Source: an uncultured candidate division Zixibacteria bacterium
Lineage (GTDB): Bacteria > Zixibacteria > MSB-5A5 > GN15 > FEB-12
NCBI GenBank assembly: GCA_963735035.1
Contig: CAVTJJ010000004.1
Span: forward strand, 96,001 to 160,000
Direction of reading: 5' to 3'
DNA length: 64,000 nucleotides
Each line of letters starts with the position of its first letter. The first letter of the stretch is position 1. Below the pieces are notes generated by a model. It was given only the letters and a program-made list of their open reading frames with translations. It made no database searches and was not told where the DNA came from. Of the stretch, positions 1 through 64,000 are shown piece by piece. A program made the position numbers and the translations under genes.

Positions 1-738
1 CGTGACCGTCAGAGGGAAAGTCGCGCCGGAGCGTTTCCGGGCTTCAATTGCTGCTTGGGCGATCCCACCACAGCATGGGACTTCCATTTTGATCACTTCG
101 ACCGATTTCAGATTGTTAGCGCTGAATATCTGAGCGAGCTTATCGAAATACACCTGGAGGTTGTCCAGCTTGGGGCAGCCTACCACGATGACTTTTCCCT
201 TGAGAAATCGCTCGTGGAAACCGGCAAACGCGAACGGCACACAGTCGGCCGTGATAAGCAGATCGGCGTTCTGAAGATAAGGCGCGGTCGGCCCGACCAG
301 CATCAGTTGGACCGGCCATTGCCGGAGCTGTGACGCCTGTGCGATGGAAGTAGAAGTTGACGAAATCGATTCCTGTCGGGCGGGGTTCTGTTCGCCCCAC
401 TGTCTCATAGCCGTACCAGGGCACCCGGCATGTCCGGACACTTGTATTGGTGCAGGATGAACCTGGACTGCCATAGGTACTGCCGGAGAACGATGCTTCA
501 GATTCGCTTCTACCGCCGCTACGTCGTAATCTTCCGATTCTCTTTTCTCGACTGTCAGCGCTCCGGTAGGGCAGTGTCCTACACACGCCCCGGCGCCGTC
601 GCAAAGGATTTCGCCTTTGAGGCGAGCTTTGCCGTTGACGATTTCGAGAGCCCCTTCAGCGCAGGTCGTAACGCACTCCCCGCATCCGTCGCAGAGCTCT
701 TCGTTGATCTTGATAATGACGCGAACCACTTTGGCCAT
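1..738 (-). CDS. 4Fe-4S dicluster protein with C-terminal Cys-rich domain (3' end runs off window)
   Basis: Not in the ORF track (no stop in window). Manual translation from ATG at 738: MAKVVRVIIKINEELCDGCGECVTTCAEGAL...CDGAGACVGHCPTGAL...QWPVQL...ADCVPF...GCPKLD...MEVPCCGG; GGAG RBS upstream. Confidence 0.85.
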   Translation of the reverse strand, partial: MAKVVRVIIKINEELCDGCGECVTTCAEGALEIVNGKARLKGEILCDGAGACVGHCPTGALTVEKRESEDYDVAAVEANLKHRSPAVPMAVQVHPAPIQVSGHAGCPGTAMRQWGEQNPARQESISSTSTSIAQASQLRQWPVQLMLVGPTAPYLQNADLLITADCVPFAFAGFHERFLKGKVIVVGCPKLDNLQVYFDKLAQIFSANNLKSVEVIKMEVPCCGGIAQAAIEARKRSGATFPLTVT

Positions 739-796
739 GATCTTCTCCGGTCAATTGTTTACACCGGAAATTTCGGGCCAAGCGGGATTTGGCGAT

Positions 797-810
797 ATGA
801 CTTAGGTCAA
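797..810 (-). promoter_or_regulatory. Putative Crp/Fnr-family binding site TTGAC-N4-GTCAT
   Basis: Near-palindrome ~60 bp upstream of the 4Fe-4S gene start; a Crp/Fnr gene lies at 2037-2714. Confidence 0.5.
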
Positions 811-815
811 GTGGG

Positions 816-880
816 GTAGGTCAGGCCCACTCGGGGCCTGACATCTTCGTTGGGTGGCCCACCTGCTTGCAGGTGGGGTC
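816..880. repeat. GTAG-type REP element (family A) plus second hairpin module
   Basis: gtaggtcaggcccactcggggcctgac...ggtggcccacctgcttgcaggtgggg; 65 bp, one mismatch to 1558-1622. Confidence 0.85.
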
Positions 881-925
881 GATGAGCTTAATTCACCGTG
901 CCCGGCCCTCGCGGCGGGCCCTGGG

Positions 926-1456
926 TCACATGGTCAACCGTTCTACCGCGATGACCAGGAGAATGGCGAGCGTACTCAATACGGCGAAATAACCGACGGC
1001 CTTAGCACTCAGCTTCAATGTGCGACTTCCTCTCCACACCAGAACGAACAGTGCCGTGAGCACGAACGCCGCCACGAATCGATTCATATGCAGCAGCGCC
1101 GAGATGCGCGCCTCGTCCTGCAGGGAGTAGCCGCCCAGGAGGATCGAGAAAAACCGGCAGAAGGCGGCGAAAAAGAGAAATGAATAGGCGTACATGGACT
1201 TTGTCTTTTCGACCAGGATCCAGCCGACGAGGGCCTGAAGCAGCGTGAACAGCGGTCCGCCGAGGCTTATGTACAGGGCATCGGTCTTGCCGATGTACAC
1301 ACCGCTGCGGGCATTGGCCTGGTTCAGGCCGAGCACCATGTCATTGCCGAGCAATTCCCCCACCGTCCAGTGCCCGAACTCATGAAAAAGATAGGTGAGA
1401 AAGGCCACCGGCACCATCAGCAGCACGAGCTGCCAGCCGATCCTGCTCTCACGCAT
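926..1456 (-). CDS. Integral membrane protein with HExxH motif (M50-like zinc metalloprotease candidate)
   Basis: Several hydrophobic segments, FHEFGH and LGGP motifs; ATG 1456 preferred, 1492 possible. Confidence 0.65.
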   Translation of the reverse strand: MRESRIGWQLVLLMVPVAFLTYLFHEFGHWTVGELLGNDMVLGLNQANARSGVYIGKTDALYISLGGPLFTLLQALVGWILVEKTKSMYAYSFLFFAAFCRFFSILLGGYSLQDEARISALLHMNRFVAAFVLTALFVLVWRGSRTLKLSAKAVGYFAVLSTLAILLVIAVERLTM

Positions 1457-1557
1457 GTCGCTACCGATTCGCTGGACAAGCAATCCGCTCATCTTGGCCG
1501 AGATTTCCTATATGACCCAATCAAAGTCATCTGATTTGTCCTTACCTTATTAGTCTA

Positions 1558-2035
1558 GTAGGTCAGGCCTACTCGGGGCCTGACATCTTCGTTGGGTGGC
1601 CCACCTGCTTGCAGGTGGGGTCAACGAATCATGTCGGGTTGCTCGTTGTCCGCTTCGCGCACAACTCGTGAACACGACTTACCAGTTGTCAGGCGTCAAG
1701 TCCGCCTGACCTACGATTATCGAACGTTCACTTCCCCGAATCCGACAACCGCTGCAGTCTTGTAGGTCAGGCCTACTCGGGGCCTGACATCTTCGTTGAG
1801 TGGCCCACCTGCTTGCAGGTGGGGTCAACGAATCATGTCGAGTTGCTCGTTGTCCGCTTCGCGCACAACTCGTGAACACGACTTACCAGTTGTCAGGCGT
1901 CAAGTCCGCCTGACCTACGATTATCGAACGTTCACTTCCCCGAATCCGACAACCGCTGCAGTCTTGTAGGTCAGGCCTACTCGGGGCCTGACATCTTCGT
2001 TGAGCGAGTCAGGCGTCAAGTCCGCCTGACCTACG
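1558..2035. repeat. Tandem REPIN-like array: GTAG REP inverted pairs with 204-bp period (starts 1558, 1762, 1966; third unit internally deleted)
   Basis: Each unit runs gtaggtcaggcctactcggggcctgac ... gtcaggcgtcaagtccgcctgacctac; units 1 and 2 differ at two positions. Confidence 0.9.
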
Positions 2036-2036
2036 A

Positions 2037-2714
2037 TCACTTACCTGAGTCCGCCAGGCGCTGCAAGCGATCTGGATCGAGAATCACAATCGTCGGGCCG
2101 TTGACTTTAATCATGCCGTCCTTCACCAGCTTCGCAAATGACCGCGACAAGGTCTCAGGAATCGTTCCCAACTGCGCCGCCAACAAACTCTTCTTCACCG
2201 ACAACATCACTTCGGGTGGCATCTCGCCCGTGCTTTCGATCCGGTAGGCACAGAGATACCGCGCCAAACGAGTAGTAACGTCAGATAGTGACAGGCCTTC
2301 AATCAGGCGAGTCATCAAACGCAGTAATTCCGACAGACGACCTATGAGACTTACCGCGAGGTCGGGGTTGCTCGCGACCAGATTGACGAATCGGGTGCGG
2401 CTGATCGATACTAGCTCGACATCCTCAAGCGCCTGTGCCGACGCCGGGAATTGCCGTCCCGCGAACAGAGCGGCCTCGGCGATACTGTCACCCGGCTGGG
2501 CCACCATCAGCACCTGCTCCTTGCCGTCGGGCGACATCTTGAAAATCTTCACCTTGCCGCTGCCGACAATAAAGAACGCATCCGCCGGGTCGCCTTCCTG
2601 AAAGATCATCTCGCCGTAGGTCGCTCGTTTCATAGAGGCGGTCGAGCTGATTTCGCCGAGGGCCTGGTCATCCAGGTGCGAGAACAGGCGTGAGCGTTTG
2701 AGGATTTCTTTCAT
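2037..2714 (-). CDS. Crp/Fnr family transcriptional regulator
   Basis: cNMP-binding domain (IFQEGD...GKVKIFK...GKEQ) and HTH LGTIPETLSR. Confidence 0.95.
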   Translation of the reverse strand: MKEILKRSRLFSHLDDQALGEISSTASMKRATYGEMIFQEGDPADAFFIVGSGKVKIFKMSPDGKEQVLMVAQPGDSIAEAALFAGRQFPASAQALEDVELVSISRTRFVNLVASNPDLAVSLIGRLSELLRLMTRLIEGLSLSDVTTRLARYLCAYRIESTGEMPPEVMLSVKKSLLAAQLGTIPETLSRSFAKLVKDGMIKVNGPTIVILDPDRLQRLADSGK

Positions 2715-2743
2715 GTATGCAACCTCGCTCTTAGGCAGTCATC

Positions 2744-2870
2744 GGTTGTGTCAGTTCCTGCGATCCGCCTCGGCGGATCGTGTGAACTGACACAGGTGGA
2801 TTTGTTGCTAAGCGTCAGGTCACATCCCCGCACCGCCTTCGGCGGCCCGGGGACAGGACCTGACGCAACC
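2744..2870. repeat. REP-like double palindrome (family B)
   Basis: tgtgtcagttc...gaactgacaca plus gcgtcaggtc...gacctgacgc; related copies at 9674-9808 and 19877-20004. Confidence 0.8.
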
Positions 2871-2941
2871 ACAAGGGCGGCTTCAACGATGCAATACTGG
2901 CGCCGCAGTTGCGATAATTAAGCTGATCGAAAGGGGATTGG

Positions 2942-3298
2942 CTACAGAAGATCTTTGATGAGTTTCTCGATATCAGCCATCATCAAAGGCTTGCCGAGAA
3001 AACCGTCCGCCTTCGCGGCTTCGGCCTGAGACTCGATCTCTGAACCTGAATAACCGGAGATGAGCACGACTTTGGTCTTGGGGTGTTCCGCCTTGACCTT
3101 TTGAAGCAGTTCCAGGCCGGTCATCTTGGGCATCCGCATGTCGGTGATAACCATGCTAAAACTGCCCGACTTCAAAGCCTCAAGAGCCTGAAACCCGTCG
3201 GAAGCTACGACCGATTCCTGGTCGAATACCTCCAGCATTTCCGACAAAAGGGCCGACATGTTGGGGTTGTCGTCGACAATGAGAATCTTTTTATTCAT
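2942..3298 (-). CDS. Single-domain response regulator (CheY-like receiver)
   Basis: ILIVDD, TDMRMPKMTG, ISG and KP motifs. Confidence 0.95.
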   Translation of the reverse strand: MNKKILIVDDNPNMSALLSEMLEVFDQESVVASDGFQALEALKSGSFSMVITDMRMPKMTGLELLQKVKAEHPKTKVVLISGYSGSEIESQAEAAKADGFLGKPLMMADIEKLIKDLL

Positions 3299-3364
3299 AA
3301 CCGTGCTCGTAGGCTTTTTATCGGCACGAGGTTATGAAAACTTAACGAGTACTAATCTTGCCCG

Positions 3365-4453
3365 TTATCGACTGGAACGGGCCACCAACTCGGCCTTTAG
3401 GGCCGTCAACCCTTGAGACTTCAGCGCGGACACCACAAACGCTTTGGCCGTGTTATCGTTCGGGGGCGCAAAGTCCGGGTTGGCGTCAAGTTTGTTGTAG
3501 ATCATCAGATGCGGAACTGTATCAGCGCCGATCTCCGCGAGCACTTCGCGGGTCTGCGCAATGTGCTCGATCAGATGCGGGTCGGAACAGTCGGCCACGT
3601 GCAGAAGCAGATCCGCCAGGGCCACTTCTTCCAGCGTCGATTTGAACGATTCCACCAGTTGATGCGGCAGTTTGCGAATGAATCCGACCGTATCCGAGAA
3701 GACCAGCTTGGTAGGATACCCGGCCGCCATGACACGGGTGGTAGAATCCAGGGTTGTGAATAACCGATCCGCAGTCTCAGCATCCCCTTTGGTCAGGACG
3801 TTGAACAGGGTCGATTTTCCGGCGTTGGTGTAGCCGACCAGGGCGATCTTGAAAAGCCCGGAGCGAGCCTTGCGCTGAGTTTGTCGCTGTACGCCAAGTT
3901 TCTCCAGCTTCTTCTTCAAATGGTCAATCCGAGTGCGGACCTGTCGCCGGTCGGTTTCAAGCTGAGTTTCGCCCGGGCCCTTGGAGCCGACACCGCCGTA
4001 CTGACGGGAAAAATGCACCCAGGCGCCGGTCAGGCGGGGCAACATATATTCGAGTTGGGCCAGCTCTACCTGCAATCGGGCAGCGGCGGAATGAGCTCCT
4101 TTGGCGAAGATATCCAGGATCAGTACGGGGCGATCCAGCACTTTGACTTCAAGCGCTTCTTCCAAATTGCGCTGCTGGGCGGGACTCAGTTGATCATCAA
4201 ATATCACACAGTTGGCGTCCAGCTCGACCAGCTGGGCCTTGAGTTCTTCAACCAAACCCTTCCCCACATAAAACGTCGAATCCGGCCTGGGTCTAACCTG
4301 GATCCTCACACCCACTACCATAGCGCCGGCGGTGTTGGCCAGGCGGCGTAGTTCGGCCAGGGATTCTTCCTGTTCCAGTCGCTTACGGGAATCGCTGGCC
4401 AGGCCGATCAGGATGGCTCTTTCGATTTCGACTTTACCGTGTTCGTGAAGCAT
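3365..4453 (-). CDS. hflX: Ribosome-splitting GTPase HflX
   Basis: [36 protein letters not shown] motifs. Confidence 0.97.
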
Positions 4454-4480
4454 ACGTTAGAAGATACGTCATCGCGAGTT

Positions 4481-4501
4481 CAGACCAATGAAAAAAACGG
4501 C
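4481..4501 (+). repeat. Left copy of 21-bp direct repeat flanking the RM cassette
   Basis: cagaccaatgaaaaaaacggc versus cagaccaatcaaaaaaacggc at 5935-5955 (20/21). Confidence 0.8.
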
Positions 4502-4632
4502 TATGTATGTTATTACAACTGACAGGTATAGGGACGTCTCCAATATCGTGAAGCGGCTGGAGAAAAGGGAAAGTAAGTGAGCACGCATATTATTCAGTTT
4601 GCATTTTGGTCATTTACATTGCATTTTCTCGC

Positions 4633-5220
4633 ATGGGCGTTGAATCACTACCGACCTTCATTCGGGAGCACTATGACGTGCGCGAGTGGAAACACGCCTG
4701 CGCCGTACTCCAAGGAGATTTTCCGGCAGAATTGAAGGATGTGATTGCGGTCCTGACAAAGTTTCGCCTTTTTCGTAGTTGGGTAAAAGTAGGCGGAGGC
4801 AATAAATCCAAGATAGCAAACGCTATTGACGAGGCATTGACTGAACGCGGTTGGAAGGAGAAGTCCTTTGCAACCAAGATTGTGGTGGACGACAAGACTT
4901 CGGAAAGCCCGACGCACAAGGTGGATTGCTATAAGAATCAGGTGGCACTGGAAATCGAATGGAATAATAAGGACCCATTCTTCGACCGGGATCTGAATAA
5001 TTTCCGACTTCTCTTTGACCTCCGGGCTATCAGCGTGGGGATTATTGTTACCCGGTGTGATGCTTTGCAAGAGATCTACAAAGACTTAGGGCGTGGTTCC
5101 TCGGCTGGTATGACCACTACTCATATGAGCAAACTAATTCCCCGCATTGAAGGCGGTGGTGGCGGCGGGTGCCCAATATTGGTCTTTGGTATTACGAAGA
5201 AGCTTTACGTTGAGGATTAA
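4633..5220 (+). CDS. BglII/BstYI-family restriction endonuclease
   Basis: THKVDCYK...ALEIEWNNKDPFFDRDL PD-(D/E)xK-like core; adjacent to an MTase. Confidence 0.8.
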   Translation: MGVESLPTFIREHYDVREWKHACAVLQGDFPAELKDVIAVLTKFRLFRSWVKVGGGNKSKIANAIDEALTERGWKEKSFATKIVVDDKTSESPTHKVDCYKNQVALEIEWNNKDPFFDRDLNNFRLLFDLRAISVGIIVTRCDALQEIYKDLGRGSSAGMTTTHMSKLIPRIEGGGGGGCPILVFGITKKLYVED

Positions 5221-5224
5221 CCAA

Positions 5225-5872
5225 ATGGTTGCTAAGCAGATAATTAACCCTTCCGACGATTTTGCTGGGGCTGTATCGGGATCATTTGGCACGATCTTGG
5301 CTGACCCCCCTTGGCGATTTTCTAACCGCACTGGGAAGGTTGCGCCAGAACATAGAAGACTGTCACGTTATGAGACTTTGAGCCTAAAGGAAATTAGAGA
5401 TATTCCTGTGGCTTCGGTGGCTGCTACGAAATCGCATCTCTACCTGTGGGTCCCAAATGCCCTTTTGACAGAGGGCTTGTCCGTAATGGCAGCCTGGGGA
5501 TTCGCCTACAAGACAAATATCGTGTGGCACAAAATCCGTAAAGACGGCGGACCTGACGGCCGGGGTGTGGGTTTCTACTTCCGCAATACAACGGAGCTAG
5601 TGCTTTTCGGTATACGTGGTAGTCTGCGCACTTTGCAGCCGGGCAGAAAGCAGGTCAATATTCTTCGTGTTGCCAAGCGCGAACATTCACGTAAACCCGA
5701 TGAGCTGTATAAGATCATCGAGACATGTAGTCCGGGCCCATATCTGGAGCTATTTGCCAGGGGGAGTCGCCCGAAATGGACACAATGGGGTAACGAAGCA
5801 GAGGACTACCGGTTGGACTGGCCCACATATAAGAACAACTCACAGTCGCATCTCACTCGCCGTCTTATCTGA
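5225..5872 (+). CDS. MT-A70 family N6-adenine methyltransferase
   Basis: ILADPPW, HLYLWVPN, EHSRKP, LELFARG, WGNE motifs; ATG 4 nt after the REase stop. Confidence 0.9.
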   Translation: MVAKQIINPSDDFAGAVSGSFGTILADPPWRFSNRTGKVAPEHRRLSRYETLSLKEIRDIPVASVAATKSHLYLWVPNALLTEGLSVMAAWGFAYKTNIVWHKIRKDGGPDGRGVGFYFRNTTELVLFGIRGSLRTLQPGRKQVNILRVAKREHSRKPDELYKIIETCSPGPYLELFARGSRPKWTQWGNEAEDYRLDWPTYKNNSQSHLTRRLI

Positions 5873-5934
5873 ACTCGCATACATTGAGAGCTGGATTCCA
5901 GCGCAAAATGGTGCGGGCCATGTTTCGCACTGAC

Positions 5935-5955
5935 CAGACCAATCAAAAAAACGGC
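5935..5955 (+). repeat. Right copy of 21-bp direct repeat flanking the RM cassette
   Basis: Matches 4481-4501; overlaps the U-tract and stem base of the terminator at 5945-5977. Confidence 0.8.
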
Positions 5956-5977
5956 CCACAATTCTGTGCGGGCCGTC
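5945..5977 (-). terminator. Intrinsic terminator downstream of the DUF1579-like gene
   Basis: Hairpin acggccc...gggccgt followed by a T7 run on the minus strand. Confidence 0.7.
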
Positions 5978-5985
5978 GGCTTTTC

Positions 5986-6175
5986 TTGGTCAGCCATGTC
6001 TACTGTTTCGTGTACGTCCCCTGCATTGAGACATACCAGGTCTGGCCGTCCATCGAGCTCTCCATCGTCCACTTAATCGTTTGGTCAGCCATGTCTACTG
6101 TTTCGTGTACGTCCCCTGCATTGAGACATACCAGGTCTGGCCGTCCATCGAGCTCTCCATCGTCCACTTAATCGT
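5986..6175. repeat. Exact 95-bp tandem duplication of the 3' end of the DUF1579-like gene
   Basis: 5986-6080 is identical to 6081-6175. Confidence 0.9.
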
Positions 6176-6658
6176 CTTGTCCGTGATATCATAGTAGGTG
6201 GAGCGGCTGTACATGGTCACGCCATTCATCAGGTCCTTGCCCGAGGTCACCAGCCGGCCGTCCTTGAAATCGCCTTCGTAGTAGGAGATTCGTCCCGCCA
6301 GATTGTCGGTCCAGATCGTCTGCCATTTCTTGATCTCACGATCGAAGCCGGTCAGACTGAGACCTTTCATCTCCATGCCCATCATCGGGCCCGAGAAATC
6401 TGTCTGCATCGCGGCGCCGCCACACACGAGCGAATTCACGACCGTGGCCGTATTGGGAGTCCATGCGGCGCTCGGGTCCATCCGCATTTCGCCCTGGAAC
6501 TTCCAGGTTCCGATAAACGGCGCCAGTTGGCTCATCTCGGGCGGGGGGCCGAACGTCGGCGCCTTGCCTGCCTCTTTACCTTCGCCCTGGGCGAGAACCG
6601 GCAGGGCGATCAACAATCCGATCAATGCGACAATCAATGTTCTGTGGGTCTTCTTCAT
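6095..6658 (-). CDS. Secreted DUF1579-like beta-barrel protein
   Basis: Signal peptide after GGAGG RBS; PEMSQLAPFIGTW...GFD...WTDN pattern. Confidence 0.75.
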   Translation of the reverse strand: MKKTHRTLIVALIGLLIALPVLAQGEGKEAGKAPTFGPPPEMSQLAPFIGTWKFQGEMRMDPSAAWTPNTATVVNSLVCGGAAMQTDFSGPMMGMEMKGLSLTGFDREIKKWQTIWTDNLAGRISYYEGDFKDGRLVTSGKDLMNGVTMYSRSTYYDITDKTIKWTMESSMDGQTWYVSMQGTYTKQ

Positions 6659-6754
6659 TCTGTCCTCCAGGTATTGGGTACGCTCATAAAGAAAGCGCCC
6701 GCACGGTGCGAGCGCTATCACTTTCTATGTGAGTAGCCCGCGGCTTAGCGCGGG

Positions 6755-8968
6755 CTATTTCTTCTTAACGTTGTCTTTCGACAAGACCGAGTGGAACTCG
6801 TTGAACGTTATTTCTTTCGGTGTGAACGCGAACGGCCCGAGCTCGAACGAATCCGTTGGTGACTTGATCATCTGGCGACGGTAAGCGGAATCGCCCGACT
6901 CGGCCTGCACCCGAATGATCACGGGCATTTCGAAATCCGGCTCCATCTTGTCGTTTGTCACATTAATGCGGACATAATGTCCGTCGTCGCGTTTGACGAT
7001 TTCATACTCGACATTGTATTCGGGGATATTGCGGCTGTACAGCCAGGGCTTGAAAAACCAGCCGAGTGAATCGCCGTAATGCTTCTCGGCCAGTCTGATG
7101 AAAGTCTCATTGGTGTACGGAGCGCTGTTGACCGTTGTCTTCAGTTCGTTGATAAAACGCCAGAAGGTCTGGTCACGATTTCCCTGACCTTCGAGATCGA
7201 ACATCATAAAGCGAAGCATGTGAAGCAGCCAGGCGCCTTTGGTCTGGGCCATGGCCGCATCCACCAGCCGACCCGAGGCGAGTGGACAATCGTTGTTCAG
7301 GTCAAGAATGCTGTAGAGATGATTACGCCGAAGGCGCAGCTCTCCGAAAAACACGTTCGGGTCCATTTCGTACCAGACCGCCATCAGGGACAGATACTCC
7401 GGCACGGCTTCCAAAAGCCAGAGCTCACGATCGGTGGCGGGCTGCATCAGAGCGCCAAAATACTGCCGCGCCGCCGCCGAACTTGCATTCATCAACAAGC
7501 CCCCGGTTCCGGCCGGATAGTCGGTGGTCTGGGAGATGCCCATCAGCCCGGGCATACTGGCCACCGGTTCAGGATAAATGTACTCCGCAAAAGCGGCCGG
7601 GGGCGGACCCAGTCGCCCGGTCATGAAATTGAATGCTTTCGTCACTTCCGGCTGAAACCGCTCCGACGGTATGAAAGTCGGATAATGATTCTTGTCGATA
7701 GCGTCCGATACGAGGTAATTCAGCGAGAGGCCAATGTCGCTGATGACCGTGACCGTGTCGAATCCCGACGCATACGGCTGAAAAAGGAACATGCGATACG
7801 GCTCGGCCGGCGCCGAGAGAAACCGCCTTCGCCCCCGCTCGGTCGATTCCAGCGGAGACATGGCCGGCATGACATAGTTGTAGCCGCTGTGAACGTCAAA
7901 AGTCAACGCAACAGGCGCCGCCGAGGGATTCTCCACGAATGGCAACGGCTGAACGTATTTGGTGCCATGATAGACCAGCCTGAGCTCCAGCGTGTCACCC
8001 CGATGGTGATACTCAGGTAGAATCAGCCCCGTGAACGCAAATGAACCTCGGCGCCAATATTCTAGCGGCGTCCCGTTACAGAAGATCGAATCCAATTTCA
8101 GATTGCGATGCAGGAACAGTGACACAAAGCGCAGGCTGTCGGCGTTTAGCCGGACTTTCAGAGTGATATTCGCCCGTTCGATATTCTGGCCGTCCAGCCC
8201 CACCATGCGAAGTTCGCCTTCACGGCTCAGGATAGTGGTGGGATAGGTTATGTCCGACATGCGGTAATCGTCATAGATTCCCTTTTCCTGCCGCTGCATC
8301 ACCGCCCCGTGGACGGCGGCGATATCGCCCCCCTCGTGTTCGTAGGCTACATCCACTTCCTCGGGACGATTCGGGTCGAAGGAATAGACGTAACGATTGA
8401 AATCGATCCAGAAGTAACCGTCGGCGCGTCGTTCGAACAACGATCGCAGTAATTCAAAGTAGTTGTCATATTCGTGCATGATTACCGGTTTGAAGAAGAA
8501 CTCACCCTGTTGCGCACGATTGAAGTCACCCCAGGAGAGGGTTGTCTTCTCAAACTTGAATTGCTCTTTGAGCTTCAGGTCGAAATCATCCGAGAAGTCC
8601 AGGAAGGCGACTTCAAACGATTCGTCCACCACAGTCTTTCCCGAAGCATAATCGAGGCACTGCTGTTCGAGGTGGTTGGGGACGTCAATGTGAGCCGAAC
8701 CCTTGCCGAGGAATATGGCCGTGGTCGGCCGCCCCTCGAGTTCGCGCAGCAGATACATCTGCCCCTGCTCGAAAGTAAACGTCGCAACGTCTTTCTTGTA
8801 GACAAAATTCGAAATCTGAGCCAGCTCGGCGGGCGGTTTCATGGCCAGGTCCGAACCCATCTGCCCATAGCAATCTTTGAAGCGTCGATATATCTCGCTC
8901 TCTGCCGATGCGGCCGAAGCCAGCAGGGCGATCGCGCTCAGAAGTAAGACAACGGTTATAGTCTTCAA
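6755..8968 (-). CDS. Secreted M1 (aminopeptidase N/gluzincin)-like protein lacking catalytic motifs
   Basis: Signal peptide; RQYFG...WLLEAVPEY...KGAWLLHMLR...FFKPW match the M1 scaffold, but HExxH reads SAAAR. Confidence 0.75.
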   Translation of the reverse strand: MKTITVVLLLSAIALLASAASAESEIYRRFKDCYGQMGSDLAMKPPAELAQISNFVYKKDVATFTFEQGQMYLLRELEGRPTTAIFLGKGSAHIDVPNHLEQQCLDYASGKTVVDESFEVAFLDFSDDFDLKLKEQFKFEKTTLSWGDFNRAQQGEFFFKPVIMHEYDNYFELLRSLFERRADGYFWIDFNRYVYSFDPNRPEEVDVAYEHEGGDIAAVHGAVMQRQEKGIYDDYRMSDITYPTTILSREGELRMVGLDGQNIERANITLKVRLNADSLRFVSLFLHRNLKLDSIFCNGTPLEYWRRGSFAFTGLILPEYHHRGDTLELRLVYHGTKYVQPLPFVENPSAAPVALTFDVHSGYNYVMPAMSPLESTERGRRRFLSAPAEPYRMFLFQPYASGFDTVTVISDIGLSLNYLVSDAIDKNHYPTFIPSERFQPEVTKAFNFMTGRLGPPPAAFAEYIYPEPVASMPGLMGISQTTDYPAGTGGLLMNASSAAARQYFGALMQPATDRELWLLEAVPEYLSLMAVWYEMDPNVFFGELRLRRNHLYSILDLNNDCPLASGRLVDAAMAQTKGAWLLHMLRFMMFDLEGQGNRDQTFWRFINELKTTVNSAPYTNETFIRLAEKHYGDSLGWFFKPWLYSRNIPEYNVEYEIVKRDDGHYVRINVTNDKMEPDFEMPVIIRVQAESGDSAYRRQMIKSPTDSFELGPFAFTPKEITFNEFHSVLSKDNVKKK

Positions 8969-9013
8969 TGCTGTGTCCTTTCCGATTGACCGGTTACCTA
9001 CCTATCAGACGTA

Positions 9014-9595
9014 TCACCGGGGCCAATTGTCCATATCGTAATACGGCTCTGCCACTTGCTGCAATACAATACCCCGAAACTGGGCATATTTTGCCCCCAG
9101 ATCAGGCTGCGCTGATACAAAGGCATAGTTCGGATGGTTGCCCCAGACCCGACGGATCGCCGCCTCGATTTCAAGGGCTTCAGGGATCGATTCATTCCGG
9201 ACGTCATCGCGAGTGTAATAAGCCTCTCCCAGCGATGCCGCCGAACCGAGCTGGATCACCAACGTATAGCGCCGATGCTCTTTTTCCAGTGTAGTGCCGA
9301 CCTCGTGCATGGATTCCGGGTGAAACGCGAAAGCATCGACCGTCCCGCGATCGGTAACGAACGATCCTTTTCCGGCGGCGACTTCACGGGCAACCTGACG
9401 CGTATAGATTTCACGGTGCAGGGCGGCCTTGTTGCGGCGAATATCCGGATTCTCGCTCAGAATGATACGGGCCAACTCTTCGAAGAAGAGAAATCCGCTC
9501 ATCGGAATCTCCCGTTTCAGACGCTCCATGAACTCGGTCTTGGCCGAGCCGGGGGCGCCGGTGACGACAATTCTGTGCACCCGCTTGTCTGGCAT
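9014..9595 (-). CDS. AAA_28/NadR-like P-loop ATPase
   Basis: IVVTGAPGSAKT, E.AR, DRGTVD, RNES motifs. Confidence 0.8.
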   Translation of the reverse strand: MPDKRVHRIVVTGAPGSAKTEFMERLKREIPMSGFLFFEELARIILSENPDIRRNKAALHREIYTRQVAREVAAGKGSFVTDRGTVDAFAFHPESMHEVGTTLEKEHRRYTLVIQLGSAASLGEAYYTRDDVRNESIPEALEIEAAIRRVWGNHPNYAFVSAQPDLGAKYAQFRGIVLQQVAEPYYDMDNWPR

Positions 9596-9673
9596 TTCAG
9601 GGTAATTTACAGGTGACCGGACTGGGTGTCAAGCGAGGACGTTTCGGTCTATCGGGTGAGTTATTACCCGAAA

Positions 9674-9808
9674 GGTTGTGTCAGGTCCTGTCCCCGGCCC
9701 ACCGGAGGTGGGGTGGGGATGTGAACTGACACTACCACTTCTTCACATTAGGCGGTGTCAGTTCACACGCCCCCGATTGAAATCGGGGGCGCAGGAACTG
9801 ACACAACC
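9674..9808. repeat. REP-like double palindrome (family B)
   Basis: Inverted relative of 2744-2870. Confidence 0.8.
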
Positions 9809-9950
9809 TTTCCCAGCGTTATGGGACTTCCTCGGGAGGTCCACCGCCCAGAAGAATGGCTCGGTGCACCTTGAGAAGTGCCACCTGCACCAAGGAATTG
9901 GTTGAACTGGGCCGCCGCAGTCGCTATTCTAATGTATCAAGGAGACTGAC

Positions 9951-11123
9951 ATGAACATTTCCAAAGTACAAGAATCTCTGCGGGCAAGAAATCTCGATGG
10001 CTGGCTTCTGGCCGATTTCCACGGTCGCAACGAAATAGCCGTACGCGCGATGGACCTCTCCTCGCACCTCACCCGCCGTGCCTTCTATTTCATACCGGCA
10101 AAGGGCGAACCGACCGCACTGGTCAATCCGATAGAACAGAGCCGGTTCGCGCATGTCGCCGGAACAGTTACGGTTTATCGCGGCTATAAAGGTCTTGAAG
10201 CAGACCTGGCTAAGACTCTCAAGGGTGCGAAGAAGATCGCGATGGAGTATTCGCCCAACGGTCGATTGCCGTATATCGGACTGGTCGATGCCGGTACGAT
10301 CGAGCTGGTTCGTTCTTTCGGGGTGGAAATTGTATCGTCCGGCGATCTGGTGGCCGATTTTCAGGCCCGCCTCTCCCCCGCTCAGGTGGACAGCCATCGC
10401 AAGGCTGCGAAACTTGTTAACGCGACCAAAGATGCCGCCTTTGCATTTATCGCTGATGCGCTGAAAGCCGGGCGCACGGTCACCGAGTATGACGTCTGCC
10501 GCTTCATTGCTGATCGATTCAAAGCGGACGGTATGACTTATGACTACCCGCCGAATTGTTCGGTCGATGCCAACGCCGGGAATCCGCATTATGATCCCAC
10601 ACCGGAGAAGTGCGCGATCATTCGCAAAGGAAGCCTGATTCTGATCGATCTCTGGGCGCGTTTTGACAATGCCGACGGCGTCTATGCCGACATCACCTGG
10701 ATGGGTTTTGCCGGAAGCCGCACCGAGATCCCCAAACAGCACGTTGAGCGCTTCGCTGTAGTAATCAAGGGACGCGACGCCGCGGTAAAATACCTGAAAG
10801 AGCATATCGGCAAGCGACCGGTGCTTGGGGCGGAAGTCGATGACGCCTGCCGCGCTGTCTTCGACGACGCCGGTCTTGGCCCGCAGTTCACTCACCGCAC
10901 CGGACATTCGATCACCTGGAACGTCCATGGCGATGGTCCTAACATTGATAATCTCGAGACTGAGGACAATCGCGCACTGCAACCGGGGCATTTGTTCTCG
11001 GTTGAACCGGGTGTTTATTTCAAGGATTCCGGTATGCGTAGCGAAATAAACTGTCTCATTACTGACAACGGCCCGGAAATAGCCACCCAGCCGCTGCAAA
11101 CCGAAATCATTGCGTTGCTCTGA
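9951..11123 (+). CDS. M24 family (Xaa-Pro) metallopeptidase
   Basis: NPHY, LIDLW, YADIT, HRTGH, EPGVY, RSE metal-ligand motifs. Confidence 0.92.
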   Translation: MNISKVQESLRARNLDGWLLADFHGRNEIAVRAMDLSSHLTRRAFYFIPAKGEPTALVNPIEQSRFAHVAGTVTVYRGYKGLEADLAKTLKGAKKIAMEYSPNGRLPYIGLVDAGTIELVRSFGVEIVSSGDLVADFQARLSPAQVDSHRKAAKLVNATKDAAFAFIADALKAGRTVTEYDVCRFIADRFKADGMTYDYPPNCSVDANAGNPHYDPTPEKCAIIRKGSLILIDLWARFDNADGVYADITWMGFAGSRTEIPKQHVERFAVVIKGRDAAVKYLKEHIGKRPVLGAEVDDACRAVFDDAGLGPQFTHRTGHSITWNVHGDGPNIDNLETEDNRALQPGHLFSVEPGVYFKDSGMRSEINCLITDNGPEIATQPLQTEIIALL

Positions 11124-11125
11124 TT

Positions 11126-11719
11126 GTGTACGTTACTGATGACATGATTGCTGCGATGGCGGTCCGCTACGGCGAACCGCACCGGCGAACGTTCGAGATC
11201 GACGCGACCGCCAAGGAGCTGGCGCGGATACGTTCGTCACAGACCGAGGGTCGCAATCACGATGTCACGTTGTATATTCGCAAGGATGACCTACTGGTAG
11301 TAATCGCAAAGCATGTCTATCCCCCGGCATTGTATAGGGCGCCGTCGGGCGGACTTAAACCGGGTGAGGATTTCGAGACCGGAATAAATCGTGAGATTGC
11401 CGAGGAAACGGGCTGTCGGATAGCGCTCAAACGATTCCTGCTACAGACCGATGTCTGGTTTCGCCACAAGGACGATCATGTCTTCTGGCGTTCGTTCGTA
11501 TTTGTGGCCGACTATGTGGATGGCGATTTCCAGTACACCGACCATCATGAGATTCTCGAGGTTCATTTGGCGGCCTGGGATGATTTCGAGGCGTTCGGAC
11601 GTACCATGCGAACGATGGAATTCGGCGGCCTGCACTATCGCGCCGCACTCCACGAGACGGTCGTGGAACTCATGACCGATGAAAACCTGGCCGGTCCGAC
11701 GCGAAGGGACACGCATTGA
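11126..11719 (+). CDS. NUDIX hydrolase
   Basis: PSGGLKPGEDFETGINREIAEETG Nudix box. Confidence 0.88.
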   Translation: MYVTDDMIAAMAVRYGEPHRRTFEIDATAKELARIRSSQTEGRNHDVTLYIRKDDLLVVIAKHVYPPALYRAPSGGLKPGEDFETGINREIAEETGCRIALKRFLLQTDVWFRHKDDHVFWRSFVFVADYVDGDFQYTDHHEILEVHLAAWDDFEAFGRTMRTMEFGGLHYRAALHETVVELMTDENLAGPTRRDTH

Positions 11720-13269
11720 CGTCACGCCTGGTGAAACAATCGCTCGTGGCCGCCACTCTCGTGACGGTTGGCGGGAATATTGTTGGGCGGTTGTTTGGAT
11801 ATCTTCGCGAGGCGGTTACGGCCGGATATTTTGGCACATCGGCTGCGCTCGATATCTTTCTAATAGCGTTCGTCATCCCGGAGATTCTGACATTCATAAT
11901 ATTCGCCGCGCTGCCGACCAGTGTGATCCAATCGACTGCATCGACCGGCGAGCCGGACGATAAGCGCAACAAGGCCCTCTTCTGGAATGGCTTGTATGTG
12001 CTCGCGACGATACTTCTTGGGATAACGGCCGGTCTGGTACTGTTCCGTCATCAGATCATTCAGATAACCGCGCCGGAGTTGGTCGGTGATTCGGCGGTAG
12101 CCGCCGCGCGATTGCTTGGTATAGCGGCGGCGGTCGTGTTCTTTCGTGGTCTCGAAGCCTATTTTCGGGCGTGGCTGTTCAAGCAGAAGCATTTTGTCGC
12201 GCCGGCGCTCGCCCCGATCGTTCTCGATTTGATTTTGATCGGATGGATGATGTGGGGATATGAGTCGCTTCAGGTCGAAGTGCTCGCGTACGGTTGGCTG
12301 ACCGCCTCGGCGGTGCTGTTCCTGATTCATGCGGGGATTGTTATCGCGGTGGTCAAACCGGGTGTTCCCTGGCGACAAGACGGGGTATCGGTCAAGCCGC
12401 TGCTTCGGATGACCATGGCAGTGGCGGCGGTGGAATCGGCGTCGCTGGTGTTTCCGGCGATAGATCGGTATCTCGCGATTCGCTATCTCGGCGAAGGCGA
12501 AATCGCGGCGTTGCGCTACGCGCTGTTTTTGTCACAGGTGCCGCCCGGCATGCTGGTGGTTACGTTTGCGGCGGCGGCGTTCCCGTGGATAAGCGACATG
12601 GCAAGTTCACAGCCGGAGAAGCTAAGTGAATTCTATCGCGAGACATTGCGTCTGGTCGTATTCGTGATCACACCGCTGGCGCTGGCGTTGATAGTGTTCG
12701 CGCCCGAAGTAGTCGCGATCGCGTTCAAGCGGGGCGCTTTCGGGGAGCAATCGGTGCTGCTGACATCGGGGCCGCTGTTGTGCTACGCGCTCGGCCTGAT
12801 TTTCTACGGCGTGTATTTCTACCAGATTCGGTATTACTACGCGCGCAATCTCTTGAGCCGTCTCGGTCTGATTCTCGGCTCGACCCTGTTGTTGAAACTA
12901 GTGGCCTCAGCGGTTTTGGTGCGGTTCCTGGCGGCGAACGGCCTCGCGCTCGCGACTTCGCTGGCCTGGCTGACGACCAGTGTGATCATGACAATCGATC
13001 TGGCGCGCAATCATCAACTTCGACTGTCGTCCGACATCACAGGCTGGCTTGTGCGGCTGGTTATTTCGGTCGCAGGTGCTGGTGCAGTGTGGTTACTGGT
13101 GAGAAAGTTCTGGCCACTTTCGCCGGAGTCCGGCTTAACCTTGCAGTTCGTGTGGCTCATCTTGACGGGACTGTGCGGCTTCGCGGTCTATATCGGCCTG
13201 TCATTCGTGCTGAAAATGCCCGAACCGACGCGCGTGTGGGCGATGCTCAAGAGCCGATTTGCGAAATGA
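11716..13269 (+). CDS. MurJ/MviN-family (MOP) flippase
   Basis: GRLFGYLREAVTAGYFG..DIFLIAF.IP N-terminus, RGAF and GLALATS motifs; many TM segments; divergent, so substrate is uncertain. Confidence 0.85.
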   Translation: MTSRLVKQSLVAATLVTVGGNIVGRLFGYLREAVTAGYFGTSAALDIFLIAFVIPEILTFIIFAALPTSVIQSTASTGEPDDKRNKALFWNGLYVLATILLGITAGLVLFRHQIIQITAPELVGDSAVAAARLLGIAAAVVFFRGLEAYFRAWLFKQKHFVAPALAPIVLDLILIGWMMWGYESLQVEVLAYGWLTASAVLFLIHAGIVIAVVKPGVPWRQDGVSVKPLLRMTMAVAAVESASLVFPAIDRYLAIRYLGEGEIAALRYALFLSQVPPGMLVVTFAAAAFPWISDMASSQPEKLSEFYRETLRLVVFVITPLALALIVFAPEVVAIAFKRGAFGEQSVLLTSGPLLCYALGLIFYGVYFYQIRYYYARNLLSRLGLILGSTLLLKLVASAVLVRFLAANGLALATSLAWLTTSVIMTIDLARNHQLRLSSDITGWLVRLVISVAGAGAVWLLVRKFWPLSPESGLTLQFVWLILTGLCGFAVYIGLSFVLKMPEPTRVWAMLKSRFAK

Positions 13270-13310
13270 CTCTCTTCGGCGGCCCACCCAGCGGGCGGGT
13301 TGTTCGCCTA

Positions 13311-13676
13311 CTAGAATTGAATTCGCTTTGACCACCTGAGATTGTCTACTACGACCCATTCACTGCCACGCCTGCAAAACCAGACGGCGAAGAGCGGTGA
13401 GGACCTATTCCAGAACATCTCCATTATCTCAACAGTTGTATCGCGATAATGTGGAAACTGCTCTAGTAAGCCATAACGATACTCGAGGAGAGTATCAGAG
13501 AGCGGAAACGTCTCGCGACGATCTGCAGGTCCATACTTTGCGACGATTTCTTCAGGGCTGAGCCCATCGATGCCAGAAACCTTATAGATATTGTTTGACT
13601 CCGACAGGTAAGCCCAGTGTGCGAAGGCCATCGCGCATCCTGCGATAATGCCAATAGCTACAAATCGTTTCTTCAT
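13311..13676 (-). CDS. Hypothetical exported or membrane-anchored protein
   Basis: ORF with N-terminal hydrophobic segment and GAGG RBS. Confidence 0.6.
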   Translation of the reverse strand: MKKRFVAIGIIAGCAMAFAHWAYLSESNNIYKVSGIDGLSPEEIVAKYGPADRRETFPLSDTLLEYRYGLLEQFPHYRDTTVEIMEMFWNRSSPLFAVWFCRRGSEWVVVDNLRWSKRIQF

Positions 13677-13700
13677 ACCTCACCACCATTTACGGAGCTA

Positions 13701-13748
13701 GTAGGTCGGGTTCGCCGCATTGATCATTGGAGCGGCAAACCCGACAAC
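13701..13748 (+). repeat. GTAG REP (family C)
   Basis: gtaggtcgggttcg...aaacccgaca; inverted partner at 14567-14611. Confidence 0.75.
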
Positions 13749-13759
13749 GTGCTCGCACG

Positions 13760-14470
13760 CTACTGTGCAATCTCAAACGCCACCTCAACCGTGGCTTGCT
13801 CCTCGATCATTCCGACTGCGATATTCGAGGTGTTGTCCTCCGAACTCATAAGCATTTCCGCCGCAACATTGACGTTCCGTCTGGACCGATCGGCGTAAGG
13901 CGACAAGACATTCGTTGCGCCGCTTTCTATTACGGAGTGAATTCGACCCAAAGACCCACCTAACGCCTTGATTATCGTCTCCGCCTTTAGCCGACACGCT
14001 TCGGCGGCTTTTTCTCTTACCTTGATCCTTACTGCGAGCGGATCAGCCAGTTCGAAGCTCACGTCACGCACCTCGTCCACTCCAGCATCTACCACTCGCG
14101 ACACAAATGGACTGACAACGTTCATGTCGGTGATAGTCACGACTATCGTCGCATTTACATAATGCTTGGTCCGCTTTGCGTTGGCCGGGATTATTACATA
14201 CCGCTCCGTACGCACATCTTTCTCGGGAATGTTGTATTCTCGGGCCAGTGCATTCACCGCCGCCATCAGACTGTCTACACGGTGCTTGGCCGGCTCGAGT
14301 TTGTCCTGACGCGATTCGAGTCCCAACGTGATGACCGCCTTGTCTGGAGGGACAGAAACGACCGCATCACCCTTCACCCGGATCAATCTCAGACTGTCAC
14401 ACTCGGCGCCAAAGACCGCGGTCGAAAACACCACAAATAGAACGACACCCAACCAGATCGCCTTCTTCAT
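13760..14470 (-). CDS. SIMPL (DUF541) domain periplasmic protein
   Basis: Signal peptide; IRVKGDAVVSVPPDKA, KAETI..ALG..LG.I, ATVEVAFEI pattern. Confidence 0.88.
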   Translation of the reverse strand: MKKAIWLGVVLFVVFSTAVFGAECDSLRLIRVKGDAVVSVPPDKAVITLGLESRQDKLEPAKHRVDSLMAAVNALAREYNIPEKDVRTERYVIIPANAKRTKHYVNATIVVTITDMNVVSPFVSRVVDAGVDEVRDVSFELADPLAVRIKVREKAAEACRLKAETIIKALGGSLGRIHSVIESGATNVLSPYADRSRRNVNVAAEMLMSSEDNTSNIAVGMIEEQATVEVAFEIAQ

Positions 14471-14566
14471 TTCACTACCTCCGATAGTAAGTTCAATTTC
14501 TGAAGATTATACAATTGTCGCGCCCGAGTCTTCCCCAAAAACCATCTATCTATCTGCGGTCGAAGA

Positions 14567-14678
14567 TGTCGGGTTTGGCGCTCCAAAATCAATGGACCGA
14601 ACCCGACCTACCCGAATCTAATCCCACCCGCAAGCGGTGGGGCACCCGAGCGTCAGGCCCCGAGTTGGCCTGACCTAC
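14567..14678 (-). repeat. Composite REP cluster (family C + hairpin module + family A)
   Basis: Reverse-complement relatives of 13701-13748, 854-878 and 816-842; the GTAG foot contains the C5-epimerase stop codon. Confidence 0.75.
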
Positions 14679-15601
14679 GGCACCATCCGCCACCGCATCT
14701 TAGCCGGCAGCGTGCGAAACAAATTGATCCGGCTCGACAAATACCCCCGCCAGCGATCTTCATACTCTTTGAAGACCGGCAGCGATGTCAGCGTGTGCAT
14801 CATCGCCAACTGATTGATGTGCAGTCGATGGTACGCCCCGGTCGTTGGATTGCGCGGCGTCTCCGGCAGATGATAAAGCGACCAGTAACCGATATCGTAT
14901 CGTGGCAGCCAGGCGGCCAGAGTATTCACGCCGGAATCCCACAGCTTGGTCGCGTCGGCGTTGTCTGCTCGCGCCAGATCGCACAATCCCCACATGGCAT
15001 AGATACAGCCGTTGAGCACATGACACGACGGCTGGCACGGATATTCCTCATAGAACGGGCCGACATCATGATAGGTCGTAACACCGCCGTCGCGCACCTC
15101 GCGGGCAAACGGCCCGAGTCCGCGCACGGCTGATTCGAGATACTTGTTGTCGCCGAGTATCGCCGACGCGCGACAGAGGACTGAAATCGCCAACCCCTGA
15201 ATCATGGCCGACCGGAACGGTGGTTCGAGCCCGTATTCTTTTTTGGGAAACAACGACAACCAGGCGCCATCCCCCTGCTGATTGGCCGCCAACCATTCCG
15301 CACAGATTTGAGCCCGATTGAGATTCTCTTCGGTCTGGTGGCGTCGGTACAACTCCAGATTGGCGAGCGCGTAGATCGAGAGGTGGGTCGGAAACACCAT
15401 CACTTTCCCGAGCGCGTCGATCATCGGCAGACCGGACGGGTCAAACGGCCCGGCGAAATCGGCCCTCGGGCTGAAATCGACGTAATAGGCGAGCGGGTCA
15501 GAGCGGTCTTGAATATTGGTCGGTACCGAGTGGTAGTAGTTGTGTGACTCGAGACCAAAGTATTCAGCCAGGTTGGACAGGTTTTGGCGGATATCGGGCA
15601 T
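14675..15601 (-). CDS. D-glucuronyl C5-epimerase C-terminal domain protein
   Basis: SAMIQG.AIS, YEEYP, HVLNG, WSLY, YHRLHINQL motifs. Confidence 0.88.
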   Translation of the reverse strand: MPDIRQNLSNLAEYFGLESHNYYHSVPTNIQDRSDPLAYYVDFSPRADFAGPFDPSGLPMIDALGKVMVFPTHLSIYALANLELYRRHQTEENLNRAQICAEWLAANQQGDGAWLSLFPKKEYGLEPPFRSAMIQGLAISVLCRASAILGDNKYLESAVRGLGPFAREVRDGGVTTYHDVGPFYEEYPCQPSCHVLNGCIYAMWGLCDLARADNADATKLWDSGVNTLAAWLPRYDIGYWSLYHLPETPRNPTTGAYHRLHINQLAMMHTLTSLPVFKEYEDRWRGYLSSRINLFRTLPAKMRWRMVP

Positions 15602-15692
15602 ATGCTATTATACCGGGTAAGTTGTTGACGGGAAAGATAGTAATGTATGGCAACAGCCTCGTGCCCCAAACTGCAGGGTTCTATCCTTGCCG

Positions 15693-15847
15693 TGGCGAAC
15701 TAAGCACGGCAGGCCCGGAGGCCTGCCGATTAAGAAAGGGTCTGTTGTTTGCGAAGAGACAGGAGTCCGAGAGCCTCTTCCCCTAATCGGCAGGATTCCA
15801 CCCCTGCCTTGGCGAACTAAGCACGGCAGGCCCGGAGGCCTGCCGAT
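15693..15847. repeat. REP-like repeats (family E), two 38-bp copies
   Basis: tggcgaactaagcacggcaggcccggaggcctgccgat at 15693 and 15810; relatives at 29806-29898. Confidence 0.8.
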
Positions 15848-15875
15848 CGTAGGACAGGCCGCTAACATTAATGCC

Positions 15876-15903
15876 TTGACGGGCGGACGGTTTGTGCTAT
15901 ATT
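15876..15903 (+). promoter_or_regulatory. Sigma70-type promoter of the rpmH operon
   Basis: TTGACG-16 bp-TATATT with extended TG, ~30 bp before rpmH. Confidence 0.6.
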
Positions 15904-15931
15904 CGAGGGCTAATTTAGAAACAGGCGGAAA

Positions 15932-16084
15932 ATGAAAAGAACCTTTCAACCATCGAACCGTAAGAAACTGAACGATCACGGCTTCCGTGCCCGCATGGCG
16001 ACCAAGAACGGTCGCAAGGTGCTCGCGCGCCGTCGGGCTAAAGGCCGGAAACGGTTGGCCTCTACAGTTGGTCGGAAAAAGTAA
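15932..16084 (+). CDS. rpmH: 50S ribosomal protein L34
   Basis: Manual translation [50 protein letters not shown] (below the ORF-track size cutoff). Confidence 0.98.
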
Positions 16085-16415
16085 GTTACCACGCTCGGTC
16101 AGCCTCAAGCGCCGGGTCGAAATCGATTCACTTTTCGATACGGGGCAACGCTTTCCGACCGATTTTTTCACCCTCATCTGGCAGCCGGCCGAACAGTTCA
16201 GGTATGGCGTCTTTGTCGGGAAATCTATCGGGGCGGCCACCCGGCGTAATCGGGTCAAGCGCCGCTTCCGTGAGGCCATTCGTCTTAGCCGCGCAAATCT
16301 GGGCGTCCCTGGGCTCGTGGGTATATTGCCACGCCGGGCCGACCAGGATCCGCCGCTGGAACGGTTGATCAACGATGTCACTCGGGTCTTTGAGCAAATC
16401 AGTCGCAACAAGTGA
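16068..16415 (+). CDS. rnpA: Ribonuclease P protein component
   Basis: [17 protein letters not shown] (RNR motif); position after rpmH; start uncertain. Confidence 0.92.
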
Positions 16416-16650
16416 CCGGCCGAGCCTCGCCGCCTGGCCGCTTATTCTGCTTATCTATTTGTATCGCATAACGTTATCACCTATTTTGCAGTACTGTTTT
16501 GGGGTCAATTGCCGCTACTACCCCACTTGCTCCCACTATGCCGAGGACGCCCTCCGGAAATACGGAGCACGGCGCGGGAGCATCATGGCGGCCAAACGAC
16601 TGTTCCGGTGCCACCCGTGGCACGAGGGAGGGTTTGACCCGGTCAGGTAG
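16375..16650 (+). CDS. yidD: Membrane protein insertion efficiency factor YidD
   Basis: CRYYPTCSHYA...RCHPWHEGGFDPV. Confidence 0.95.
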   Translation: MSLGSLSKSVATSDRPSLAAWPLILLIYLYRITLSPILQYCFGVNCRYYPTCSHYAEDALRKYGARRGSIMAAKRLFRCHPWHEGGFDPVR

Positions 16651-16701
16651 ACCGGCCGTCAACTACCGCCGACTCGAAATTCTTCGACGGCAGACAAGGA
16701 T

Positions 16702-18420
16702 GTGGTCTTGGACAAGAAATCAATTGTCATTATCGTTCTCTTGGCCGTACTGGTCATCTTCTACTGGCCAATTCTCGAGAAATTCGGTCTGGTCAAACCG
16801 CCTGAACCGCCGGCCACTCCGACCACGGTCGACACGGTTCAATTGGCCCCCGGTCAGACGCCGGCCGCGACCGGCACCCCGTCTGTTTTAGATTCCGGCG
16901 GAACCACGGCTCTGATCGTCACGCCGCCGATCGATTCCATCAAGATTGACACCCTGGTCGTCGAGACCAATAAGTACCGCGTCCTTCTGTCTTCTCTGGG
17001 TGGTGGACCGGTCTCGATTCAGCTCAAAGACTACACGTATCGCGACGGTCGCCCGATCGAGTTGATTCCGAACGGCACCCGCTCCGACCTGGATGCGTCG
17101 TTCGGTGGCGGGACATTCTCGACATCGTCTATACCGTTTGTCTGTAATTTTCCCGCAGGCTCGCAAGACGCCACCAAGCAGCCGCTCGAAGTTGTCTATA
17201 CCTACGCCGGTCCGAACGGCGGCAAGATTGTCCGCAGTTTTGTGTTTCGCCCGGATGACCATTCGTTCGATCTGAAGTTCGCGGTCGAGGATCCGTCGCG
17301 TCTCGGATTCGAGCGTGAGTATCAGATCGGGTTCAATACTCCCCTGGCTCCGACCGAGCCGGACCTTCGTGACGACTGGACCAACATGCAGGCGGCCTCG
17401 ATGATGGCCGGATCGCGGGCGAAGCTGGATGATTTCAACGACGGGGTGCTGAAGCAAACCATCGAGGGCGATGCCACCTGGGTTGGTATCCGCTCAAAAT
17501 ATTTCGCGTCGATTCTGATTGCGCGAAGTCGCAACGCCGAGGGAGTTTACGCCAACGGTCGTAAGCAGGATGTTATGACGGCCGACGGCGGTATGCTCGA
17601 AGAGAAGCATATCACGGCCGGTTTCAAGATGCCGTTTGCGTCTTCCGGGACGGTCGTCGACAGCTTCACCGTGTTTGCCGGGCCTCTCGACTACATGATG
17701 ATGTCCGATTACAATGTCGGTCTGCAGGATATGCTTGATATCGGCACCACGCCTTATGTCGGCTGGATCATCAAGCCGTTTGCCATAGCGATCATGTGGA
17801 TCATGCCGATTCTGTACGGCGTCTTTCCCAACTATGGCATCGTCATCATAGTATTCGCACTGTTGGTCAAGCTGATAACGCTGCCGCTTTCGCTGAAATC
17901 ATTCAAATCGATGTCGGCAATGCGCGAGTTGCAGCCCAAAGTGGACGATCTCAAGAAGCGATATCCGAAAGATCCCCAGAAACTCAACACGGAGATGATG
18001 AAGCTCTACAAAGAGCACGGCGTCTCACCGTTGTCGGGTTGTCTGCCGATGCTGCCGCAGATGCCTTTGATCTTCGCACTCTTCTCTGTTTTCCGCGCGA
18101 CCATTCTCCTGCGCAACGCGCCGTTCTTCTGGTTTCTCGACGATCTTTCGCGCGGCGCCCAGTCGTTCACCGATCCATATATCATTCTCGTACTGCTCAT
18201 GATTGTCGCCCAGTTCTACTCGCAGAAACTTACCATGGCCTCGGGACAGCAGAACAAGATGTTGATTTATCTGATGCCTCTGTTCATGGGCTTCATCTTC
18301 TACAAGTTCGCGGCCGGATTGGTGTTATACTGGACAATAACCTCCGCATTATCGATGGTTGACTATCTTCTTCTGAGACGTAAGAAGAACCTGCAGGTGA
18401 AGACAATCGGCACGGTATGA
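16702..18420 (+). CDS. yidC: Membrane protein insertase YidC
   Basis: NYGIVII, ELQPK, P..GCLPML.QMP, G..LYW motifs; synteny. Confidence 0.97.
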   Translation: MVLDKKSIVIIVLLAVLVIFYWPILEKFGLVKPPEPPATPTTVDTVQLAPGQTPAATGTPSVLDSGGTTALIVTPPIDSIKIDTLVVETNKYRVLLSSLGGGPVSIQLKDYTYRDGRPIELIPNGTRSDLDASFGGGTFSTSSIPFVCNFPAGSQDATKQPLEVVYTYAGPNGGKIVRSFVFRPDDHSFDLKFAVEDPSRLGFEREYQIGFNTPLAPTEPDLRDDWTNMQAASMMAGSRAKLDDFNDGVLKQTIEGDATWVGIRSKYFASILIARSRNAEGVYANGRKQDVMTADGGMLEEKHITAGFKMPFASSGTVVDSFTVFAGPLDYMMMSDYNVGLQDMLDIGTTPYVGWIIKPFAIAIMWIMPILYGVFPNYGIVIIVFALLVKLITLPLSLKSFKSMSAMRELQPKVDDLKKRYPKDPQKLNTEMMKLYKEHGVSPLSGCLPMLPQMPLIFALFSVFRATILLRNAPFFWFLDDLSRGAQSFTDPYIILVLLMIVAQFYSQKLTMASGQQNKMLIYLMPLFMGFIFYKFAAGLVLYWTITSALSMVDYLLLRRKKNLQVKTIGTV

Positions 18421-19810
18421 GCGCGGAAGAATCGAAAAAAAAAAGTCAGTCGACGTTGCTGACGACACAATCGCCGCTATCATTACGCCGCCCGGTCAGG
18501 GCGGCGTAGCCGCGGTTCGGATCGCCGGTCCAAATTCCTGCGAAATTGGGGAACGCCTCTTGCGCCTAAAGTCGGGGCGGAAGCTCACGCCGTTTTTGAT
18601 GCGCCACGGCGAATTTCTCACGTGCTCCGGGGAGTTTCTCGATGAGGTCCTGGCGGTGTTTATGCCGTCGGGTCGATCCTACACCGGCCTCGACCAGGTA
18701 GAGATATTCTGCCACGGCGGCCGCGAAGTCGTGAAGATCATTCTACATCAGATCCTGTCTTTGGGAGCACGCGCGGCTGAGCCGGGCGAGTTCACCAAGC
18801 TCGCCTTTCTGAACGGGAGAATCGACCTTGCCGAAGCTGAAGCAGTCGCGGAAGTAATATCAGCGTCGACCGAGGCTTCATACCGGGCCGGGAGAGACCA
18901 CCTGATCGGGATCTACTCAGAGTACGTAAGCACACTTCGCAACGATCTACTGGCCGCTTTGGCCGATATCGAGGCATCGATTGATTTCGCCGAAGACGAT
19001 GTCGCGCAAGTCGATACGACGATGTTGATAACTCGCCTCGAAGTTATCCACAATCAGATCACAGAGTTAGTCGCTTCTTATAATGGTGGTAGAATCGTTC
19101 GCGAGGGATTCCGGGTGGCGATTTGCGGCCGACCCAACGCCGGCAAATCGTCGCTCTTCAATACCCTTCTCAAACATGAGCGAGCACTGGTTGATCCCGA
19201 ACCGGGGACAACGCGAGACTATCTCTCGGAATGGATCGATCTCGGCGGGTTCGCAGTGAATCTGATCGACACCGCCGGAATGAGAGATGATGGTGATCGC
19301 GTCGAGAGACAGGGACAAGTAAAAGCCCAGGAGATCGTCGAGCGCGCCGATATGGTGGTGTGGGTCGCCGATGTCTCATCGCCAAGGTGGTATGAGACAG
19401 CGAATTCTGATATTCAAGCAGTTGTCAAGCCACGTAAGTTATTAGTGGGCAATAAAATAGACCTATTGACTACGAGTGACTATTCTTGGCCTTCGGGAGT
19501 AGTGCCAGTCTCGTGTCTCCGCGGTGATGGCCTCGATCAGCTCCTGGAGACTATATTACACTATATTAATGATACGATGCCCGACCTGACGTCCGGACAT
19601 GTGGTCACCTCGGCTCGACACAAACGTTGCCTCGAGCTGGCGGCCGACGGAATCAACCGAACACGGAATGCCGTTGAGCAGGGCGAGTCGGCAGAGATAC
19701 TGGCCTTCGAGCTCCGACAGGCGGCCGATCATCTGGGCGAGATCACTGGCCAGGTGTACACCGAAGAGATCCTCGGCGAGATTTTCTCCCGCTTTTGCAT
19801 TGGTAAATGA
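18417..19810 (+). CDS. mnmE: tRNA modification GTPase MnmE (apparent frameshift at the A10 run 18435-18444)
   Basis: [17 protein letters not shown]-terminus from 18464, [24 protein letters not shown]-terminus; the ATG at 18417 (overlapping the yidC stop) is out of frame unless the run is A8 or A11. Confidence 0.93.
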
Positions 19811-19829
19811 ACTGAACTGGATCGACCTC

Positions 19830-19845
19830 AGTTTCACGTGAAACC
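19830..19845. promoter_or_regulatory. parS site
   Basis: aGTTTCACGTGAAACc matches the canonical bacterial parS palindrome; parAB is nearby. Confidence 0.9.
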
Positions 19846-19876
19846 GGGGCAGGTTGTTCGTATATTAGGTAAATTG

Positions 19877-20072
19877 GTAGTGTCAGTTCCTGCGATTCGC
19901 CGACGCGAATCGTGTGAACTGACACCAGGAAGTGAACGACTGTCATGCGTCAGGTCACATTCACGTCCGGCCTCCGGCGGACCGCGAACAAGACCCGACG
20001 CAACGGTGAATCACTGAGATTGCCGCGCTACGATGTCTCGGCTGCTGGCGGACCATCTCCGCTCGCAATGAC
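19877..20072. repeat. REP-like cluster (family B pair + family D GAGATTGC...GCAATGAC)
   Basis: 19877-20004 resembles 2744-2870; 20016-20072 is the inverted relative of 36014-36070. Confidence 0.78.
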
Positions 20073-20103
20073 AGTGATCGTGACATAGGTTGATGCATAT
20101 ATA

Positions 20104-21969
20104 ATGTTAGATTTCGATGTCATAGTAGTCGGTGGCGGACATGCCGGCGTGGAAGCAGCCCTGGCAGTTGCCCGCATGCGCAAGCGAGCGGCCATTGTGA
20201 CCATGGATCGCGCCAAATTGGCCCTTATGTCGTGCAATCCGGCCGTGGGCGGAATCGGTAAGTCTCAGTTAGTCAAAGAAGTAGACGCATTGGGCGGTCT
20301 CATGGGACTGGCTACCGACGCCACCGGGATCCAATTTCGCAGACTGAATCTCTCCCGTGGCCCGGCTGTCTGGTCTACTCGGGCACAGGCCGATCGCATT
20401 GCCTACACTCAGTTTGTGGTCGATTATGTAGCTCGGCAGTCTCTGGTCGAGGTCATCGATAGTTTGGCTGATGAGATACTGGTCGAAAATGGACAAACAT
20501 CGGGAGTCAGGCTCGAGTCAGGGGAAGTCATAGGCGCCAAAGCGGTTGTCATTGCGACCGGGACATTCCTCGGCGGACTTATCCACATTGGAGAAACCCA
20601 GATTCCGGCTGGTCGAATCGGAGAACAGGCAGCCTACCGGCTGTCGGACAGTCTGCGGGCGCTCGGCTTCGAGGTCGGACGGCTGAAGACCGGAACGCCG
20701 CCCCGTCTCAATGGCGACACTATAGACTGGTCACAGTGCCAGGTACAGCCGGGGGAGGAGCAACCCCCATTCTTCTCGTTCCGGTCCAACCGACCGCCAT
20801 TTGAGCAGACTCCCTGCCACCTGACTCGGACTACCGAGGCAACCAAACAGATAATCACCGAGAACTCGCACCGTTCTCCGATCTTCTCCGGGCAGATCAG
20901 CTCGACCGGACCCAGGTACTGCCCGTCGATCGAAGATAAGTTCCATCGCTTTGCTGATAAGCCAACCCATCACATATTCCTCGAACCCGAAGGAAACGGC
21001 ACGAACGAAGTCTACCCGAACGGGTTTTCGACCGCCCTCCCCGAGGAAGTCCAGCGGGCGGCTATCAAGACTGTCATTGGCCTCGAACAGGTAGAAGTAA
21101 CCCGGCCAGGTTACGCAGTTGAATACGACTACTGCCCGGCCTACCAGATAGACCGATCTTTCGAGACCCGGCGCGTCAAAGGGCTGTTCTTCGCAGGCCA
21201 GATCAATGGCACGTCGGGGTATGAAGAAGCTGCTGCGCAAGGCATTATGGCCGGGATCAACGCTGTGCTCGGGATCGAAAACCAGCCACCGCTGGTTCTG
21301 AATCGATCCGAAGCTTATATTGGCGTTATGGTTGACGACCTGACCACCCGCTCCACGACTGAGCCTTACCGCATGTTTACCTCGAGGGCCGAATACCGCC
21401 TGGCACTTCGGGAAGATAACGCCCGCGACCGCCTTTGCGACTACGCCCGGCAGTATGGTTTGTTAGACCTGGGCGATCTGGACCGTTTCGACCAGCTCCG
21501 GGAACAGACCGAAATCGAAATCGCCAGGTTCGGACGGACCAGAGTCCAAGTTTCTTCGCTGGGCGAGCTGGGAGCGAAACTCGAGAAACGAGAAAATGTC
21601 TCGCTGGCCGACCTGCTCCGTCAGCCCGGTATCGGACTGGCCGAAATCCTTCCGCTGCTCAGTCAGAACGAGGGCGGTTTCTCTACCAACCGTGAAGTAC
21701 TCGAGCGGGCCGCAATCCGGATCCGTTATCACGGGTACCTGGAGAAGCAGCAGCGGGAAATTGACCGGTTCCGCCGCCAGGAGGAGGAATTGATTCCTGG
21801 CGAGATAGAATATCTGTCGATGGTCGGCCTTCGTCGCGAAGCCCAGGAGAAGTTAGCCCGGTTCCGACCGGAATCGCTCGGGCAGGCGGGCCGTATCGAA
21901 GGAATCACCATGGGTGATCTGGCGGTTCTGGCAGTGAACGTCAAAAGACTGAGGTCGGCTATCCAATGA
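20104..21969 (+). CDS. mnmG: tRNA uridine 5-carboxymethylaminomethyl modification enzyme MnmG (GidA)
   Basis: GGGHAG, MSCNPAVGG, KTGTPPR, GPRYCPSIEDK, GQINGTSGYEEAAAQG. Confidence 0.98.
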   Translation: MLDFDVIVVGGGHAGVEAALAVARMRKRAAIVTMDRAKLALMSCNPAVGGIGKSQLVKEVDALGGLMGLATDATGIQFRRLNLSRGPAVWSTRAQADRIAYTQFVVDYVARQSLVEVIDSLADEILVENGQTSGVRLESGEVIGAKAVVIATGTFLGGLIHIGETQIPAGRIGEQAAYRLSDSLRALGFEVGRLKTGTPPRLNGDTIDWSQCQVQPGEEQPPFFSFRSNRPPFEQTPCHLTRTTEATKQIITENSHRSPIFSGQISSTGPRYCPSIEDKFHRFADKPTHHIFLEPEGNGTNEVYPNGFSTALPEEVQRAAIKTVIGLEQVEVTRPGYAVEYDYCPAYQIDRSFETRRVKGLFFAGQINGTSGYEEAAAQGIMAGINAVLGIENQPPLVLNRSEAYIGVMVDDLTTRSTTEPYRMFTSRAEYRLALREDNARDRLCDYARQYGLLDLGDLDRFDQLREQTEIEIARFGRTRVQVSSLGELGAKLEKRENVSLADLLRQPGIGLAEILPLLSQNEGGFSTNREVLERAAIRIRYHGYLEKQQREIDRFRRQEEELIPGEIEYLSMVGLRREAQEKLARFRPESLGQAGRIEGITMGDLAVLAVNVKRLRSAIQ

Positions 21970-22573
21970 AGAATCAGAGGCAGGACCTGGGAGTCATAAA
22001 CGTGGCGGAGATTCTGGAACGGTACCTGGATCGACAAGAGCTGGACAAGTACTTCTCCGTCCTGATGGAGCACAACAGCCGGGTCAACCTTGTTTCACGT
22101 GAAACTTCCCGTGACAAATTCGACCGCCTGGTAGCCGAATCACTCCTGCCCTTGGATCAGTTGGTGCTCCCGGTCGATGGGTATCTTGACATTGGCTCAG
22201 GGGGCGGGTTCCCGTCACTCTCGATCCTGCTCAGCGGGCTCATCTCCGAGGGTGGAGTAATGGTCGAACGCACCGGGAAGAAAGCACAAGCCCTCAGATC
22301 AATGCTCACTGAGCTCGGTCTCAAAGGCCCGAGTGGTCCCCCAGAATCTCGAGGAAGTCAAAGATCTTCCCCAGGTGCGACTTGTTACTCTCCGCCTTGT
22401 GAAGCTCGATATACCTCTCCTTACCGAATCCGCGGTTTGCTCCGGCCGACGGCAGTGCTAGTCTATTACAGCCGTCCAGAGTTCCCGATGCCACGGTTCC
22501 AGCTCCTCAGACTTTCATTTATCGTTCCCTGCAACACAAAGAGCCCAAGAGCTTTACTATTTTCAAAAAGTAA
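21966..22573 (+). CDS. rsmG: 16S rRNA m7G527 methyltransferase RsmG (GidB), with about three apparent indels
   Basis: NLVSR, LDIGSGGGFP, E..GKK motifs; a sensible continuation (ARVVPQNLEE...VTLRLVK...LVYYS...FTIFKK*) requires frame changes near 22328, 22425 and 22486. Confidence 0.8.
22091..22106. promoter_or_regulatory. parS site inside rsmG
   Basis: TGTTTCACGTGAAACt. Confidence 0.9.
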
Positions 22574-22597
22574 ATCTTACGTAAGTCGATTTTTCCC

Positions 22598-22626
22598 TTG
22601 CGTATATCCGCCTGTCGGGGTACAAT
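22598..22626 (+). promoter_or_regulatory. Putative sigma70 promoter of parAB
   Basis: TTGCGT-17 bp-TACAAT just upstream of the parA RBS (AAGGAG). Confidence 0.5.
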
Positions 22627-22653
22627 CTGCACAGGACTTTCCATGACAAGGAG

Positions 22654-23418
22654 TTGTCTGTGAATAAGATTATCGCTATTGCCAATCAAAAGGGTGGAGT
22701 AGGCAAGACCACCACCGCAGTTAATTTGAGTTCTTGCCTTGCTGCCGCGGAACAGAAAACGTTATTGATAGACATGGATCCGCAAGCGAACTCCACCAGT
22801 GGTGTCGGCTATGCGCGTCATGACGACGACACCACGATCTACGATGCGCTCATCGGGAACGCGCCGATCGCCAACGCCATTCGTCCGACGCAACTGCCGT
22901 ATCTTCATCTGGTGCCGTCGGCGATTTCGCTGGTCGGCGCCGAAGTGGATCTGGTGGGGATGATGTCGCGCGAGACGCGCCTGCGTCAGACGCTCGCGCC
23001 GATCCTCGATGAATACAAGTACATCATCGTCGACTGCCCGCCGTCGCTCGGTCTCCTCACTATCAACACGCTGACCGCTGCAGACTCCGTCATCATCCCG
23101 ATGCAGTGTGAATACTACGCTCTCGAAGGCTTGAGCCAGCTCATGAATACGATCAAGCTGGTGCGGCAGTTTCTCAATCCGCAATTGAAGATCGAAGGCG
23201 TGTTGCTGACGATGTACGACGGACGGTTGAATTTGTCGAAGCAGGTTTCGGCGGAAGTGCGTGGTCATCTGAATGAGCGGGTGTATGACACGGTCATCTC
23301 ACGCAACGTGCGTCTCTCCGAAGCGCCGTCGTTCGGCAAGCCGATCATCCTGTATGACATCCTGTCGACCGGTGCGGAGAACTATCTGGCCTTTACGAAG
23401 GAAGTGATGGCGTCATGA
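22654..23418 (+). CDS. parA: Chromosome partitioning ATPase ParA/Soj
   Basis: [31 protein letters not shown]. Confidence 0.97.
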
Positions 23419-24266
23419 GCAAGACGGTTTTGGGCAAGGGGCTGAGCGCGCTCATTCCGGGCGAACAGGATTCATCGGTCGATGAAGTCCATTATCGTGT
23501 CATCCCGCTCGATCGGATCGCGCCCAATCCGATGCAGCCACGGCAGCGTTTCGACGAAGTCGCTTTGGCCGAGCTGACCGAATCGGTGCGGCAGAACGGA
23601 CTCGTGCAGCCGCTAGTCGTGCGCAAGGACGGCACCGGTTTCACGCTGGTCGCGGGCGAACGTCGCTATCGCGCTTCGCGCATGGCGGGCCTGGAAAAAG
23701 TTCCGGCCGTCATCATGGATGAGCTTAACGATATTCGCATGCTCGAGCTCGCCCTGGTCGAAAATGTCCAGCGTCAGGATCTCAATCCGCTCGAACTCGC
23801 CGAGGCTTATCGACGGCTCATCGATCAGTGCGGTCTGACCCAGGCGCAGTTGGCGCAGCGCGTTGGTCGCAGTCGTGTCGCGGTTGCCAATCACCTGCGT
23901 CTGTTGGGTCTGCCCGATTCGATCAAGCGGCTCATTGCCGAAGGTCGGCTCACGGAAGGCCACGCCCGTGCTCTGCTCGCGCTCGACAACGAAAGCCGCA
24001 TGCTCGAGATGGCGGAGCGAATCGTCACTAACTCGCTGACCGTGCGCGATGTCGAGCAGGCCGCCCCTGAAAAGAAGAAGCGCCGTCGCCTCGAAGTTAA
24101 GCGGCTCAGCCCGGCACTGGCCGATATCGAGGGGGATATCAAGCGGCGGCTGCAAACGTCGGTCAAGATCGTTCCCGGCCTGAAACGGGGTCGGATCGAA
24201 ATAGAGTACTACGGCGAAGAAGACTTGAGTCGTCTCTGGCAACTTTTCCGTAAAATAGATGGATAG
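23415..24266 (+). CDS. parB: Chromosome partitioning protein ParB/Spo0J
   Basis: [44 protein letters not shown]. Confidence 0.97.
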
Positions 24267-24268
24267 CC

Positions 24269-25054
24269 ATGGCCGCCCCGAAGTACGTGACCATCATGTT
24301 GGTGCCCGACGGGACCGCACCCCGTTCCGGTTGGCGTGTGCCCCAGTGGGTGTTCAGAGCGATTCTGATCGGTCTGGGCGTGTTGTTGGTAGGCATCATT
24401 TTGTTTTTCATCTACTACGGCACGATGGTATCCCGTGCGGCGATGACCGAACAGGTCCGCAAAGAAAATGAAGACTTGAAGCGTTACTACTACAAGGTAC
24501 AGTTGCTGGAACAGAATCTACATCAGGCGCGCGAAGTCGTCACTCGTATGGCGCACATGGCCGGTATGCAGGACTTTCAATTGCCGGAACTTCCCGATGA
24601 TTCCTCGCTCTTCAGCCAACTGACTCCTTCGGGCGCCACGCCTACAAACAAATCCAACGCTCCGAACTGGAGTCTGCCAGTAGGCTTGCCGGTGCAGGGC
24701 TACATCACGCAGCGTTTCGATGCCCGCAACGCGAGCACCTACCATCCCGGGGTCGACATCGCCTGCCCGGTCGGCACTCCGGTACTCGCGACCGGATCCG
24801 GAATTGTAGAATACGTGGCGTTTGATTCTACTTACGGCAACATGGTGGTCCTGCGTCATAACGACAGCGTGACCACTATCTATGGCCATAACGATAAGAA
24901 CCTGGTGCAAGAAGGTCAGCCCGTGCGAGTAGGCACCCGCATTGCCGATTCCGGCAACAGCGGTCGCTCGACGGCTCCCCATGTGCACTATGAACTGAGA
25001 ATAAACGGCGAACCAATAGATCCGCTGGAAAACCCGTATGATCAAGAAAACTAA
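24269..25054 (+). CDS. Membrane-anchored M23 family peptidase
   Basis: TM + coiled coil; HPGVD, YGH, GNSGRSTAPHVHYE. Confidence 0.92.
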   Translation: MAAPKYVTIMLVPDGTAPRSGWRVPQWVFRAILIGLGVLLVGIILFFIYYGTMVSRAAMTEQVRKENEDLKRYYYKVQLLEQNLHQAREVVTRMAHMAGMQDFQLPELPDDSSLFSQLTPSGATPTNKSNAPNWSLPVGLPVQGYITQRFDARNASTYHPGVDIACPVGTPVLATGSGIVEYVAFDSTYGNMVVLRHNDSVTTIYGHNDKNLVQEGQPVRVGTRIADSGNSGRSTAPHVHYELRINGEPIDPLENPYDQEN

Positions 25055-25466
25055 TACCAACGAGGCGAACGGACTAATGAATACCATTATCGGGAAGGAC
25101 ACGGTCATCACCGGCACGCTCGATGTCAAAGGAGCGCTGCGAATTGACGGTGAAGTGAAGGGCAAGGTCCTCTGTTCGGACTGCGTCACGGTCGGTGCGA
25201 CCGGTCACATCGAAGCCGACATCGAAGCTCAGACGGCGATCATCGCCGGTCATGTGGACGGCAATGTCGTCTGCAGCGACAAAATCGAGCTGCAAGCGAA
25301 GTGCGAGATGGACGGTGATCTCAAGACGAGATCGCTGGTTATCGAGCAGGGAGCCGTTTTCTGCGGCGCTTGCAACATGAAAGGCGGCTTGCCCGACCTT
25401 GGTTTTCTGGCTCCGGAACGCGATTCCGAGCGAGTCCAGGTCACCGGCGACGAGGAAGAGCGCTAA
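25038..25466 (+). CDS. Bactofilin (polymer-forming cytoskeletal protein)
   Basis: TIIGKDTVITGTL...LRIDG...IEQGAVFCG beta-helix pattern; M23-bactofilin pairing. Confidence 0.92.
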   Translation: MIKKTNTNEANGLMNTIIGKDTVITGTLDVKGALRIDGEVKGKVLCSDCVTVGATGHIEADIEAQTAIIAGHVDGNVVCSDKIELQAKCEMDGDLKTRSLVIEQGAVFCGACNMKGGLPDLGFLAPERDSERVQVTGDEEER

Positions 25467-25702
25467 TCCACAGTTCGGTCCGTTATGTGGAAAACCGCCC
25501 CAAATTGTGGATAGCGCCGTAACGCGTTGTTATTGATGCTGTTACGTTAACTATTCGACCGCTATAGTGAGTTGCTTATCCACAATAACGTCGCCAACTT
25601 AAGCTGATTATTCATTTTGGGTTAGGTGCAGCTTATAAAGTTCCGGATTAGGGTTTAGCCGTTTAAGTGATTGCTGCACCGCACGTTACGTGGATATCCA
25701 CA
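25464..25702. other. Putative replication origin (oriC): DnaA-box cluster
   Basis: TAATCCACA 25464, TGTGGAAAA 25486, TGTGGATAG 25506, TTATCCACA 25576 (perfect), ATATCCACA 25694 in an AT-richer 434-bp intergenic gap near parAB/parS. Confidence 0.7.
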
Positions 25703-25900
25703 ACATTGCCTCCACCGGGTCAGAATCCGCTCCCAAAGTCCTGGCGATCAGGCGTTCTTCTTCGAAGCGTCCCGTCGTGGCCGGGGAATCAAAAACTCTT
25801 GGGACGACTTCCTTGGCGACGTAACTTGTGTTCCATTACTGAGTATAAAGGTCTTGAAACTAAATAAGATACGACCTCGAACCGCTAACCGGAGGTAGAC

Positions 25901-26908
25901 ATGACGCCCTCAGAGGCCGGCTCAGACATCCAGGCAGTACAAAACCTCAACGCCGCGTGCGGGAAAATCAAAGCCGAAATCGGCAAAGTTATCGTGGGGC
26001 AGGACAAAGTTATCGAGCAATTGCTCGTATCCCTTCTGTCTTCGGGCCACTGCTTGCTCGTGGGCGTTCCCGGTCTGGCCAAGACGCTGATGATTTCCAC
26101 CCTCGCCCGCGTGTTGAACCTGAAATTCAATCGCATCCAGTTCACACCCGACCTGATGCCGTCTGACATCACCGGCACCGAGATTATCGAAGAAGATCGC
26201 ACAGCCGGTAAACGGGCTTTCCGGTTCGTAAAGGGTCCCGTGTTCGCCAATATCATCCTGGCCGACGAAATCAATCGCACGCCTCCGAAAACTCAAGCGG
26301 CGTTGCTTCAGGCGATGCAGGAACACGAAGTTACCGCGGCGGGTGAAACTTACAAACTCGAAGAACCGTTCTTCGTGCTCGCCACCCAGAACCCGATCGA
26401 ACAGGAAGGTACTTATCCGCTCCCCGAGGCGCAGCTCGACCGGTTCATGTTCAACGTCATCGTTGACTATCCTTCCAGCGGAGAAGAAGAGATGATCGTC
26501 AAGACGACCACCACGCTTGCCGCGCACGAGCTCCACCAGATTCTTTCAGCCGACGATATCGTTGCATTCCAGAGACTGGTGCGTCGCGTTCCGGTGTCGG
26601 ATCATCTCGTGCACTACGCCGTTCAACTTGTCCGCGCGACCCGACCACACGAAGACGGCGCGCCGGAATTCATCAAGAAATGGGTCAACTGGGGCGCGGG
26701 CCCGAGAGCCTCGCAGTATCTCATCCTGGCCGCGAAGACACGCGCTATCCTCGATGGTCGCCCAACGCCTGGCCCCGAAGATGTCCGCTTCGCCGCCTTC
26801 CCTGTCTTGCGGCATCGCATTGTGACATCGTTCAATGCCGAGGCCGATGGGGTCGACTCATTGGAAATCATCCGTCGGGTGCTGGAGACGGTGAAAGAGA
26901 AAGAGTGA
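25901..26908 (+). CDS. MoxR family AAA+ ATPase
   Basis: GVPGLAKT, RIQFTPDLMPSD, ADEINR, ATQNPIEQEGTYPLPEAQLDRF. Confidence 0.96.
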   Translation: MTPSEAGSDIQAVQNLNAACGKIKAEIGKVIVGQDKVIEQLLVSLLSSGHCLLVGVPGLAKTLMISTLARVLNLKFNRIQFTPDLMPSDITGTEIIEEDRTAGKRAFRFVKGPVFANIILADEINRTPPKTQAALLQAMQEHEVTAAGETYKLEEPFFVLATQNPIEQEGTYPLPEAQLDRFMFNVIVDYPSSGEEEMIVKTTTTLAAHELHQILSADDIVAFQRLVRRVPVSDHLVHYAVQLVRATRPHEDGAPEFIKKWVNWGAGPRASQYLILAAKTRAILDGRPTPGPEDVRFAAFPVLRHRIVTSFNAEADGVDSLEIIRRVLETVKEKE

Positions 26909-28161
26909 GCTCGCACCACCGCATATTTTTCGGTGACGCCCGCCGCATGGCGCGGGTGGATGATCAAAGCGTCCACCTGGTTGTAACATCGCCGCCTTAT
27001 TGGCAACTGAAAGATTACGGTGCGGCGGGGCAGATCGGGTTCGACGATTCCTACGAAGACTACATCAACAATCTGAATCTGGTGTGGAAAGAATGTCATC
27101 GGGTGCTCCACGACGGTTGCCGTCTGTGTGTGAACATCGGTGATCAGTTTGCGCGCTCGGTTTACTACGGACGCTACAAAGTTATCCCGATACGCACTGA
27201 GATTACCCGGTTCTGCGAGACGATCGGTTTCGATTTCATGGGCTCGATCATCTGGCAGAAGGTCACGACCTGCAACACAACCGGTGGCGCGACCATCATG
27301 GGATCGTTTCCGTATCCACGCAACGGTATCGTGAAGATCGATTATGAGTTTATCCTCCTGTTCAAGAAGCAGGGGAAACCGCCCAAGATCGATCCTGCCG
27401 TCAAGAAACTGTCGAAGCTCACGACCGAAGAGTGGAATCTGTATTTCAACGGCCACTGGAATTTCCCCGGCGAGCGCCAGAACGGCCACATAGCAATGTT
27501 TCCCGTCGAACTACCGCATCGCCTCATACGCATGTTCACATTCGCCGGCGAGACGGTGCTAGATCCGTTTCTCGGCAGTGGCACGACATCGCTGGCAGCA
27601 ATACAGACCGGGCGGAACTCAGTCGGGTATGAGATCAACCGGGAGTTTGAATCGAACATTCGTGAGAAGATCGACGACGTTGGAGCAGTGTTTCTTGATG
27701 ATAACGCGCGTCCTTCGCCGGCTGACTATGCCGAGCTACCGTACCTGTTCAAAGATCCGTTGATGCTTGACAGGAAGACTGATCCGCGCAAACTCAAGTA
27801 TGGCTCGGTCATTAGCGCGGAAGATACGATAGATTCTGGACGCGGTCGACACCGGGTACAGGAAGTGCTCGGGGGAGATCGAGTGCGGCTGGATGACGGC
27901 ATGGTGGTTCGCCTGCTCGGAGTGACGCCCATGCAGGGTCGAGAGATTGAGGCCGAACAGTTCTTACAAGCTCGCGTGAAAGGCAAAGAGATTACGCTCA
28001 AGTTCGATATGGTGCGGCGCGACGAGGCCAACAACGTGCTCGCTTATCTCTACTTGAAGAACCGCACGTTTGTCAACGCCCATCTGGTCAAACAGGGTCT
28101 CGCGACAGTGGATCAGACTTATCAGTTAACTAATCGCACCTTGCTCAGTTTCTGCGGATAG
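26905..28161 (+). CDS. Beta-class amino (probably N4-cytosine) DNA methyltransferase fused to a thermonuclease (SNase)-like domain
   Basis: GTG overlapping the moxR stop; VTSPPY (motif IV) before LDPFLGSGTT (motif I); C-terminal VRLLGV...LAYLYL...VNAHLVKQGLA. Confidence 0.88.
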   Translation: MSSHHRIFFGDARRMARVDDQSVHLVVTSPPYWQLKDYGAAGQIGFDDSYEDYINNLNLVWKECHRVLHDGCRLCVNIGDQFARSVYYGRYKVIPIRTEITRFCETIGFDFMGSIIWQKVTTCNTTGGATIMGSFPYPRNGIVKIDYEFILLFKKQGKPPKIDPAVKKLSKLTTEEWNLYFNGHWNFPGERQNGHIAMFPVELPHRLIRMFTFAGETVLDPFLGSGTTSLAAIQTGRNSVGYEINREFESNIREKIDDVGAVFLDDNARPSPADYAELPYLFKDPLMLDRKTDPRKLKYGSVISAEDTIDSGRGRHRVQEVLGGDRVRLDDGMVVRLLGVTPMQGREIEAEQFLQARVKGKEITLKFDMVRRDEANNVLAYLYLKNRTFVNAHLVKQGLATVDQTYQLTNRTLLSFCG

Positions 28162-28173
28162 GAGTCACCCGGT

Positions 28174-28818
28174 ATGAACGAACTCAGACCGCTTTCGTCA
28201 TTCCCGTCGACCGCCAAGTTGTTCGTGGGGCTGTTCACGACCCTGGTTATGCTGATGTCCTTCTGGGGGGTCTGGGATGCTACGACTGACAGCGAGTTAC
28301 CTGATGAAAACGGCGCTATCTCAGACCTTCGCCCCGCTGACGAGATCGATGCCATTGCGTCTGACAGCGAAACGGCTCTCGCACCGATCTGGGACACCAA
28401 CCATGCGGGTGAGCCGGCCCCCCTCAATTCGTCACGGATCGATTCGATGCAATCGGTGGCTGATTTGACGGAGGGTTATGACGGTGTCGGCGACAACGAA
28501 TACGATGGTGCGGTGGAGAATCGCCTTAGCCACAATATTCGAGTAGCACAATTACATGTGAGCGGGCGGATGATCTTGTTCTTCGCGCTTGGCGCGATCT
28601 TTCTGTTTACGTCGGTCAAACCGCTTATCAAGAAGATCGCATTTTGGCTGTTCGCGGTGAGCGTGGTCGGTTGTGGCACTGGACTGGTGGGGATGGGTCA
28701 CCATCGGCTGTTTTATGATGTGCTGGTGGTGAGCGACCTACTCATGCTGGCGATCGTTTGCTATATGTGCGCGACGATATATGTCGACCTAAGACACTCC
28801 CCACAGAAGGAGCAATAG
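28174..28818 (+). CDS. Hypothetical membrane protein (4 TM, acidic loop)
   Basis: ORF with AGGAG RBS and hydrophobic segments. Confidence 0.7.
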   Translation: MNELRPLSSFPSTAKLFVGLFTTLVMLMSFWGVWDATTDSELPDENGAISDLRPADEIDAIASDSETALAPIWDTNHAGEPAPLNSSRIDSMQSVADLTEGYDGVGDNEYDGAVENRLSHNIRVAQLHVSGRMILFFALGAIFLFTSVKPLIKKIAFWLFAVSVVGCGTGLVGMGHHRLFYDVLVVSDLLMLAIVCYMCATIYVDLRHSPQKEQ

Positions 28819-28824
28819 GCAACG

Positions 28825-29781
28825 ATGAGCAACTTCGCCATAGCCATACACGGGGGTGCCGGGACCATTCTTCGCACTGAACTGGCACCTGAGAAAGAGC
28901 AGGCTTTTCGCGACGGTCTCACTGACTCGCTGCGCGCTGGCTATGCGGTTCTTCGTGAAGGTGGCCGCGCGCTCGACGCGGTCCAGGCGGCGGTGGTCAG
29001 TATGGAAGAGAATCCGCTGTTCAACGCCGGCAAGGGGGCAGTGTTCACGCACGACGGCCTCAACGAGCAGGACGCCTGCATCATGGACGGTGCAACTCGC
29101 AATGTGGGCGCGGTCGCGGGCGTGCGACGGATCAAGAACCCGATTCTGCTCGCTAGATTGGTGTTCGAGAAGAGCGAGCATGTCCTGTTCTGCGGCGAAG
29201 GGGCCGAGAAGTTCGCCGTGGCCAACGGCATGACGCTGGTGGACGATCCCAAGTATTTTTGGACCGAGTTCCGTTGGAAACAACTACAAGCGGCGCTCGA
29301 ACGCGAGAAGCGTGAATCCAAAGCACACTCACGATTGGATCACTCGGATGATCGCGAGAAGACCGAGAAAACAGGCACCGTGGGCGCGGTGGCGCTCGAC
29401 CAGCATGGACACTTGGCGGCGGCGACTTCGACCGGCGGCATGACTAACAAACGCGACGGTCGTATCGGCGACACGCCGATCATTGGCGCAGGCACTTACG
29501 CCGACAATCGCACCTGCGCAGTCTCGGCAACGGGAGTCGGCGAGTACATCATGCGTAACGTGCTGGCGTATGACATCGCAGCGCTCATGGAGTACAAAGG
29601 GATGTCGTTGGTTGACGCCGCTGACCTCGCCGTAATGAACAAATTGACCGCACTCGGCGGTTTCGGCGGCGTGGTGGCGATTGATGGTGAAGGACACATC
29701 GCGATGCCGTTTAACAGCGAGGGCATGTACCGCGGCTCCATGCTCGCCGACGGCAAGATAGACACGGCGATATTTAAGTAA
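28825..29781 (+). CDS. iaaA: Isoaspartyl peptidase / plant-type L-asparaginase (Ntn hydrolase)
   Basis: IAIHGGAG, FNAGKG, GTVGAVA, ATSTGG, GRIGDTP. Confidence 0.93.
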   Translation: MSNFAIAIHGGAGTILRTELAPEKEQAFRDGLTDSLRAGYAVLREGGRALDAVQAAVVSMEENPLFNAGKGAVFTHDGLNEQDACIMDGATRNVGAVAGVRRIKNPILLARLVFEKSEHVLFCGEGAEKFAVANGMTLVDDPKYFWTEFRWKQLQAALEREKRESKAHSRLDHSDDREKTEKTGTVGAVALDQHGHLAAATSTGGMTNKRDGRIGDTPIIGAGTYADNRTCAVSATGVGEYIMRNVLAYDIAALMEYKGMSLVDAADLAVMNKLTALGGFGGVVAIDGEGHIAMPFNSEGMYRGSMLADGKIDTAIFK

Positions 29782-29805
29782 TGATACTTGCGTCGCTTCA
29801 TGATG

Positions 29806-29898
29806 ATCGGCAGGGTTCCATCCCTGTCGCAGAAAGCACGGCAGGCACAGAGGCCTGCCGATCATATGGTGGAAGCACGGCAGGCACAGAGGCCTGCC
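29806..29898. repeat. REP-like repeats (family E)
   Basis: aagcacggcaggcacagaggcctgcc twice; related to 15693-15847. Confidence 0.75.
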
Positions 29899-29933
29899 TA
29901 TCATAACGTGACGATTCGTTTGCAATAGCAATT

Positions 29934-30833
29934 ATGGCCACTGATTACAGACAATACCTCCAGCCCGACACCGTCTCCAAACTCAAGGGGATGGAGCTCA
30001 AAGCCCGCATGGTGGTCGAGGGATTCATAGCAGGTCTGCACAAGTCGCCGTATCACGGCTTCTCGGTCGAGTTCGCCGAACACCGTCAGTACATGCCGGG
30101 CGACAACATCCATGACATCGACTGGAAAGTGTACGCCAAGACCGACCGGTATTACATCAAACAGTACGAAGAAGAAACGAACCTCAAGGCCTACCTGCTG
30201 CTCGACTGCTCGGCGTCGATGCGCTATCACTCCGGCAGCCAGGTCAGCAAGTTCGACTACGCCGGGATGTTGTGCGGCGCGCTCAGCTATATGATGCTGC
30301 GTCAGCGCGACGCGGTTGGAGTCGTGACGTTCGACCGGAAGATACGACGTTACGTCCCACCCCGCTCGAAGCAGGGCCATCTTCATGATCTGCTGATCGA
30401 GATCGCCAACCAGCAGCCGTCGGACGAGACCGATATCGCGGTTGCCTTGCACGAAATGGCCGAGCGGATCAAACGTCGCGGACTCGTGATCATTATGTCT
30501 GATCTGTTGGACGACGCCGATAAGATTATCTCGGGTCTGAAACATTTCCGTCACCAGGGTCACGAAGTGATCGTCTTTCACATTCTCGATCCGCGCGAGC
30601 GCGATTTCAATTTTGGTGGTGAGGCGATGTTCAAGGATATGGAGACGGGGGAGGAGATGTCGACGTCGCCGTATCAGATGAAGCAGGCGTATGCGAAGGC
30701 GGTGACGGAGTTCGCGGAGACGATTGGTTCGGCATGTCGGCAGTCGAACATCGATTTTCATCCGATCGACACGGCGATGCCGTTCGACCAGGCGCTGTAC
30801 GCCTTCCTGGCGAAGCGCGAGCGGTTGTACTGA
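29934..30833 (+). CDS. DUF58 domain (vWA-like) protein, MoxR partner
   Basis: GLHKSPYHGFSVEFAEHRQY.PGD...IDWKVYA, D.S.SM. Confidence 0.93.
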   Translation: MATDYRQYLQPDTVSKLKGMELKARMVVEGFIAGLHKSPYHGFSVEFAEHRQYMPGDNIHDIDWKVYAKTDRYYIKQYEEETNLKAYLLLDCSASMRYHSGSQVSKFDYAGMLCGALSYMMLRQRDAVGVVTFDRKIRRYVPPRSKQGHLHDLLIEIANQQPSDETDIAVALHEMAERIKRRGLVIIMSDLLDDADKIISGLKHFRHQGHEVIVFHILDPRERDFNFGGEAMFKDMETGEEMSTSPYQMKQAYAKAVTEFAETIGSACRQSNIDFHPIDTAMPFDQALYAFLAKRERLY

Positions 30834-30854
30834 GGCGGTATATACGCCGTCAGG

Positions 30855-31940
30855 TCACAGAAGCGAACAGAGCTTGACGAACAGATAGATCGGTGCGAAA
30901 AGCCCGGCGCTGAGTGTATTCTGCAGCACTGTTCGCCGATTGATGTAAACCATCGGCGAGCCTGGCGACGTCATTCCCTCGAAATGCATACTAATCCTGA
31001 ATTCGCGAATGTCGTCACCACTGCTAAAGGAGTACATTGTACCGAGTTTTGTTCTTGAACTGGACAGGAAGGTAAATAACGCTTCACCCTTATGGAACCC
31101 ACCAAGGTATGTGTTGTAAGTATAGGTAAAGCGCTCGTACTTCGTCTCCATCACCAATCCTGCGCTAACACCTCGGGTGCTGGTCGTCACCGTGTCCGGC
31201 CCCCGTGACGTCCTCACTCCGTGAAGGACAGCCGCAACAAAGGGTGAAGGCCACATCCGATCCCTCCCGCCGTATTGATATCGTCCACCTACGGACAACT
31301 CCATCACGGTTCGGTCATGGAATTCGCCGTGTCCGGTTCTTATCGCTCCAATTAGTGTGCCGGTGAACTTGTCTCCATAGGAGAGCCCCCCAAAGGCGAG
31401 GTCCACACCGTCTAGATTATGGGACACGAAATCCTGGTTCCGGGCGCGGAGTCGATTCCAATTGGCATAACCGAACTCGAACAGCAGGCCGTATCCGTTG
31501 GGGGTCTTCAGCGGATATTGGAGCGAGTACGGGCGGCTCCTGTTGCTCCAGTGCCCTCTCGACGTATATACATTGACCCAGTACTGGGAAAGACTACTGT
31601 CTGCATTGATGTATGCGAGCCTGCCCTTAAGATAAGGTGAGTCGTTGGACGTGTCAGACTTCCGCGCGGGATATTGATCGGCCACGATTTTCTGACTACT
31701 GAACAACAGGGAGTCGACACCCAAGATGTCTTCGCCATGTCCCAAGGCGATGGATAGGGAGTCGACAGTCGCCCCCCTTCCGTTCGCAACCAGTTCATAT
31801 TCCACCATGAGTGTGTCAGCGTCTCGGTGCGACCTCATCTCCCCGTACACAATCGGCGGCGGTGGTTGGCAACCTACTACACCTGTGACTACAAGGAGAC
31901 AGACAATGAACAGGTGTATCTTATTCGAGGACAATCGCAT
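30855..31940 (-). CDS. Hypothetical lipoprotein, possible C-terminal beta-barrel
   Basis: Lipobox-like VVGC after a hydrophobic stretch; alternating aromatic/Gly strands; start 31940 or 31961. Confidence 0.6.
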   Translation of the reverse strand: MRLSSNKIHLFIVCLLVVTGVVGCQPPPPIVYGEMRSHRDADTLMVEYELVANGRGATVDSLSIALGHGEDILGVDSLLFSSQKIVADQYPARKSDTSNDSPYLKGRLAYINADSSLSQYWVNVYTSRGHWSNRSRPYSLQYPLKTPNGYGLLFEFGYANWNRLRARNQDFVSHNLDGVDLAFGGLSYGDKFTGTLIGAIRTGHGEFHDRTVMELSVGGRYQYGGRDRMWPSPFVAAVLHGVRTSRGPDTVTTSTRGVSAGLVMETKYERFTYTYNTYLGGFHKGEALFTFLSSSRTKLGTMYSFSSGDDIREFRISMHFEGMTSPGSPMVYINRRTVLQNTLSAGLFAPIYLFVKLCSLL

Positions 31941-31968
31941 TACCGTCCCTTCATCATACAACCCCCCC

Positions 31969-33594
31969 CTACTTCACCAGCATCGCACTGACGGTCTTTG
32001 GGAGATCGTCGAAAACAACCCTGAAGAAATAGACCCCGGACGGGACACCCTTCGCATCCCAGACCAGGTTCATTTCACCCGGCCCGGCCTTACCGTCGTA
32101 TACCACACCCACCGCTTGCCCCAATAAGTTGAACACCTCAACCCGCAGGTGTCCCTTGTGATCTACGCTAATCGGTATGGTCACAGTCGGGTTGAAGGGA
32201 TTCGGGTAGGGTTGGCCAAGAGTGAAGGTTTCCGGCAGCACCGCCGGAGCGTTGATTTCAACATCGGTTGCGTCATCTATTCCGAAAATCCGGAGTTTTG
32301 TTCCATCGGCTACAACCAGGTAGTCAGGGCCCATAGACGAGGGATCTCCGTCGCCGAATGGGCGCAGCCAATACATGGGGGCCAAGGGAAGGGATGTATA
32401 TGAATCAATCAAATGTCCATCAAGACCGCTGAGATCAGAAAACGTTTGCTGGTTGACCGTAAAGAAATGTCCCGGGAACCGTGGGTGATAGTAGCAGCGA
32501 TAATCGTTCGAAAGCAGGTCGCTTCGCCAGACCTCTGCAAGCGAGTCCGGATTTACAAATCGGTACATGATCAAGCTGTTGCCGGACTCGTCGTAGATTA
32601 ACGTGTCCTTCCAATTGGGAAGGGAATCGCGACACACCTGGCGGCGGTAACTGGTAGCCAGAACCTCGGTTTCCGGAGTCGCTGAAATCATATCACCTGC
32701 ACACTGGTAGTTCAGCAAATTAATGACGTACGTGGATTTTGTGCCGTGACACATCAGCGGCATCGTGTCCGTTTCTTGTTGAAGAGTGGACCCGTATGTA
32801 TCGAGCAGTTCCATGCTACCGCTAAACGACCGAATATCGCCGCTCGGGTAATACGTTTCAGCTGACGATTTGACAGAGGCAATGAGCCTGCTGCCGATTC
32901 GCTGTAGTGGAGTGCCTAGATATCTGGACACCTGGAACGGCCAGACGTCATAGCGCACACTCGGGAAGGAGTAATAGATAAAAGTACGACCCTTCGCGTC
33001 ATAAAGGTGGAATGGAATGGGCGGCAACGAATCCAAGCCCACGAATACCTCGTCGTAACCGTCCGCATTCAAATCCAACGCCGTCAAAGCGCCGTCGTAG
33101 GCAGATTGCGAAGGCCCATATTGTCCCGCGTAGGCGACTACTGAGACATGCCGAGCCGGGCTGACAATGTTGTCGATAAACAACATGTAGTATTGCATTG
33201 ACTGCGCGCTGCAGTTGCGGTCAGGTGTAGCCAACAACAACATCGCGTCAGCCGCGCCATCTCGGTTAACGTCGCCAAGCCAAATCCCTATCGGATCGGG
33301 GTAACAACCGGACTGCAACCCCACGGCGGCCTGCATGACCGAATCATAGTCGATTCGGAAGAGCAATGTATCGCCGTTGGGCGAGTAGAGTGAAAGATAC
33401 GGGGAGCTCGCTGCCAGAAACTCCGGGATGCCGTCGCCGTCGACATCTTTGAATGCGATCTGCTTGATAGGATTGCCGGCGCCAGTCACTGTTATTGTCT
33501 TGACTTCCACCAATTCCAGAGCGTTGAGACTCGCAGCCGCCACGAAGAGTGAAGCCGTTTGCAGCAGAACGTTTATGATTCTCCGCATTCTCAT
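31969..33594 (-). CDS. Secreted protein with FG-GAP-like DxxGDG motifs and T9SS-type (PNPFNP) C-terminal domain
   Basis: Signal peptide, DVDGDGIPE, GDVNRDG, DLNADGYDE; LGQPYPNPFNP...SGVYF...MLVK. Confidence 0.85.
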   Translation of the reverse strand: MRMRRIINVLLQTASLFVAAASLNALELVEVKTITVTGAGNPIKQIAFKDVDGDGIPEFLAASSPYLSLYSPNGDTLLFRIDYDSVMQAAVGLQSGCYPDPIGIWLGDVNRDGAADAMLLLATPDRNCSAQSMQYYMLFIDNIVSPARHVSVVAYAGQYGPSQSAYDGALTALDLNADGYDEVFVGLDSLPPIPFHLYDAKGRTFIYYSFPSVRYDVWPFQVSRYLGTPLQRIGSRLIASVKSSAETYYPSGDIRSFSGSMELLDTYGSTLQQETDTMPLMCHGTKSTYVINLLNYQCAGDMISATPETEVLATSYRRQVCRDSLPNWKDTLIYDESGNSLIMYRFVNPDSLAEVWRSDLLSNDYRCYYHPRFPGHFFTVNQQTFSDLSGLDGHLIDSYTSLPLAPMYWLRPFGDGDPSSMGPDYLVVADGTKLRIFGIDDATDVEINAPAVLPETFTLGQPYPNPFNPTVTIPISVDHKGHLRVEVFNLLGQAVGVVYDGKAGPGEMNLVWDAKGVPSGVYFFRVVFDDLPKTVSAMLVK

Positions 33595-33631
33595 AAAGAT
33601 CTCCGTATGCTTTGACGACATGTTCTGTTAG

Positions 33632-33659
33632 AATATAGTTGATGCATCCTGTATGTCAA
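33632..33659 (-). promoter_or_regulatory. Sigma70-type promoter
   Basis: TTGACA-16 bp-TATATT on the minus strand upstream of 33594. Confidence 0.55.
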
Positions 33660-33720
33660 TGACGATTGAGACCTGCATTCAGCCAGTTAGTCGCAAAGTT
33701 ACTTTCGTCTCGAGCACTCA

Positions 33721-35301
33721 CTACTTAACCAACACCGCTTTGGTGGTTTTCGTCTCTTCGCCCAATGTCGCTTTGATCAGATAAACCCCAGATCCGAATT
33801 CGCTCGCATCCCAGGACAACACGAGTTCACCCGGTGCGGAAATCGCATCATGCAATGTCGCCACGCGCTGGCCGAGCGGGTTGAACACCTCTACCCGCAG
33901 GTGTCCCTTGCGATGCAATGTCACTGGTATGGTCACGGTCGGGTTGAACGGGTTCGGATATGGCTGGCCGAGAGTGAACTGATCGGGCAGCACAAGTCCA
34001 GGATCGTCTTGGATCCCCGTGGGTATCCGGGATAGGGCATAGAAACTCAAAGTGCGCCCGTTACAGAAAGCGGCCACGTAAGGGAGATCGACCTGAAGCT
34101 GAACATATCCGACCCAGGCGCCGGTGATTGGTTCCTTCGGCTCATCTATGACTTGCAGAGTAGCCGCGTCTCGCAGCCTGATTTTGCCGTTATCGAGCGA
34201 TAGGATAGCGTCGGCAAAACGGGAGTCAACAAACACTTGGTCGATAGACGTATCGCATGGCATCTCTTCGCTGATCGTCACCCAGTTGACCGGATCGAGG
34301 AGATTGAACAGCACCAGTTGACCTTCATGAGCCGAGCACCAGGAGGAGGGACCGGCCACGGAGAAAGAGTAGGCCGCGTACATGACCATTTCGAGGCCGG
34401 GCGTTTCGGGCAGAATGTCGCCGGCGGCGATGCTCAGGAGGTTCGCCCCGTACTCGTAGTCATTGTACATCCAGCCATCATTGTCGCACCTGACCAGCGA
34501 CTCGAATCCCCGGCCATTCAGAGTTCCGTCGGCGCCTTCAACGTGTACCGTGAAACTGGAATACCGTCTACTGCCGCTGCCGTGATGGGAAGGATCATAG
34601 AATCTGCCCGAGGTGACTGATATGGTGCTGATCCCGCCTTCGCTGTTCGCGGAAGTGTAGAACGGTGAGAGATCCTGTGGCAATTGAGCGGGTAGGGAGA
34701 TGGCGGCCGACGCAATGTCATAGCACACGGGTGAATAGTAGTAGGTTCTATACGGTTCCGTCTGCCAGGGGTCCTCCCAGTACTCTTCAACGTAGTAGTA
34801 GCGTGCATACAACTCACGTTGTCCGTCCCGGTCGGCGTCGGCAAAGTAGAGGCGGTCCATGGAGTATGCGCGGCTGGAGTCAAGTCCCGGCACGGAGTAT
34901 ACCGTGTCCGGAGCCAGATAAGCGTCCGCGCCGTAGTGAACAATCAGTGCAAAGGTGTCGTTGGCTTCCCCCGGAATAAGCACCGCCTCGGCGACGTCCA
35001 GGCGGTCGTCGCCGTCGACGTACTCCGCCCTGTAGAGCCGGGTAAGACCATCAGTGGCATACCTGAAGAAATCAAGAACACGCTTTTCTTTGAGAGAGTA
35101 GGTTACTATAGGATTGGCGTTCAAAATGAGCAGCTCGGAATATCCATCCCCGTTAACATCGCGTATTTCTATCCCACCGGCGATGTTAACGCTGTCCGGT
35201 ACTGCAACCTCTAACCCTAATTCCGGGTGGATTTCTGCGAAGGCCGGTGCTACAAGCACCAGAAGAAGCATACTTAATGACAACCTAAGAACACGAGTCA
35301 C
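33721..35301 (-). CDS. Secreted paralogue with FG-GAP-like motifs and T9SS-type C-terminal domain
   Basis: GGAGG RBS, signal peptide, DVNGDGYSE, DADRDGQRE; LGQPYPNPFNP...SGVYL...VLVK. Confidence 0.85.
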   Translation of the reverse strand: MTRVLRLSLSMLLLVLVAPAFAEIHPELGLEVAVPDSVNIAGGIEIRDVNGDGYSELLILNANPIVTYSLKEKRVLDFFRYATDGLTRLYRAEYVDGDDRLDVAEAVLIPGEANDTFALIVHYGADAYLAPDTVYSVPGLDSSRAYSMDRLYFADADRDGQRELYARYYYVEEYWEDPWQTEPYRTYYYSPVCYDIASAAISLPAQLPQDLSPFYTSANSEGGISTISVTSGRFYDPSHHGSGSRRYSSFTVHVEGADGTLNGRGFESLVRCDNDGWMYNDYEYGANLLSIAAGDILPETPGLEMVMYAAYSFSVAGPSSWCSAHEGQLVLFNLLDPVNWVTISEEMPCDTSIDQVFVDSRFADAILSLDNGKIRLRDAATLQVIDEPKEPITGAWVGYVQLQVDLPYVAAFCNGRTLSFYALSRIPTGIQDDPGLVLPDQFTLGQPYPNPFNPTVTIPVTLHRKGHLRVEVFNPLGQRVATLHDAISAPGELVLSWDASEFGSGVYLIKATLGEETKTTKAVLVK

Positions 35302-35377
35302 GGTCAACCTCCCTTGGACTCTATTGTATCAAGATAAGTAAATTGACAATTCTGTCAACGCAAAAGAGGGCGACAAA

Positions 35378-35407
35378 CCGGCAGATGTGGGCATCTGCCG
35401 GGCACTC
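35378..35407. repeat. Palindromic repeat (family F)
   Basis: ccggcagatgtgggcatctgccgggcactc; 29/30 identical to 36095-36124. Confidence 0.8.
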
Positions 35408-35497
35408 TATATGTGGGTCCCATACGGATGCTGTGCGCGGCACACGTCCTCGTGTGCCCGCGTTGGGGCAGACCAGGAGGTCTGCCGCTCACTGAAT

Positions 35498-35956
35498 CTA
35501 CCACTTGTATCGCAATTTCGGGCCGGTGTGAACAAACCCCTCACGAAGATAGAAATCGACCGTCCGCTGCCATTTCGTTCCGAGCGGTGCTGTCACGTCG
35601 ATCCGTCTCCAGCTATGCGCATTACCGAATTCCTTCACCCGCTCCAACAGCATGCGGCCAACCTGCCTACTTCGATACTCTGGCGTGACATATAGCTCAT
35701 CGATTACGCCGTAACTTCCGCCTGCATAGATCGCGAATGTCTCCGTGAGGGTGATGATGCCTACCGCGTTGTCGTCGTCGGTCTTTGCGATGAATGCGGT
35801 GAAGTGATCGGAGTTCCTATGCCAGTCGGCAAGTATCTTTGATCGGTCTAGTCCGTGGAACTCGTCGTCGTCATCGCTTAGCTCAGACAACAGCAGGCTG
35901 ACCAGATCTAAGACCCGGTCAGCCTGCGTGATATCTACTTGTTCGATTTGGATCAT
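35498..35956 (-). CDS. GNAT family N-acetyltransferase
   Basis: IDELYVTPEYRSRQVGRMLL and FY.REGF motifs. Confidence 0.9.
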   Translation of the reverse strand: MIQIEQVDITQADRVLDLVSLLLSELSDDDDEFHGLDRSKILADWHRNSDHFTAFIAKTDDDNAVGIITLTETFAIYAGGSYGVIDELYVTPEYRSRQVGRMLLERVKEFGNAHSWRRIDVTAPLGTKWQRTVDFYLREGFVHTGPKLRYKW

Positions 35957-36013
35957 GCCCGTAATTCCAACGCCATTCTTGCGGTATGGACTATTGAAGA
36001 TGTCTGTCAATTT

Positions 36014-36173
36014 GTCATTGCGAGCGGAGATGGCCCGACGCAAGTCGGGTCATCGTAGCGTGGCAATCTCATAATTCAGCAGCATCAATACGAGCCGGCA
36101 GATGTGGACATCTGCCGGGCACTCGACAATCATCGAGATCGCCACGGCCAGCCGCAGCGGGCCTCGCGATGAC
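36014..36173. repeat. Composite REP cluster (family D inverted pair enclosing family F)
   Basis: gtcattgcgag...gcaatctc (36014-36070), family F (36095-36124), gagatcgccac...cgcgatgac (36135-36173). Confidence 0.78.
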
Positions 36174-36185
36174 TGGTCTGCGAAC

Positions 36186-37118
36186 TCACGTTCGGCTCAT
36201 CAACAGAAACTTGACTACAGTCTGAATAAAGGTCGCATCATCGGTCGGCAAAGGTGCGCTCTCGATTTTGCCACCCCCGCCTTGTTGCATGAATGCAGTC
36301 ATTGCCGGGTCCGCGAGATTGTCGTTCGAATCGAGGATCAAGATATGTCCCAACGGCGGTCTCAGAGTCTCGATGCTTCGATACTGCGGTGCATATCCGG
36401 AACGCAATTCATACCAGAACTTGAAAAGGGTGTGGGGGAACGGGATCCAGAACATCCCATGTTCTTTCATCAAGACACTCAGCCAGCGATCACTCGTGAT
36501 ATACGGCTGCACCGCCACCACGGCGTCGAAGTGTTCTTCTTCCGCCGACACCAGCAGAACTGCGTCGGCGCCGGTCTGCCGCCCCACCGCCACCAGCGGC
36601 CGGCGAAGGCGGTCGCGAATCCGAAGATACGCGAGAACTTCGTTCAGATCGCCGCCCTCATATTCTCCGTCGCTCCGATAAGCCGCGGTAGAAATTCCGC
36701 TCGCCCGCTGGTCATACAGACAGACCGCCCAGCCGGAGTCGAGCAACGCCTTCGCGAGAGGGATCATCGAAGTTCGGTCAGCGCCGTCCGCATGTAGCAG
36801 TATCGCCGTGCCTCGAGGAGTCGCCGTCTGACCGAGGGTGTCCGAGGTCGGTTGCGGCGCCAAATAGATGCAGGCCAGATCGGTCAGGCCGTCGGCGTCC
36901 ACTCGAAAGGTGTCGATTGCGGCGCCCAGGGGAAGGAACGCGGACACATCGTTGGGCCGGGTGGAATCGGCTTGATAGGTGCTCATATCCGGGCGGCCGA
37001 GGTAGGCTTTCGTGCGGGTGAGGGGGTAGGTTACGAAGACGAGAATCAACCCGACCACGACTATTACGAAGACGACCACCTGGATTATTTCTTTGACATT
37101 TTGCGACATCTTGGCCAT
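36186..37118 (-). CDS. Membrane-anchored alpha/beta-hydrolase-fold protein with degenerate nucleophile motif
   Basis: N-terminal TM; ILLHA, YDQRASG.S; nucleophile elbow reads GRQTG instead of GxSxG. Confidence 0.75.
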   Translation of the reverse strand: MAKMSQNVKEIIQVVVFVIVVVGLILVFVTYPLTRTKAYLGRPDMSTYQADSTRPNDVSAFLPLGAAIDTFRVDADGLTDLACIYLAPQPTSDTLGQTATPRGTAILLHADGADRTSMIPLAKALLDSGWAVCLYDQRASGISTAAYRSDGEYEGGDLNEVLAYLRIRDRLRRPLVAVGRQTGADAVLLVSAEEEHFDAVVAVQPYITSDRWLSVLMKEHGMFWIPFPHTLFKFWYELRSGYAPQYRSIETLRPPLGHILILDSNDNLADPAMTAFMQQGGGGKIESAPLPTDDATFIQTVVKFLLMSRT

Positions 37119-37207
37119 GCATCTAACTCCTGATAGATTAGAAAGTTATGATAGAGGATCGCGACCGAGAGTCAAGTGTAAACTGTGCCACCTGTGTGGC
37201 GGAACTC

Positions 37208-37236
37208 TTGACAGCAGGTGCCACAGGGACTATAAT
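37208..37236 (+). promoter_or_regulatory. Consensus sigma70 promoter
   Basis: Perfect TTGACA-17 bp-TATAAT 30 bp upstream of 37267. Confidence 0.8.
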
Positions 37237-37266
37237 ACCTAAGTACACAAAAATAGGAGACAGGGT

Positions 37267-38406
37267 ATGTCACGCAATTGGCTGTGCATTCTGGCATTAC
37301 TGGTGTCGGTTTCACTGTGGTCCTGTAGCGACGACGACAAGCAGATCGTCAATTCCCACACCGCTTATATTCTCGGGGACCTGGTCAACTTCGATTCCAG
37401 CCAACCAATAATGACCGCAAGGTATTCTGCCCCGTATTACGACCAGAGTGAACTATATATTCCCAACGATCTATCGATCGGTGAACCGTTTCTCGATATT
37501 GACGGTGACGGGGTCTATACTCCCGGCGTCGATTACTTTCATTACTGGGGACCGGAGCCAGAGACAGAGACCCTGTATTTTGCCTGTGATTCGATCATTG
37601 ATACTGCCTGTGTCCACCCCAGGCTAGTAAGTCAGGCCAATCCTGGCTGGGAACGCATGTTGATCGTTACTCTGGGGAATCAGGATATAAATCTCAATGG
37701 CGTGTACGATGGCCCCAACGCCATTTGGACACCGGGCGTGCCCTATGAAGATCTGGACGGGGACGGGCTTTACGATCGTTATTTCACCGGATACCAACCA
37801 GGACTACCGTTCGCAGACTTGAATGGCAACGGTGTCTTCGATCAGACGATGAAGACTCATTACGGGGTAGGCAAATATCGAGTTGAGAACTACGGACCGG
37901 ACTATCAGTATTCTCGTATTAGCCTTACTTCCGCCGACAGTGAGACCGTGTATCGATTTGTTTCCGATAGTGGTGTCGCATACGATTTTGATGGTTGGTA
38001 TCGTGGGCCAGAGGCCTCGGGCTTAAAGTTCAATTTGGACGGCGCTGGTCTCTGGTTTTCTATGTATAGCTATAGTCCTCTGCTCTTATTGGAACACGGT
38101 GAGGTCAAAGAGCATCGTGAGCGGTCGGTCCGGATCACGGACCAACTGAGCGAAATCCGCTCGATCACCTTCAACGAGCGTCTGATAATCAGCCCGCGGG
38201 AATACACCAACCTGGTGGTCGTGGACATTCCGAGATTGTACGAGACGGCTGACACGACTCAGAAGATTGATATGCAGGCGCGCTTCTACTTTTCCCCCAA
38301 CCAGTTGCACCTTCTGGCCATGCGTCTGGTACCACCGGGCGAAGATTCGATCTGGATATACCTGAACCGTCGAATCGACACCCTGCCGTTGCCCATGATT
38401 CGTTGA
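37267..38406 (+). CDS. Lipoprotein with repeated DxxGD/NG (Ca-binding-like) motifs
   Basis: LWSC lipobox; PFLDIDGDGVY, DINLNGVY, PYEDLDGDGLY, PFADLNGNGVF. Confidence 0.8.
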   Translation: MSRNWLCILALLVSVSLWSCSDDDKQIVNSHTAYILGDLVNFDSSQPIMTARYSAPYYDQSELYIPNDLSIGEPFLDIDGDGVYTPGVDYFHYWGPEPETETLYFACDSIIDTACVHPRLVSQANPGWERMLIVTLGNQDINLNGVYDGPNAIWTPGVPYEDLDGDGLYDRYFTGYQPGLPFADLNGNGVFDQTMKTHYGVGKYRVENYGPDYQYSRISLTSADSETVYRFVSDSGVAYDFDGWYRGPEASGLKFNLDGAGLWFSMYSYSPLLLLEHGEVKEHRERSVRITDQLSEIRSITFNERLIISPREYTNLVVVDIPRLYETADTTQKIDMQARFYFSPNQLHLLAMRLVPPGEDSIWIYLNRRIDTLPLPMIR

Positions 38407-38715
38407 CTTGTCGGGAGCACGCCGCGATTTCACGTGCTCCCGGCCGTGCTCCCGCCCGTGGGCGGGCCAATAGCTCATTTCGGCAACACAGACTTTTCCG
38501 CCCCACATTGTCCGTTGAAATAGGAGCCTGATTTGAGCTCCCAAATGACCACTATGAACAGGACTCAAATGATGATAATTGTCTTGGCCCGCGCGGCTTT
38601 TCCCGTTCAGCAGGCATGGGTGAAGGCTCGACCTTCGGATCGAGTACATTATGCTTCATTCATAGCCGTTCTATCCTCTCAAACAAAATAAATTGGGAAT
38701 TTCCGTATTTCCCTC

Positions 38716-38744
38716 TTGACAGTTATGGAAACTCCAGGTATATT
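38716..38744 (+). promoter_or_regulatory. Sigma70 promoter heading the surface-protein locus
   Basis: TTGACA-17 bp-TATATT; next CDS ~355 bp downstream. Confidence 0.6.
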
Positions 38745-39100
38745 CGACCCGGATGATAGGTGACAGTTCCACGTTAATAAGTTGATGGTTGCGAGAATCC
38801 GCACCAGATTGTACCAACGACTTTCCGATCCGATACACAAAACTAGAGAGTGCTGTGTACTCCGTCTCTCGTCGTGGCTGTGGGGGCCACAAGAGAGTTA
38901 CTGACAGGTTACTTCATTAGCGCTATTGGTAAAGAGTTTAGAAAAACTGTTGAGGAAGCCACGGGATATTGCTTTGGGCCGAATGGCCGACAATATCCTA
39001 TAGCGTCCTGTTGCTAAACTTTTGCCAGATAGCTGCTGTGAGCGGACCAATAGTGGTCTTGAGCGCCGAAGGCAGCCCAGTTCAAGGAGGTACCTTGGTA

Positions 39101-40198
39101 ATGCGGTTTTGTTCTGTCAGCAGACGAGCCCTGCTCGCAATCTCAATCCTTGTGTCAGTTCTACTCCTCGGTCTCGCATCAGAATCACAAGCTGTTGATC
39201 GCCTTAGAGTAACGGTCGGCGATACTACCGGGTACCCCGGCCAGGAAAACTCCGTCATAACGGTGTTTCTTACCAACACCTCGGATGCGATTAGAGCCTT
39301 TACGGTTCATCTGATCTTGAATCGTAACGACGTCGCAAATTTCCAAACCAATCTTGATACCGCCCTCGATACTACCTTCTGGCGCTGTGTAGGCTATGAT
39401 GGCCTCGGCAAATGCAACGACTCTGAAGCGGTTGACTCCCCGTACATCTATCCCTGGGATATGATGCACGTTGATTCCACCCCGGTCAACGTCGGCAGCC
39501 TGGATACCGTCGGGACGCTTATTTCCGGATGGGAATCGGTCGAGTCGAGGTCGGTGTACACCGGAGGCCTTGGGCTGGATATAAAGGTGACGGCCTACGC
39601 CTACCAGAATGGTTATCATCCGCCTCTCTATCCGCAGCAGGGCGGCGTTCTGTTCCGCCTCCGGGCGGATATTTTCCCGATCCCACCTGAGATGATAGAT
39701 CGGTCGGTGGGGATCCTGGTCGATGTCGGCAATAAGCCTTACTTCGGCTTTTCCACTCCCGCCGGCGTATCGATCGGCTGGATTCAGGTACCCAAACCAG
39801 ACACCAGCTACTATATGTGCACTGCTCCCGTTCCGCCACCCGGCAGCGGCTGCTACACCTGGACTAAGAAACACTCCTGGGAATGTCCCACCGGCGGATG
39901 TGATTCCGTGGGGATTGACACGATCTATGTGGCCACGCTCGATACCGCCAACGTGAAGATATACGATGGTCAGCTTCAGGTCCTGGACTTCATGTGCGGT
40001 GACTGCAACAACAGCGCCTCAGTTACCATTGGTGACATATCCGTATTGATCGATCATCTCTTTATAACCGGCGTGGCGCTCGATCCGATCGCACCCTGTG
40101 ATGCGAATTGCAGTGGTGACATTACCATCGGCGACGTGATGGCGTTGATTGACCGGCTGTTCGTTAGCGGTTCCCCATTGTGCTGTGAAGCCAGGTGA
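39101..40198 (+). CDS. Secreted cohesin-like + C-terminal dockerin-like protein
   Basis: AAGGAGG RBS, signal peptide; VTVGDTTGYPGQ..VITVFLTN cohesin-like start; GDCNNSASVTIGDISVLIDHLF...CDANCSGDITIGDVMALIDRLF duplicated Ca-loop/helix. Confidence 0.8.
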   Translation: MRFCSVSRRALLAISILVSVLLLGLASESQAVDRLRVTVGDTTGYPGQENSVITVFLTNTSDAIRAFTVHLILNRNDVANFQTNLDTALDTTFWRCVGYDGLGKCNDSEAVDSPYIYPWDMMHVDSTPVNVGSLDTVGTLISGWESVESRSVYTGGLGLDIKVTAYAYQNGYHPPLYPQQGGVLFRLRADIFPIPPEMIDRSVGILVDVGNKPYFGFSTPAGVSIGWIQVPKPDTSYYMCTAPVPPPGSGCYTWTKKHSWECPTGGCDSVGIDTIYVATLDTANVKIYDGQLQVLDFMCGDCNNSASVTIGDISVLIDHLFITGVALDPIAPCDANCSGDITIGDVMALIDRLFVSGSPLCCEAR

Positions 40199-40555
40199 TG
40201 GAACCATGAACCTGATTAGTCTTATCGTGACACTGACTTAATTCCAGACTAACAGGATTCTTAGATAGTTATGACAAGCTTTGGAAAGAATGACAACGGG
40301 CCTTGGGCAGGCCTGGAGTCAGTGAATAGAAAGAAAAAAGAAAGACGGAAAGGAAAGGAGGACATCCGAGAGAGGAATTTGCACGCGCTCTTAATCGTTT
40401 AGCTGTCGCTCTTGTTCTGCGACTCCGGTAAACGTGGCCGTCTGGCTCTCAGGTTACGCAGGCCGAGTCGAGGATCCCGAGGGGGGATAGAGAGAGGCTA
40501 GTTAGACATGATGTTAATGAATGTTAATGAATGCGATTCTTTTAGGAGAGCAAAA

Positions 40556-43231
40556 ATGAGGAAACTTTCATTTTTCCTTACGTTCGCTTTGGTGCTCAGC
40601 CTTGCGTACGGTGCGTTTGCTCAGCACAACGGCATTGTCAGCATTGACAATGTAAGTAACACCATCGACAATGGCGGTGTTGTTATGTTGATGGCGGGCT
40701 ATACGCACGTGGCGTCCATTCGGTACAACCTCCTCGCCAATTCGAATGCCGGTTTCTGGGGCGGTTCGAACGGGTGGGAACTGTACTCACCGGACGGTGC
40801 CAACTGGGTTAACCTTCTGCGTGGTGACGGTCCCATCGTCACCGCTCTAGCCCCGGCCACAAACAGGTACCGCAAGTACTTCAAGTCGGCCGACAACGGC
40901 GCGACCTGGGCCCAGACCGCTACTGGCGGCTCGACTCAGCCGGGTCCGAGCACTGGCGCCGCCAGCCGTGTTGGCTACTACCTTACCACTCTGTCGGGGG
41001 ATGGTACCGACGGTTTCGTTGGTGGTGTCACCAACGGTATCGCTGTGACCCTCACGTTCCAGACGCTTGCAGCTGACTCGAACAAGACGATGTGTCTCGA
41101 CACTGCCGCCGGCATTACTGCCTGGGAATGGGCGGCGCCGATTGCCGGTTCCGACTTCCCGCTGTGGGATAACGGTCTCGGTGTAAGCGGCCCGCGCTGC
41201 TTCTCGATCTATTTCGTTCCGAACCAACCGCCGGTCTTCGATTCGCCGACTGACAACTTGAGCTTCAATCACTGCGGAGAAGGCTCTAAGCAGCTTGTCG
41301 CTCATGATCCGGACGGCGACTATCCGCTCACGTATTCTTTCGCCCCCGGTTTCGAAACCGGTTTTGGCACCGTGACGGCTGCTGGTGCTTGGACCTGGTC
41401 AGGCTCGACCGTGCCGCAAGCCGGCCTTGCCGACCCGCAGTTCTTGGTGACCGATGCCAAGGGTGCCGTGTCCGTGGTGCCGTTCACGCTTCACGTGACC
41501 ACGACCAACAATGCCCCGACTATTCAGTGCCCGGCGCTGTTGACGGTGGGTATTGGTATGTGCAAGACGCAGACCGTGACTGTCGCTGATGTTGATATCT
41601 GCGACGGCAAGACGCTTTCTTTCGTCGGCTTCAGCCGCCCGTTCAATGGCACGTATTCTATTACCGGGACTACGATCGAGCTTTGCCCGATCTCCGGTGA
41701 TGAGAATACCGACACTCTCAAAATGACCGTTCAGGTCAGCGATGGTGCCGCTACCGCTACTTGCGATGTGCTGTGGAACGTTATCAAGGGATCCCCCTAT
41801 CAGGTTGAAATCGAAAAGGTGAAAGACCAGTATCAGGGTCAGTACACCGACGTATTCATCAAGCTGTATGGAGTCGATATCACCCAGGGTCTGGGCGGTT
41901 TTGATTTCATGGTGGCTTATGACAATTCAGCGCTGGCCTTCCAGCTTGCTTCCGAAGGCGACATCTACACTGAGTGTGGATGGGAATACTTCACTTACCG
42001 GTTCGGCCCGCGCGGTAACTGCGGCAATGGCTGCCCGAGCGGTCAGCTCCGTGTAATCGGCATGGCCGAAACCAACGACGGTCCGAATCACCCCGGCTGT
42101 AACATTGGTCACGTTGGCTATGCTAACACCTTCCCGGTCATTCTGGCCAATATGCGGTTCCTGGTCTCCAACGACCGTACCCTGAATTGCCAGTTTGTGC
42201 CGATTCGGTTCTACTGGTACGACTGCGGCGACAACGTCCTGTCGAACTACAATGGTTCCGAACTGTATCTCTCCACCCAGGTTTATGATTTCACGGAATA
42301 CGACAATCCGTTCCTCGGTGGTGCCATGGGCAATACGGCCAGCGGCTTCCCGACCTACACCGGTGCTCAGGCCGATTGCTTCTATGAGAATGTTCAGCTT
42401 CACAAAGTTGCGAAGCAGAACGTTGACTTCCAGAATGGTGGAGTGGACATCATCTGCTCTAACCTGATTGATGCTCCTGGCGACGTGAACATTAACGGCA
42501 TCGCGTACGAAATTGCCGATGCGGTCATGTTCACCAACTACTTCATCACTGGTTTGTCAGCTTTCGGTACCCATATCGAAGGTTCAATCGCTGCGACGGA
42601 CGCCAACCAAGACGGTATCACGCTGTCGGTTGCCGACCTGGTCTACTTGATCCGGGTAGTCGTTGGCGATGCTCAGCCGTATGCGAAGCTCAGCCCGATG
42701 GCTGCTCGTATCACGGTTGGCGACGGTGTATTTAATGTTAACCAGGCGATGGGCGCCGCTTACGTTGTCATGGCTGGCAATGTGACCCCGACCCTGTTGG
42801 CTGGCAACATGGAAATGCAGTACGGCTTCAACGGCCAGAACACGAACATCATTGTCTGGTCGCGTGAAGGCAATAGCTTCAATGGCGACTTCCTGCGCGC
42901 CAATGGCGAAGTCATCAAGACCGAATTTGCCGCCGCTAACGGTGCTCCGGTTATTGCTGACGTGATGCCGGCTAATTACGAACTGCATCAGAACTACCCG
43001 AACCCGTTCAACCCGTCGACGACCATCAAGATCGACGTGCCGAACAAGGGTGCGGATTGGAAGCTGAACATCTACAACGTTACCGGTCAGCTCGTCCAGA
43101 GCTTCTCCGGCGTTGCCACGGGCTTTGATGCCGTGACTTGGGATGCTTCTAACGTCTCCTCAGGCGTCTACTTCTACAAGCTGACGTCCGGTGACTACAG
43201 TGCCACGAAGAAGGCCGTCCTTCTGAAGTAA
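40556..43231 (+). CDS. Secreted multidomain protein: Ig-like repeats, cohesin-like, dockerin-like, T9SS-type C-terminal domain
   Basis: AGGAG RBS, signal peptide; GGFDFMVAYDNSAL; GDVNING...IADAVMF...DANQDG..LSVADLVYLI; LHQNYPNPFNP...SGVYFY...LLK. Confidence 0.85.
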   Translation: MRKLSFFLTFALVLSLAYGAFAQHNGIVSIDNVSNTIDNGGVVMLMAGYTHVASIRYNLLANSNAGFWGGSNGWELYSPDGANWVNLLRGDGPIVTALAPATNRYRKYFKSADNGATWAQTATGGSTQPGPSTGAASRVGYYLTTLSGDGTDGFVGGVTNGIAVTLTFQTLAADSNKTMCLDTAAGITAWEWAAPIAGSDFPLWDNGLGVSGPRCFSIYFVPNQPPVFDSPTDNLSFNHCGEGSKQLVAHDPDGDYPLTYSFAPGFETGFGTVTAAGAWTWSGSTVPQAGLADPQFLVTDAKGAVSVVPFTLHVTTTNNAPTIQCPALLTVGIGMCKTQTVTVADVDICDGKTLSFVGFSRPFNGTYSITGTTIELCPISGDENTDTLKMTVQVSDGAATATCDVLWNVIKGSPYQVEIEKVKDQYQGQYTDVFIKLYGVDITQGLGGFDFMVAYDNSALAFQLASEGDIYTECGWEYFTYRFGPRGNCGNGCPSGQLRVIGMAETNDGPNHPGCNIGHVGYANTFPVILANMRFLVSNDRTLNCQFVPIRFYWYDCGDNVLSNYNGSELYLSTQVYDFTEYDNPFLGGAMGNTASGFPTYTGAQADCFYENVQLHKVAKQNVDFQNGGVDIICSNLIDAPGDVNINGIAYEIADAVMFTNYFITGLSAFGTHIEGSIAATDANQDGITLSVADLVYLIRVVVGDAQPYAKLSPMAARITVGDGVFNVNQAMGAAYVVMAGNVTPTLLAGNMEMQYGFNGQNTNIIVWSREGNSFNGDFLRANGEVIKTEFAAANGAPVIADVMPANYELHQNYPNPFNPSTTIKIDVPNKGADWKLNIYNVTGQLVQSFSGVATGFDAVTWDASNVSSGVYFYKLTSGDYSATKKAVLLK

Positions 43232-43250
43232 AGCCGTTTCATTTGGCTTG

Positions 43251-43283
43251 AACCCCCGGAGAGGTTAACCCTTTCCGGGGGTT
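43251..43283 (+). terminator. Strong hairpin / probable terminator
   Basis: gaacccccggaga...tttccgggggtt directly after the stop codon. Confidence 0.7.
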
Positions 43284-43407
43284 CCAATTCGAAGCACGAG
43301 GAGAATTGAGTATTGAGCGAAGGTTAAAGAGACAAAGAACAAAGACTCTTGAGTCAAATTTGAGGTTTGAAAGTGGCCATTTTGATGCGGAAAACAGCAG
43401 TTTTCGC

Positions 43408-43436
43408 GTGACAAAGCGGCTCTTTTTGTATATAAT
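43408..43436 (+). promoter_or_regulatory. Sigma70 promoter
   Basis: GTGACA-17 bp-TATAAT. Confidence 0.65.
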
Positions 43437-43442
43437 GTGGTG

Positions 43443-43783
43443 CTCTGTTGGGATGTACTTACCTGCTTCGCCGGGTGTTGCCATACTGCGGAAGGTTGCA
43501 TATACCTGCGGAAGAATGACAGACAACCTCACTATGTTGCTCGCCGCCAGGAAAAGGAGCGTCGGATAGCCTAACTGGTATCGATGAGTTAGACTGGCTG
43601 TTGAGAACATAAGTCCTTACCGTTTCTACTCTTAAACGGATGTTCTTCAGAGAGACTTACTCTGGGTAGAGCCGGACAAGAGTTCGCCAGGGAGAGGCGA
43701 ACCGACTTGCGGCATAGGACTGGTTCCGGTCTGATTATTGCTCGGAACTGGATTGGCTAAATGCCGACTTGGTAAGTCACGCT
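43443..43783 (+). ncRNA. Candidate structured 5' leader / cis-regulatory RNA (unassigned family)
   Basis: Lies between a promoter and the next ATG; six consecutive hairpins visible by eye (43566-43778). Confidence 0.4.
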
Positions 43784-46222
43784 ATGTTAAGAAAGTACTT
43801 TGCAGTAGTAATCGGTACGATGGTGCTGCTTTTGGCAGTGCAGTCGATATTGCACGCCGAGCCGGCAGCGGCCGCCTATGCAATTTATGTCGATTCTGTG
43901 CAGGCCGGCCCGGGTGAAGATATAGCGGTGCGTTTCTTCCTGACCAATGAGACAGCACTTACATCTCTAAGTGTACCTTTAACATACAATCCTGCGCTGG
44001 TGACGCTGAAATCCGTAAGCTTCTCCGGCTCACGAGCGCAACACCTTGCCAACAAGATAGTTATGCCGTCAGACCTGACATCGGCCAACGGTCATTTCAT
44101 GGTAGCTGCTTTTCAGTGGCTCGAGGATCCTGTTGCAGCGGGCGACGGACTGCTTTTCACCGCTGTGTTTGGTGTCAATTCCCAGGCGATCCCCGGCTCT
44201 TTTACCGCGATTGACACGCTCTTTTACGCCCCGGGAGGTTTTCTAGAAGTTGTCCGAGCCGATATTCCGGGAGGGATACGTCCGGAGTTCAGGAAAGGTA
44301 GAATCTTGGTTGGAGAGCCAAACCGAGCGCCCATTTTCACGATGCTGCCAGATCAGTATATTCTTGAAGGCGACAGCTTGAAGCTGACCGTTCGGGTGAC
44401 CGACCCGGACGGTGATCGCGTTACTCTGGCGGCCACTTCGAAACCGATTGGCGCGACGTTTATCGATAACGGCGACGGCACGGCGCAGTTTGTGTGGCGG
44501 CCCGATTACGTTGGTCCGAATTCGGCTGACGGTTCGCCGGTTAAGGTCCGGTTCTGGGCGGGCGACGGTGATTTGTCGAGTCAGATCGAGCTGACTGTCA
44601 ATGTCATCAACTGTAACCGTCGTCCTGAGATCACGGCGCCCATCAATGTGGCGGTAGAAGCGGGCGAGACGCTGGATTTTTCTCTGTCGGCCGTCGATCC
44701 CGATTTTGAGGCGGTGCACTGGAGTTGGTCAGGTCTGCCGCAGGGAGCGGTCTTCAACGACGCCAACCCGGGACACCTGACGTGGACATCTGCCGTTACC
44801 GATTCCGGATCGTTCGCGCTTCACTTTGTAGCCATTGACCCTCAGGGACTGGCCGACACCGCTCTTGTTACCACCCACGTGCAGGCGGTGGCGCTCTATA
44901 CCATCCGACTTGATTCGACGCAGGCCATGCCGAATGAGACTATCAAGTCTCATGTCGTTCTCGACAACAAACTTCCGGTCGCCGGATTCAACCTCCTGAT
45001 AAATCACGATCCTTCGGCCCTGGCCTATATATCTCTGACCAATCTCGGCACCCGAAGTGAGTCATTCGAGTATTTCAACGTCAACACCAACCACCATGGC
45101 ATTGCGGGTGACATTCGGATCATCGGTATTGCCAACGTGGGTGGTGGCGCCCCGGCCCTGGCGGAGGGCGACGGTCCCATTGCGGAGGCAACATTCCATG
45201 TCACTGGTGATCTGGCCTACGCCGGGATGAGCGTTCCGTTCTGGTTCCAGTTCCGCGACGACCCCATTAACGATGACAACACCCTCACCGGCAGCTCGGG
45301 CGCACGGATCAACCAGAGCGAAATCGTATACGTCAACGGCAATGTGCAGATCGCGGATATAGGCCAGATTCGGATTGGCGACATCAACCTGAATAATATT
45401 CAGGCCGAGATTGGCGACGTTATCTATTTCACTAATCACTTCATCAATCCGGTTCTGTACAGCTTCAACACCCTGCAGTACGCCAACTCCGATGTCAACC
45501 AGGACGGTATAGTCGCGACTGTCAGTGATCTGGTTTCGCTGATCAACTGGGTCGTATCGGGGGTGAGGCCGTTCGCCAAAGTAAGCGCGGGCGGCGCTCT
45601 GACCGCGACTTTTGAAACGACCTCAGTGGGCGGCGCGATTTCATTTGCATATGATAGTGAAGACGAGATCGGAGCGGCGTTGGTGGTCTTCGAGACTGAT
45701 CGGGAAATGACTCCCGAAATGCTGACCACTAATCTTAGCGGTATGACGATGGATCTGCACCAGGACGGCCCCGAAGTAAAGGTATTGTTCTACAGCATGA
45801 ACGGTCATGCCATGCCGGCTGTCCGCACGGAATTGTTTTCGGTAGCCGGTCTGGATGATTTCAAAGTTACTCATGTCGAGCTGGGCAGCGCCGACGGCCG
45901 TTATGTCGAGGTATCGATGGCGGCCGCCGGCCCTGAACTGCCGACCGGTTTTGAGTTGAGTCAGAATTATCCGAACCCGTTCAATCCGGAGACAACGATT
46001 GAGTTTGCGCTGCCGTCGGCCTCAACTGTCGAATTGACCGTATATAATGTGCTGGGGCAGCAAGTGGCGACGCTGGTCAAGGGTGAATGCCAGGCTGGAA
46101 TCAATCGGGTGGTGTGGAACGGCTCCGACAGTGACGGCCGCGCCGCGGCATCGGGTATCTATCTGTATCGCCTGTCGGCCGGATCAACGGTTCTTACACG
46201 AAAGATGATGCTCCTGAAGTAG
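43784..46222 (+). CDS. Secreted protein: cohesin - 2 Ig/cadherin-like - cohesin - dockerin - T9SS/FlgD-type C-terminal domain
   Basis: VDSVQAGPGEDIAV...LTYNPALVTLKSV; DNGDGT repeat; GDINLNN...DVNQDG..ATVSDL; LSQNYPNPFNP...KMMLLK. Confidence 0.88.
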   Translation: MLRKYFAVVIGTMVLLLAVQSILHAEPAAAAYAIYVDSVQAGPGEDIAVRFFLTNETALTSLSVPLTYNPALVTLKSVSFSGSRAQHLANKIVMPSDLTSANGHFMVAAFQWLEDPVAAGDGLLFTAVFGVNSQAIPGSFTAIDTLFYAPGGFLEVVRADIPGGIRPEFRKGRILVGEPNRAPIFTMLPDQYILEGDSLKLTVRVTDPDGDRVTLAATSKPIGATFIDNGDGTAQFVWRPDYVGPNSADGSPVKVRFWAGDGDLSSQIELTVNVINCNRRPEITAPINVAVEAGETLDFSLSAVDPDFEAVHWSWSGLPQGAVFNDANPGHLTWTSAVTDSGSFALHFVAIDPQGLADTALVTTHVQAVALYTIRLDSTQAMPNETIKSHVVLDNKLPVAGFNLLINHDPSALAYISLTNLGTRSESFEYFNVNTNHHGIAGDIRIIGIANVGGGAPALAEGDGPIAEATFHVTGDLAYAGMSVPFWFQFRDDPINDDNTLTGSSGARINQSEIVYVNGNVQIADIGQIRIGDINLNNIQAEIGDVIYFTNHFINPVLYSFNTLQYANSDVNQDGIVATVSDLVSLINWVVSGVRPFAKVSAGGALTATFETTSVGGAISFAYDSEDEIGAALVVFETDREMTPEMLTTNLSGMTMDLHQDGPEVKVLFYSMNGHAMPAVRTELFSVAGLDDFKVTHVELGSADGRYVEVSMAAAGPELPTGFELSQNYPNPFNPETTIEFALPSASTVELTVYNVLGQQVATLVKGECQAGINRVVWNGSDSDGRAAASGIYLYRLSAGSTVLTRKMMLLK

Positions 46223-46275
46223 GGCATGGATATACACTTTGATAACGATGTACTTGAAATAGGTTAGAGGTCGCG

Positions 46276-48967
46276 ATGCGATTTGCAAAAATCACTCTAT
46301 TGTGTCTCTTAGTCCTGGTGGCGCTGGCCGACGTCTCCAAAGCTCAGTACAGATGTTCCGATGTGGTTCAATCTGCGACGGAGAGTATTCGTCTGCCGTT
46401 CTTTTGTGGCAAGCCCGGTGACACCGTCCTCCTGCCGGTCATTCTGGATAACGACTCCATAGTGACACCTTTTCAATTCTTGATCCAGTTCGACACAACC
46501 TGGTTGACGCCGCTCTTAACCCTTGACTCCACCTGTATTACCCTGAGCGATAATGGGTTAGACTGTCTCCAATGGCATTACGTCTGGTATGCCGATTACC
46601 TAATTACCGGTCGTATGCTCAAGACCGTTACTACCGACGGACAATTCGGTCCGGTGATCGATACTGTTAACAGGTTCACCGTGACTCTGTTTGAAGGTAC
46701 GAAGAATGTCCTGGCTTGCAACGGGCTCCCGGAAGGCAGTTTTTTCGATTCGTTGCCTCCGGGAAATGACACGATCTTCTATATTAAGCTGAAGGTCAAG
46801 GAGACAATGCCACATTTGACATTGTCGCAATTCAATTTCTATGAGACTGACATCTATGAGGACGTCGATGTGAACGGCGTACCTACGCGCGTATATTACG
46901 GATGTAGCACCTCGCAGATGTCGGAGGCCTGGCGCCTAACGGATAACACGACATCCTCTCCCCAGATTTACCCGAAGACCACCCAGCCATACGCCTACTA
47001 CTTTCAGGCTGATACCGGCTGTGTGCCACCGGTACCGGTTGATCCCACTGTTGCGTTGACCGCCAACCCGACTACTATCACTACCAGTGGAACGACAACT
47101 CTGAGTTGGACTTCCACCAATTCCGACTCGGTAGTGGTGTCCACCAGTCTGGGCTCTCGTCTTACCGGGACCTCGCAGGGGCACGTCTCCGGGAGTATCG
47201 TTTGGACTCCTACCGCCGCCGGCACGTATGTTTTCGTGGCGCGCGCTTATGGAAAGAATGGCAATACGGCCCTGGGTGACGCCACCGTGATAGTAACCGG
47301 AGTCAATCCAGGCACTGGGCCTACGCTGACGGTAAGCGGGCTGCAATCGTCATACGATCAGGGCATGTCGGTCCAGTTCGACGTCATCGGAACGGGCAAC
47401 AGCAGTTCGCAAACAGTCACGATAACCGCCACCGGGCCGACCGGCTCGACTTTCGGTGGGGGAACGTCCGTGAACGGGTCCCAGTCCGGTCACCGGTACT
47501 TTCAACTGGGTTCCTAATCAGAGCGGGAATTTCACGGTGACCTTCACCGGGAATAGCACCAGTGGGACGACTATTCTGAATCTCTCGATAATAGTCAATG
47601 CACCGAAATTCGACCGTTTGTACTCCAGCTCCAAGACGGGTAATCGACCCGTGGGCGGACGTCCGGGCAAATCGGAGATCGCTTTCCCGATCGATCTGGT
47701 CAAACTGCAGGATGTTTTCGGCGTTCAGTTCGACATGACTTACCCCAACGATTTGGTCCGCGTCGATTCGTTTATGACCACGGTTCGCATTCCGGACTAT
47801 GTCGTTTATGACAATATCGGCACGACGCCTGGCACTATCCGGGTCGTGACGTTTGGCTTGAACAATGAGCCGGTGATCGATACCAATACGACGGCCATCC
47901 TGCATGCGATGATGACCATTGATTCGAGCGCTGTGCCGTGGACCGACCTCGTGATTCATCTCGCCAACGGCCGCGAATCGATCGATCCCGACCCGCTGGT
48001 AGGTTCCAAGGAAATGCTTTCCGACTCCGGCCTGGTAGTGGTCGACTCCGTCGGTGATGTCAACTTGGACCGATACATAGACGTGGCCGATGTGGTCAAT
48101 ATTGTGTCGTATGTTATCGGCACGCATACGCTGGTGCCGAGACAGTTCGAAGTCGCCGACGTGATCCGTAACGACTCGGTGAACGTTTTCGACCTGGTGG
48201 CCGATGTGAACATGATCTACGGTATCGCCCTGGCGCAACCGGCCCCGCCGACTCCGGACCAGACCGCCGTACTCACCGTCTCCTATAATGATATAGCGGG
48301 CGGATCATCGGACGTCCTCAAAGTCAGCTCCAAGATTTCTGAAGAAGTGGCGGGTGTGCAGCTTCAGTTGAACTATGATCCGACCACGGTCAGCCTGGGT
48401 ACTCCCCGCCTGACGCAGGACAACGCCGACTACGCCCTTAATTCGTACGACAACGGTCAGGGTCGTATGCGGATCCTGCTTTACAAGTTCGCGCCTTACA
48501 ATTCCGGCGAATTCATGCAGGCGGGTGACGTTCAACTGGTCGAGATTCCGATCACTGCCTATAAGAGCGTGAAGGCGAATGACAAGACCCGTATCCGCCT
48601 GACCGAAGCGCTTATGTCCACGACCGTGGCCGGGGCGCTGACGGTAGAGGGGATAGACAAGCCTCTGCCGCTGACTTTCTCTTTGAAGCAGAATTATCCG
48701 AATCCGTTTAATCCGACTACTACTATCAAATTCGAGGTTGGCGTTTCCGATGTGGGCGCTTTACAGCAGGATGTCAACCTCGACGTCTATAACGTCCTCG
48801 GTCAACATGTGAGCAGCTTGGCCGCCGGCAAATATTCCGCGGGCGCATACGAAGTTGTTTGGAACGCTACGAACAAGGATGGTCGTCGCGTTGCCAGTGG
48901 TGTGTATCTGTACCGACTAAACGTCGGCGGAGAGTCAATGACCAAGAAGATGCTATTCCTTAAGTAA
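46276..48967 (+). CDS. Secreted multi-cohesin/dockerin protein with T9SS/FlgD-type C-terminal domain (~896 aa; one +1 frameshift near 47480)
   Basis: ORFs 46276-47517 and 47537-48967 join by removing one C in gggtcccagt, giving GSSPVTGTFNWVPNQSGNFTVTF; GDVNLDRYIDVADVV..DVIRNDSVNVFDLV dockerin; NYPNPFNP. Confidence 0.85.
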
Positions 48968-48990
48968 TAGCTCTCGGAGGAATCGTTAGG

Positions 48991-51900
48991 ATGAATCGAT
49001 TCGTAAGAATTATCTTTGGTACCGCGCTGCTCTTGCTTTTGGCCGGCGCGGCCACCGCACAATCGTTCCCGCCGGTGCTAAATCCGATCGGGGCGCAGTC
49101 TGTCAATGAAAACCTGCTGTTGTCGTTTACCGTGTCGGCTTCCGACAGTGATTTGACCACGCCTGTGCTTACCACCTCGACTGCTTCCCACCGGCGCCGG
49201 GTTTACCGATAACCTCAACGGCACCGGCAGCTTCACCTGGACCCCGACTTATGCCCAGGCGGGTTCATATAATGTGACTTTCTACGCCACCGATGCTGTC
49301 ACAACCGACGTGGACTCGGAGTTGGTCGTAATCACAGTGAACGATGTCCCTCAGGCGCCGGTCGTGAGCAATATCCCGGACCAGACTGTCGCCGAAGGTT
49401 CAACTTTCACTACTGTCAATCTCGATAACTACGTCACGGACGCAGACAATAGTGCGGCGGAGATGACCTGGACTTACTCCGGTAACACGGCTCTGACGGT
49501 CAGCATCGATGTCAACCGGGTCGCCACAATTACGATTCCGGACGTCAACTGGAATGGTGCTGAGACGATTACGTTTACGGCGACTGATCCGGTCTGCTGT
49601 TCTCATCTGATCCGGCCACGTTCACGGTCACGGCGGTCAACGATGCACCGGTGGTAGCCGACATCCCGAATCAGACTGTCGCTGAAGGCTCGACTTTCAC
49701 GACGATCAGTCTTGATAGCTACGTGACTGACGTTGACAACACACCCTCTCAGATGACCTGGACTTACTCAGGAAACACCGTCACTTACCGTAAGCATCGA
49801 TGTCAACCGGATCGCTACGATCACGATTCCGGATGCGAACTGGAATGGCTCTGAGACGATCACTTTCACTGCTACCGATCCGGGCCTTCTGTTCTCATCC
49901 GACCCGGCGACGTTTACGGTCACAGCGGTCAATGACGCCCCGGTCGTAGCTGACATCCCGAACCAGACTATCGCCGAAGGCTCGACCTTTACGACGATCA
50001 GTCTCGACAGCTACGTTACGGACGTCGACAACACTTCGGCCCAGATGACCTGGACCTACTCCGGTAACACGGCGTTGACGGTGAGCATTGATGTCAACCG
50101 GGTGGCCACGATCACGATTCCGGACGCCAACTGGAACGGCGCCGAGACGATCACTTTCACCGCGACCGATCCGGGCTTGCTGTTCTGCTTCTGATCCGGC
50201 GACGTTTACGGTTACGGCAGTCAACAACGCTCCAGTGGTGGCCGACATCCCGAACCAGACTGTAGCTGAAGGATCGACCTTTACAACAATCAGTCTCGAC
50301 AGCTACGTGACCGATGTCGACAACACCGCGGCCCAGATGACCTGGACCTACTCCGGCAACACGGCTTTGACGGTCAGTATCGATGTCAACCGGGTGGCCA
50401 CGATCACGATTCCGGATGCCAACTGGAACGGCGCTGAAACGATCACATTTACTGCCACCGATCCGGGCCTGCTGTTCGCTTCTGACCCGGCCACGTTTAC
50501 GGTCACGGCCGTCAACAATGCACCGGTGGTAACTGACATTCCTGACCAGACTATCGCCGAAGGATCGACCTTCACGACCATCGCTCTCGATGGCTATGTC
50601 TCTGACGTTGACAACACCGACGCCCAGATGACCTGGACCTACTCCGGCAACACGGCTCTGACGGTCAGTATCGATGTCAACAGGGTCGCTACGATTACGA
50701 TCCTGGATGCGAACTGGAACGGCGCTGAGACGATCACGTTTACGGCGACTGATCCCGGCTTGCTCGCTTCGTCCGATGCCGCCATCTTCACGGTAACGGC
50801 GGTTAATGATGCGCCGGTAGTCACTGATATCCCGGATCAGACAATAGCAGAAGGCTCGACGTTCACGACTATCGCTCTCGACGGCTACGTCTCCGACGTT
50901 GACAACACTGATGCCCAGATGACCTGGACTTACTCTGGTAATACCGCTTTGACGGTCAGTATCAGTCCAACCAGAGTTGCCACGATCACGATGCCGGATG
51001 CCAACTGGAATGGCGCCGAGACGATCACGTTTACGGCCACCGATCCCGGATTGCTGTTTTCGTCCAACCCGGCCACGTTTACGGTCACAGCCGTCAATGA
51101 CGCTCCTGTAGTTTCAGATATCCCGAATCAGACTGTGGCTGAAGGCTCGACCTTTACGACTATAGCTCTTGATGGCTATGTCTCTGACGTTGACAACACC
51201 GACGCCCAGATGACGTGGACATACTCCGGCAATACGGCGTTGACCGTGAGCATTGATGTCAACCGGGTTGCCACGATCACAATCCCTGACGCCAACTGGA
51301 ATGGCGCCGAGACGATTACGTTCACAGCGACCGACCCTGGCCTGTTGTTCTCATCCAACCCGGCCACGTTCACGGTTACAGCGGTCAACGACGCCCCGGT
51401 GGTGGCTGACATCCCGAATCAGACGATAGCTGAAGGCTCGACCTTCACGACCATCGCTCTCGATGGCTATGTCTCTGACGTCGACAACACCGACGCTCAG
51501 ATGACCTGGACTTACTCCGGCAACACCGCGCTTACGGTTAGTATCGATGTCAACCGGATCGCTACGATTACTACCCCAGATGCCAACTGGAACGGCGCCG
51601 AGACGATTACTTTCACGGCCACTGATCCGGGTCTGCTGTTCTCATCGAACCCCGCGACGTTCACGGTTACGGCAGTAAACGACGCGCCGGTGGTAACTGA
51701 CATTCCTGACCAGACTATCGCCGAAGGTTCGACCTTTACGACTATAGCTCTTGATGGCTATGTCTCAGACGTCGACAACACACCTTCTCAGATGACCTGG
51801 ACCTACTCCGGCAATACGGCGCTTACGGTCAGTATAAGCCCTACTAGAGTAGCTACGATCACGATTCCGGACGCCAACTGGAACGGCGCCGAGACTATCA

Positions 51901-54900
51901 CGTTTACCGCGACCGACCCCGGATTGCTGTTCTCATCCGATCCGGCCACGTTCACGGTCACAGCCGTCAATAACGCTCCGGTAGTGGCTGATATCCCGAA
52001 TCAGACTATCGCTGAAGCATCGACCTTCACAACCATCGCTCTTGATGGCTATGTCTCAGACGTCGATAACACTGACGCCCAGATGGCGTGGACATACTCC
52101 GGCAATACCGCGTTGACCGTGAGCATTGATGTCAACCGGGTAGCTACGATTACTACCCCAGATGCCAACTGGAACGGCGCTGAAACGATTACGTTCACAG
52201 CAACTGACCCGGGCCTCTTGTTCGCTTTCGATCCGGCCACGTTTACGGTTACGTCAGTCAATGACGCACCAGTGGTAAGCGATATTCCGAATCAGACTGT
52301 GGCTGAAGGCGCGACATTCGCGACGATCAATCTTGACAGCTACGTAACCGACGTCGACAACACTCCTGCCCAGATGACGTGGACCTATTCCGGCAACACG
52401 GCGCTGACCGTGAGTATCAGTCCTCTCAGGGTTGCCACGATTACGATTCCAGACGTTAACTGGAACGGCAACGAGACGATTACATTTACTGCTACTGATC
52501 CCGGCCTCTTGTTCGCTTCCGATCCGGCCACGTTCACAGTCACGGCAGTAAACGACGCTCCTGTAGTTGCTGATATTCCGAACCACACTATCGCCGAAGG
52601 ATCGACCTTCACGACCATCGCTCTTGATGGCTATGTATCGGATGTTGACAACACCGACGCCCAGATGACCTGGACTTACTCTGGTAATACCGCTCTGACA
52701 GTCAGTATTGATGTCAACCGCGTAGCTACGATTACGATCCCAGATGCCAACTGGAACGGCGCTGAGACGATTACTTTCACAGCGACCGATCCGGGTCTGC
52801 TGTTCTCATCTGACCCTGCGACTTTCACAGTTACTGCAGTGAATGACGCCCCGGTGGTAGCGGATATTCCGAACCAGACTATCGCCGAAGGCTCGACCTT
52901 CACCACGATCAATCTTGATAGCTACGTGACCGATGCCGACAACACGCCTTCTCAGATGACCTGGACTTACTCCGGCAACACGGCGTTGACCGTGAGTATC
53001 GATGTCAACAGGATCGCCACAATTACGATTCCGGACGTCAACTGGAACGGCGCTGAAACGATTACGTTTACGGCGACCGATCCGGGCCTGCTGTTCTCGT
53101 CCAACCCGGCCACGTTCACGGTCACAGCCGTCAATAACGCGCCCGTAGTTTCAGATATCCCGAATCAGACTGTGGCTGAAGGCTCGACCTTTACGACTAT
53201 AGCTCTTGATGGCTATGTATCGGATGTCGACAACACACCTTCCCAGATGACTTGGACCTACTCTGGCAACACGGCTTTGACGGTCAGTATCAGTCCGACC
53301 AGAGTCGCCACGATCACGATACCTGACGCCAACTGGAACGGCGCTGAGACGATCACGTTTACGGCGACCGATCCGGGGTTGCTGGCCTCGTCCAATGCCG
53401 CCATCTTCACCGTAACTGCGGCTAATGATGCTCCAGTAGTCACTGATATCCCGGATCAGACAATAGCTGAAGGCTCGACGTTCACGACTATCGCTCTCGA
53501 CGGCTACGTCTCCGACGTTGACAACACTGATGCCCAGATGACCTGGACCTACTCAGGCAACACGGCTCTGACAGTCAGTATCGATGTCAACAGAGTCGCT
53601 ACGATTACGATTCCGGATATGAATTGGAACGGTGCTGAGACGATTACGTTTACGGCGACCGATCCCGGTCTGCTGTTCGCTTCCGATCCGGCCACGTTTA
53701 CGGTCACCCCGGTAAACGACCCGCCGGTCTTAGCGACTATTGGCCCCCGCTCTGTAACTGAAGGCGCCATTTTGAACTTCACGGCCACCGCAACGGATGT
53801 TGACGGAGAAACGCCCGTTCTGACAACTTCCTCGCTGCCGACCGGAGCTACCTTTGTCGATCACGCCAACGGTACCGGAACGTTTGACTTCACGCCCGGC
53901 TACCTGCAGTCGGGTGTGTACTCGGTGACGTTCTATGCCCGCGATGCGGCGCTATCAGTTGATTCCGAAGTGGTCAGCATCACGGTCATCGATGCCGGCA
54001 ACCAGCTTCCAGTGCTGGCGGCTATAGGCCCGCATTCGGTGCTTGAAGGTGCCAACTTGAGTTTCACGGTGTCAGCTACCGACATTGAAGATCCTTCCCC
54101 GGCCCTGACAACCTCGATCCTGCCCAGCCATGCCAGCTTTGTCGATAACGGCAACGGTACCGGCACCTTCAGCTTTACGCCGGCTTTCCAGCAGGCGGGT
54201 ATGTACCAGGTGACTTTCACCGCGACGGATGACAGTCTTGGGATCGATTTCGAAATCGTCACGATCACTGTAACAGACGCGGGCAATCAGGCTCCTGTCC
54301 TGGCGACCATCGGCCCGAGATCGGTGACCGAGGGTGCTACGCTGGCATTCGGCGTTTCAGCGACCGACCCGGATGGCACCACCCCGACCTTCACGACTTC
54401 TTCGTTGCCGACTAACGCCAGCTTCTTAGATAACGGCAACGGTACCGGCAATTTCAGCTTCTCGCCGAATTTCACTCAGGCCGGGACTTACAATATTACG
54501 TTCAGGGCCACCGATGGAGCGCTAGTTGACTCCGAAGTAGTAGTCGTTACAGTTGTCGACGCCGGTAATCGGGCGCCGGTTCTGGCAGCTATCGGACCGA
54601 AGACAGTCACCGAAGGCGCCAATTTGCATATAGTTCTGTCCGCCACTGATGCGGACGGTACGACACCGGTTCTTACTTCATCCACTCTGCCGCGTAATGC
54701 GACATTCATAGATAATGGCAATGGTACGGGAGACTTCGACTTCAATCCTGACTTTATCCAGTCGGGAATCCGTAGCGTGACCTTCTATGCCTCGGACGGA
54801 GTCGCGGTGGACTCCGAGGTAGTGTTTATCACTATCAACGATGCGGGTAATCAGCCGCCGGTCCTGGCGGCGATAGGCCCGCGGACTGTGACCGAGGGCA

Positions 54901-57900
54901 GTCAACTGACCTTTGGTGTCTCAGCCTCCGATCCTGAGGGGGCTACCCCCAGCCTCTCGACGTCAAGTCTCCCTACCAACGCCAGCTTCGTGGACAATCA
55001 CAACGGCACCGGCACGTTTACTTTCGATCCGAGCTACATCCAGTCCGGTACCTACAATATCACTTTTACCGCTCGCGATGACAGCACCGCCACCGATGTT
55101 GAGATCGTCACGATTACGGTCAATGACGCAGGCAATCAGACCCCGGTGCTGGCGGCGATCGGTCCGCATTCGGTCGACGAAAACGTTCTGGTGACCTTTG
55201 GAGTCTCAGCTACTGATGCGGACGCTACCATCCCCGCGCTGACTACTTCGACGCTTCCACTGAACGCCACCTTCGTAGACAATTTGAACGGGACCGGTAC
55301 GTTTTCCTTCACGCCGAGTTTCTTCCAGGCCGGAATCTACAACATTACGTTCCGTGCCTCGGACGGTATCGCGGTCGACAGCGAGATTGTGACTATCACC
55401 GTCAACAATATCAACCGCGCGCCGGTGCTTGACGCTATCGGCCCGAGAGCGGTCAATGAGAACGCGACGCTCGCCTTTACGGTTACGACAAGCGATCCCG
55501 ACCTGACAACTCCGATTCTCGCCGCTACCGGCCTGCCGGCCAATGCAACTTTTGTAGATAATCTCAACGGCACCGGCAGCTTCAGTTTCACGCCGTCGTT
55601 CTATCAGGCCGGAAGCTACAATGTCACGTTTACGTCGAGTGATGGCGCTCTGTCCGACTCTGAAATCGTAACCATTACGGTAAGTAATGTCAATCAGGCG
55701 CCAGTACTCGCGGCTATTGGTCCGCAGTTTGTCACCGAGGGTGCCAACCTGAGCGTGCTGGTTACGGCTACTGACGCCGACAGCACCGCTCTAACATTCA
55801 CCGCCGCGCCGCTGCCTCTGAACGGAACGTTCGTGGATCACGGTAACGGAACCGGAACGTTCAGTTTTAGTCCGAACTATCGCCAGTCCGGTATCGTTAG
55901 CCTGATGTTCACAGTCAGCGATGGTGTCGCTACTGACCAGGAGCTGGTGTTCGTGACGATCAACGAGGCGGGCAATCAACCGCCGGTGCTCGCGGCTATC
56001 GGGCCGCGATCCACCCAGGAAGGCCTGGTGCTCAATTTTACGGCTACCGCGACCGATCCCGAGGGTGTCGCGCCGGTCCTGACCACTTCGGCTTTGCCAC
56101 TGCACGCCAGCTTTGTCGACAACCATAATGGTACTGGCAGCTTCAGCTTCAGCCCCGACTTCACCCAGGCCGGCACTTACAATATTACTTTCACTGCCAC
56201 CGATGATTCCTCGGCCACTGATTTTGAAATCGTCACGATCACGGTTTCCGAATCCGGTAACCAGGCTCCAGTGCTCGCGGCCATAGGCGCCCGTAGCGCT
56301 ACTGAAGGCACACTGCTCAATTTCGCCGTCTCGGCCGCCGATCCCGATGCGACCACCCCGACCCTTACGGCTTCGCCTCTCCCCACCGGTGCTGCCTTTG
56401 TCGACAACGGCAACGGGACAGGTACTTTCAACTGGTCGCCGACATTCATACAGGCCGGTGTTTACCCGGTGACATTCATAGCATCTGACGGCACCCTGGC
56501 CGATTCCGAAGTCGTTCAGATTACGATCATCGAGGCCGGTAACCAGAGACCGGTGCTAGCGGCTATTGGCCCGCGTGGCACGACTGAATCAGTCAATTTG
56601 AACTTCTCCGTCTCGGCTTCCGATGCTGATGCCACCACGCCAACTCTTTCGGCCGGACCGCTTCCGACCGGTGCCACCTTCGTGGACAATGCTAACGGCT
56701 CCGGCACGTTCAACTGGACACCGGGATTTACTCAGTCGGGTATCTACAATGTGATCTTTGTCGCCTCGGACGGTCTTCTGGCCGACTCCGAGACGGTTCA
56801 AATAACGGTCGTTGAATCAGGCAATCAGGCCCCCATACTCGCCGCGATTGGCGCACACAGCACTACCGAAAACGTGCTCCTTAGTTTCACTGCGTCGGCT
56901 ACGGACGCCGATGCCACTATCCCGTTGCTCAGCGCGTCGCCGCTTCCGACCGGCGCCACTTTTGTCGACAACGGCAACGGCACTGGCAGCTTCAATTGGC
57001 AGCCGAGTTTCATTCAGTCGGGTGTTTACAATGTCACTTTTGTAGCCTCTGACGGTGTGGCGGCTGATTCCGAAGTGGTGCAGATCACAGTCATTGAGGC
57101 CGGCAACCAGATACCGGTGCTCGCCGCGATCGGCGCCCGCAGTACAACTGAAAGCGCGATCTTGAACTTCGCGGTCACGGCTTCAGATGTCGACGGCACG
57201 ACGCCGATTCTGACCGCGACACCGCTGCCGACCGGTGCGACTTACACCGACCATGGCAATGGTACAGCTACATTCAACTGGAGACCCGGCTTCACGCAGG
57301 CGGGAATATACAGTGTGACTTTTGTCGCTTCAGACGGCCTGCTTGCCGATTCCGAACTCGTGCAGATTACCGTCATCGATGCCGGAAACCAGAGACCCGC
57401 TCTGGTGAGTATCGGCGGCCAGGGGGCCACTGAAAACACGAACCTGAATTTCGACGTCTTTGCGACCGATGTGGACGCCACCACGCCTGCGCTTTCGGCT
57501 GGACCGCTGCCGACCGGCGCCACGTTCGTAGATCATGCTAACGGAACCGGTACCTTTGATTGGACGCCGGACTTCACTCAGGCTGGCATCTATACGATCA
57601 CATTCGTTGCTTCGGACGGTCTCCTGGCTGACTCCGAAGTGGTTCATATAACAGTGGCCGACGCCGGTAATCAGGCTCCCGTGCTCGCCGCGATCGGCGC
57701 CCGGAGCACCACCGAAAATGTCAGCCTCGCTTTTGGTGTGACGGCTGCCGACGCCGACGCCACCATCCCGTCGCTCAGCGCGTCGCCGCTGCCGACCGGC
57801 GCTACTTTTGTCGACAACGGCAATGGTACGGGCAGCTTCAACTGGCTGCCGACTTACACTCAGGCCGGTATCTACAGCGTATGGTTTGTCGCCTCAGACG

Positions 57901-60900
57901 GTGTTCTGGCTGATTCCGAACTCGTACAGATTACAGTCATCGAGGCCGGCAACCAGAGACCGGTGCTTGCCACGATCGGCTCACACAGCACGACTGAGAA
58001 CTTGAATCTGAACTTCGCTGTATCAGCCTCGGATGTTGATGCCACCACGTCGATCCTGACCGCATCACCGCTGCCGACCGGCGCGACTTACACCGACCAC
58101 GGCAACGGTACTGCTACCTTCGATTGGACTCCCGGTTTCACACAGGCGGGTATCTATAGCGTAACGTTTGTCGCTTCGGACGGTCTGTTGGCCGATTCCG
58201 AAGTCGTTCAGATTACGATTATTGAAGCCGGCAACCAGGCCCCGGTGCTGGCGGCTATCGGCGCTCGTAGTACCAGTGAAAGCACAAACCTGAATTTCGG
58301 CGTATCCGCGACCGATGTCGACGCTACCACGCCGACCCTGACCGCGTCACCGCTGCCGACCGGCGCGACTTTCGTGGACAATGCCAACGGTACTGGCACG
58401 TTCAACTGGACACCGGACTTCACTCAGGCCGGCATCTATACGATCACATTCGTTGCTTCAGACGGTTTGCTGGCCGATACCGAAGTGGTCCAGATTACGG
58501 TTCTCGAAGCCGGTAATCAGGCTCCTGTGCTTGCCGCGATAGGCGCTCGCAGCACCACCGAAAATGTCAGCCTCGCTTTTGGTGTGACGGCTACCGACGC
58601 CGACGCCACCATCCCGTTGCTGAGCGCTTCGTCGCTGCCGACCGGTGCTACTTTCGTAGACAACGGCAATGGTACGGGCAGCTTCAACTGGCTGCCGACT
58701 TATACTCAGGCCGGTATCTACAGCGTGACGTTTGTCGCATCGGACGGCGTCCTTGCTGATTCGGAACTCGTGCAGATTACCGTCATCGAGGCCGGCAACC
58801 AGAGACCGGTGCTTGCCACGATCGGCTCACACAGCACGACTGAGAACATCAATCTGAACTTCGCGGTCTCTGCGTCTGATGTCGACGCCACCACGCCGAT
58901 ACTAACCGCATCACCGCTGCCGACTGGCGCTACATACACCGACCACGGCAACGGTACTGCTACCTTCGATTGGACTCCCGGTTTCACACAGGCGGGTATC
59001 TATAGCGTAACGTTTGTCGCTTCGGACGGAGTATTGGCCGATTCCGAAGTCGTTCAGATTACGATTATTGAAGCCGGCAACCAGGCCCCGGTGCTCGCCG
59101 CGATAGGCGCGCGGGGTACGACTGAGAATATCAATCTCAACTTCATCGTTTCGGCGTCCGATCTCGACGCCACCACGCCGATCCTGACTGCGTCACCGCT
59201 TCCGACCGGCGCCACCTTCATAGACAACGCCAACGGCACCGGCACGTTCAACTGGACACCCGGCTTCACCCAGGCCGGACTATACAATGTCACGTTTGTG
59301 GCGTCTGATGGTTTGCTCGCCGATACCGAAGTGGTCCAGATAACGGTCACCGATGCGGGCAACCAGACGCCGGTCCTGGCGGCGATCGGCGCCCGTGGCA
59401 CGAACGAACAGGTCAATTTGAATTTCAGCGTCTCGGCGACCGATGCCGACGCTACGATTCCGACCCTTTCGGCCGCACCGCTTCCGACCGGTGCTACTTT
59501 CACCAACAATGCTAACGGTACTGGAACATTCAACTGGACACCGAGCTATGTACAGGCCGGTATATACGATATCACGTTTGTCGCCTCAGACGGTGTCGCC
59601 GCCGACTCCGAAGTTGTGCGGATCACAGTCACCGATGCCGGCAACCAGATCCCGGTGCTGGCTGCAATTGGCGCTCGTAGCATAGCTGAAAACGCCGCTC
59701 TGAACTTCACGGTGTCGGCGACCGATGCCGACCTTACGACTCCGGTCTTATCGGCTAACTCACTTCCGATTGGCGCGAGTTTTGTCGATCATGCCAACGG
59801 CACGGCGACATTCAACTGGACCCCGGACTTCACCCAGGCCGGTGTGCACAACGTTCTGTTCATAGCTTCCGATGGCATCTCGGCTGACAGCGAACTAGTC
59901 GCTATCACGGTTACTAATACCAACCGGGTTCCGGTCGCCAACGCCGGTTCGGATCAGTTTGACATCCCGCAGGGGCATCTGGTACAGCTCGACGGCGCCG
60001 GATCCTCCGATGCCGACGGCGAGTTACTCACCTATGCCTGGACGCAAGTTGCCGGAGCGGCCGTTACTCTTTCGAGTGCGACGAATGTGGCTCCGACCTT
60101 TACACCCAATGCGCTCGGAACTTACCGGTTCCAGTTGATCGCCTTCGACGGCATCGACCACTCGCTTCCGGATACGGTGGCTATCGCAGTGGTAAACGGT
60201 GCTCCGCCGCGCTCTGTGACGGACTTGACGATCAGAATCGTCAGTGACGCCCTCGTGTTGACCTGGTCGCCCGTGTTGGTTGATACGGCCGGTCTCGCGA
60301 CCACGATCGACCACTACGAGATTCACCGTGGTACGTCGGCGTACTTCACGCCCGGCCCGGCGAATTTGATCGGCACTTCGAACGCTTTGACTGCTACCTT
60401 TACAGATAACAACATCGGCGGCGCTAACGTCGTGGGCGACACCCTGACGCAGTACTTCTACGTGGTGGTGGCCATCGACTCATGGACGAATGCCTCCGGT
60501 GTTTCGAACCGGGTCGGCGAATACGACTATCCGATCATTATCACGTCGTCTACCGACTACAACCTGGTTTGCATCCCGTTCACGGGTACCGGCATCACGA
60601 ATGCCGATCAGTTGATATCGGCGCTTGGCACCGGACGGGTATTGACCGTCAACCGGTACATTGCAACGTCGCAGAGCTTCCAGTCGCGCTATGCGGCCGG
60701 GTTCGGAATCAATTTCGCAGTGGTACCGGGGGGAGTGTATCAGGTGAATGCGGCGTCGGCGACAATCTTCTCCGTCGCCGGAGGTGTCCCGGCTCCGGGA
60801 ACCATAACCTACCCGTTGGTAACGACCGCTTCGACAGATTTCAATTACGTATCAATACCGTTCGAGCGCGAGGCTAATTTCCTCGTGGCGCAGGATGTCA

Positions 60901-61064
60901 TTAACAACATCCCCGGCGTGCTCAACACTCTAAACAATTTTGTGGCGGGTTCGCAGAGCTACCAGTCACGGTTTGCAGTCGGCTTTGGCACCAACTTCGT
61001 GGTGCGCGCCGGCAAGCCGTACCAGGCGAACGCCGCGACCTCGGGCACTTTCCCGATTCAGTAG
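48991..61064 (+). CDS. Giant repetitive surface protein (~4,023 aa): 1+22 cadherin/putative-Ig repeats, 15 tandem 97-aa repeats, PKD-like, FN3-like, duplicated C-terminal domain; four indels in the 5' part
   Basis: GGAGG RBS and signal peptide at 48991; the repeat consensus restores frame at ~49180(+1), ~49591(-1), ~49781(+1), ~50186(+1), a net +2 that matches the frame of ORF 50088-61064. Confidence 0.9.
49348..53714 (+). repeat. Intragenic tandem repeat, 15 x 291 bp (97 aa)
   Basis: NDAPVV.DIP.QT.AEGSTFTTI.LD.YV.DVDN...NWNGAETITFTATDPG recurs every 291 bp. Confidence 0.92.
53715..59921 (+). repeat. Intragenic tandem repeat, 22 x ~282 bp (~94 aa)
   Basis: GNQ.PVLAAIG.....E...L.F.V.A.D.D...LP.GA.FVDNGNGTG.F.W.P...QAG.Y...F.ASDG...DSE unit. 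Confidence 0.9.
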
Positions 61065-61120
61065 AGGAATGACCCATGGCTATGAAAAGATTTGAGCTGA
61101 ACATAAACGGAGGTACCGCT

Positions 61121-64000
61121 GTGCGGTTATCTAATAGGATGGTTGGGATAACCTACCGACTCGGGCTGGCTCTGGTGCTGGTTTTGGGGTTGACCGGCTC
61201 TGGGTTCGCTCAGGGGTCGATCTTTGGAACAGTATCCAATTCCAACGCGACTACCCCGGCGAACGGCGAGATTCTCTTTGTCGGATATTTGGACAACACC
61301 GACGAAGAAATCCGGATTGAGAGCGCCGACGGCGCCGGCTATGACGCCGGCAACTGGTTCGACGACTTCCAGAACTATCTCACGGAAGCCCCGGGCAACC
61401 CGTACGATTATCATTTCTATAATGTCGCCAACAACCAGGGCTTTCAGCTTTCCGGATTGATCCCGAACAACTCGTTCCAGCAGGAAAACGTGACTCTTGC
61501 CTCGGTCACCTGGCCGGTTGTGCCGCTTGGTCTGAGCGGCGTCACCGTTTCCAATACCAGCGTGGTGCTGAACTGGACGCGTGTCGCCGGGCTCACCTAT
61601 CACGTTTACCGTAGACTGGCCATCTCCAATGGGTCGTTCTTCCGAATTGACAATACGGCCGGATTGCTGACCAACCCCGGCGTGGCGAACAATTTCTTTG
61701 TAGATAACACCGTCAGCGGCGGCAATTCATACGCTTACATTATTGTAGCTCAGGATCCGTCGGGCAATTTCTCGCCGCATTCGCCGGTCGTTACGGTCAA
61801 TACCGCTGCAGGCGACGCCCCGATTATCACCTCGATAGACCCAACTACCGGTTCGGCTGTCGGCGGAACTCTGGTGACCGTCAACGGTTCAGGTTTCGAT
61901 CCGGCGGGTACGACCGTGCATTTTGGCTTGAACAGCGCCGCCGCCACGGTGATCAGCCCCTTCCAATTGACCGCCGTTACTCCGGCCGGTTCGGTAGGAG
62001 CTGCCATGGATGTGGCCGTGGTAAACACGTCCTCAGGTCTCGTATCCAATACTTTGTTGGGCGCTTTCATCTACGCCGCCAACGCGGCGCCGGTGTTGGC
62101 GACCATTGGCCCTCGCAGTGTGGTGGAAGGTTCCCTCCTGACCTTTACGGCTGCAGCTACCGATGTGGACGGGGTCACTCCGGTAATGACTGCATTAACG
62201 CTTCCTACGGGCGCCACCTATGTCAACAACGGCAACGGCACCGGGACTTTCGCCTGGACGCCGACCTTCACCCAGGCGGGTGTCTATAATGTGACTTTTT
62301 ACGCCACTGACGGCGCGGTGCCGTCAGCAATCGATTCCGAAGCGGTGGTTATTACCGTGACTGATTTTGGCAATCATGCGCCGGTGGTAACTCCGGTAGC
62401 CGAACAAACCGTGGCGGAAGCTCAAACACTGGCGTTTCAGATTACGGCCACCGACTCCGATCTCGATCCGATCACTCTGGTAGCCACTAATCTTCCGACT
62501 AACGCGACTTTCCTGGATAACGCCAATGGCAACGGCAACTTCAGTTTCACTCCCAACTTTATCCAGGCCGGCATTTACGATGTGACCTTCACGGCGACTG
62601 ACCCGGGGCTGGGTGTCGGTACCACGATCGTCCATATCGTTGTCACGAACGTGAATCAGCTCCCCGTTATGATGCCGATCGGCGGGCAGGCCGGTACCGA
62701 AAACGTGTTAATGACTTTCGGGGTTACGGCAAGCGATCCCGACGGAGCTATACCGCTTCTGTCTACGTCCGTCCTCCCCGGTACCGCCGTGTTTGTGGAT
62801 AACCTAAATGGCACGGGATCATTCAGCTGGACACCCAATTTCGCCGGCGCCGGCTCATACAATGTGACTTTCCGGGCCACTGATGCTGCTTTCCCAACCG
62901 CAGTAGATTCGCAAATCGTTACGATAGTCATCGCCGACGCCGGCAATCAGGCGCCAGTTCTGGCCGCTATTGGTCCGCACACGGTAGCTGAGGGTGTCGC
63001 CCTTGATTTCACTGTCACCGCGACCGATTTGGATGCAACCATACCGACATTGCGCGCCGAGAATCTACCGGCCAACGCCACCCTGCTTGACCATGCCGAC
63101 GGCACGGCCTCATTCAGCTTCACACCGAATTACACTCAGGCCGGATCTTACAACGTACTGTTCATCGCTGACGACGGCTTGTTGGCCGACTCGGAGACTG
63201 TCGCGATTACCGTGACCGAGAGCGGCAACGTGGCGCCGGTCTTTGATCCCATAGGCGACTTCACTCTCAATGAGGGTGATTCACTGGTCATTCCGGTGCG
63301 CGTGACCGATCCCGACGGCGGCGCGACTTTCCCGTCTTTGTCGGTAAGCACCACGCTATATCCTTTCACGTTCACCGACAATCATGACGGCACCGGCCGT
63401 CTGGTATACCGCTCGAATTTCTATAGCTCCGGTGTCGATACCATAAACTTCTTCGCCACCGATCACGGCACGCCGCAGCGCACGACTACGGCGATTTCGG
63501 CCGTGACGACGGTCGAAGTCAACCAACCGCCACTGTTCGTGAATATCGCCCCGCTGGGGGCGGTGGTGGATGATTCCCTGGTCTTCATAGTTCAGGCGAG
63601 CGATTCCACCGACCCGGTCGCCAGTCATAGAGTCATTCTGTCGTCTCTAAGCTTGCCGGCCAATGCGACGTTTGTTGATAACGGCGACGGCACCGGCCGG
63701 TTTGCCTTCCATCCCACCGCCACTCAGGTTGGCTTGAATCAGGCCACGTTCCTGGGTGTCGATCAGGGGACCCCGCAGCTTTCTGCCACCATGACCGTAG
63801 ATATAACTGTCGTGACGGAGAATCAGCCACCGGTGCTGACCCCGATCGGCCCGCGAGTGATTACCGAAGGACAGACGCTGACGATCAACCTTTCGGGATC
63901 CGACCCGGACGGCCCAGCTCCGGCGCTTCTGGCCGTCGGGGCCCCGGTAGGCTCCACTTTCGTGGACAACGGTAACGGCACCGCCGTGTTCACCTTCACG
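61121..64000 (+). CDS. Second giant secreted Ig-repeat protein (partial): unknown N-terminal domain, FN3-like, IPT/TIG, cadherin/putative-Ig repeats
   Basis: Not in the ORF track (no stop). GGAGG RBS then GTG at 61121; signal peptide; PIITSIDPTTGSAVGGTLVTVNGSGF (IPT/TIG); DNGNGT repeats in the same frame to the window end. Confidence 0.88.
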   Translation, partial: MRLSNRMVGITYRLGLALVLVLGLTGSGFAQGSIFGTVSNSNATTPANGEILFVGYLDNTDEEIRIESADGAGYDAGNWFDDFQNYLTEAPGNPYDYHFYNVANNQGFQLSGLIPNNSFQQENVTLASVTWPVVPLGLSGVTVSNTSVVLNWTRVAGLTYHVYRRLAISNGSFFRIDNTAGLLTNPGVANNFFVDNTVSGGNSYAYIIVAQDPSGNFSPHSPVVTVNTAAGDAPIITSIDPTTGSAVGGTLVTVNGSGFDPAGTTVHFGLNSAAATVISPFQLTAVTPAGSVGAAMDVAVVNTSSGLVSNTLLGAFIYAANAAPVLATIGPRSVVEGSLLTFTAAATDVDGVTPVMTALTLPTGATYVNNGNGTGTFAWTPTFTQAGVYNVTFYATDGAVPSAIDSEAVVITVTDFGNHAPVVTPVAEQTVAEAQTLAFQITATDSDLDPITLVATNLPTNATFLDNANGNGNFSFTPNFIQAGIYDVTFTATDPGLGVGTTIVHIVVTNVNQLPVMMPIGGQAGTENVLMTFGVTASDPDGAIPLLSTSVLPGTAVFVDNLNGTGSFSWTPNFAGAGSYNVTFRATDAAFPTAVDSQIVTIVIADAGNQAPVLAAIGPHTVAEGVALDFTVTATDLDATIPTLRAENLPANATLLDHADGTASFSFTPNYTQAGSYNVLFIADDGLLADSETVAITVTESGNVAPVFDPIGDFTLNEGDSLVIPVRVTDPDGGATFPSLSVSTTLYPFTFTDNHDGTGRLVYRSNFYSSGVDTINFFATDHGTPQRTTTAISAVTTVEVNQPPLFVNIAPLGAVVDDSLVFIVQASDSTDPVASHRVILSSLSLPANATFVDNGDGTGRFAFHPTATQVGLNQATFLGVDQGTPQLSATMTVDITVVTENQPPVLTPIGPRVITEGQTLTINLSGSDPDGPAPALLAVGAPVGSTFVDNGNGTAVFTFT

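Follow-up and report, generated by a model that had tools for sequence, protein, structure and literature searches.

A candidate cohesin-dockerin docking system with predicted type IX sorting tails in a conserved Zixibacteria gene cluster

Genes and modules of the locus

The analysed window is a stretch of 64,000 nucleotides from an uncultured Zixibacteria bacterium, and its positions 39101-64000 encode the secreted proteins g1, g2, g3, g4/5, g6 and g7 (Table 1). The ORF calls agree with the original prediction of co-directional secreted genes ending in two giant Ig-repeat proteins, g6 and g7. The locus continues beyond the window with the rest of g7, of which the first 975 aa lie inside (window-equivalent end 65803), followed by a 1233-aa protein, g8. 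Upstream of g1, a promoter-like TTGACA-17 nt-TATATT sequence (38716..38744, +) matches at 11/12, at the coordinate where the original prediction starts. It is at most a weak lead, since shuffled sequence would give 7.9 such sites and eight were observed, which is not above chance.

Table 1. Features of the locus in window coordinates.
Feature	Position	Strand	Description
g1	39101-40198	+	ORF, 365 aa; signal-peptide-like N-terminus
g1 cohesin	39182-39985	+	divergent, ~260 aa, with insertions
g1 dockerin	39989-40186	+	class A
g2	40556-43231	+	ORF, about 891 aa; signal peptide, N-terminal domain of ~200 aa, two cadherin-like Ig domains
g2 cohesin	41792-42472	+	with Cys-rich insertion
g2 dockerin	42473-42676	+	class G
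g2 X domain		+	between dockerin and sorting domain
g2 sorting domain	42995-43219	+	predicted T9SS type A
g3	43784-46222	+	ORF, 812 aa; signal peptide, two Ig domains between CohN and CohC
g3 CohN	43865-44344	+	cohesin
g3 CohC	44885-45367	+	cohesin
g3 dockerin	45356-45577	+	class G
g3 X domain	45590-45925	+	
g3 sorting domain	45965-46219	+	predicted T9SS
g4	46276-47517	+	ORF
g5	47537-48967	+	ORF
g4/5	46276-48967	+	g4 and g5 together; Ig domains after the N-terminal cohesin
g4/5 N-terminal cohesin	46393-47061	+	
g4/5 frame change	near 47480-47520	+	single base
g4/5 cohesin-like domain	47654-48061	+	without match
g4/5 dockerin	48047-48256	+	
g4/5 cohesin-like domain	48254-48676	+	homologous to X
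g4/5 sorting domain	48695-48952	+	predicted T9SS
g6	48991-61064	+	giant Ig/cadherin-like repeat protein, ~4020 aa if read through
g6 frame changes	~49190 to ~50090	+	at least four, apparent
g6 tandem array	49371-53707	+	291-bp unit, 14.9 copies
g6 tandem array	56249-59732	+	282-bp unit, 12.4 copies
g7	61076 to past 64000	+	Ig-repeat protein, full length 1575 aa

The cohesin and dockerin modules proved genuine by structure matches for g3 and g1 and by profile homology for g2. In g3, Pfam matches Cohesin (41.8 bits), Big_9, He_PIG, FlgD_ig and Por_Secre_tail, and the AlphaFold model has a pLDDT of 84 and a pTM of 0.41, which gives no confident inter-domain arrangement. Against solved structures, residues 368-528 give Z 18.9 with the cohesin 5nrk_A (rmsd 1.8 over 140 aa), residues 28-187 give Z 18.2 with the cohesin 6kgc_A, and residues 525-598 reach Z 11.2 and 11.1 with dockerins (the latter 2ccl_B, rmsd 1.5 over 62/62 aa); the CTD matches that of PorU at Z 10.9. 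The calcium-loop residues D533, N535, N537, D545, D570, N572, D574 and D582 are invariant in 44/44 orthologues, all of which also keep a spacing of 14 residues across the cohesin-dockerin junction, from G519 to G532.

The g2 family aligns with that of g3 over 648 columns (hhalign probability 100%, E 1.4e-86), and the identity of its cohesin and dockerin follows from this homology; with Pfam both stay sub-threshold (17 bits for Cohesin, 13.9 bits for Dockerin_1). g2 also matches Protocadherin-15 (E 1e-7), and its N-terminal domain is found again in a 305-aa ORF downstream. The g1 structure model is weak (pLDDT 60), and the top 13 rows of its VIA-align matches are all cohesins (Z 12.5-10.4), while its tail matches the dockerin 4fl4_A (Z 10.4, rmsd 1.9 over 65 aa); the family profile finds PDB dockerins at E 6e-4, and Dockerin_1 scores 21 bits by hmmscan and 24.9 bits in the genome scan. 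This protein has no sorting tail and is a candidate small cohesin-plus-dockerin adaptor, with orthologues 5' of g2 in nine relatives.

The ORFs g4 and g5 belong to one gene and appear separately because of the apparent single-base frame change; a single ORF of 847-962 aa occupies this position in 10/10 relatives. The N-terminal cohesin of g4/5 matches PDB cohesin profiles at E 0.003-0.007 (hhalign 92-94%), and the domain after the dockerin matches Pfam Cohesin at 20.6 bits alone and 28.7 bits with the whole g5. Its dockerin scores 21.5 bits for Dockerin_1, slightly below the 22.9 cut-off, and the domain directly before it has no Pfam or PDB match and an hhalign probability of only 19-27%. Thus, the prediction that four proteins carry both modules stood for g3, g1 and g2, and only partly for g4/5.

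The three sorting tails that had been predicted score above the TIGR04183 cut-off of 23 in g2, g3 and g5 (45.3, 41.3 and 31.6 bits), and by this profile the tails of g2, g3 and g4/5 are T9SS type A sorting domains. A Pfam/profile scan for catalytic families returned none at E <= 0.01 in the locus proteins, as the prediction had it.

The giant protein g6 begins with a signal peptide, contains two tandem arrays identified with TRF and ends in a PKD domain (K319L-like PKD, last 500 aa) with two ~95-aa repeats to which no fold was assigned; over the C-terminal 520 aa, two relatives have 73% and 59% identity to it. In g7, Pfam recognizes TIG, He_PIG, Big_9 and cadherin-like domains. Both g7 and g8 carry a dockerin at the C-terminal end and no cohesin; that of g7, which lies outside the window, is of class A (last 75 aa, Dockerin_1 24.2 bits against the 22.9 cut-off; C4:161612-161770 in the genome scan).

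Cohesins, dockerins and secretion across the genome and the phylum

The prediction also held that dockerin-bearing proteins are encoded elsewhere, and our custom HMM found 84 ORFs with a class A (g1-like) dockerin, 69 of them at E <= 1e-8. The model was built from 10 sequences and Pfam Dockerin_1 passes only 17 sites at E <= 0.01, so the count of 84 rests on the custom model. In 77/84 ORFs no more than 25 aa separate the module from the ORF end, and most copies finish in almost the same way, with conserved cysteines and a terminal C-L-type motif. Custom HMMs also detected class G dockerins in 10 ORFs (seven also with the CTD) and cohesins in 14 (eight also with the CTD), a large part of the genome's cohesins being encoded in the locus. 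Outside the locus, Pfam assigned peptidase families to 17 of the 94 cohesin- or dockerin-bearing ORFs, no family to 34 and glycoside hydrolase families to none (0/94). The absence of enzymes thus applies to the locus itself, and the system as a whole looks less like an assembly that is only structural or adhesive.

Homologues of porU, sprA and porV, sought as components of type IX secretion, are all present (PorU 667 bits against a cut-off of 420, SprA_N 74.5 bits, PorV 48.9 bits), together with 44 Por_Secre_tail matches. The genome also encodes three secretins, which suggest a type II secretion or pilus system and are not evidence of export.

The expected conservation of the cluster was borne out, as 10/10 fetched Zixibacteria genomes, chosen as the best g3 matches and not at random, have g2, g3, g4/5 and a giant Ig protein in this order. 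The giant protein ends in a dockerin in seven of the ten, and in the other three the contig ends within the giant gene first; a g8 homologue is found in five. In the phylum sample, 121/121 genomes have a g3 match at E <= 1e-20, near full-length in ~43 among the matches listed. The cohesin-dockerin-X part, queried without the sorting tail, has 1001 representative relatives at E <= 1e-3. Dockerin tails of g1 and g8 from the same genome are 35, 83, 67, 42 and 55% identical, and g1 tails from different genomes are on average 37% identical.

Relation to known cohesin-dockerin systems

The clostridial cellulosome scaffoldins (C. thermocellum CipA, OlpA and OlpC; A. cellulolyticus ScaA, ScaB and ScaC; PDB 3ul4, 4dh2, 5nrk, 4uyp and 2ccl) share with the Zixibacteria proteins the cohesin fold (Z 17-19) and the dockerin fold (Z 11), two-module adaptors, C-terminal dockerins on cargo, a few surface-tethered cohesin proteins and clustered scaffold genes. 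In contrast, the Zixibacteria host is Gram-negative and belongs to the FCB group, a predicted T9SS sorting domain takes the place of SLH or sortase as the anchor, each scaffold has one to three cohesins instead of long arrays, and neither a CBM nor a glycoside hydrolase family was found in the 94 ORFs. The candidate cargo differs as well, with peptidases, beta-helix and propeller proteins and giant Ig-repeat proteins, and the Zixibacteria scaffolds have an internal dockerin rigidly fused after a cohesin and followed by the X domain and sorting tail.

Outside cellulose degradation, cohesin and dockerin occur together in a protein of Archaeoglobus fulgidus, and in Clostridium perfringens such modules join toxins. 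The A. fulgidus cohesin 2xdh matches g3 at Z 17.5 and the C. perfringens glycosidase cohesins 2vo8 and 2w1n at 15.3 and 13.4; 2o4e is a further structure of the latter kind. In ANME archaea, single proteins combine one dockerin with several cohesins (PMC9012536). These systems differ from the Zixibacteria locus in host and anchor, and they are not known to have a T9SS or a conserved locus composed in this way.

Among FCB bacteria, such systems are already in print, in silico, for Cloacimonadota (PMC8542988) and Chlorobiota (bioRxiv 10.64898/2026.03.19.712371), and the idea is less new than first assumed. The cellulosome-like complex predicted in silico for 'Ca. Stygibacter' (Cloacimonadota) likewise has a scaffoldin with a conserved C-terminal surface-attachment domain and dockerins on peptidases (S8, C25) and other enzymes, but its only scaffoldin is described as a 3755-aa protein carrying tandem cohesins and CBM2/CBM3, and GH18 and GH57 are among its dockerin enzymes (PMC8542988). 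Compared with that description, the Zixibacteria have several small scaffolds each also with a dockerin, no CBM, a conserved multi-gene locus and giant Ig-repeat cargo. In Chlorobiota, Cag_2037/Cag_2038 similarly pair a giant Ig-repeat protein bearing a C-terminal dockerin with a neighbouring cohesin protein, proposed to be a cell-surface tether or bridge; however, the cohesin protein is an RTX protein of type I secretion (bioRxiv 10.64898/2026.03.19.712371). In contrast to the Zixibacteria, no T9SS-anchored scaffold, cohesin-dockerin-X-tail cassette or large dockerin-tagged set is described for this pair.

A proposed docking system and its alternatives

We lean, with moderate confidence, toward the locus being the main scaffoldin-type cluster of a non-cellulolytic, T9SS-anchored cohesin-dockerin docking system on the outer surface of this Gram-negative bacterium. 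Several findings count against it: g6 has no dockerin and no sorting tail; the class A dockerin proteins have no T9SS tail to take them across the outer membrane; the g1 and g8 dockerins of the window's own genome are only 35% identical; and, for a docking platform, sockets are few (about 14 cohesin ORFs plus g4/5 for 84 dockerin ORFs) and the scaffolds have no long tandem cohesin arrays.

The self-assembling lattice or fibre of the original prediction, taken here as one in which g1, g2, g3 and g4/5 bind head to tail to form a surface layer or adhesin base and enzyme recruitment is not the purpose, appears unlikely, and as an adhesin-only structure it is less likely than the docking system. 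It would agree with the four locus proteins noted as having both modules, with the lack of enzymes in the locus and the giant cadherin-like proteins that follow, with the rigid 14-residue junction, and with the 1001 relatives of the cohesin-dockerin-X part, many of which have it ~100 aa from the C-terminal end in proteins of 600-3600 aa. Of the seven ORFs matched by the CohC HMM, six have a class G dockerin immediately behind the CohC-type cohesin (the seventh, a 337-aa ORF on a 16-kb contig, matched only at E 1e-3), and class G dockerins are also found with no cohesin next to them, a pattern that fits a cognate CohC/class G pair acting in trans. However, the domain arrangement of the g3 model is not confident, and the 84 class A dockerin proteins, with peptidases in 17 of the 94 scanned ORFs, need sockets, of which the locus holds a large share.

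We find it improbable that the cohesin packs in cis on the following dockerin in an X-module-like clasp, the pair serving near the anchor as a rigid spacer stabilised by calcium, with no trans partner. The junction is indeed fixed in length and conserved in sequence, and the peptidases C6_33826 and C6_500440 have a cohesin-like match directly before a C-terminal dockerin; but class G dockerins also stand without an adjoining cohesin (C6_2_967, C6_1200_2141 and many giants of the phylum matching only g3 residues 514-812), the second cohesin of g3 is far from any dockerin, and g7 and g8 carry a dockerin without any cohesin. Just as doubtful is a class A module serving mainly as an export or sorting tag read by non-cohesin machinery, with the locus proteins as ordinary T9SS adhesins: its terminal position, its near-identical endings and its occurrence in tail-less proteins far outnumbering cohesins would suit such a tag, but the g1 module has a dockerin fold with two calcium loops, the g7 copy exceeds the Pfam cut-off, the cohesins are genuine, with a surface-sorting tail on 8/14 cohesin ORFs, and cellulosome producers likewise have far more dockerins than cohesins.

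In the docking system that we favour, Sec would export g2, g3 and g4/5, and the T9SS would carry them over the outer membrane via their C-terminal sorting domains, after which, by analogy with Porphyromonas-type T9SS, they would remain on the cell surface. The one to three cohesins of each scaffold would then hold dockerin-ended proteins in a calcium-dependent manner. Candidate cargo from the locus would be the giant cadherin-like stalk g7, g8 and the adaptor g1, and that from the rest of the genome ~80 secreted proteins, many of them peptidases. The internal class G dockerin beside the anchor in g2 and g3 would be the scaffolds' own plug, and we therefore propose that scaffolds may join one another or further proteins with cohesins. 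With peptidases making up 17 of the 94 ORFs outside the locus, the system would therefore be a general platform on which giant adhesins and the dockerin-tagged proteases dock, organised like a cellulosome but lacking cellulases, and not an assembly whose role is only structural or adhesive.

Gene order and module folds of the cluster

The genome that carries the window (3.6 Mb in 6 contigs, 96.9% complete) is assigned to an uncultured Zixibacterium (FCB group), since NCBI names close homologues of its proteins Zixibacteria or Zixiibacteriota. The original prediction described six co-directional secreted-protein genes, four of them with both cohesin-like and dockerin-like modules; the co-directional cluster is borne out, with all genes on the forward strand and the folds recovered for g3 and g1. 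The ORFs g4 and g5 read as one gene (g4/5) split by an apparent frame change. We join them because the Ig-repeat motif runs on in another frame across 47480-47520, and because all ten relatives compared have a single ORF of 847-962 aa at this place. At least four apparent frame changes were also seen in g6 (about 49190-50090), at single-base differences from neighbouring repeat copies. This giant protein has neither dockerin nor sorting tail, and its C-terminal repeats gave a best Atlas score of 0.84, which serves as a lead only. A scan of the locus for promoters and terminators gave no excess over shuffled sequences.

Downstream, g8 is followed by a 305-aa ORF, a GH35-family gene and a gamma-glutamyltranspeptidase gene. 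The 305-aa ORF has no family in Pfam or NCBIfam and shares 49% identity over 234 aa with the g2 orthologue of a same-genus relative (tblastn). Upstream lies an origin-proximal housekeeping set, which places the surface-protein cluster about 15 kb from the partition genes. The two opposite-strand genes just upstream encode secreted proteins, one of them with FG-GAP repeats, and neither shows cohesin or dockerin.

Positions of the surface-protein genes and of neighbouring or related features (window coordinates unless a contig, C, or a genome stretch, L, is named)
Feature	Position	Strand	Description
g1	39101-40198	+	ORF call
g2	40556-43231	+	ORF call
g3	43784-46222	+	ORF call
g4	46276-47517	+	ORF call; 5' part of g4/5
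g5	47537-48967	+	ORF call; 3' part of g4/5
g6	48991-61064	+	ORF call; giant Ig-repeat protein
g7	61076 onward, past window end	+	1575 aa, C-terminal dockerin
g8	beyond window, after g7		1233 aa, C-terminal dockerin
305-aa ORF	L001:10887-11804 (window-equivalent 70887-71804)		Paralogue of g2's unassigned N-terminal domain
Housekeeping set	16702-24266	+	yidC, mnmE, mnmG (gidA), rsmG (gidB), parA, parB, then M23 peptidase
MoxR-type AAA ATPase ORF	25901-26908
493-aa ORF	26680-28161	+	N6/N4 DNA methylase and staphylococcal-nuclease domains joined; overlaps end of MoxR-type ORF
Secreted protein	31969-33621	-	T9SS sorting tail
Secreted protein	33721-35307	-	T9SS sorting tail
379-aa ORF	37267-38406	+	Directly upstream of g1; lipoprotein-like N-terminus, repeated D-G-D-G-type motifs, no Pfam family
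Class A run	C3:238001-272000 (e.g. L097, L098)		Eleven ORFs with the common class A ending within 33 kb
g8 paralogues	C4:941983-954558; C6:503015-506779		Four, of 1235-1263 aa
S8 peptidase; M43-like peptidase	C6:33826-36264; C6:500440-502314		Each with PKD, cohesin-like match and C-terminal dockerin, in this order
Contig ends	C1:1-3022; C6:2-2141		Inside cohesin or class G dockerin genes
L101	C4:1034001-1038000		Four overlapping same-strand ORFs, dockerin in each

Cohesins (PF00963) were judged by the nine-stranded beta jelly-roll fold and the Pfam gathering score of 24.1 bits. Type I dockerins (PF00404) were judged by the three-helix fold, in which a segment of about 22 residues occurs twice in tandem and a calcium-binding loop (D/N at positions 1, 3 and 5; D at 12) leads each time into a helix, and by a gathering score of 22.9 bits. 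Folds were assigned in g3 by comparing its AlphaFold model, made from 44 orthologues (pLDDT 84, pTM 0.41), with 48,161 representative solved chains using VIA-align; Foldseek with the whole model had returned generic multi-Ig chains only. In g3 the domains expected to be cohesins and dockerin do model as such. Residues 28-187 (the N-terminal cohesin, CohN) reach Z 18.2 with 6kgc_A, and residues 368-528 (the second, CohC) reach Z 18.9 with 5nrk_A (rmsd 1.8 over 140 aa). Residues 525-598 adopt the dockerin fold (Z 11.2, 5m2o_B; Z 11.1, rmsd 1.5 over 62/62 aa, 2ccl_B). Residues 178-370 between the cohesins resemble cadherin and SraP Ig domains (Z about 12), and the C-terminal residues 717-812 resemble the PorU C-terminal domain (Z 10.9). 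The dockerin loop residues D533, N535, N537, D545, D570, N572, D574 and D582 are invariant in all 44 orthologues, and CohC is joined to the dockerin by 14 residues in every one of them. In this g2/g3-like dockerin (class G) the last loop D stands, as read from the sequence, at position 13 and not 12. Between dockerin and tail lies domain X, of about 110 aa, which shows homology to domain 3 of g5 (hhalign 93.9%).

For the small g1 protein, the fold search on a low-confidence model (pLDDT 60) aligned residues 31-293 with cohesins (Z 12.5-10.4, the top 13 rows all cohesins, unrelated rows reaching Z 7.6 at most). Its cohesin identity comes from this search only: Pfam gave nothing for the N-domain and hhalign against the locus cohesins gave at most 30% probability, so that no significant sequence similarity to cohesins was found there. 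Residues 297-362 match dockerins (Z 10.4, 4fl4_A; profile E 6e-4). The g2 protein is paralogous to g3 from the two Ig domains through cohesin, dockerin and X to the tail (hhalign E 1.4e-86, 648 columns), and through this homology its cohesin, which has a Cys-rich insertion, is assigned. A cohesin placed directly before the dockerin, as had been proposed, stands for g3 by fold, for g1 by the fold of its low-confidence model and for g2 by homology; in g4/5, whose N-terminal domain is a cohesin by profile only, the domain in that position is without a Pfam Cohesin match and is a cohesin-like candidate only.

By HMM score, the proposed assignments fared unevenly. The g3 protein carries Pfam Cohesin, Big_9, He_PIG, FlgD_ig and Por_Secre_tail. 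Cohesin passes its cut-off only in g3 (41.8 bits) and whole g5 (28.7 bits); it stays below in the g2 cohesin (17), the g4 N-terminal domain (18.5) and g5 domain 3 alone (20.6 bits), and has no match in the g1 N-domain, g5 domain 2 or g3 X. Dockerin_1 passes in g7 (24.2 bits) and in one of two scans of g1 (24.9 bits in the genome scan, 21 by hmmscan), falls short in g5 (21.5) and g2 (13.9 bits), and has no match in g3 or g8. The g8 protein has no Pfam or NCBIfam family; against PDB profiles it gave a single weak pilin match (E 0.053), and in the Atlas only a hypothetical cluster, 32% of whose members have a dockerin.

The PNPFNP-type tails noticed on three of the proteins are type IX secretion (T9SS) type A sorting domains (TIGR04183 / PF18962), located at the very C-terminus and above the curated cut-off of 23 bits in g2 (45.3), g3 (41.3) and g5 (31.6). 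The search for the machinery took in PorU, SprA and PorV, and all three were found in the genome: a full-length PorU sortase (NF033707; 667.4 bits, cut-off 420, positions 3-1095 of a 1095-position model), SprA_N (74.5 bits) and PorV-like proteins (48.9 bits). The genome also has 44 Por_Secre_tail sites and three secretins. As had been stated, Pfam and NCBIfam scans detected no catalytic family in the locus proteins, and no GH or CBM family either.

Conservation of the cluster in relatives

The g3 protein was searched over a phylum sample of 121 genomes, the window's own included, and matched at E <= 1e-20 in all of them. Among the matches listed, by our own count, the match is near full-length in about 43 genomes and is a form without the N-terminal cohesin in about 17. 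Many other matches are confined to residues 514-812 (dockerin-X-tail) or 370-812 and form the C-terminal ends of open frames 2000-3900 aa long. Outside the phylum, MAGs of Ignavibacteria and Calditrichaeota carry the cohesin-dockerin-X-tail part at 29-30% identity (tblastn), and Pfam detects the tail only in these proteins. With g3 residues 368-714, phmmer against 1.84 billion representatives returned 1001 sequences at E <= 1e-3, 463 at <= 1e-10 and 70 at <= 1e-30. A related-locus search with g3 was dominated by the common T9SS-tail motif, with full-length g3 relatives in 2 of 79 loci.

Neighbourhoods were compared around the ten best-placed g3 orthologues, a selected and not random sample from the same genus, family and order. 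The synteny anticipated for the cluster holds in this sample: g2, g3 and g4/5, followed by a giant Ig-repeat gene, keep their order in 10/10. A g1-like ORF with terminal dockerin also lies upstream in every case, and nine of these ORFs were aligned as one family. Seven neighbourhoods have a dockerin-ended giant protein, and the contigs of the other three stop inside the giant gene; in one relative this protein is a single 2278-aa ORF, which is split into g6 and g7 in the window's genome. Homologues of g8 occur in five neighbourhoods, GH35 comes next in three, and the gamma-glutamyltranspeptidase gene follows in two of those three. Within the five genomes where both dockerin tails were available, g1 and g8 share 35, 83, 67, 42 and 55% identity; across genomes, the mean is 37% among g1 tails and 32% for g1 with g8. 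The higher identity within genomes hints at concerted evolution of the two dockerins toward one shared partner, in a small sample to which the window's own genome is the exception.

Dockerin-tagged proteins across the genome

HMMs built from the g3 and g1 families were searched against 16,524 stop-to-stop ORFs of at least 80 aa. The g1-like dockerin (class A) was found in 84 ORFs, 69 at E <= 1e-8, and in 77 it is at most 25 aa away from the ORF end; by this model, the dockerin-bearing proteins predicted to be encoded elsewhere do exist. Most class A dockerins share a near-identical ending in which cysteines are conserved and a C-L-type residue pair closes the chain, and the proteins are without T9SS tail. 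Class A subtypes seen by eye found no support from counting, as single-linkage at 50% identity merged 80 modules into one group. Class G dockerins were found in 10 ORFs (sorting tail also in seven) and cohesins in 14 (sorting tail also in eight), including small proteins of 279 and 420 aa that are essentially cohesin and tail. The Pfam dockerin model detects 17 sites in the genome against the 84 ORFs of the lineage-specific model; Pfam misses most modules, and therefore such systems are probably under-counted in metagenomes.

Pfam was run on all 94 cohesin- or dockerin-bearing ORFs outside the locus. Peptidase families were present in 17 (S8 in four; C10, C1, M43 and M28 in two each; M4, M1, M64, M14 and Trypsin_2 once each), and Amidase_3 in one. 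No Pfam family was assigned to 34, and the remaining ORFs have beta-helix, FG-GAP, SBBP, TSP_3, Fib_succ_major, WD40, PKD or FN3 domains; the beta-helix is right-handed (Beta_helix or NosD), with a putative activity at most, and occurs in seven of the 94. In the S8 and M43-like peptidases on C6, the cohesin-before-dockerin order occurs on enzymes too. The four g8 paralogues, three of them in tandem, are 58-87% identical, belong to no known family and all end in g8's own dockerin variant. Contig ends inside module genes and overlapping dockerin ORFs suggest assembly breaks and single-base frame errors in these repeated modules.

A predicted docking platform and its alternatives

In its anatomy the locus is a scaffoldin gene cluster, for which binding is predicted. 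With moderate confidence we prefer to read it as a general docking platform. Three surface-sorted non-catalytic proteins (g2, g3 and g4/5) would offer cohesins, the small cohesin and dockerin protein g1 would act as an adaptor, and cargo proteins would attach through their C-terminal dockerins; the large set of dockerin-tagged secreted proteins encoded elsewhere would belong to the same system.

The platform differs from a cellulosome. Dockerin-borne GHs and a scaffoldin with a cellulose-binding module, which define the latter, were found neither in the locus nor in the 94 other ORFs (Pfam, E <= 1e-4, for GH and CBM families outside the locus). The anchor here is a T9SS tail, the cargo consists of peptidases and adhesin-like proteins, and each scaffold has few cohesins and a rigid 14-residue cohesin-dockerin junction. 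These differences in anchor, cargo and architecture lead us to prefer the docking platform over the lattice made of adhesins only that was originally proposed, which we regard as rather unlikely. In favour of such a lattice, the CohC HMM matches seven ORFs, in six of which a class G dockerin directly follows the cohesin (the seventh is marginal, E 1e-3), and class G dockerins are also found alone, the pattern that a self-linking pair would show. The modules, the tails and the conservation of the cluster agree with the original prediction, whereas the peptidase families found outside the locus make a purely structural or adhesive system look less likely.

The cohesin-dockerin-X cassette before the T9SS tail is found in g2, g3, g4/5 and many giant Zixibacteria proteins. 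Rigid as it is, it might be a self-linking module, with anchored neighbours linked at their bases into a calcium-dependent surface network that holds stalk adhesins and about 80 tail-less dockerin-tagged enzymes, an arrangement that we consider improbable. In this reading the tail-less proteins might already attach to their cohesin in the periplasm and leave the cell with it by way of the T9SS. Very improbable is a purely intramolecular clasp between cohesin and dockerin, and it is just as hard to credit that the class A dockerin is a sorting tag.

To our knowledge, nearly all known cases of cohesin-dockerin assembly come from Gram-positive bacteria that degrade cellulose. Our literature searches found no cohesin-dockerin or T9SS system of Zixibacteria. 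PMC8542988 infers a cellulosome-like complex in 'Ca. Stygibacter' (Cloacimonadota), bioRxiv 10.64898/2026.03.19.712371 describes a Chlorobiota giant Ig-repeat protein for which modelling pairs the C-terminal dockerin with the cohesin of the neighbouring gene product, and PMC9012536 describes proteins of ANME archaea that combine a single dockerin with as many as five cohesins.

In the conserved cluster described here, an uncultured phylum has the same modules reassembled around type IX secretion, and the Pfam-assignable enzymes among the dockerin-tagged proteins are peptidases, not cellulases. A self-linking network, if true, would mean that the outer surface is organised across the FCB group by a principle not described before. 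If the predicted binding is true, the Zixibacteria and their relatives would carry proteases and giant adhesins on a surface scaffold that is modular and depends on calcium, which would bear on the attachment of these sediment bacteria to particulate protein and on its digestion. The same binding would provide new orthogonal cohesin-dockerin pairs with which Gram-negative hosts could be made to display proteins on their surface.
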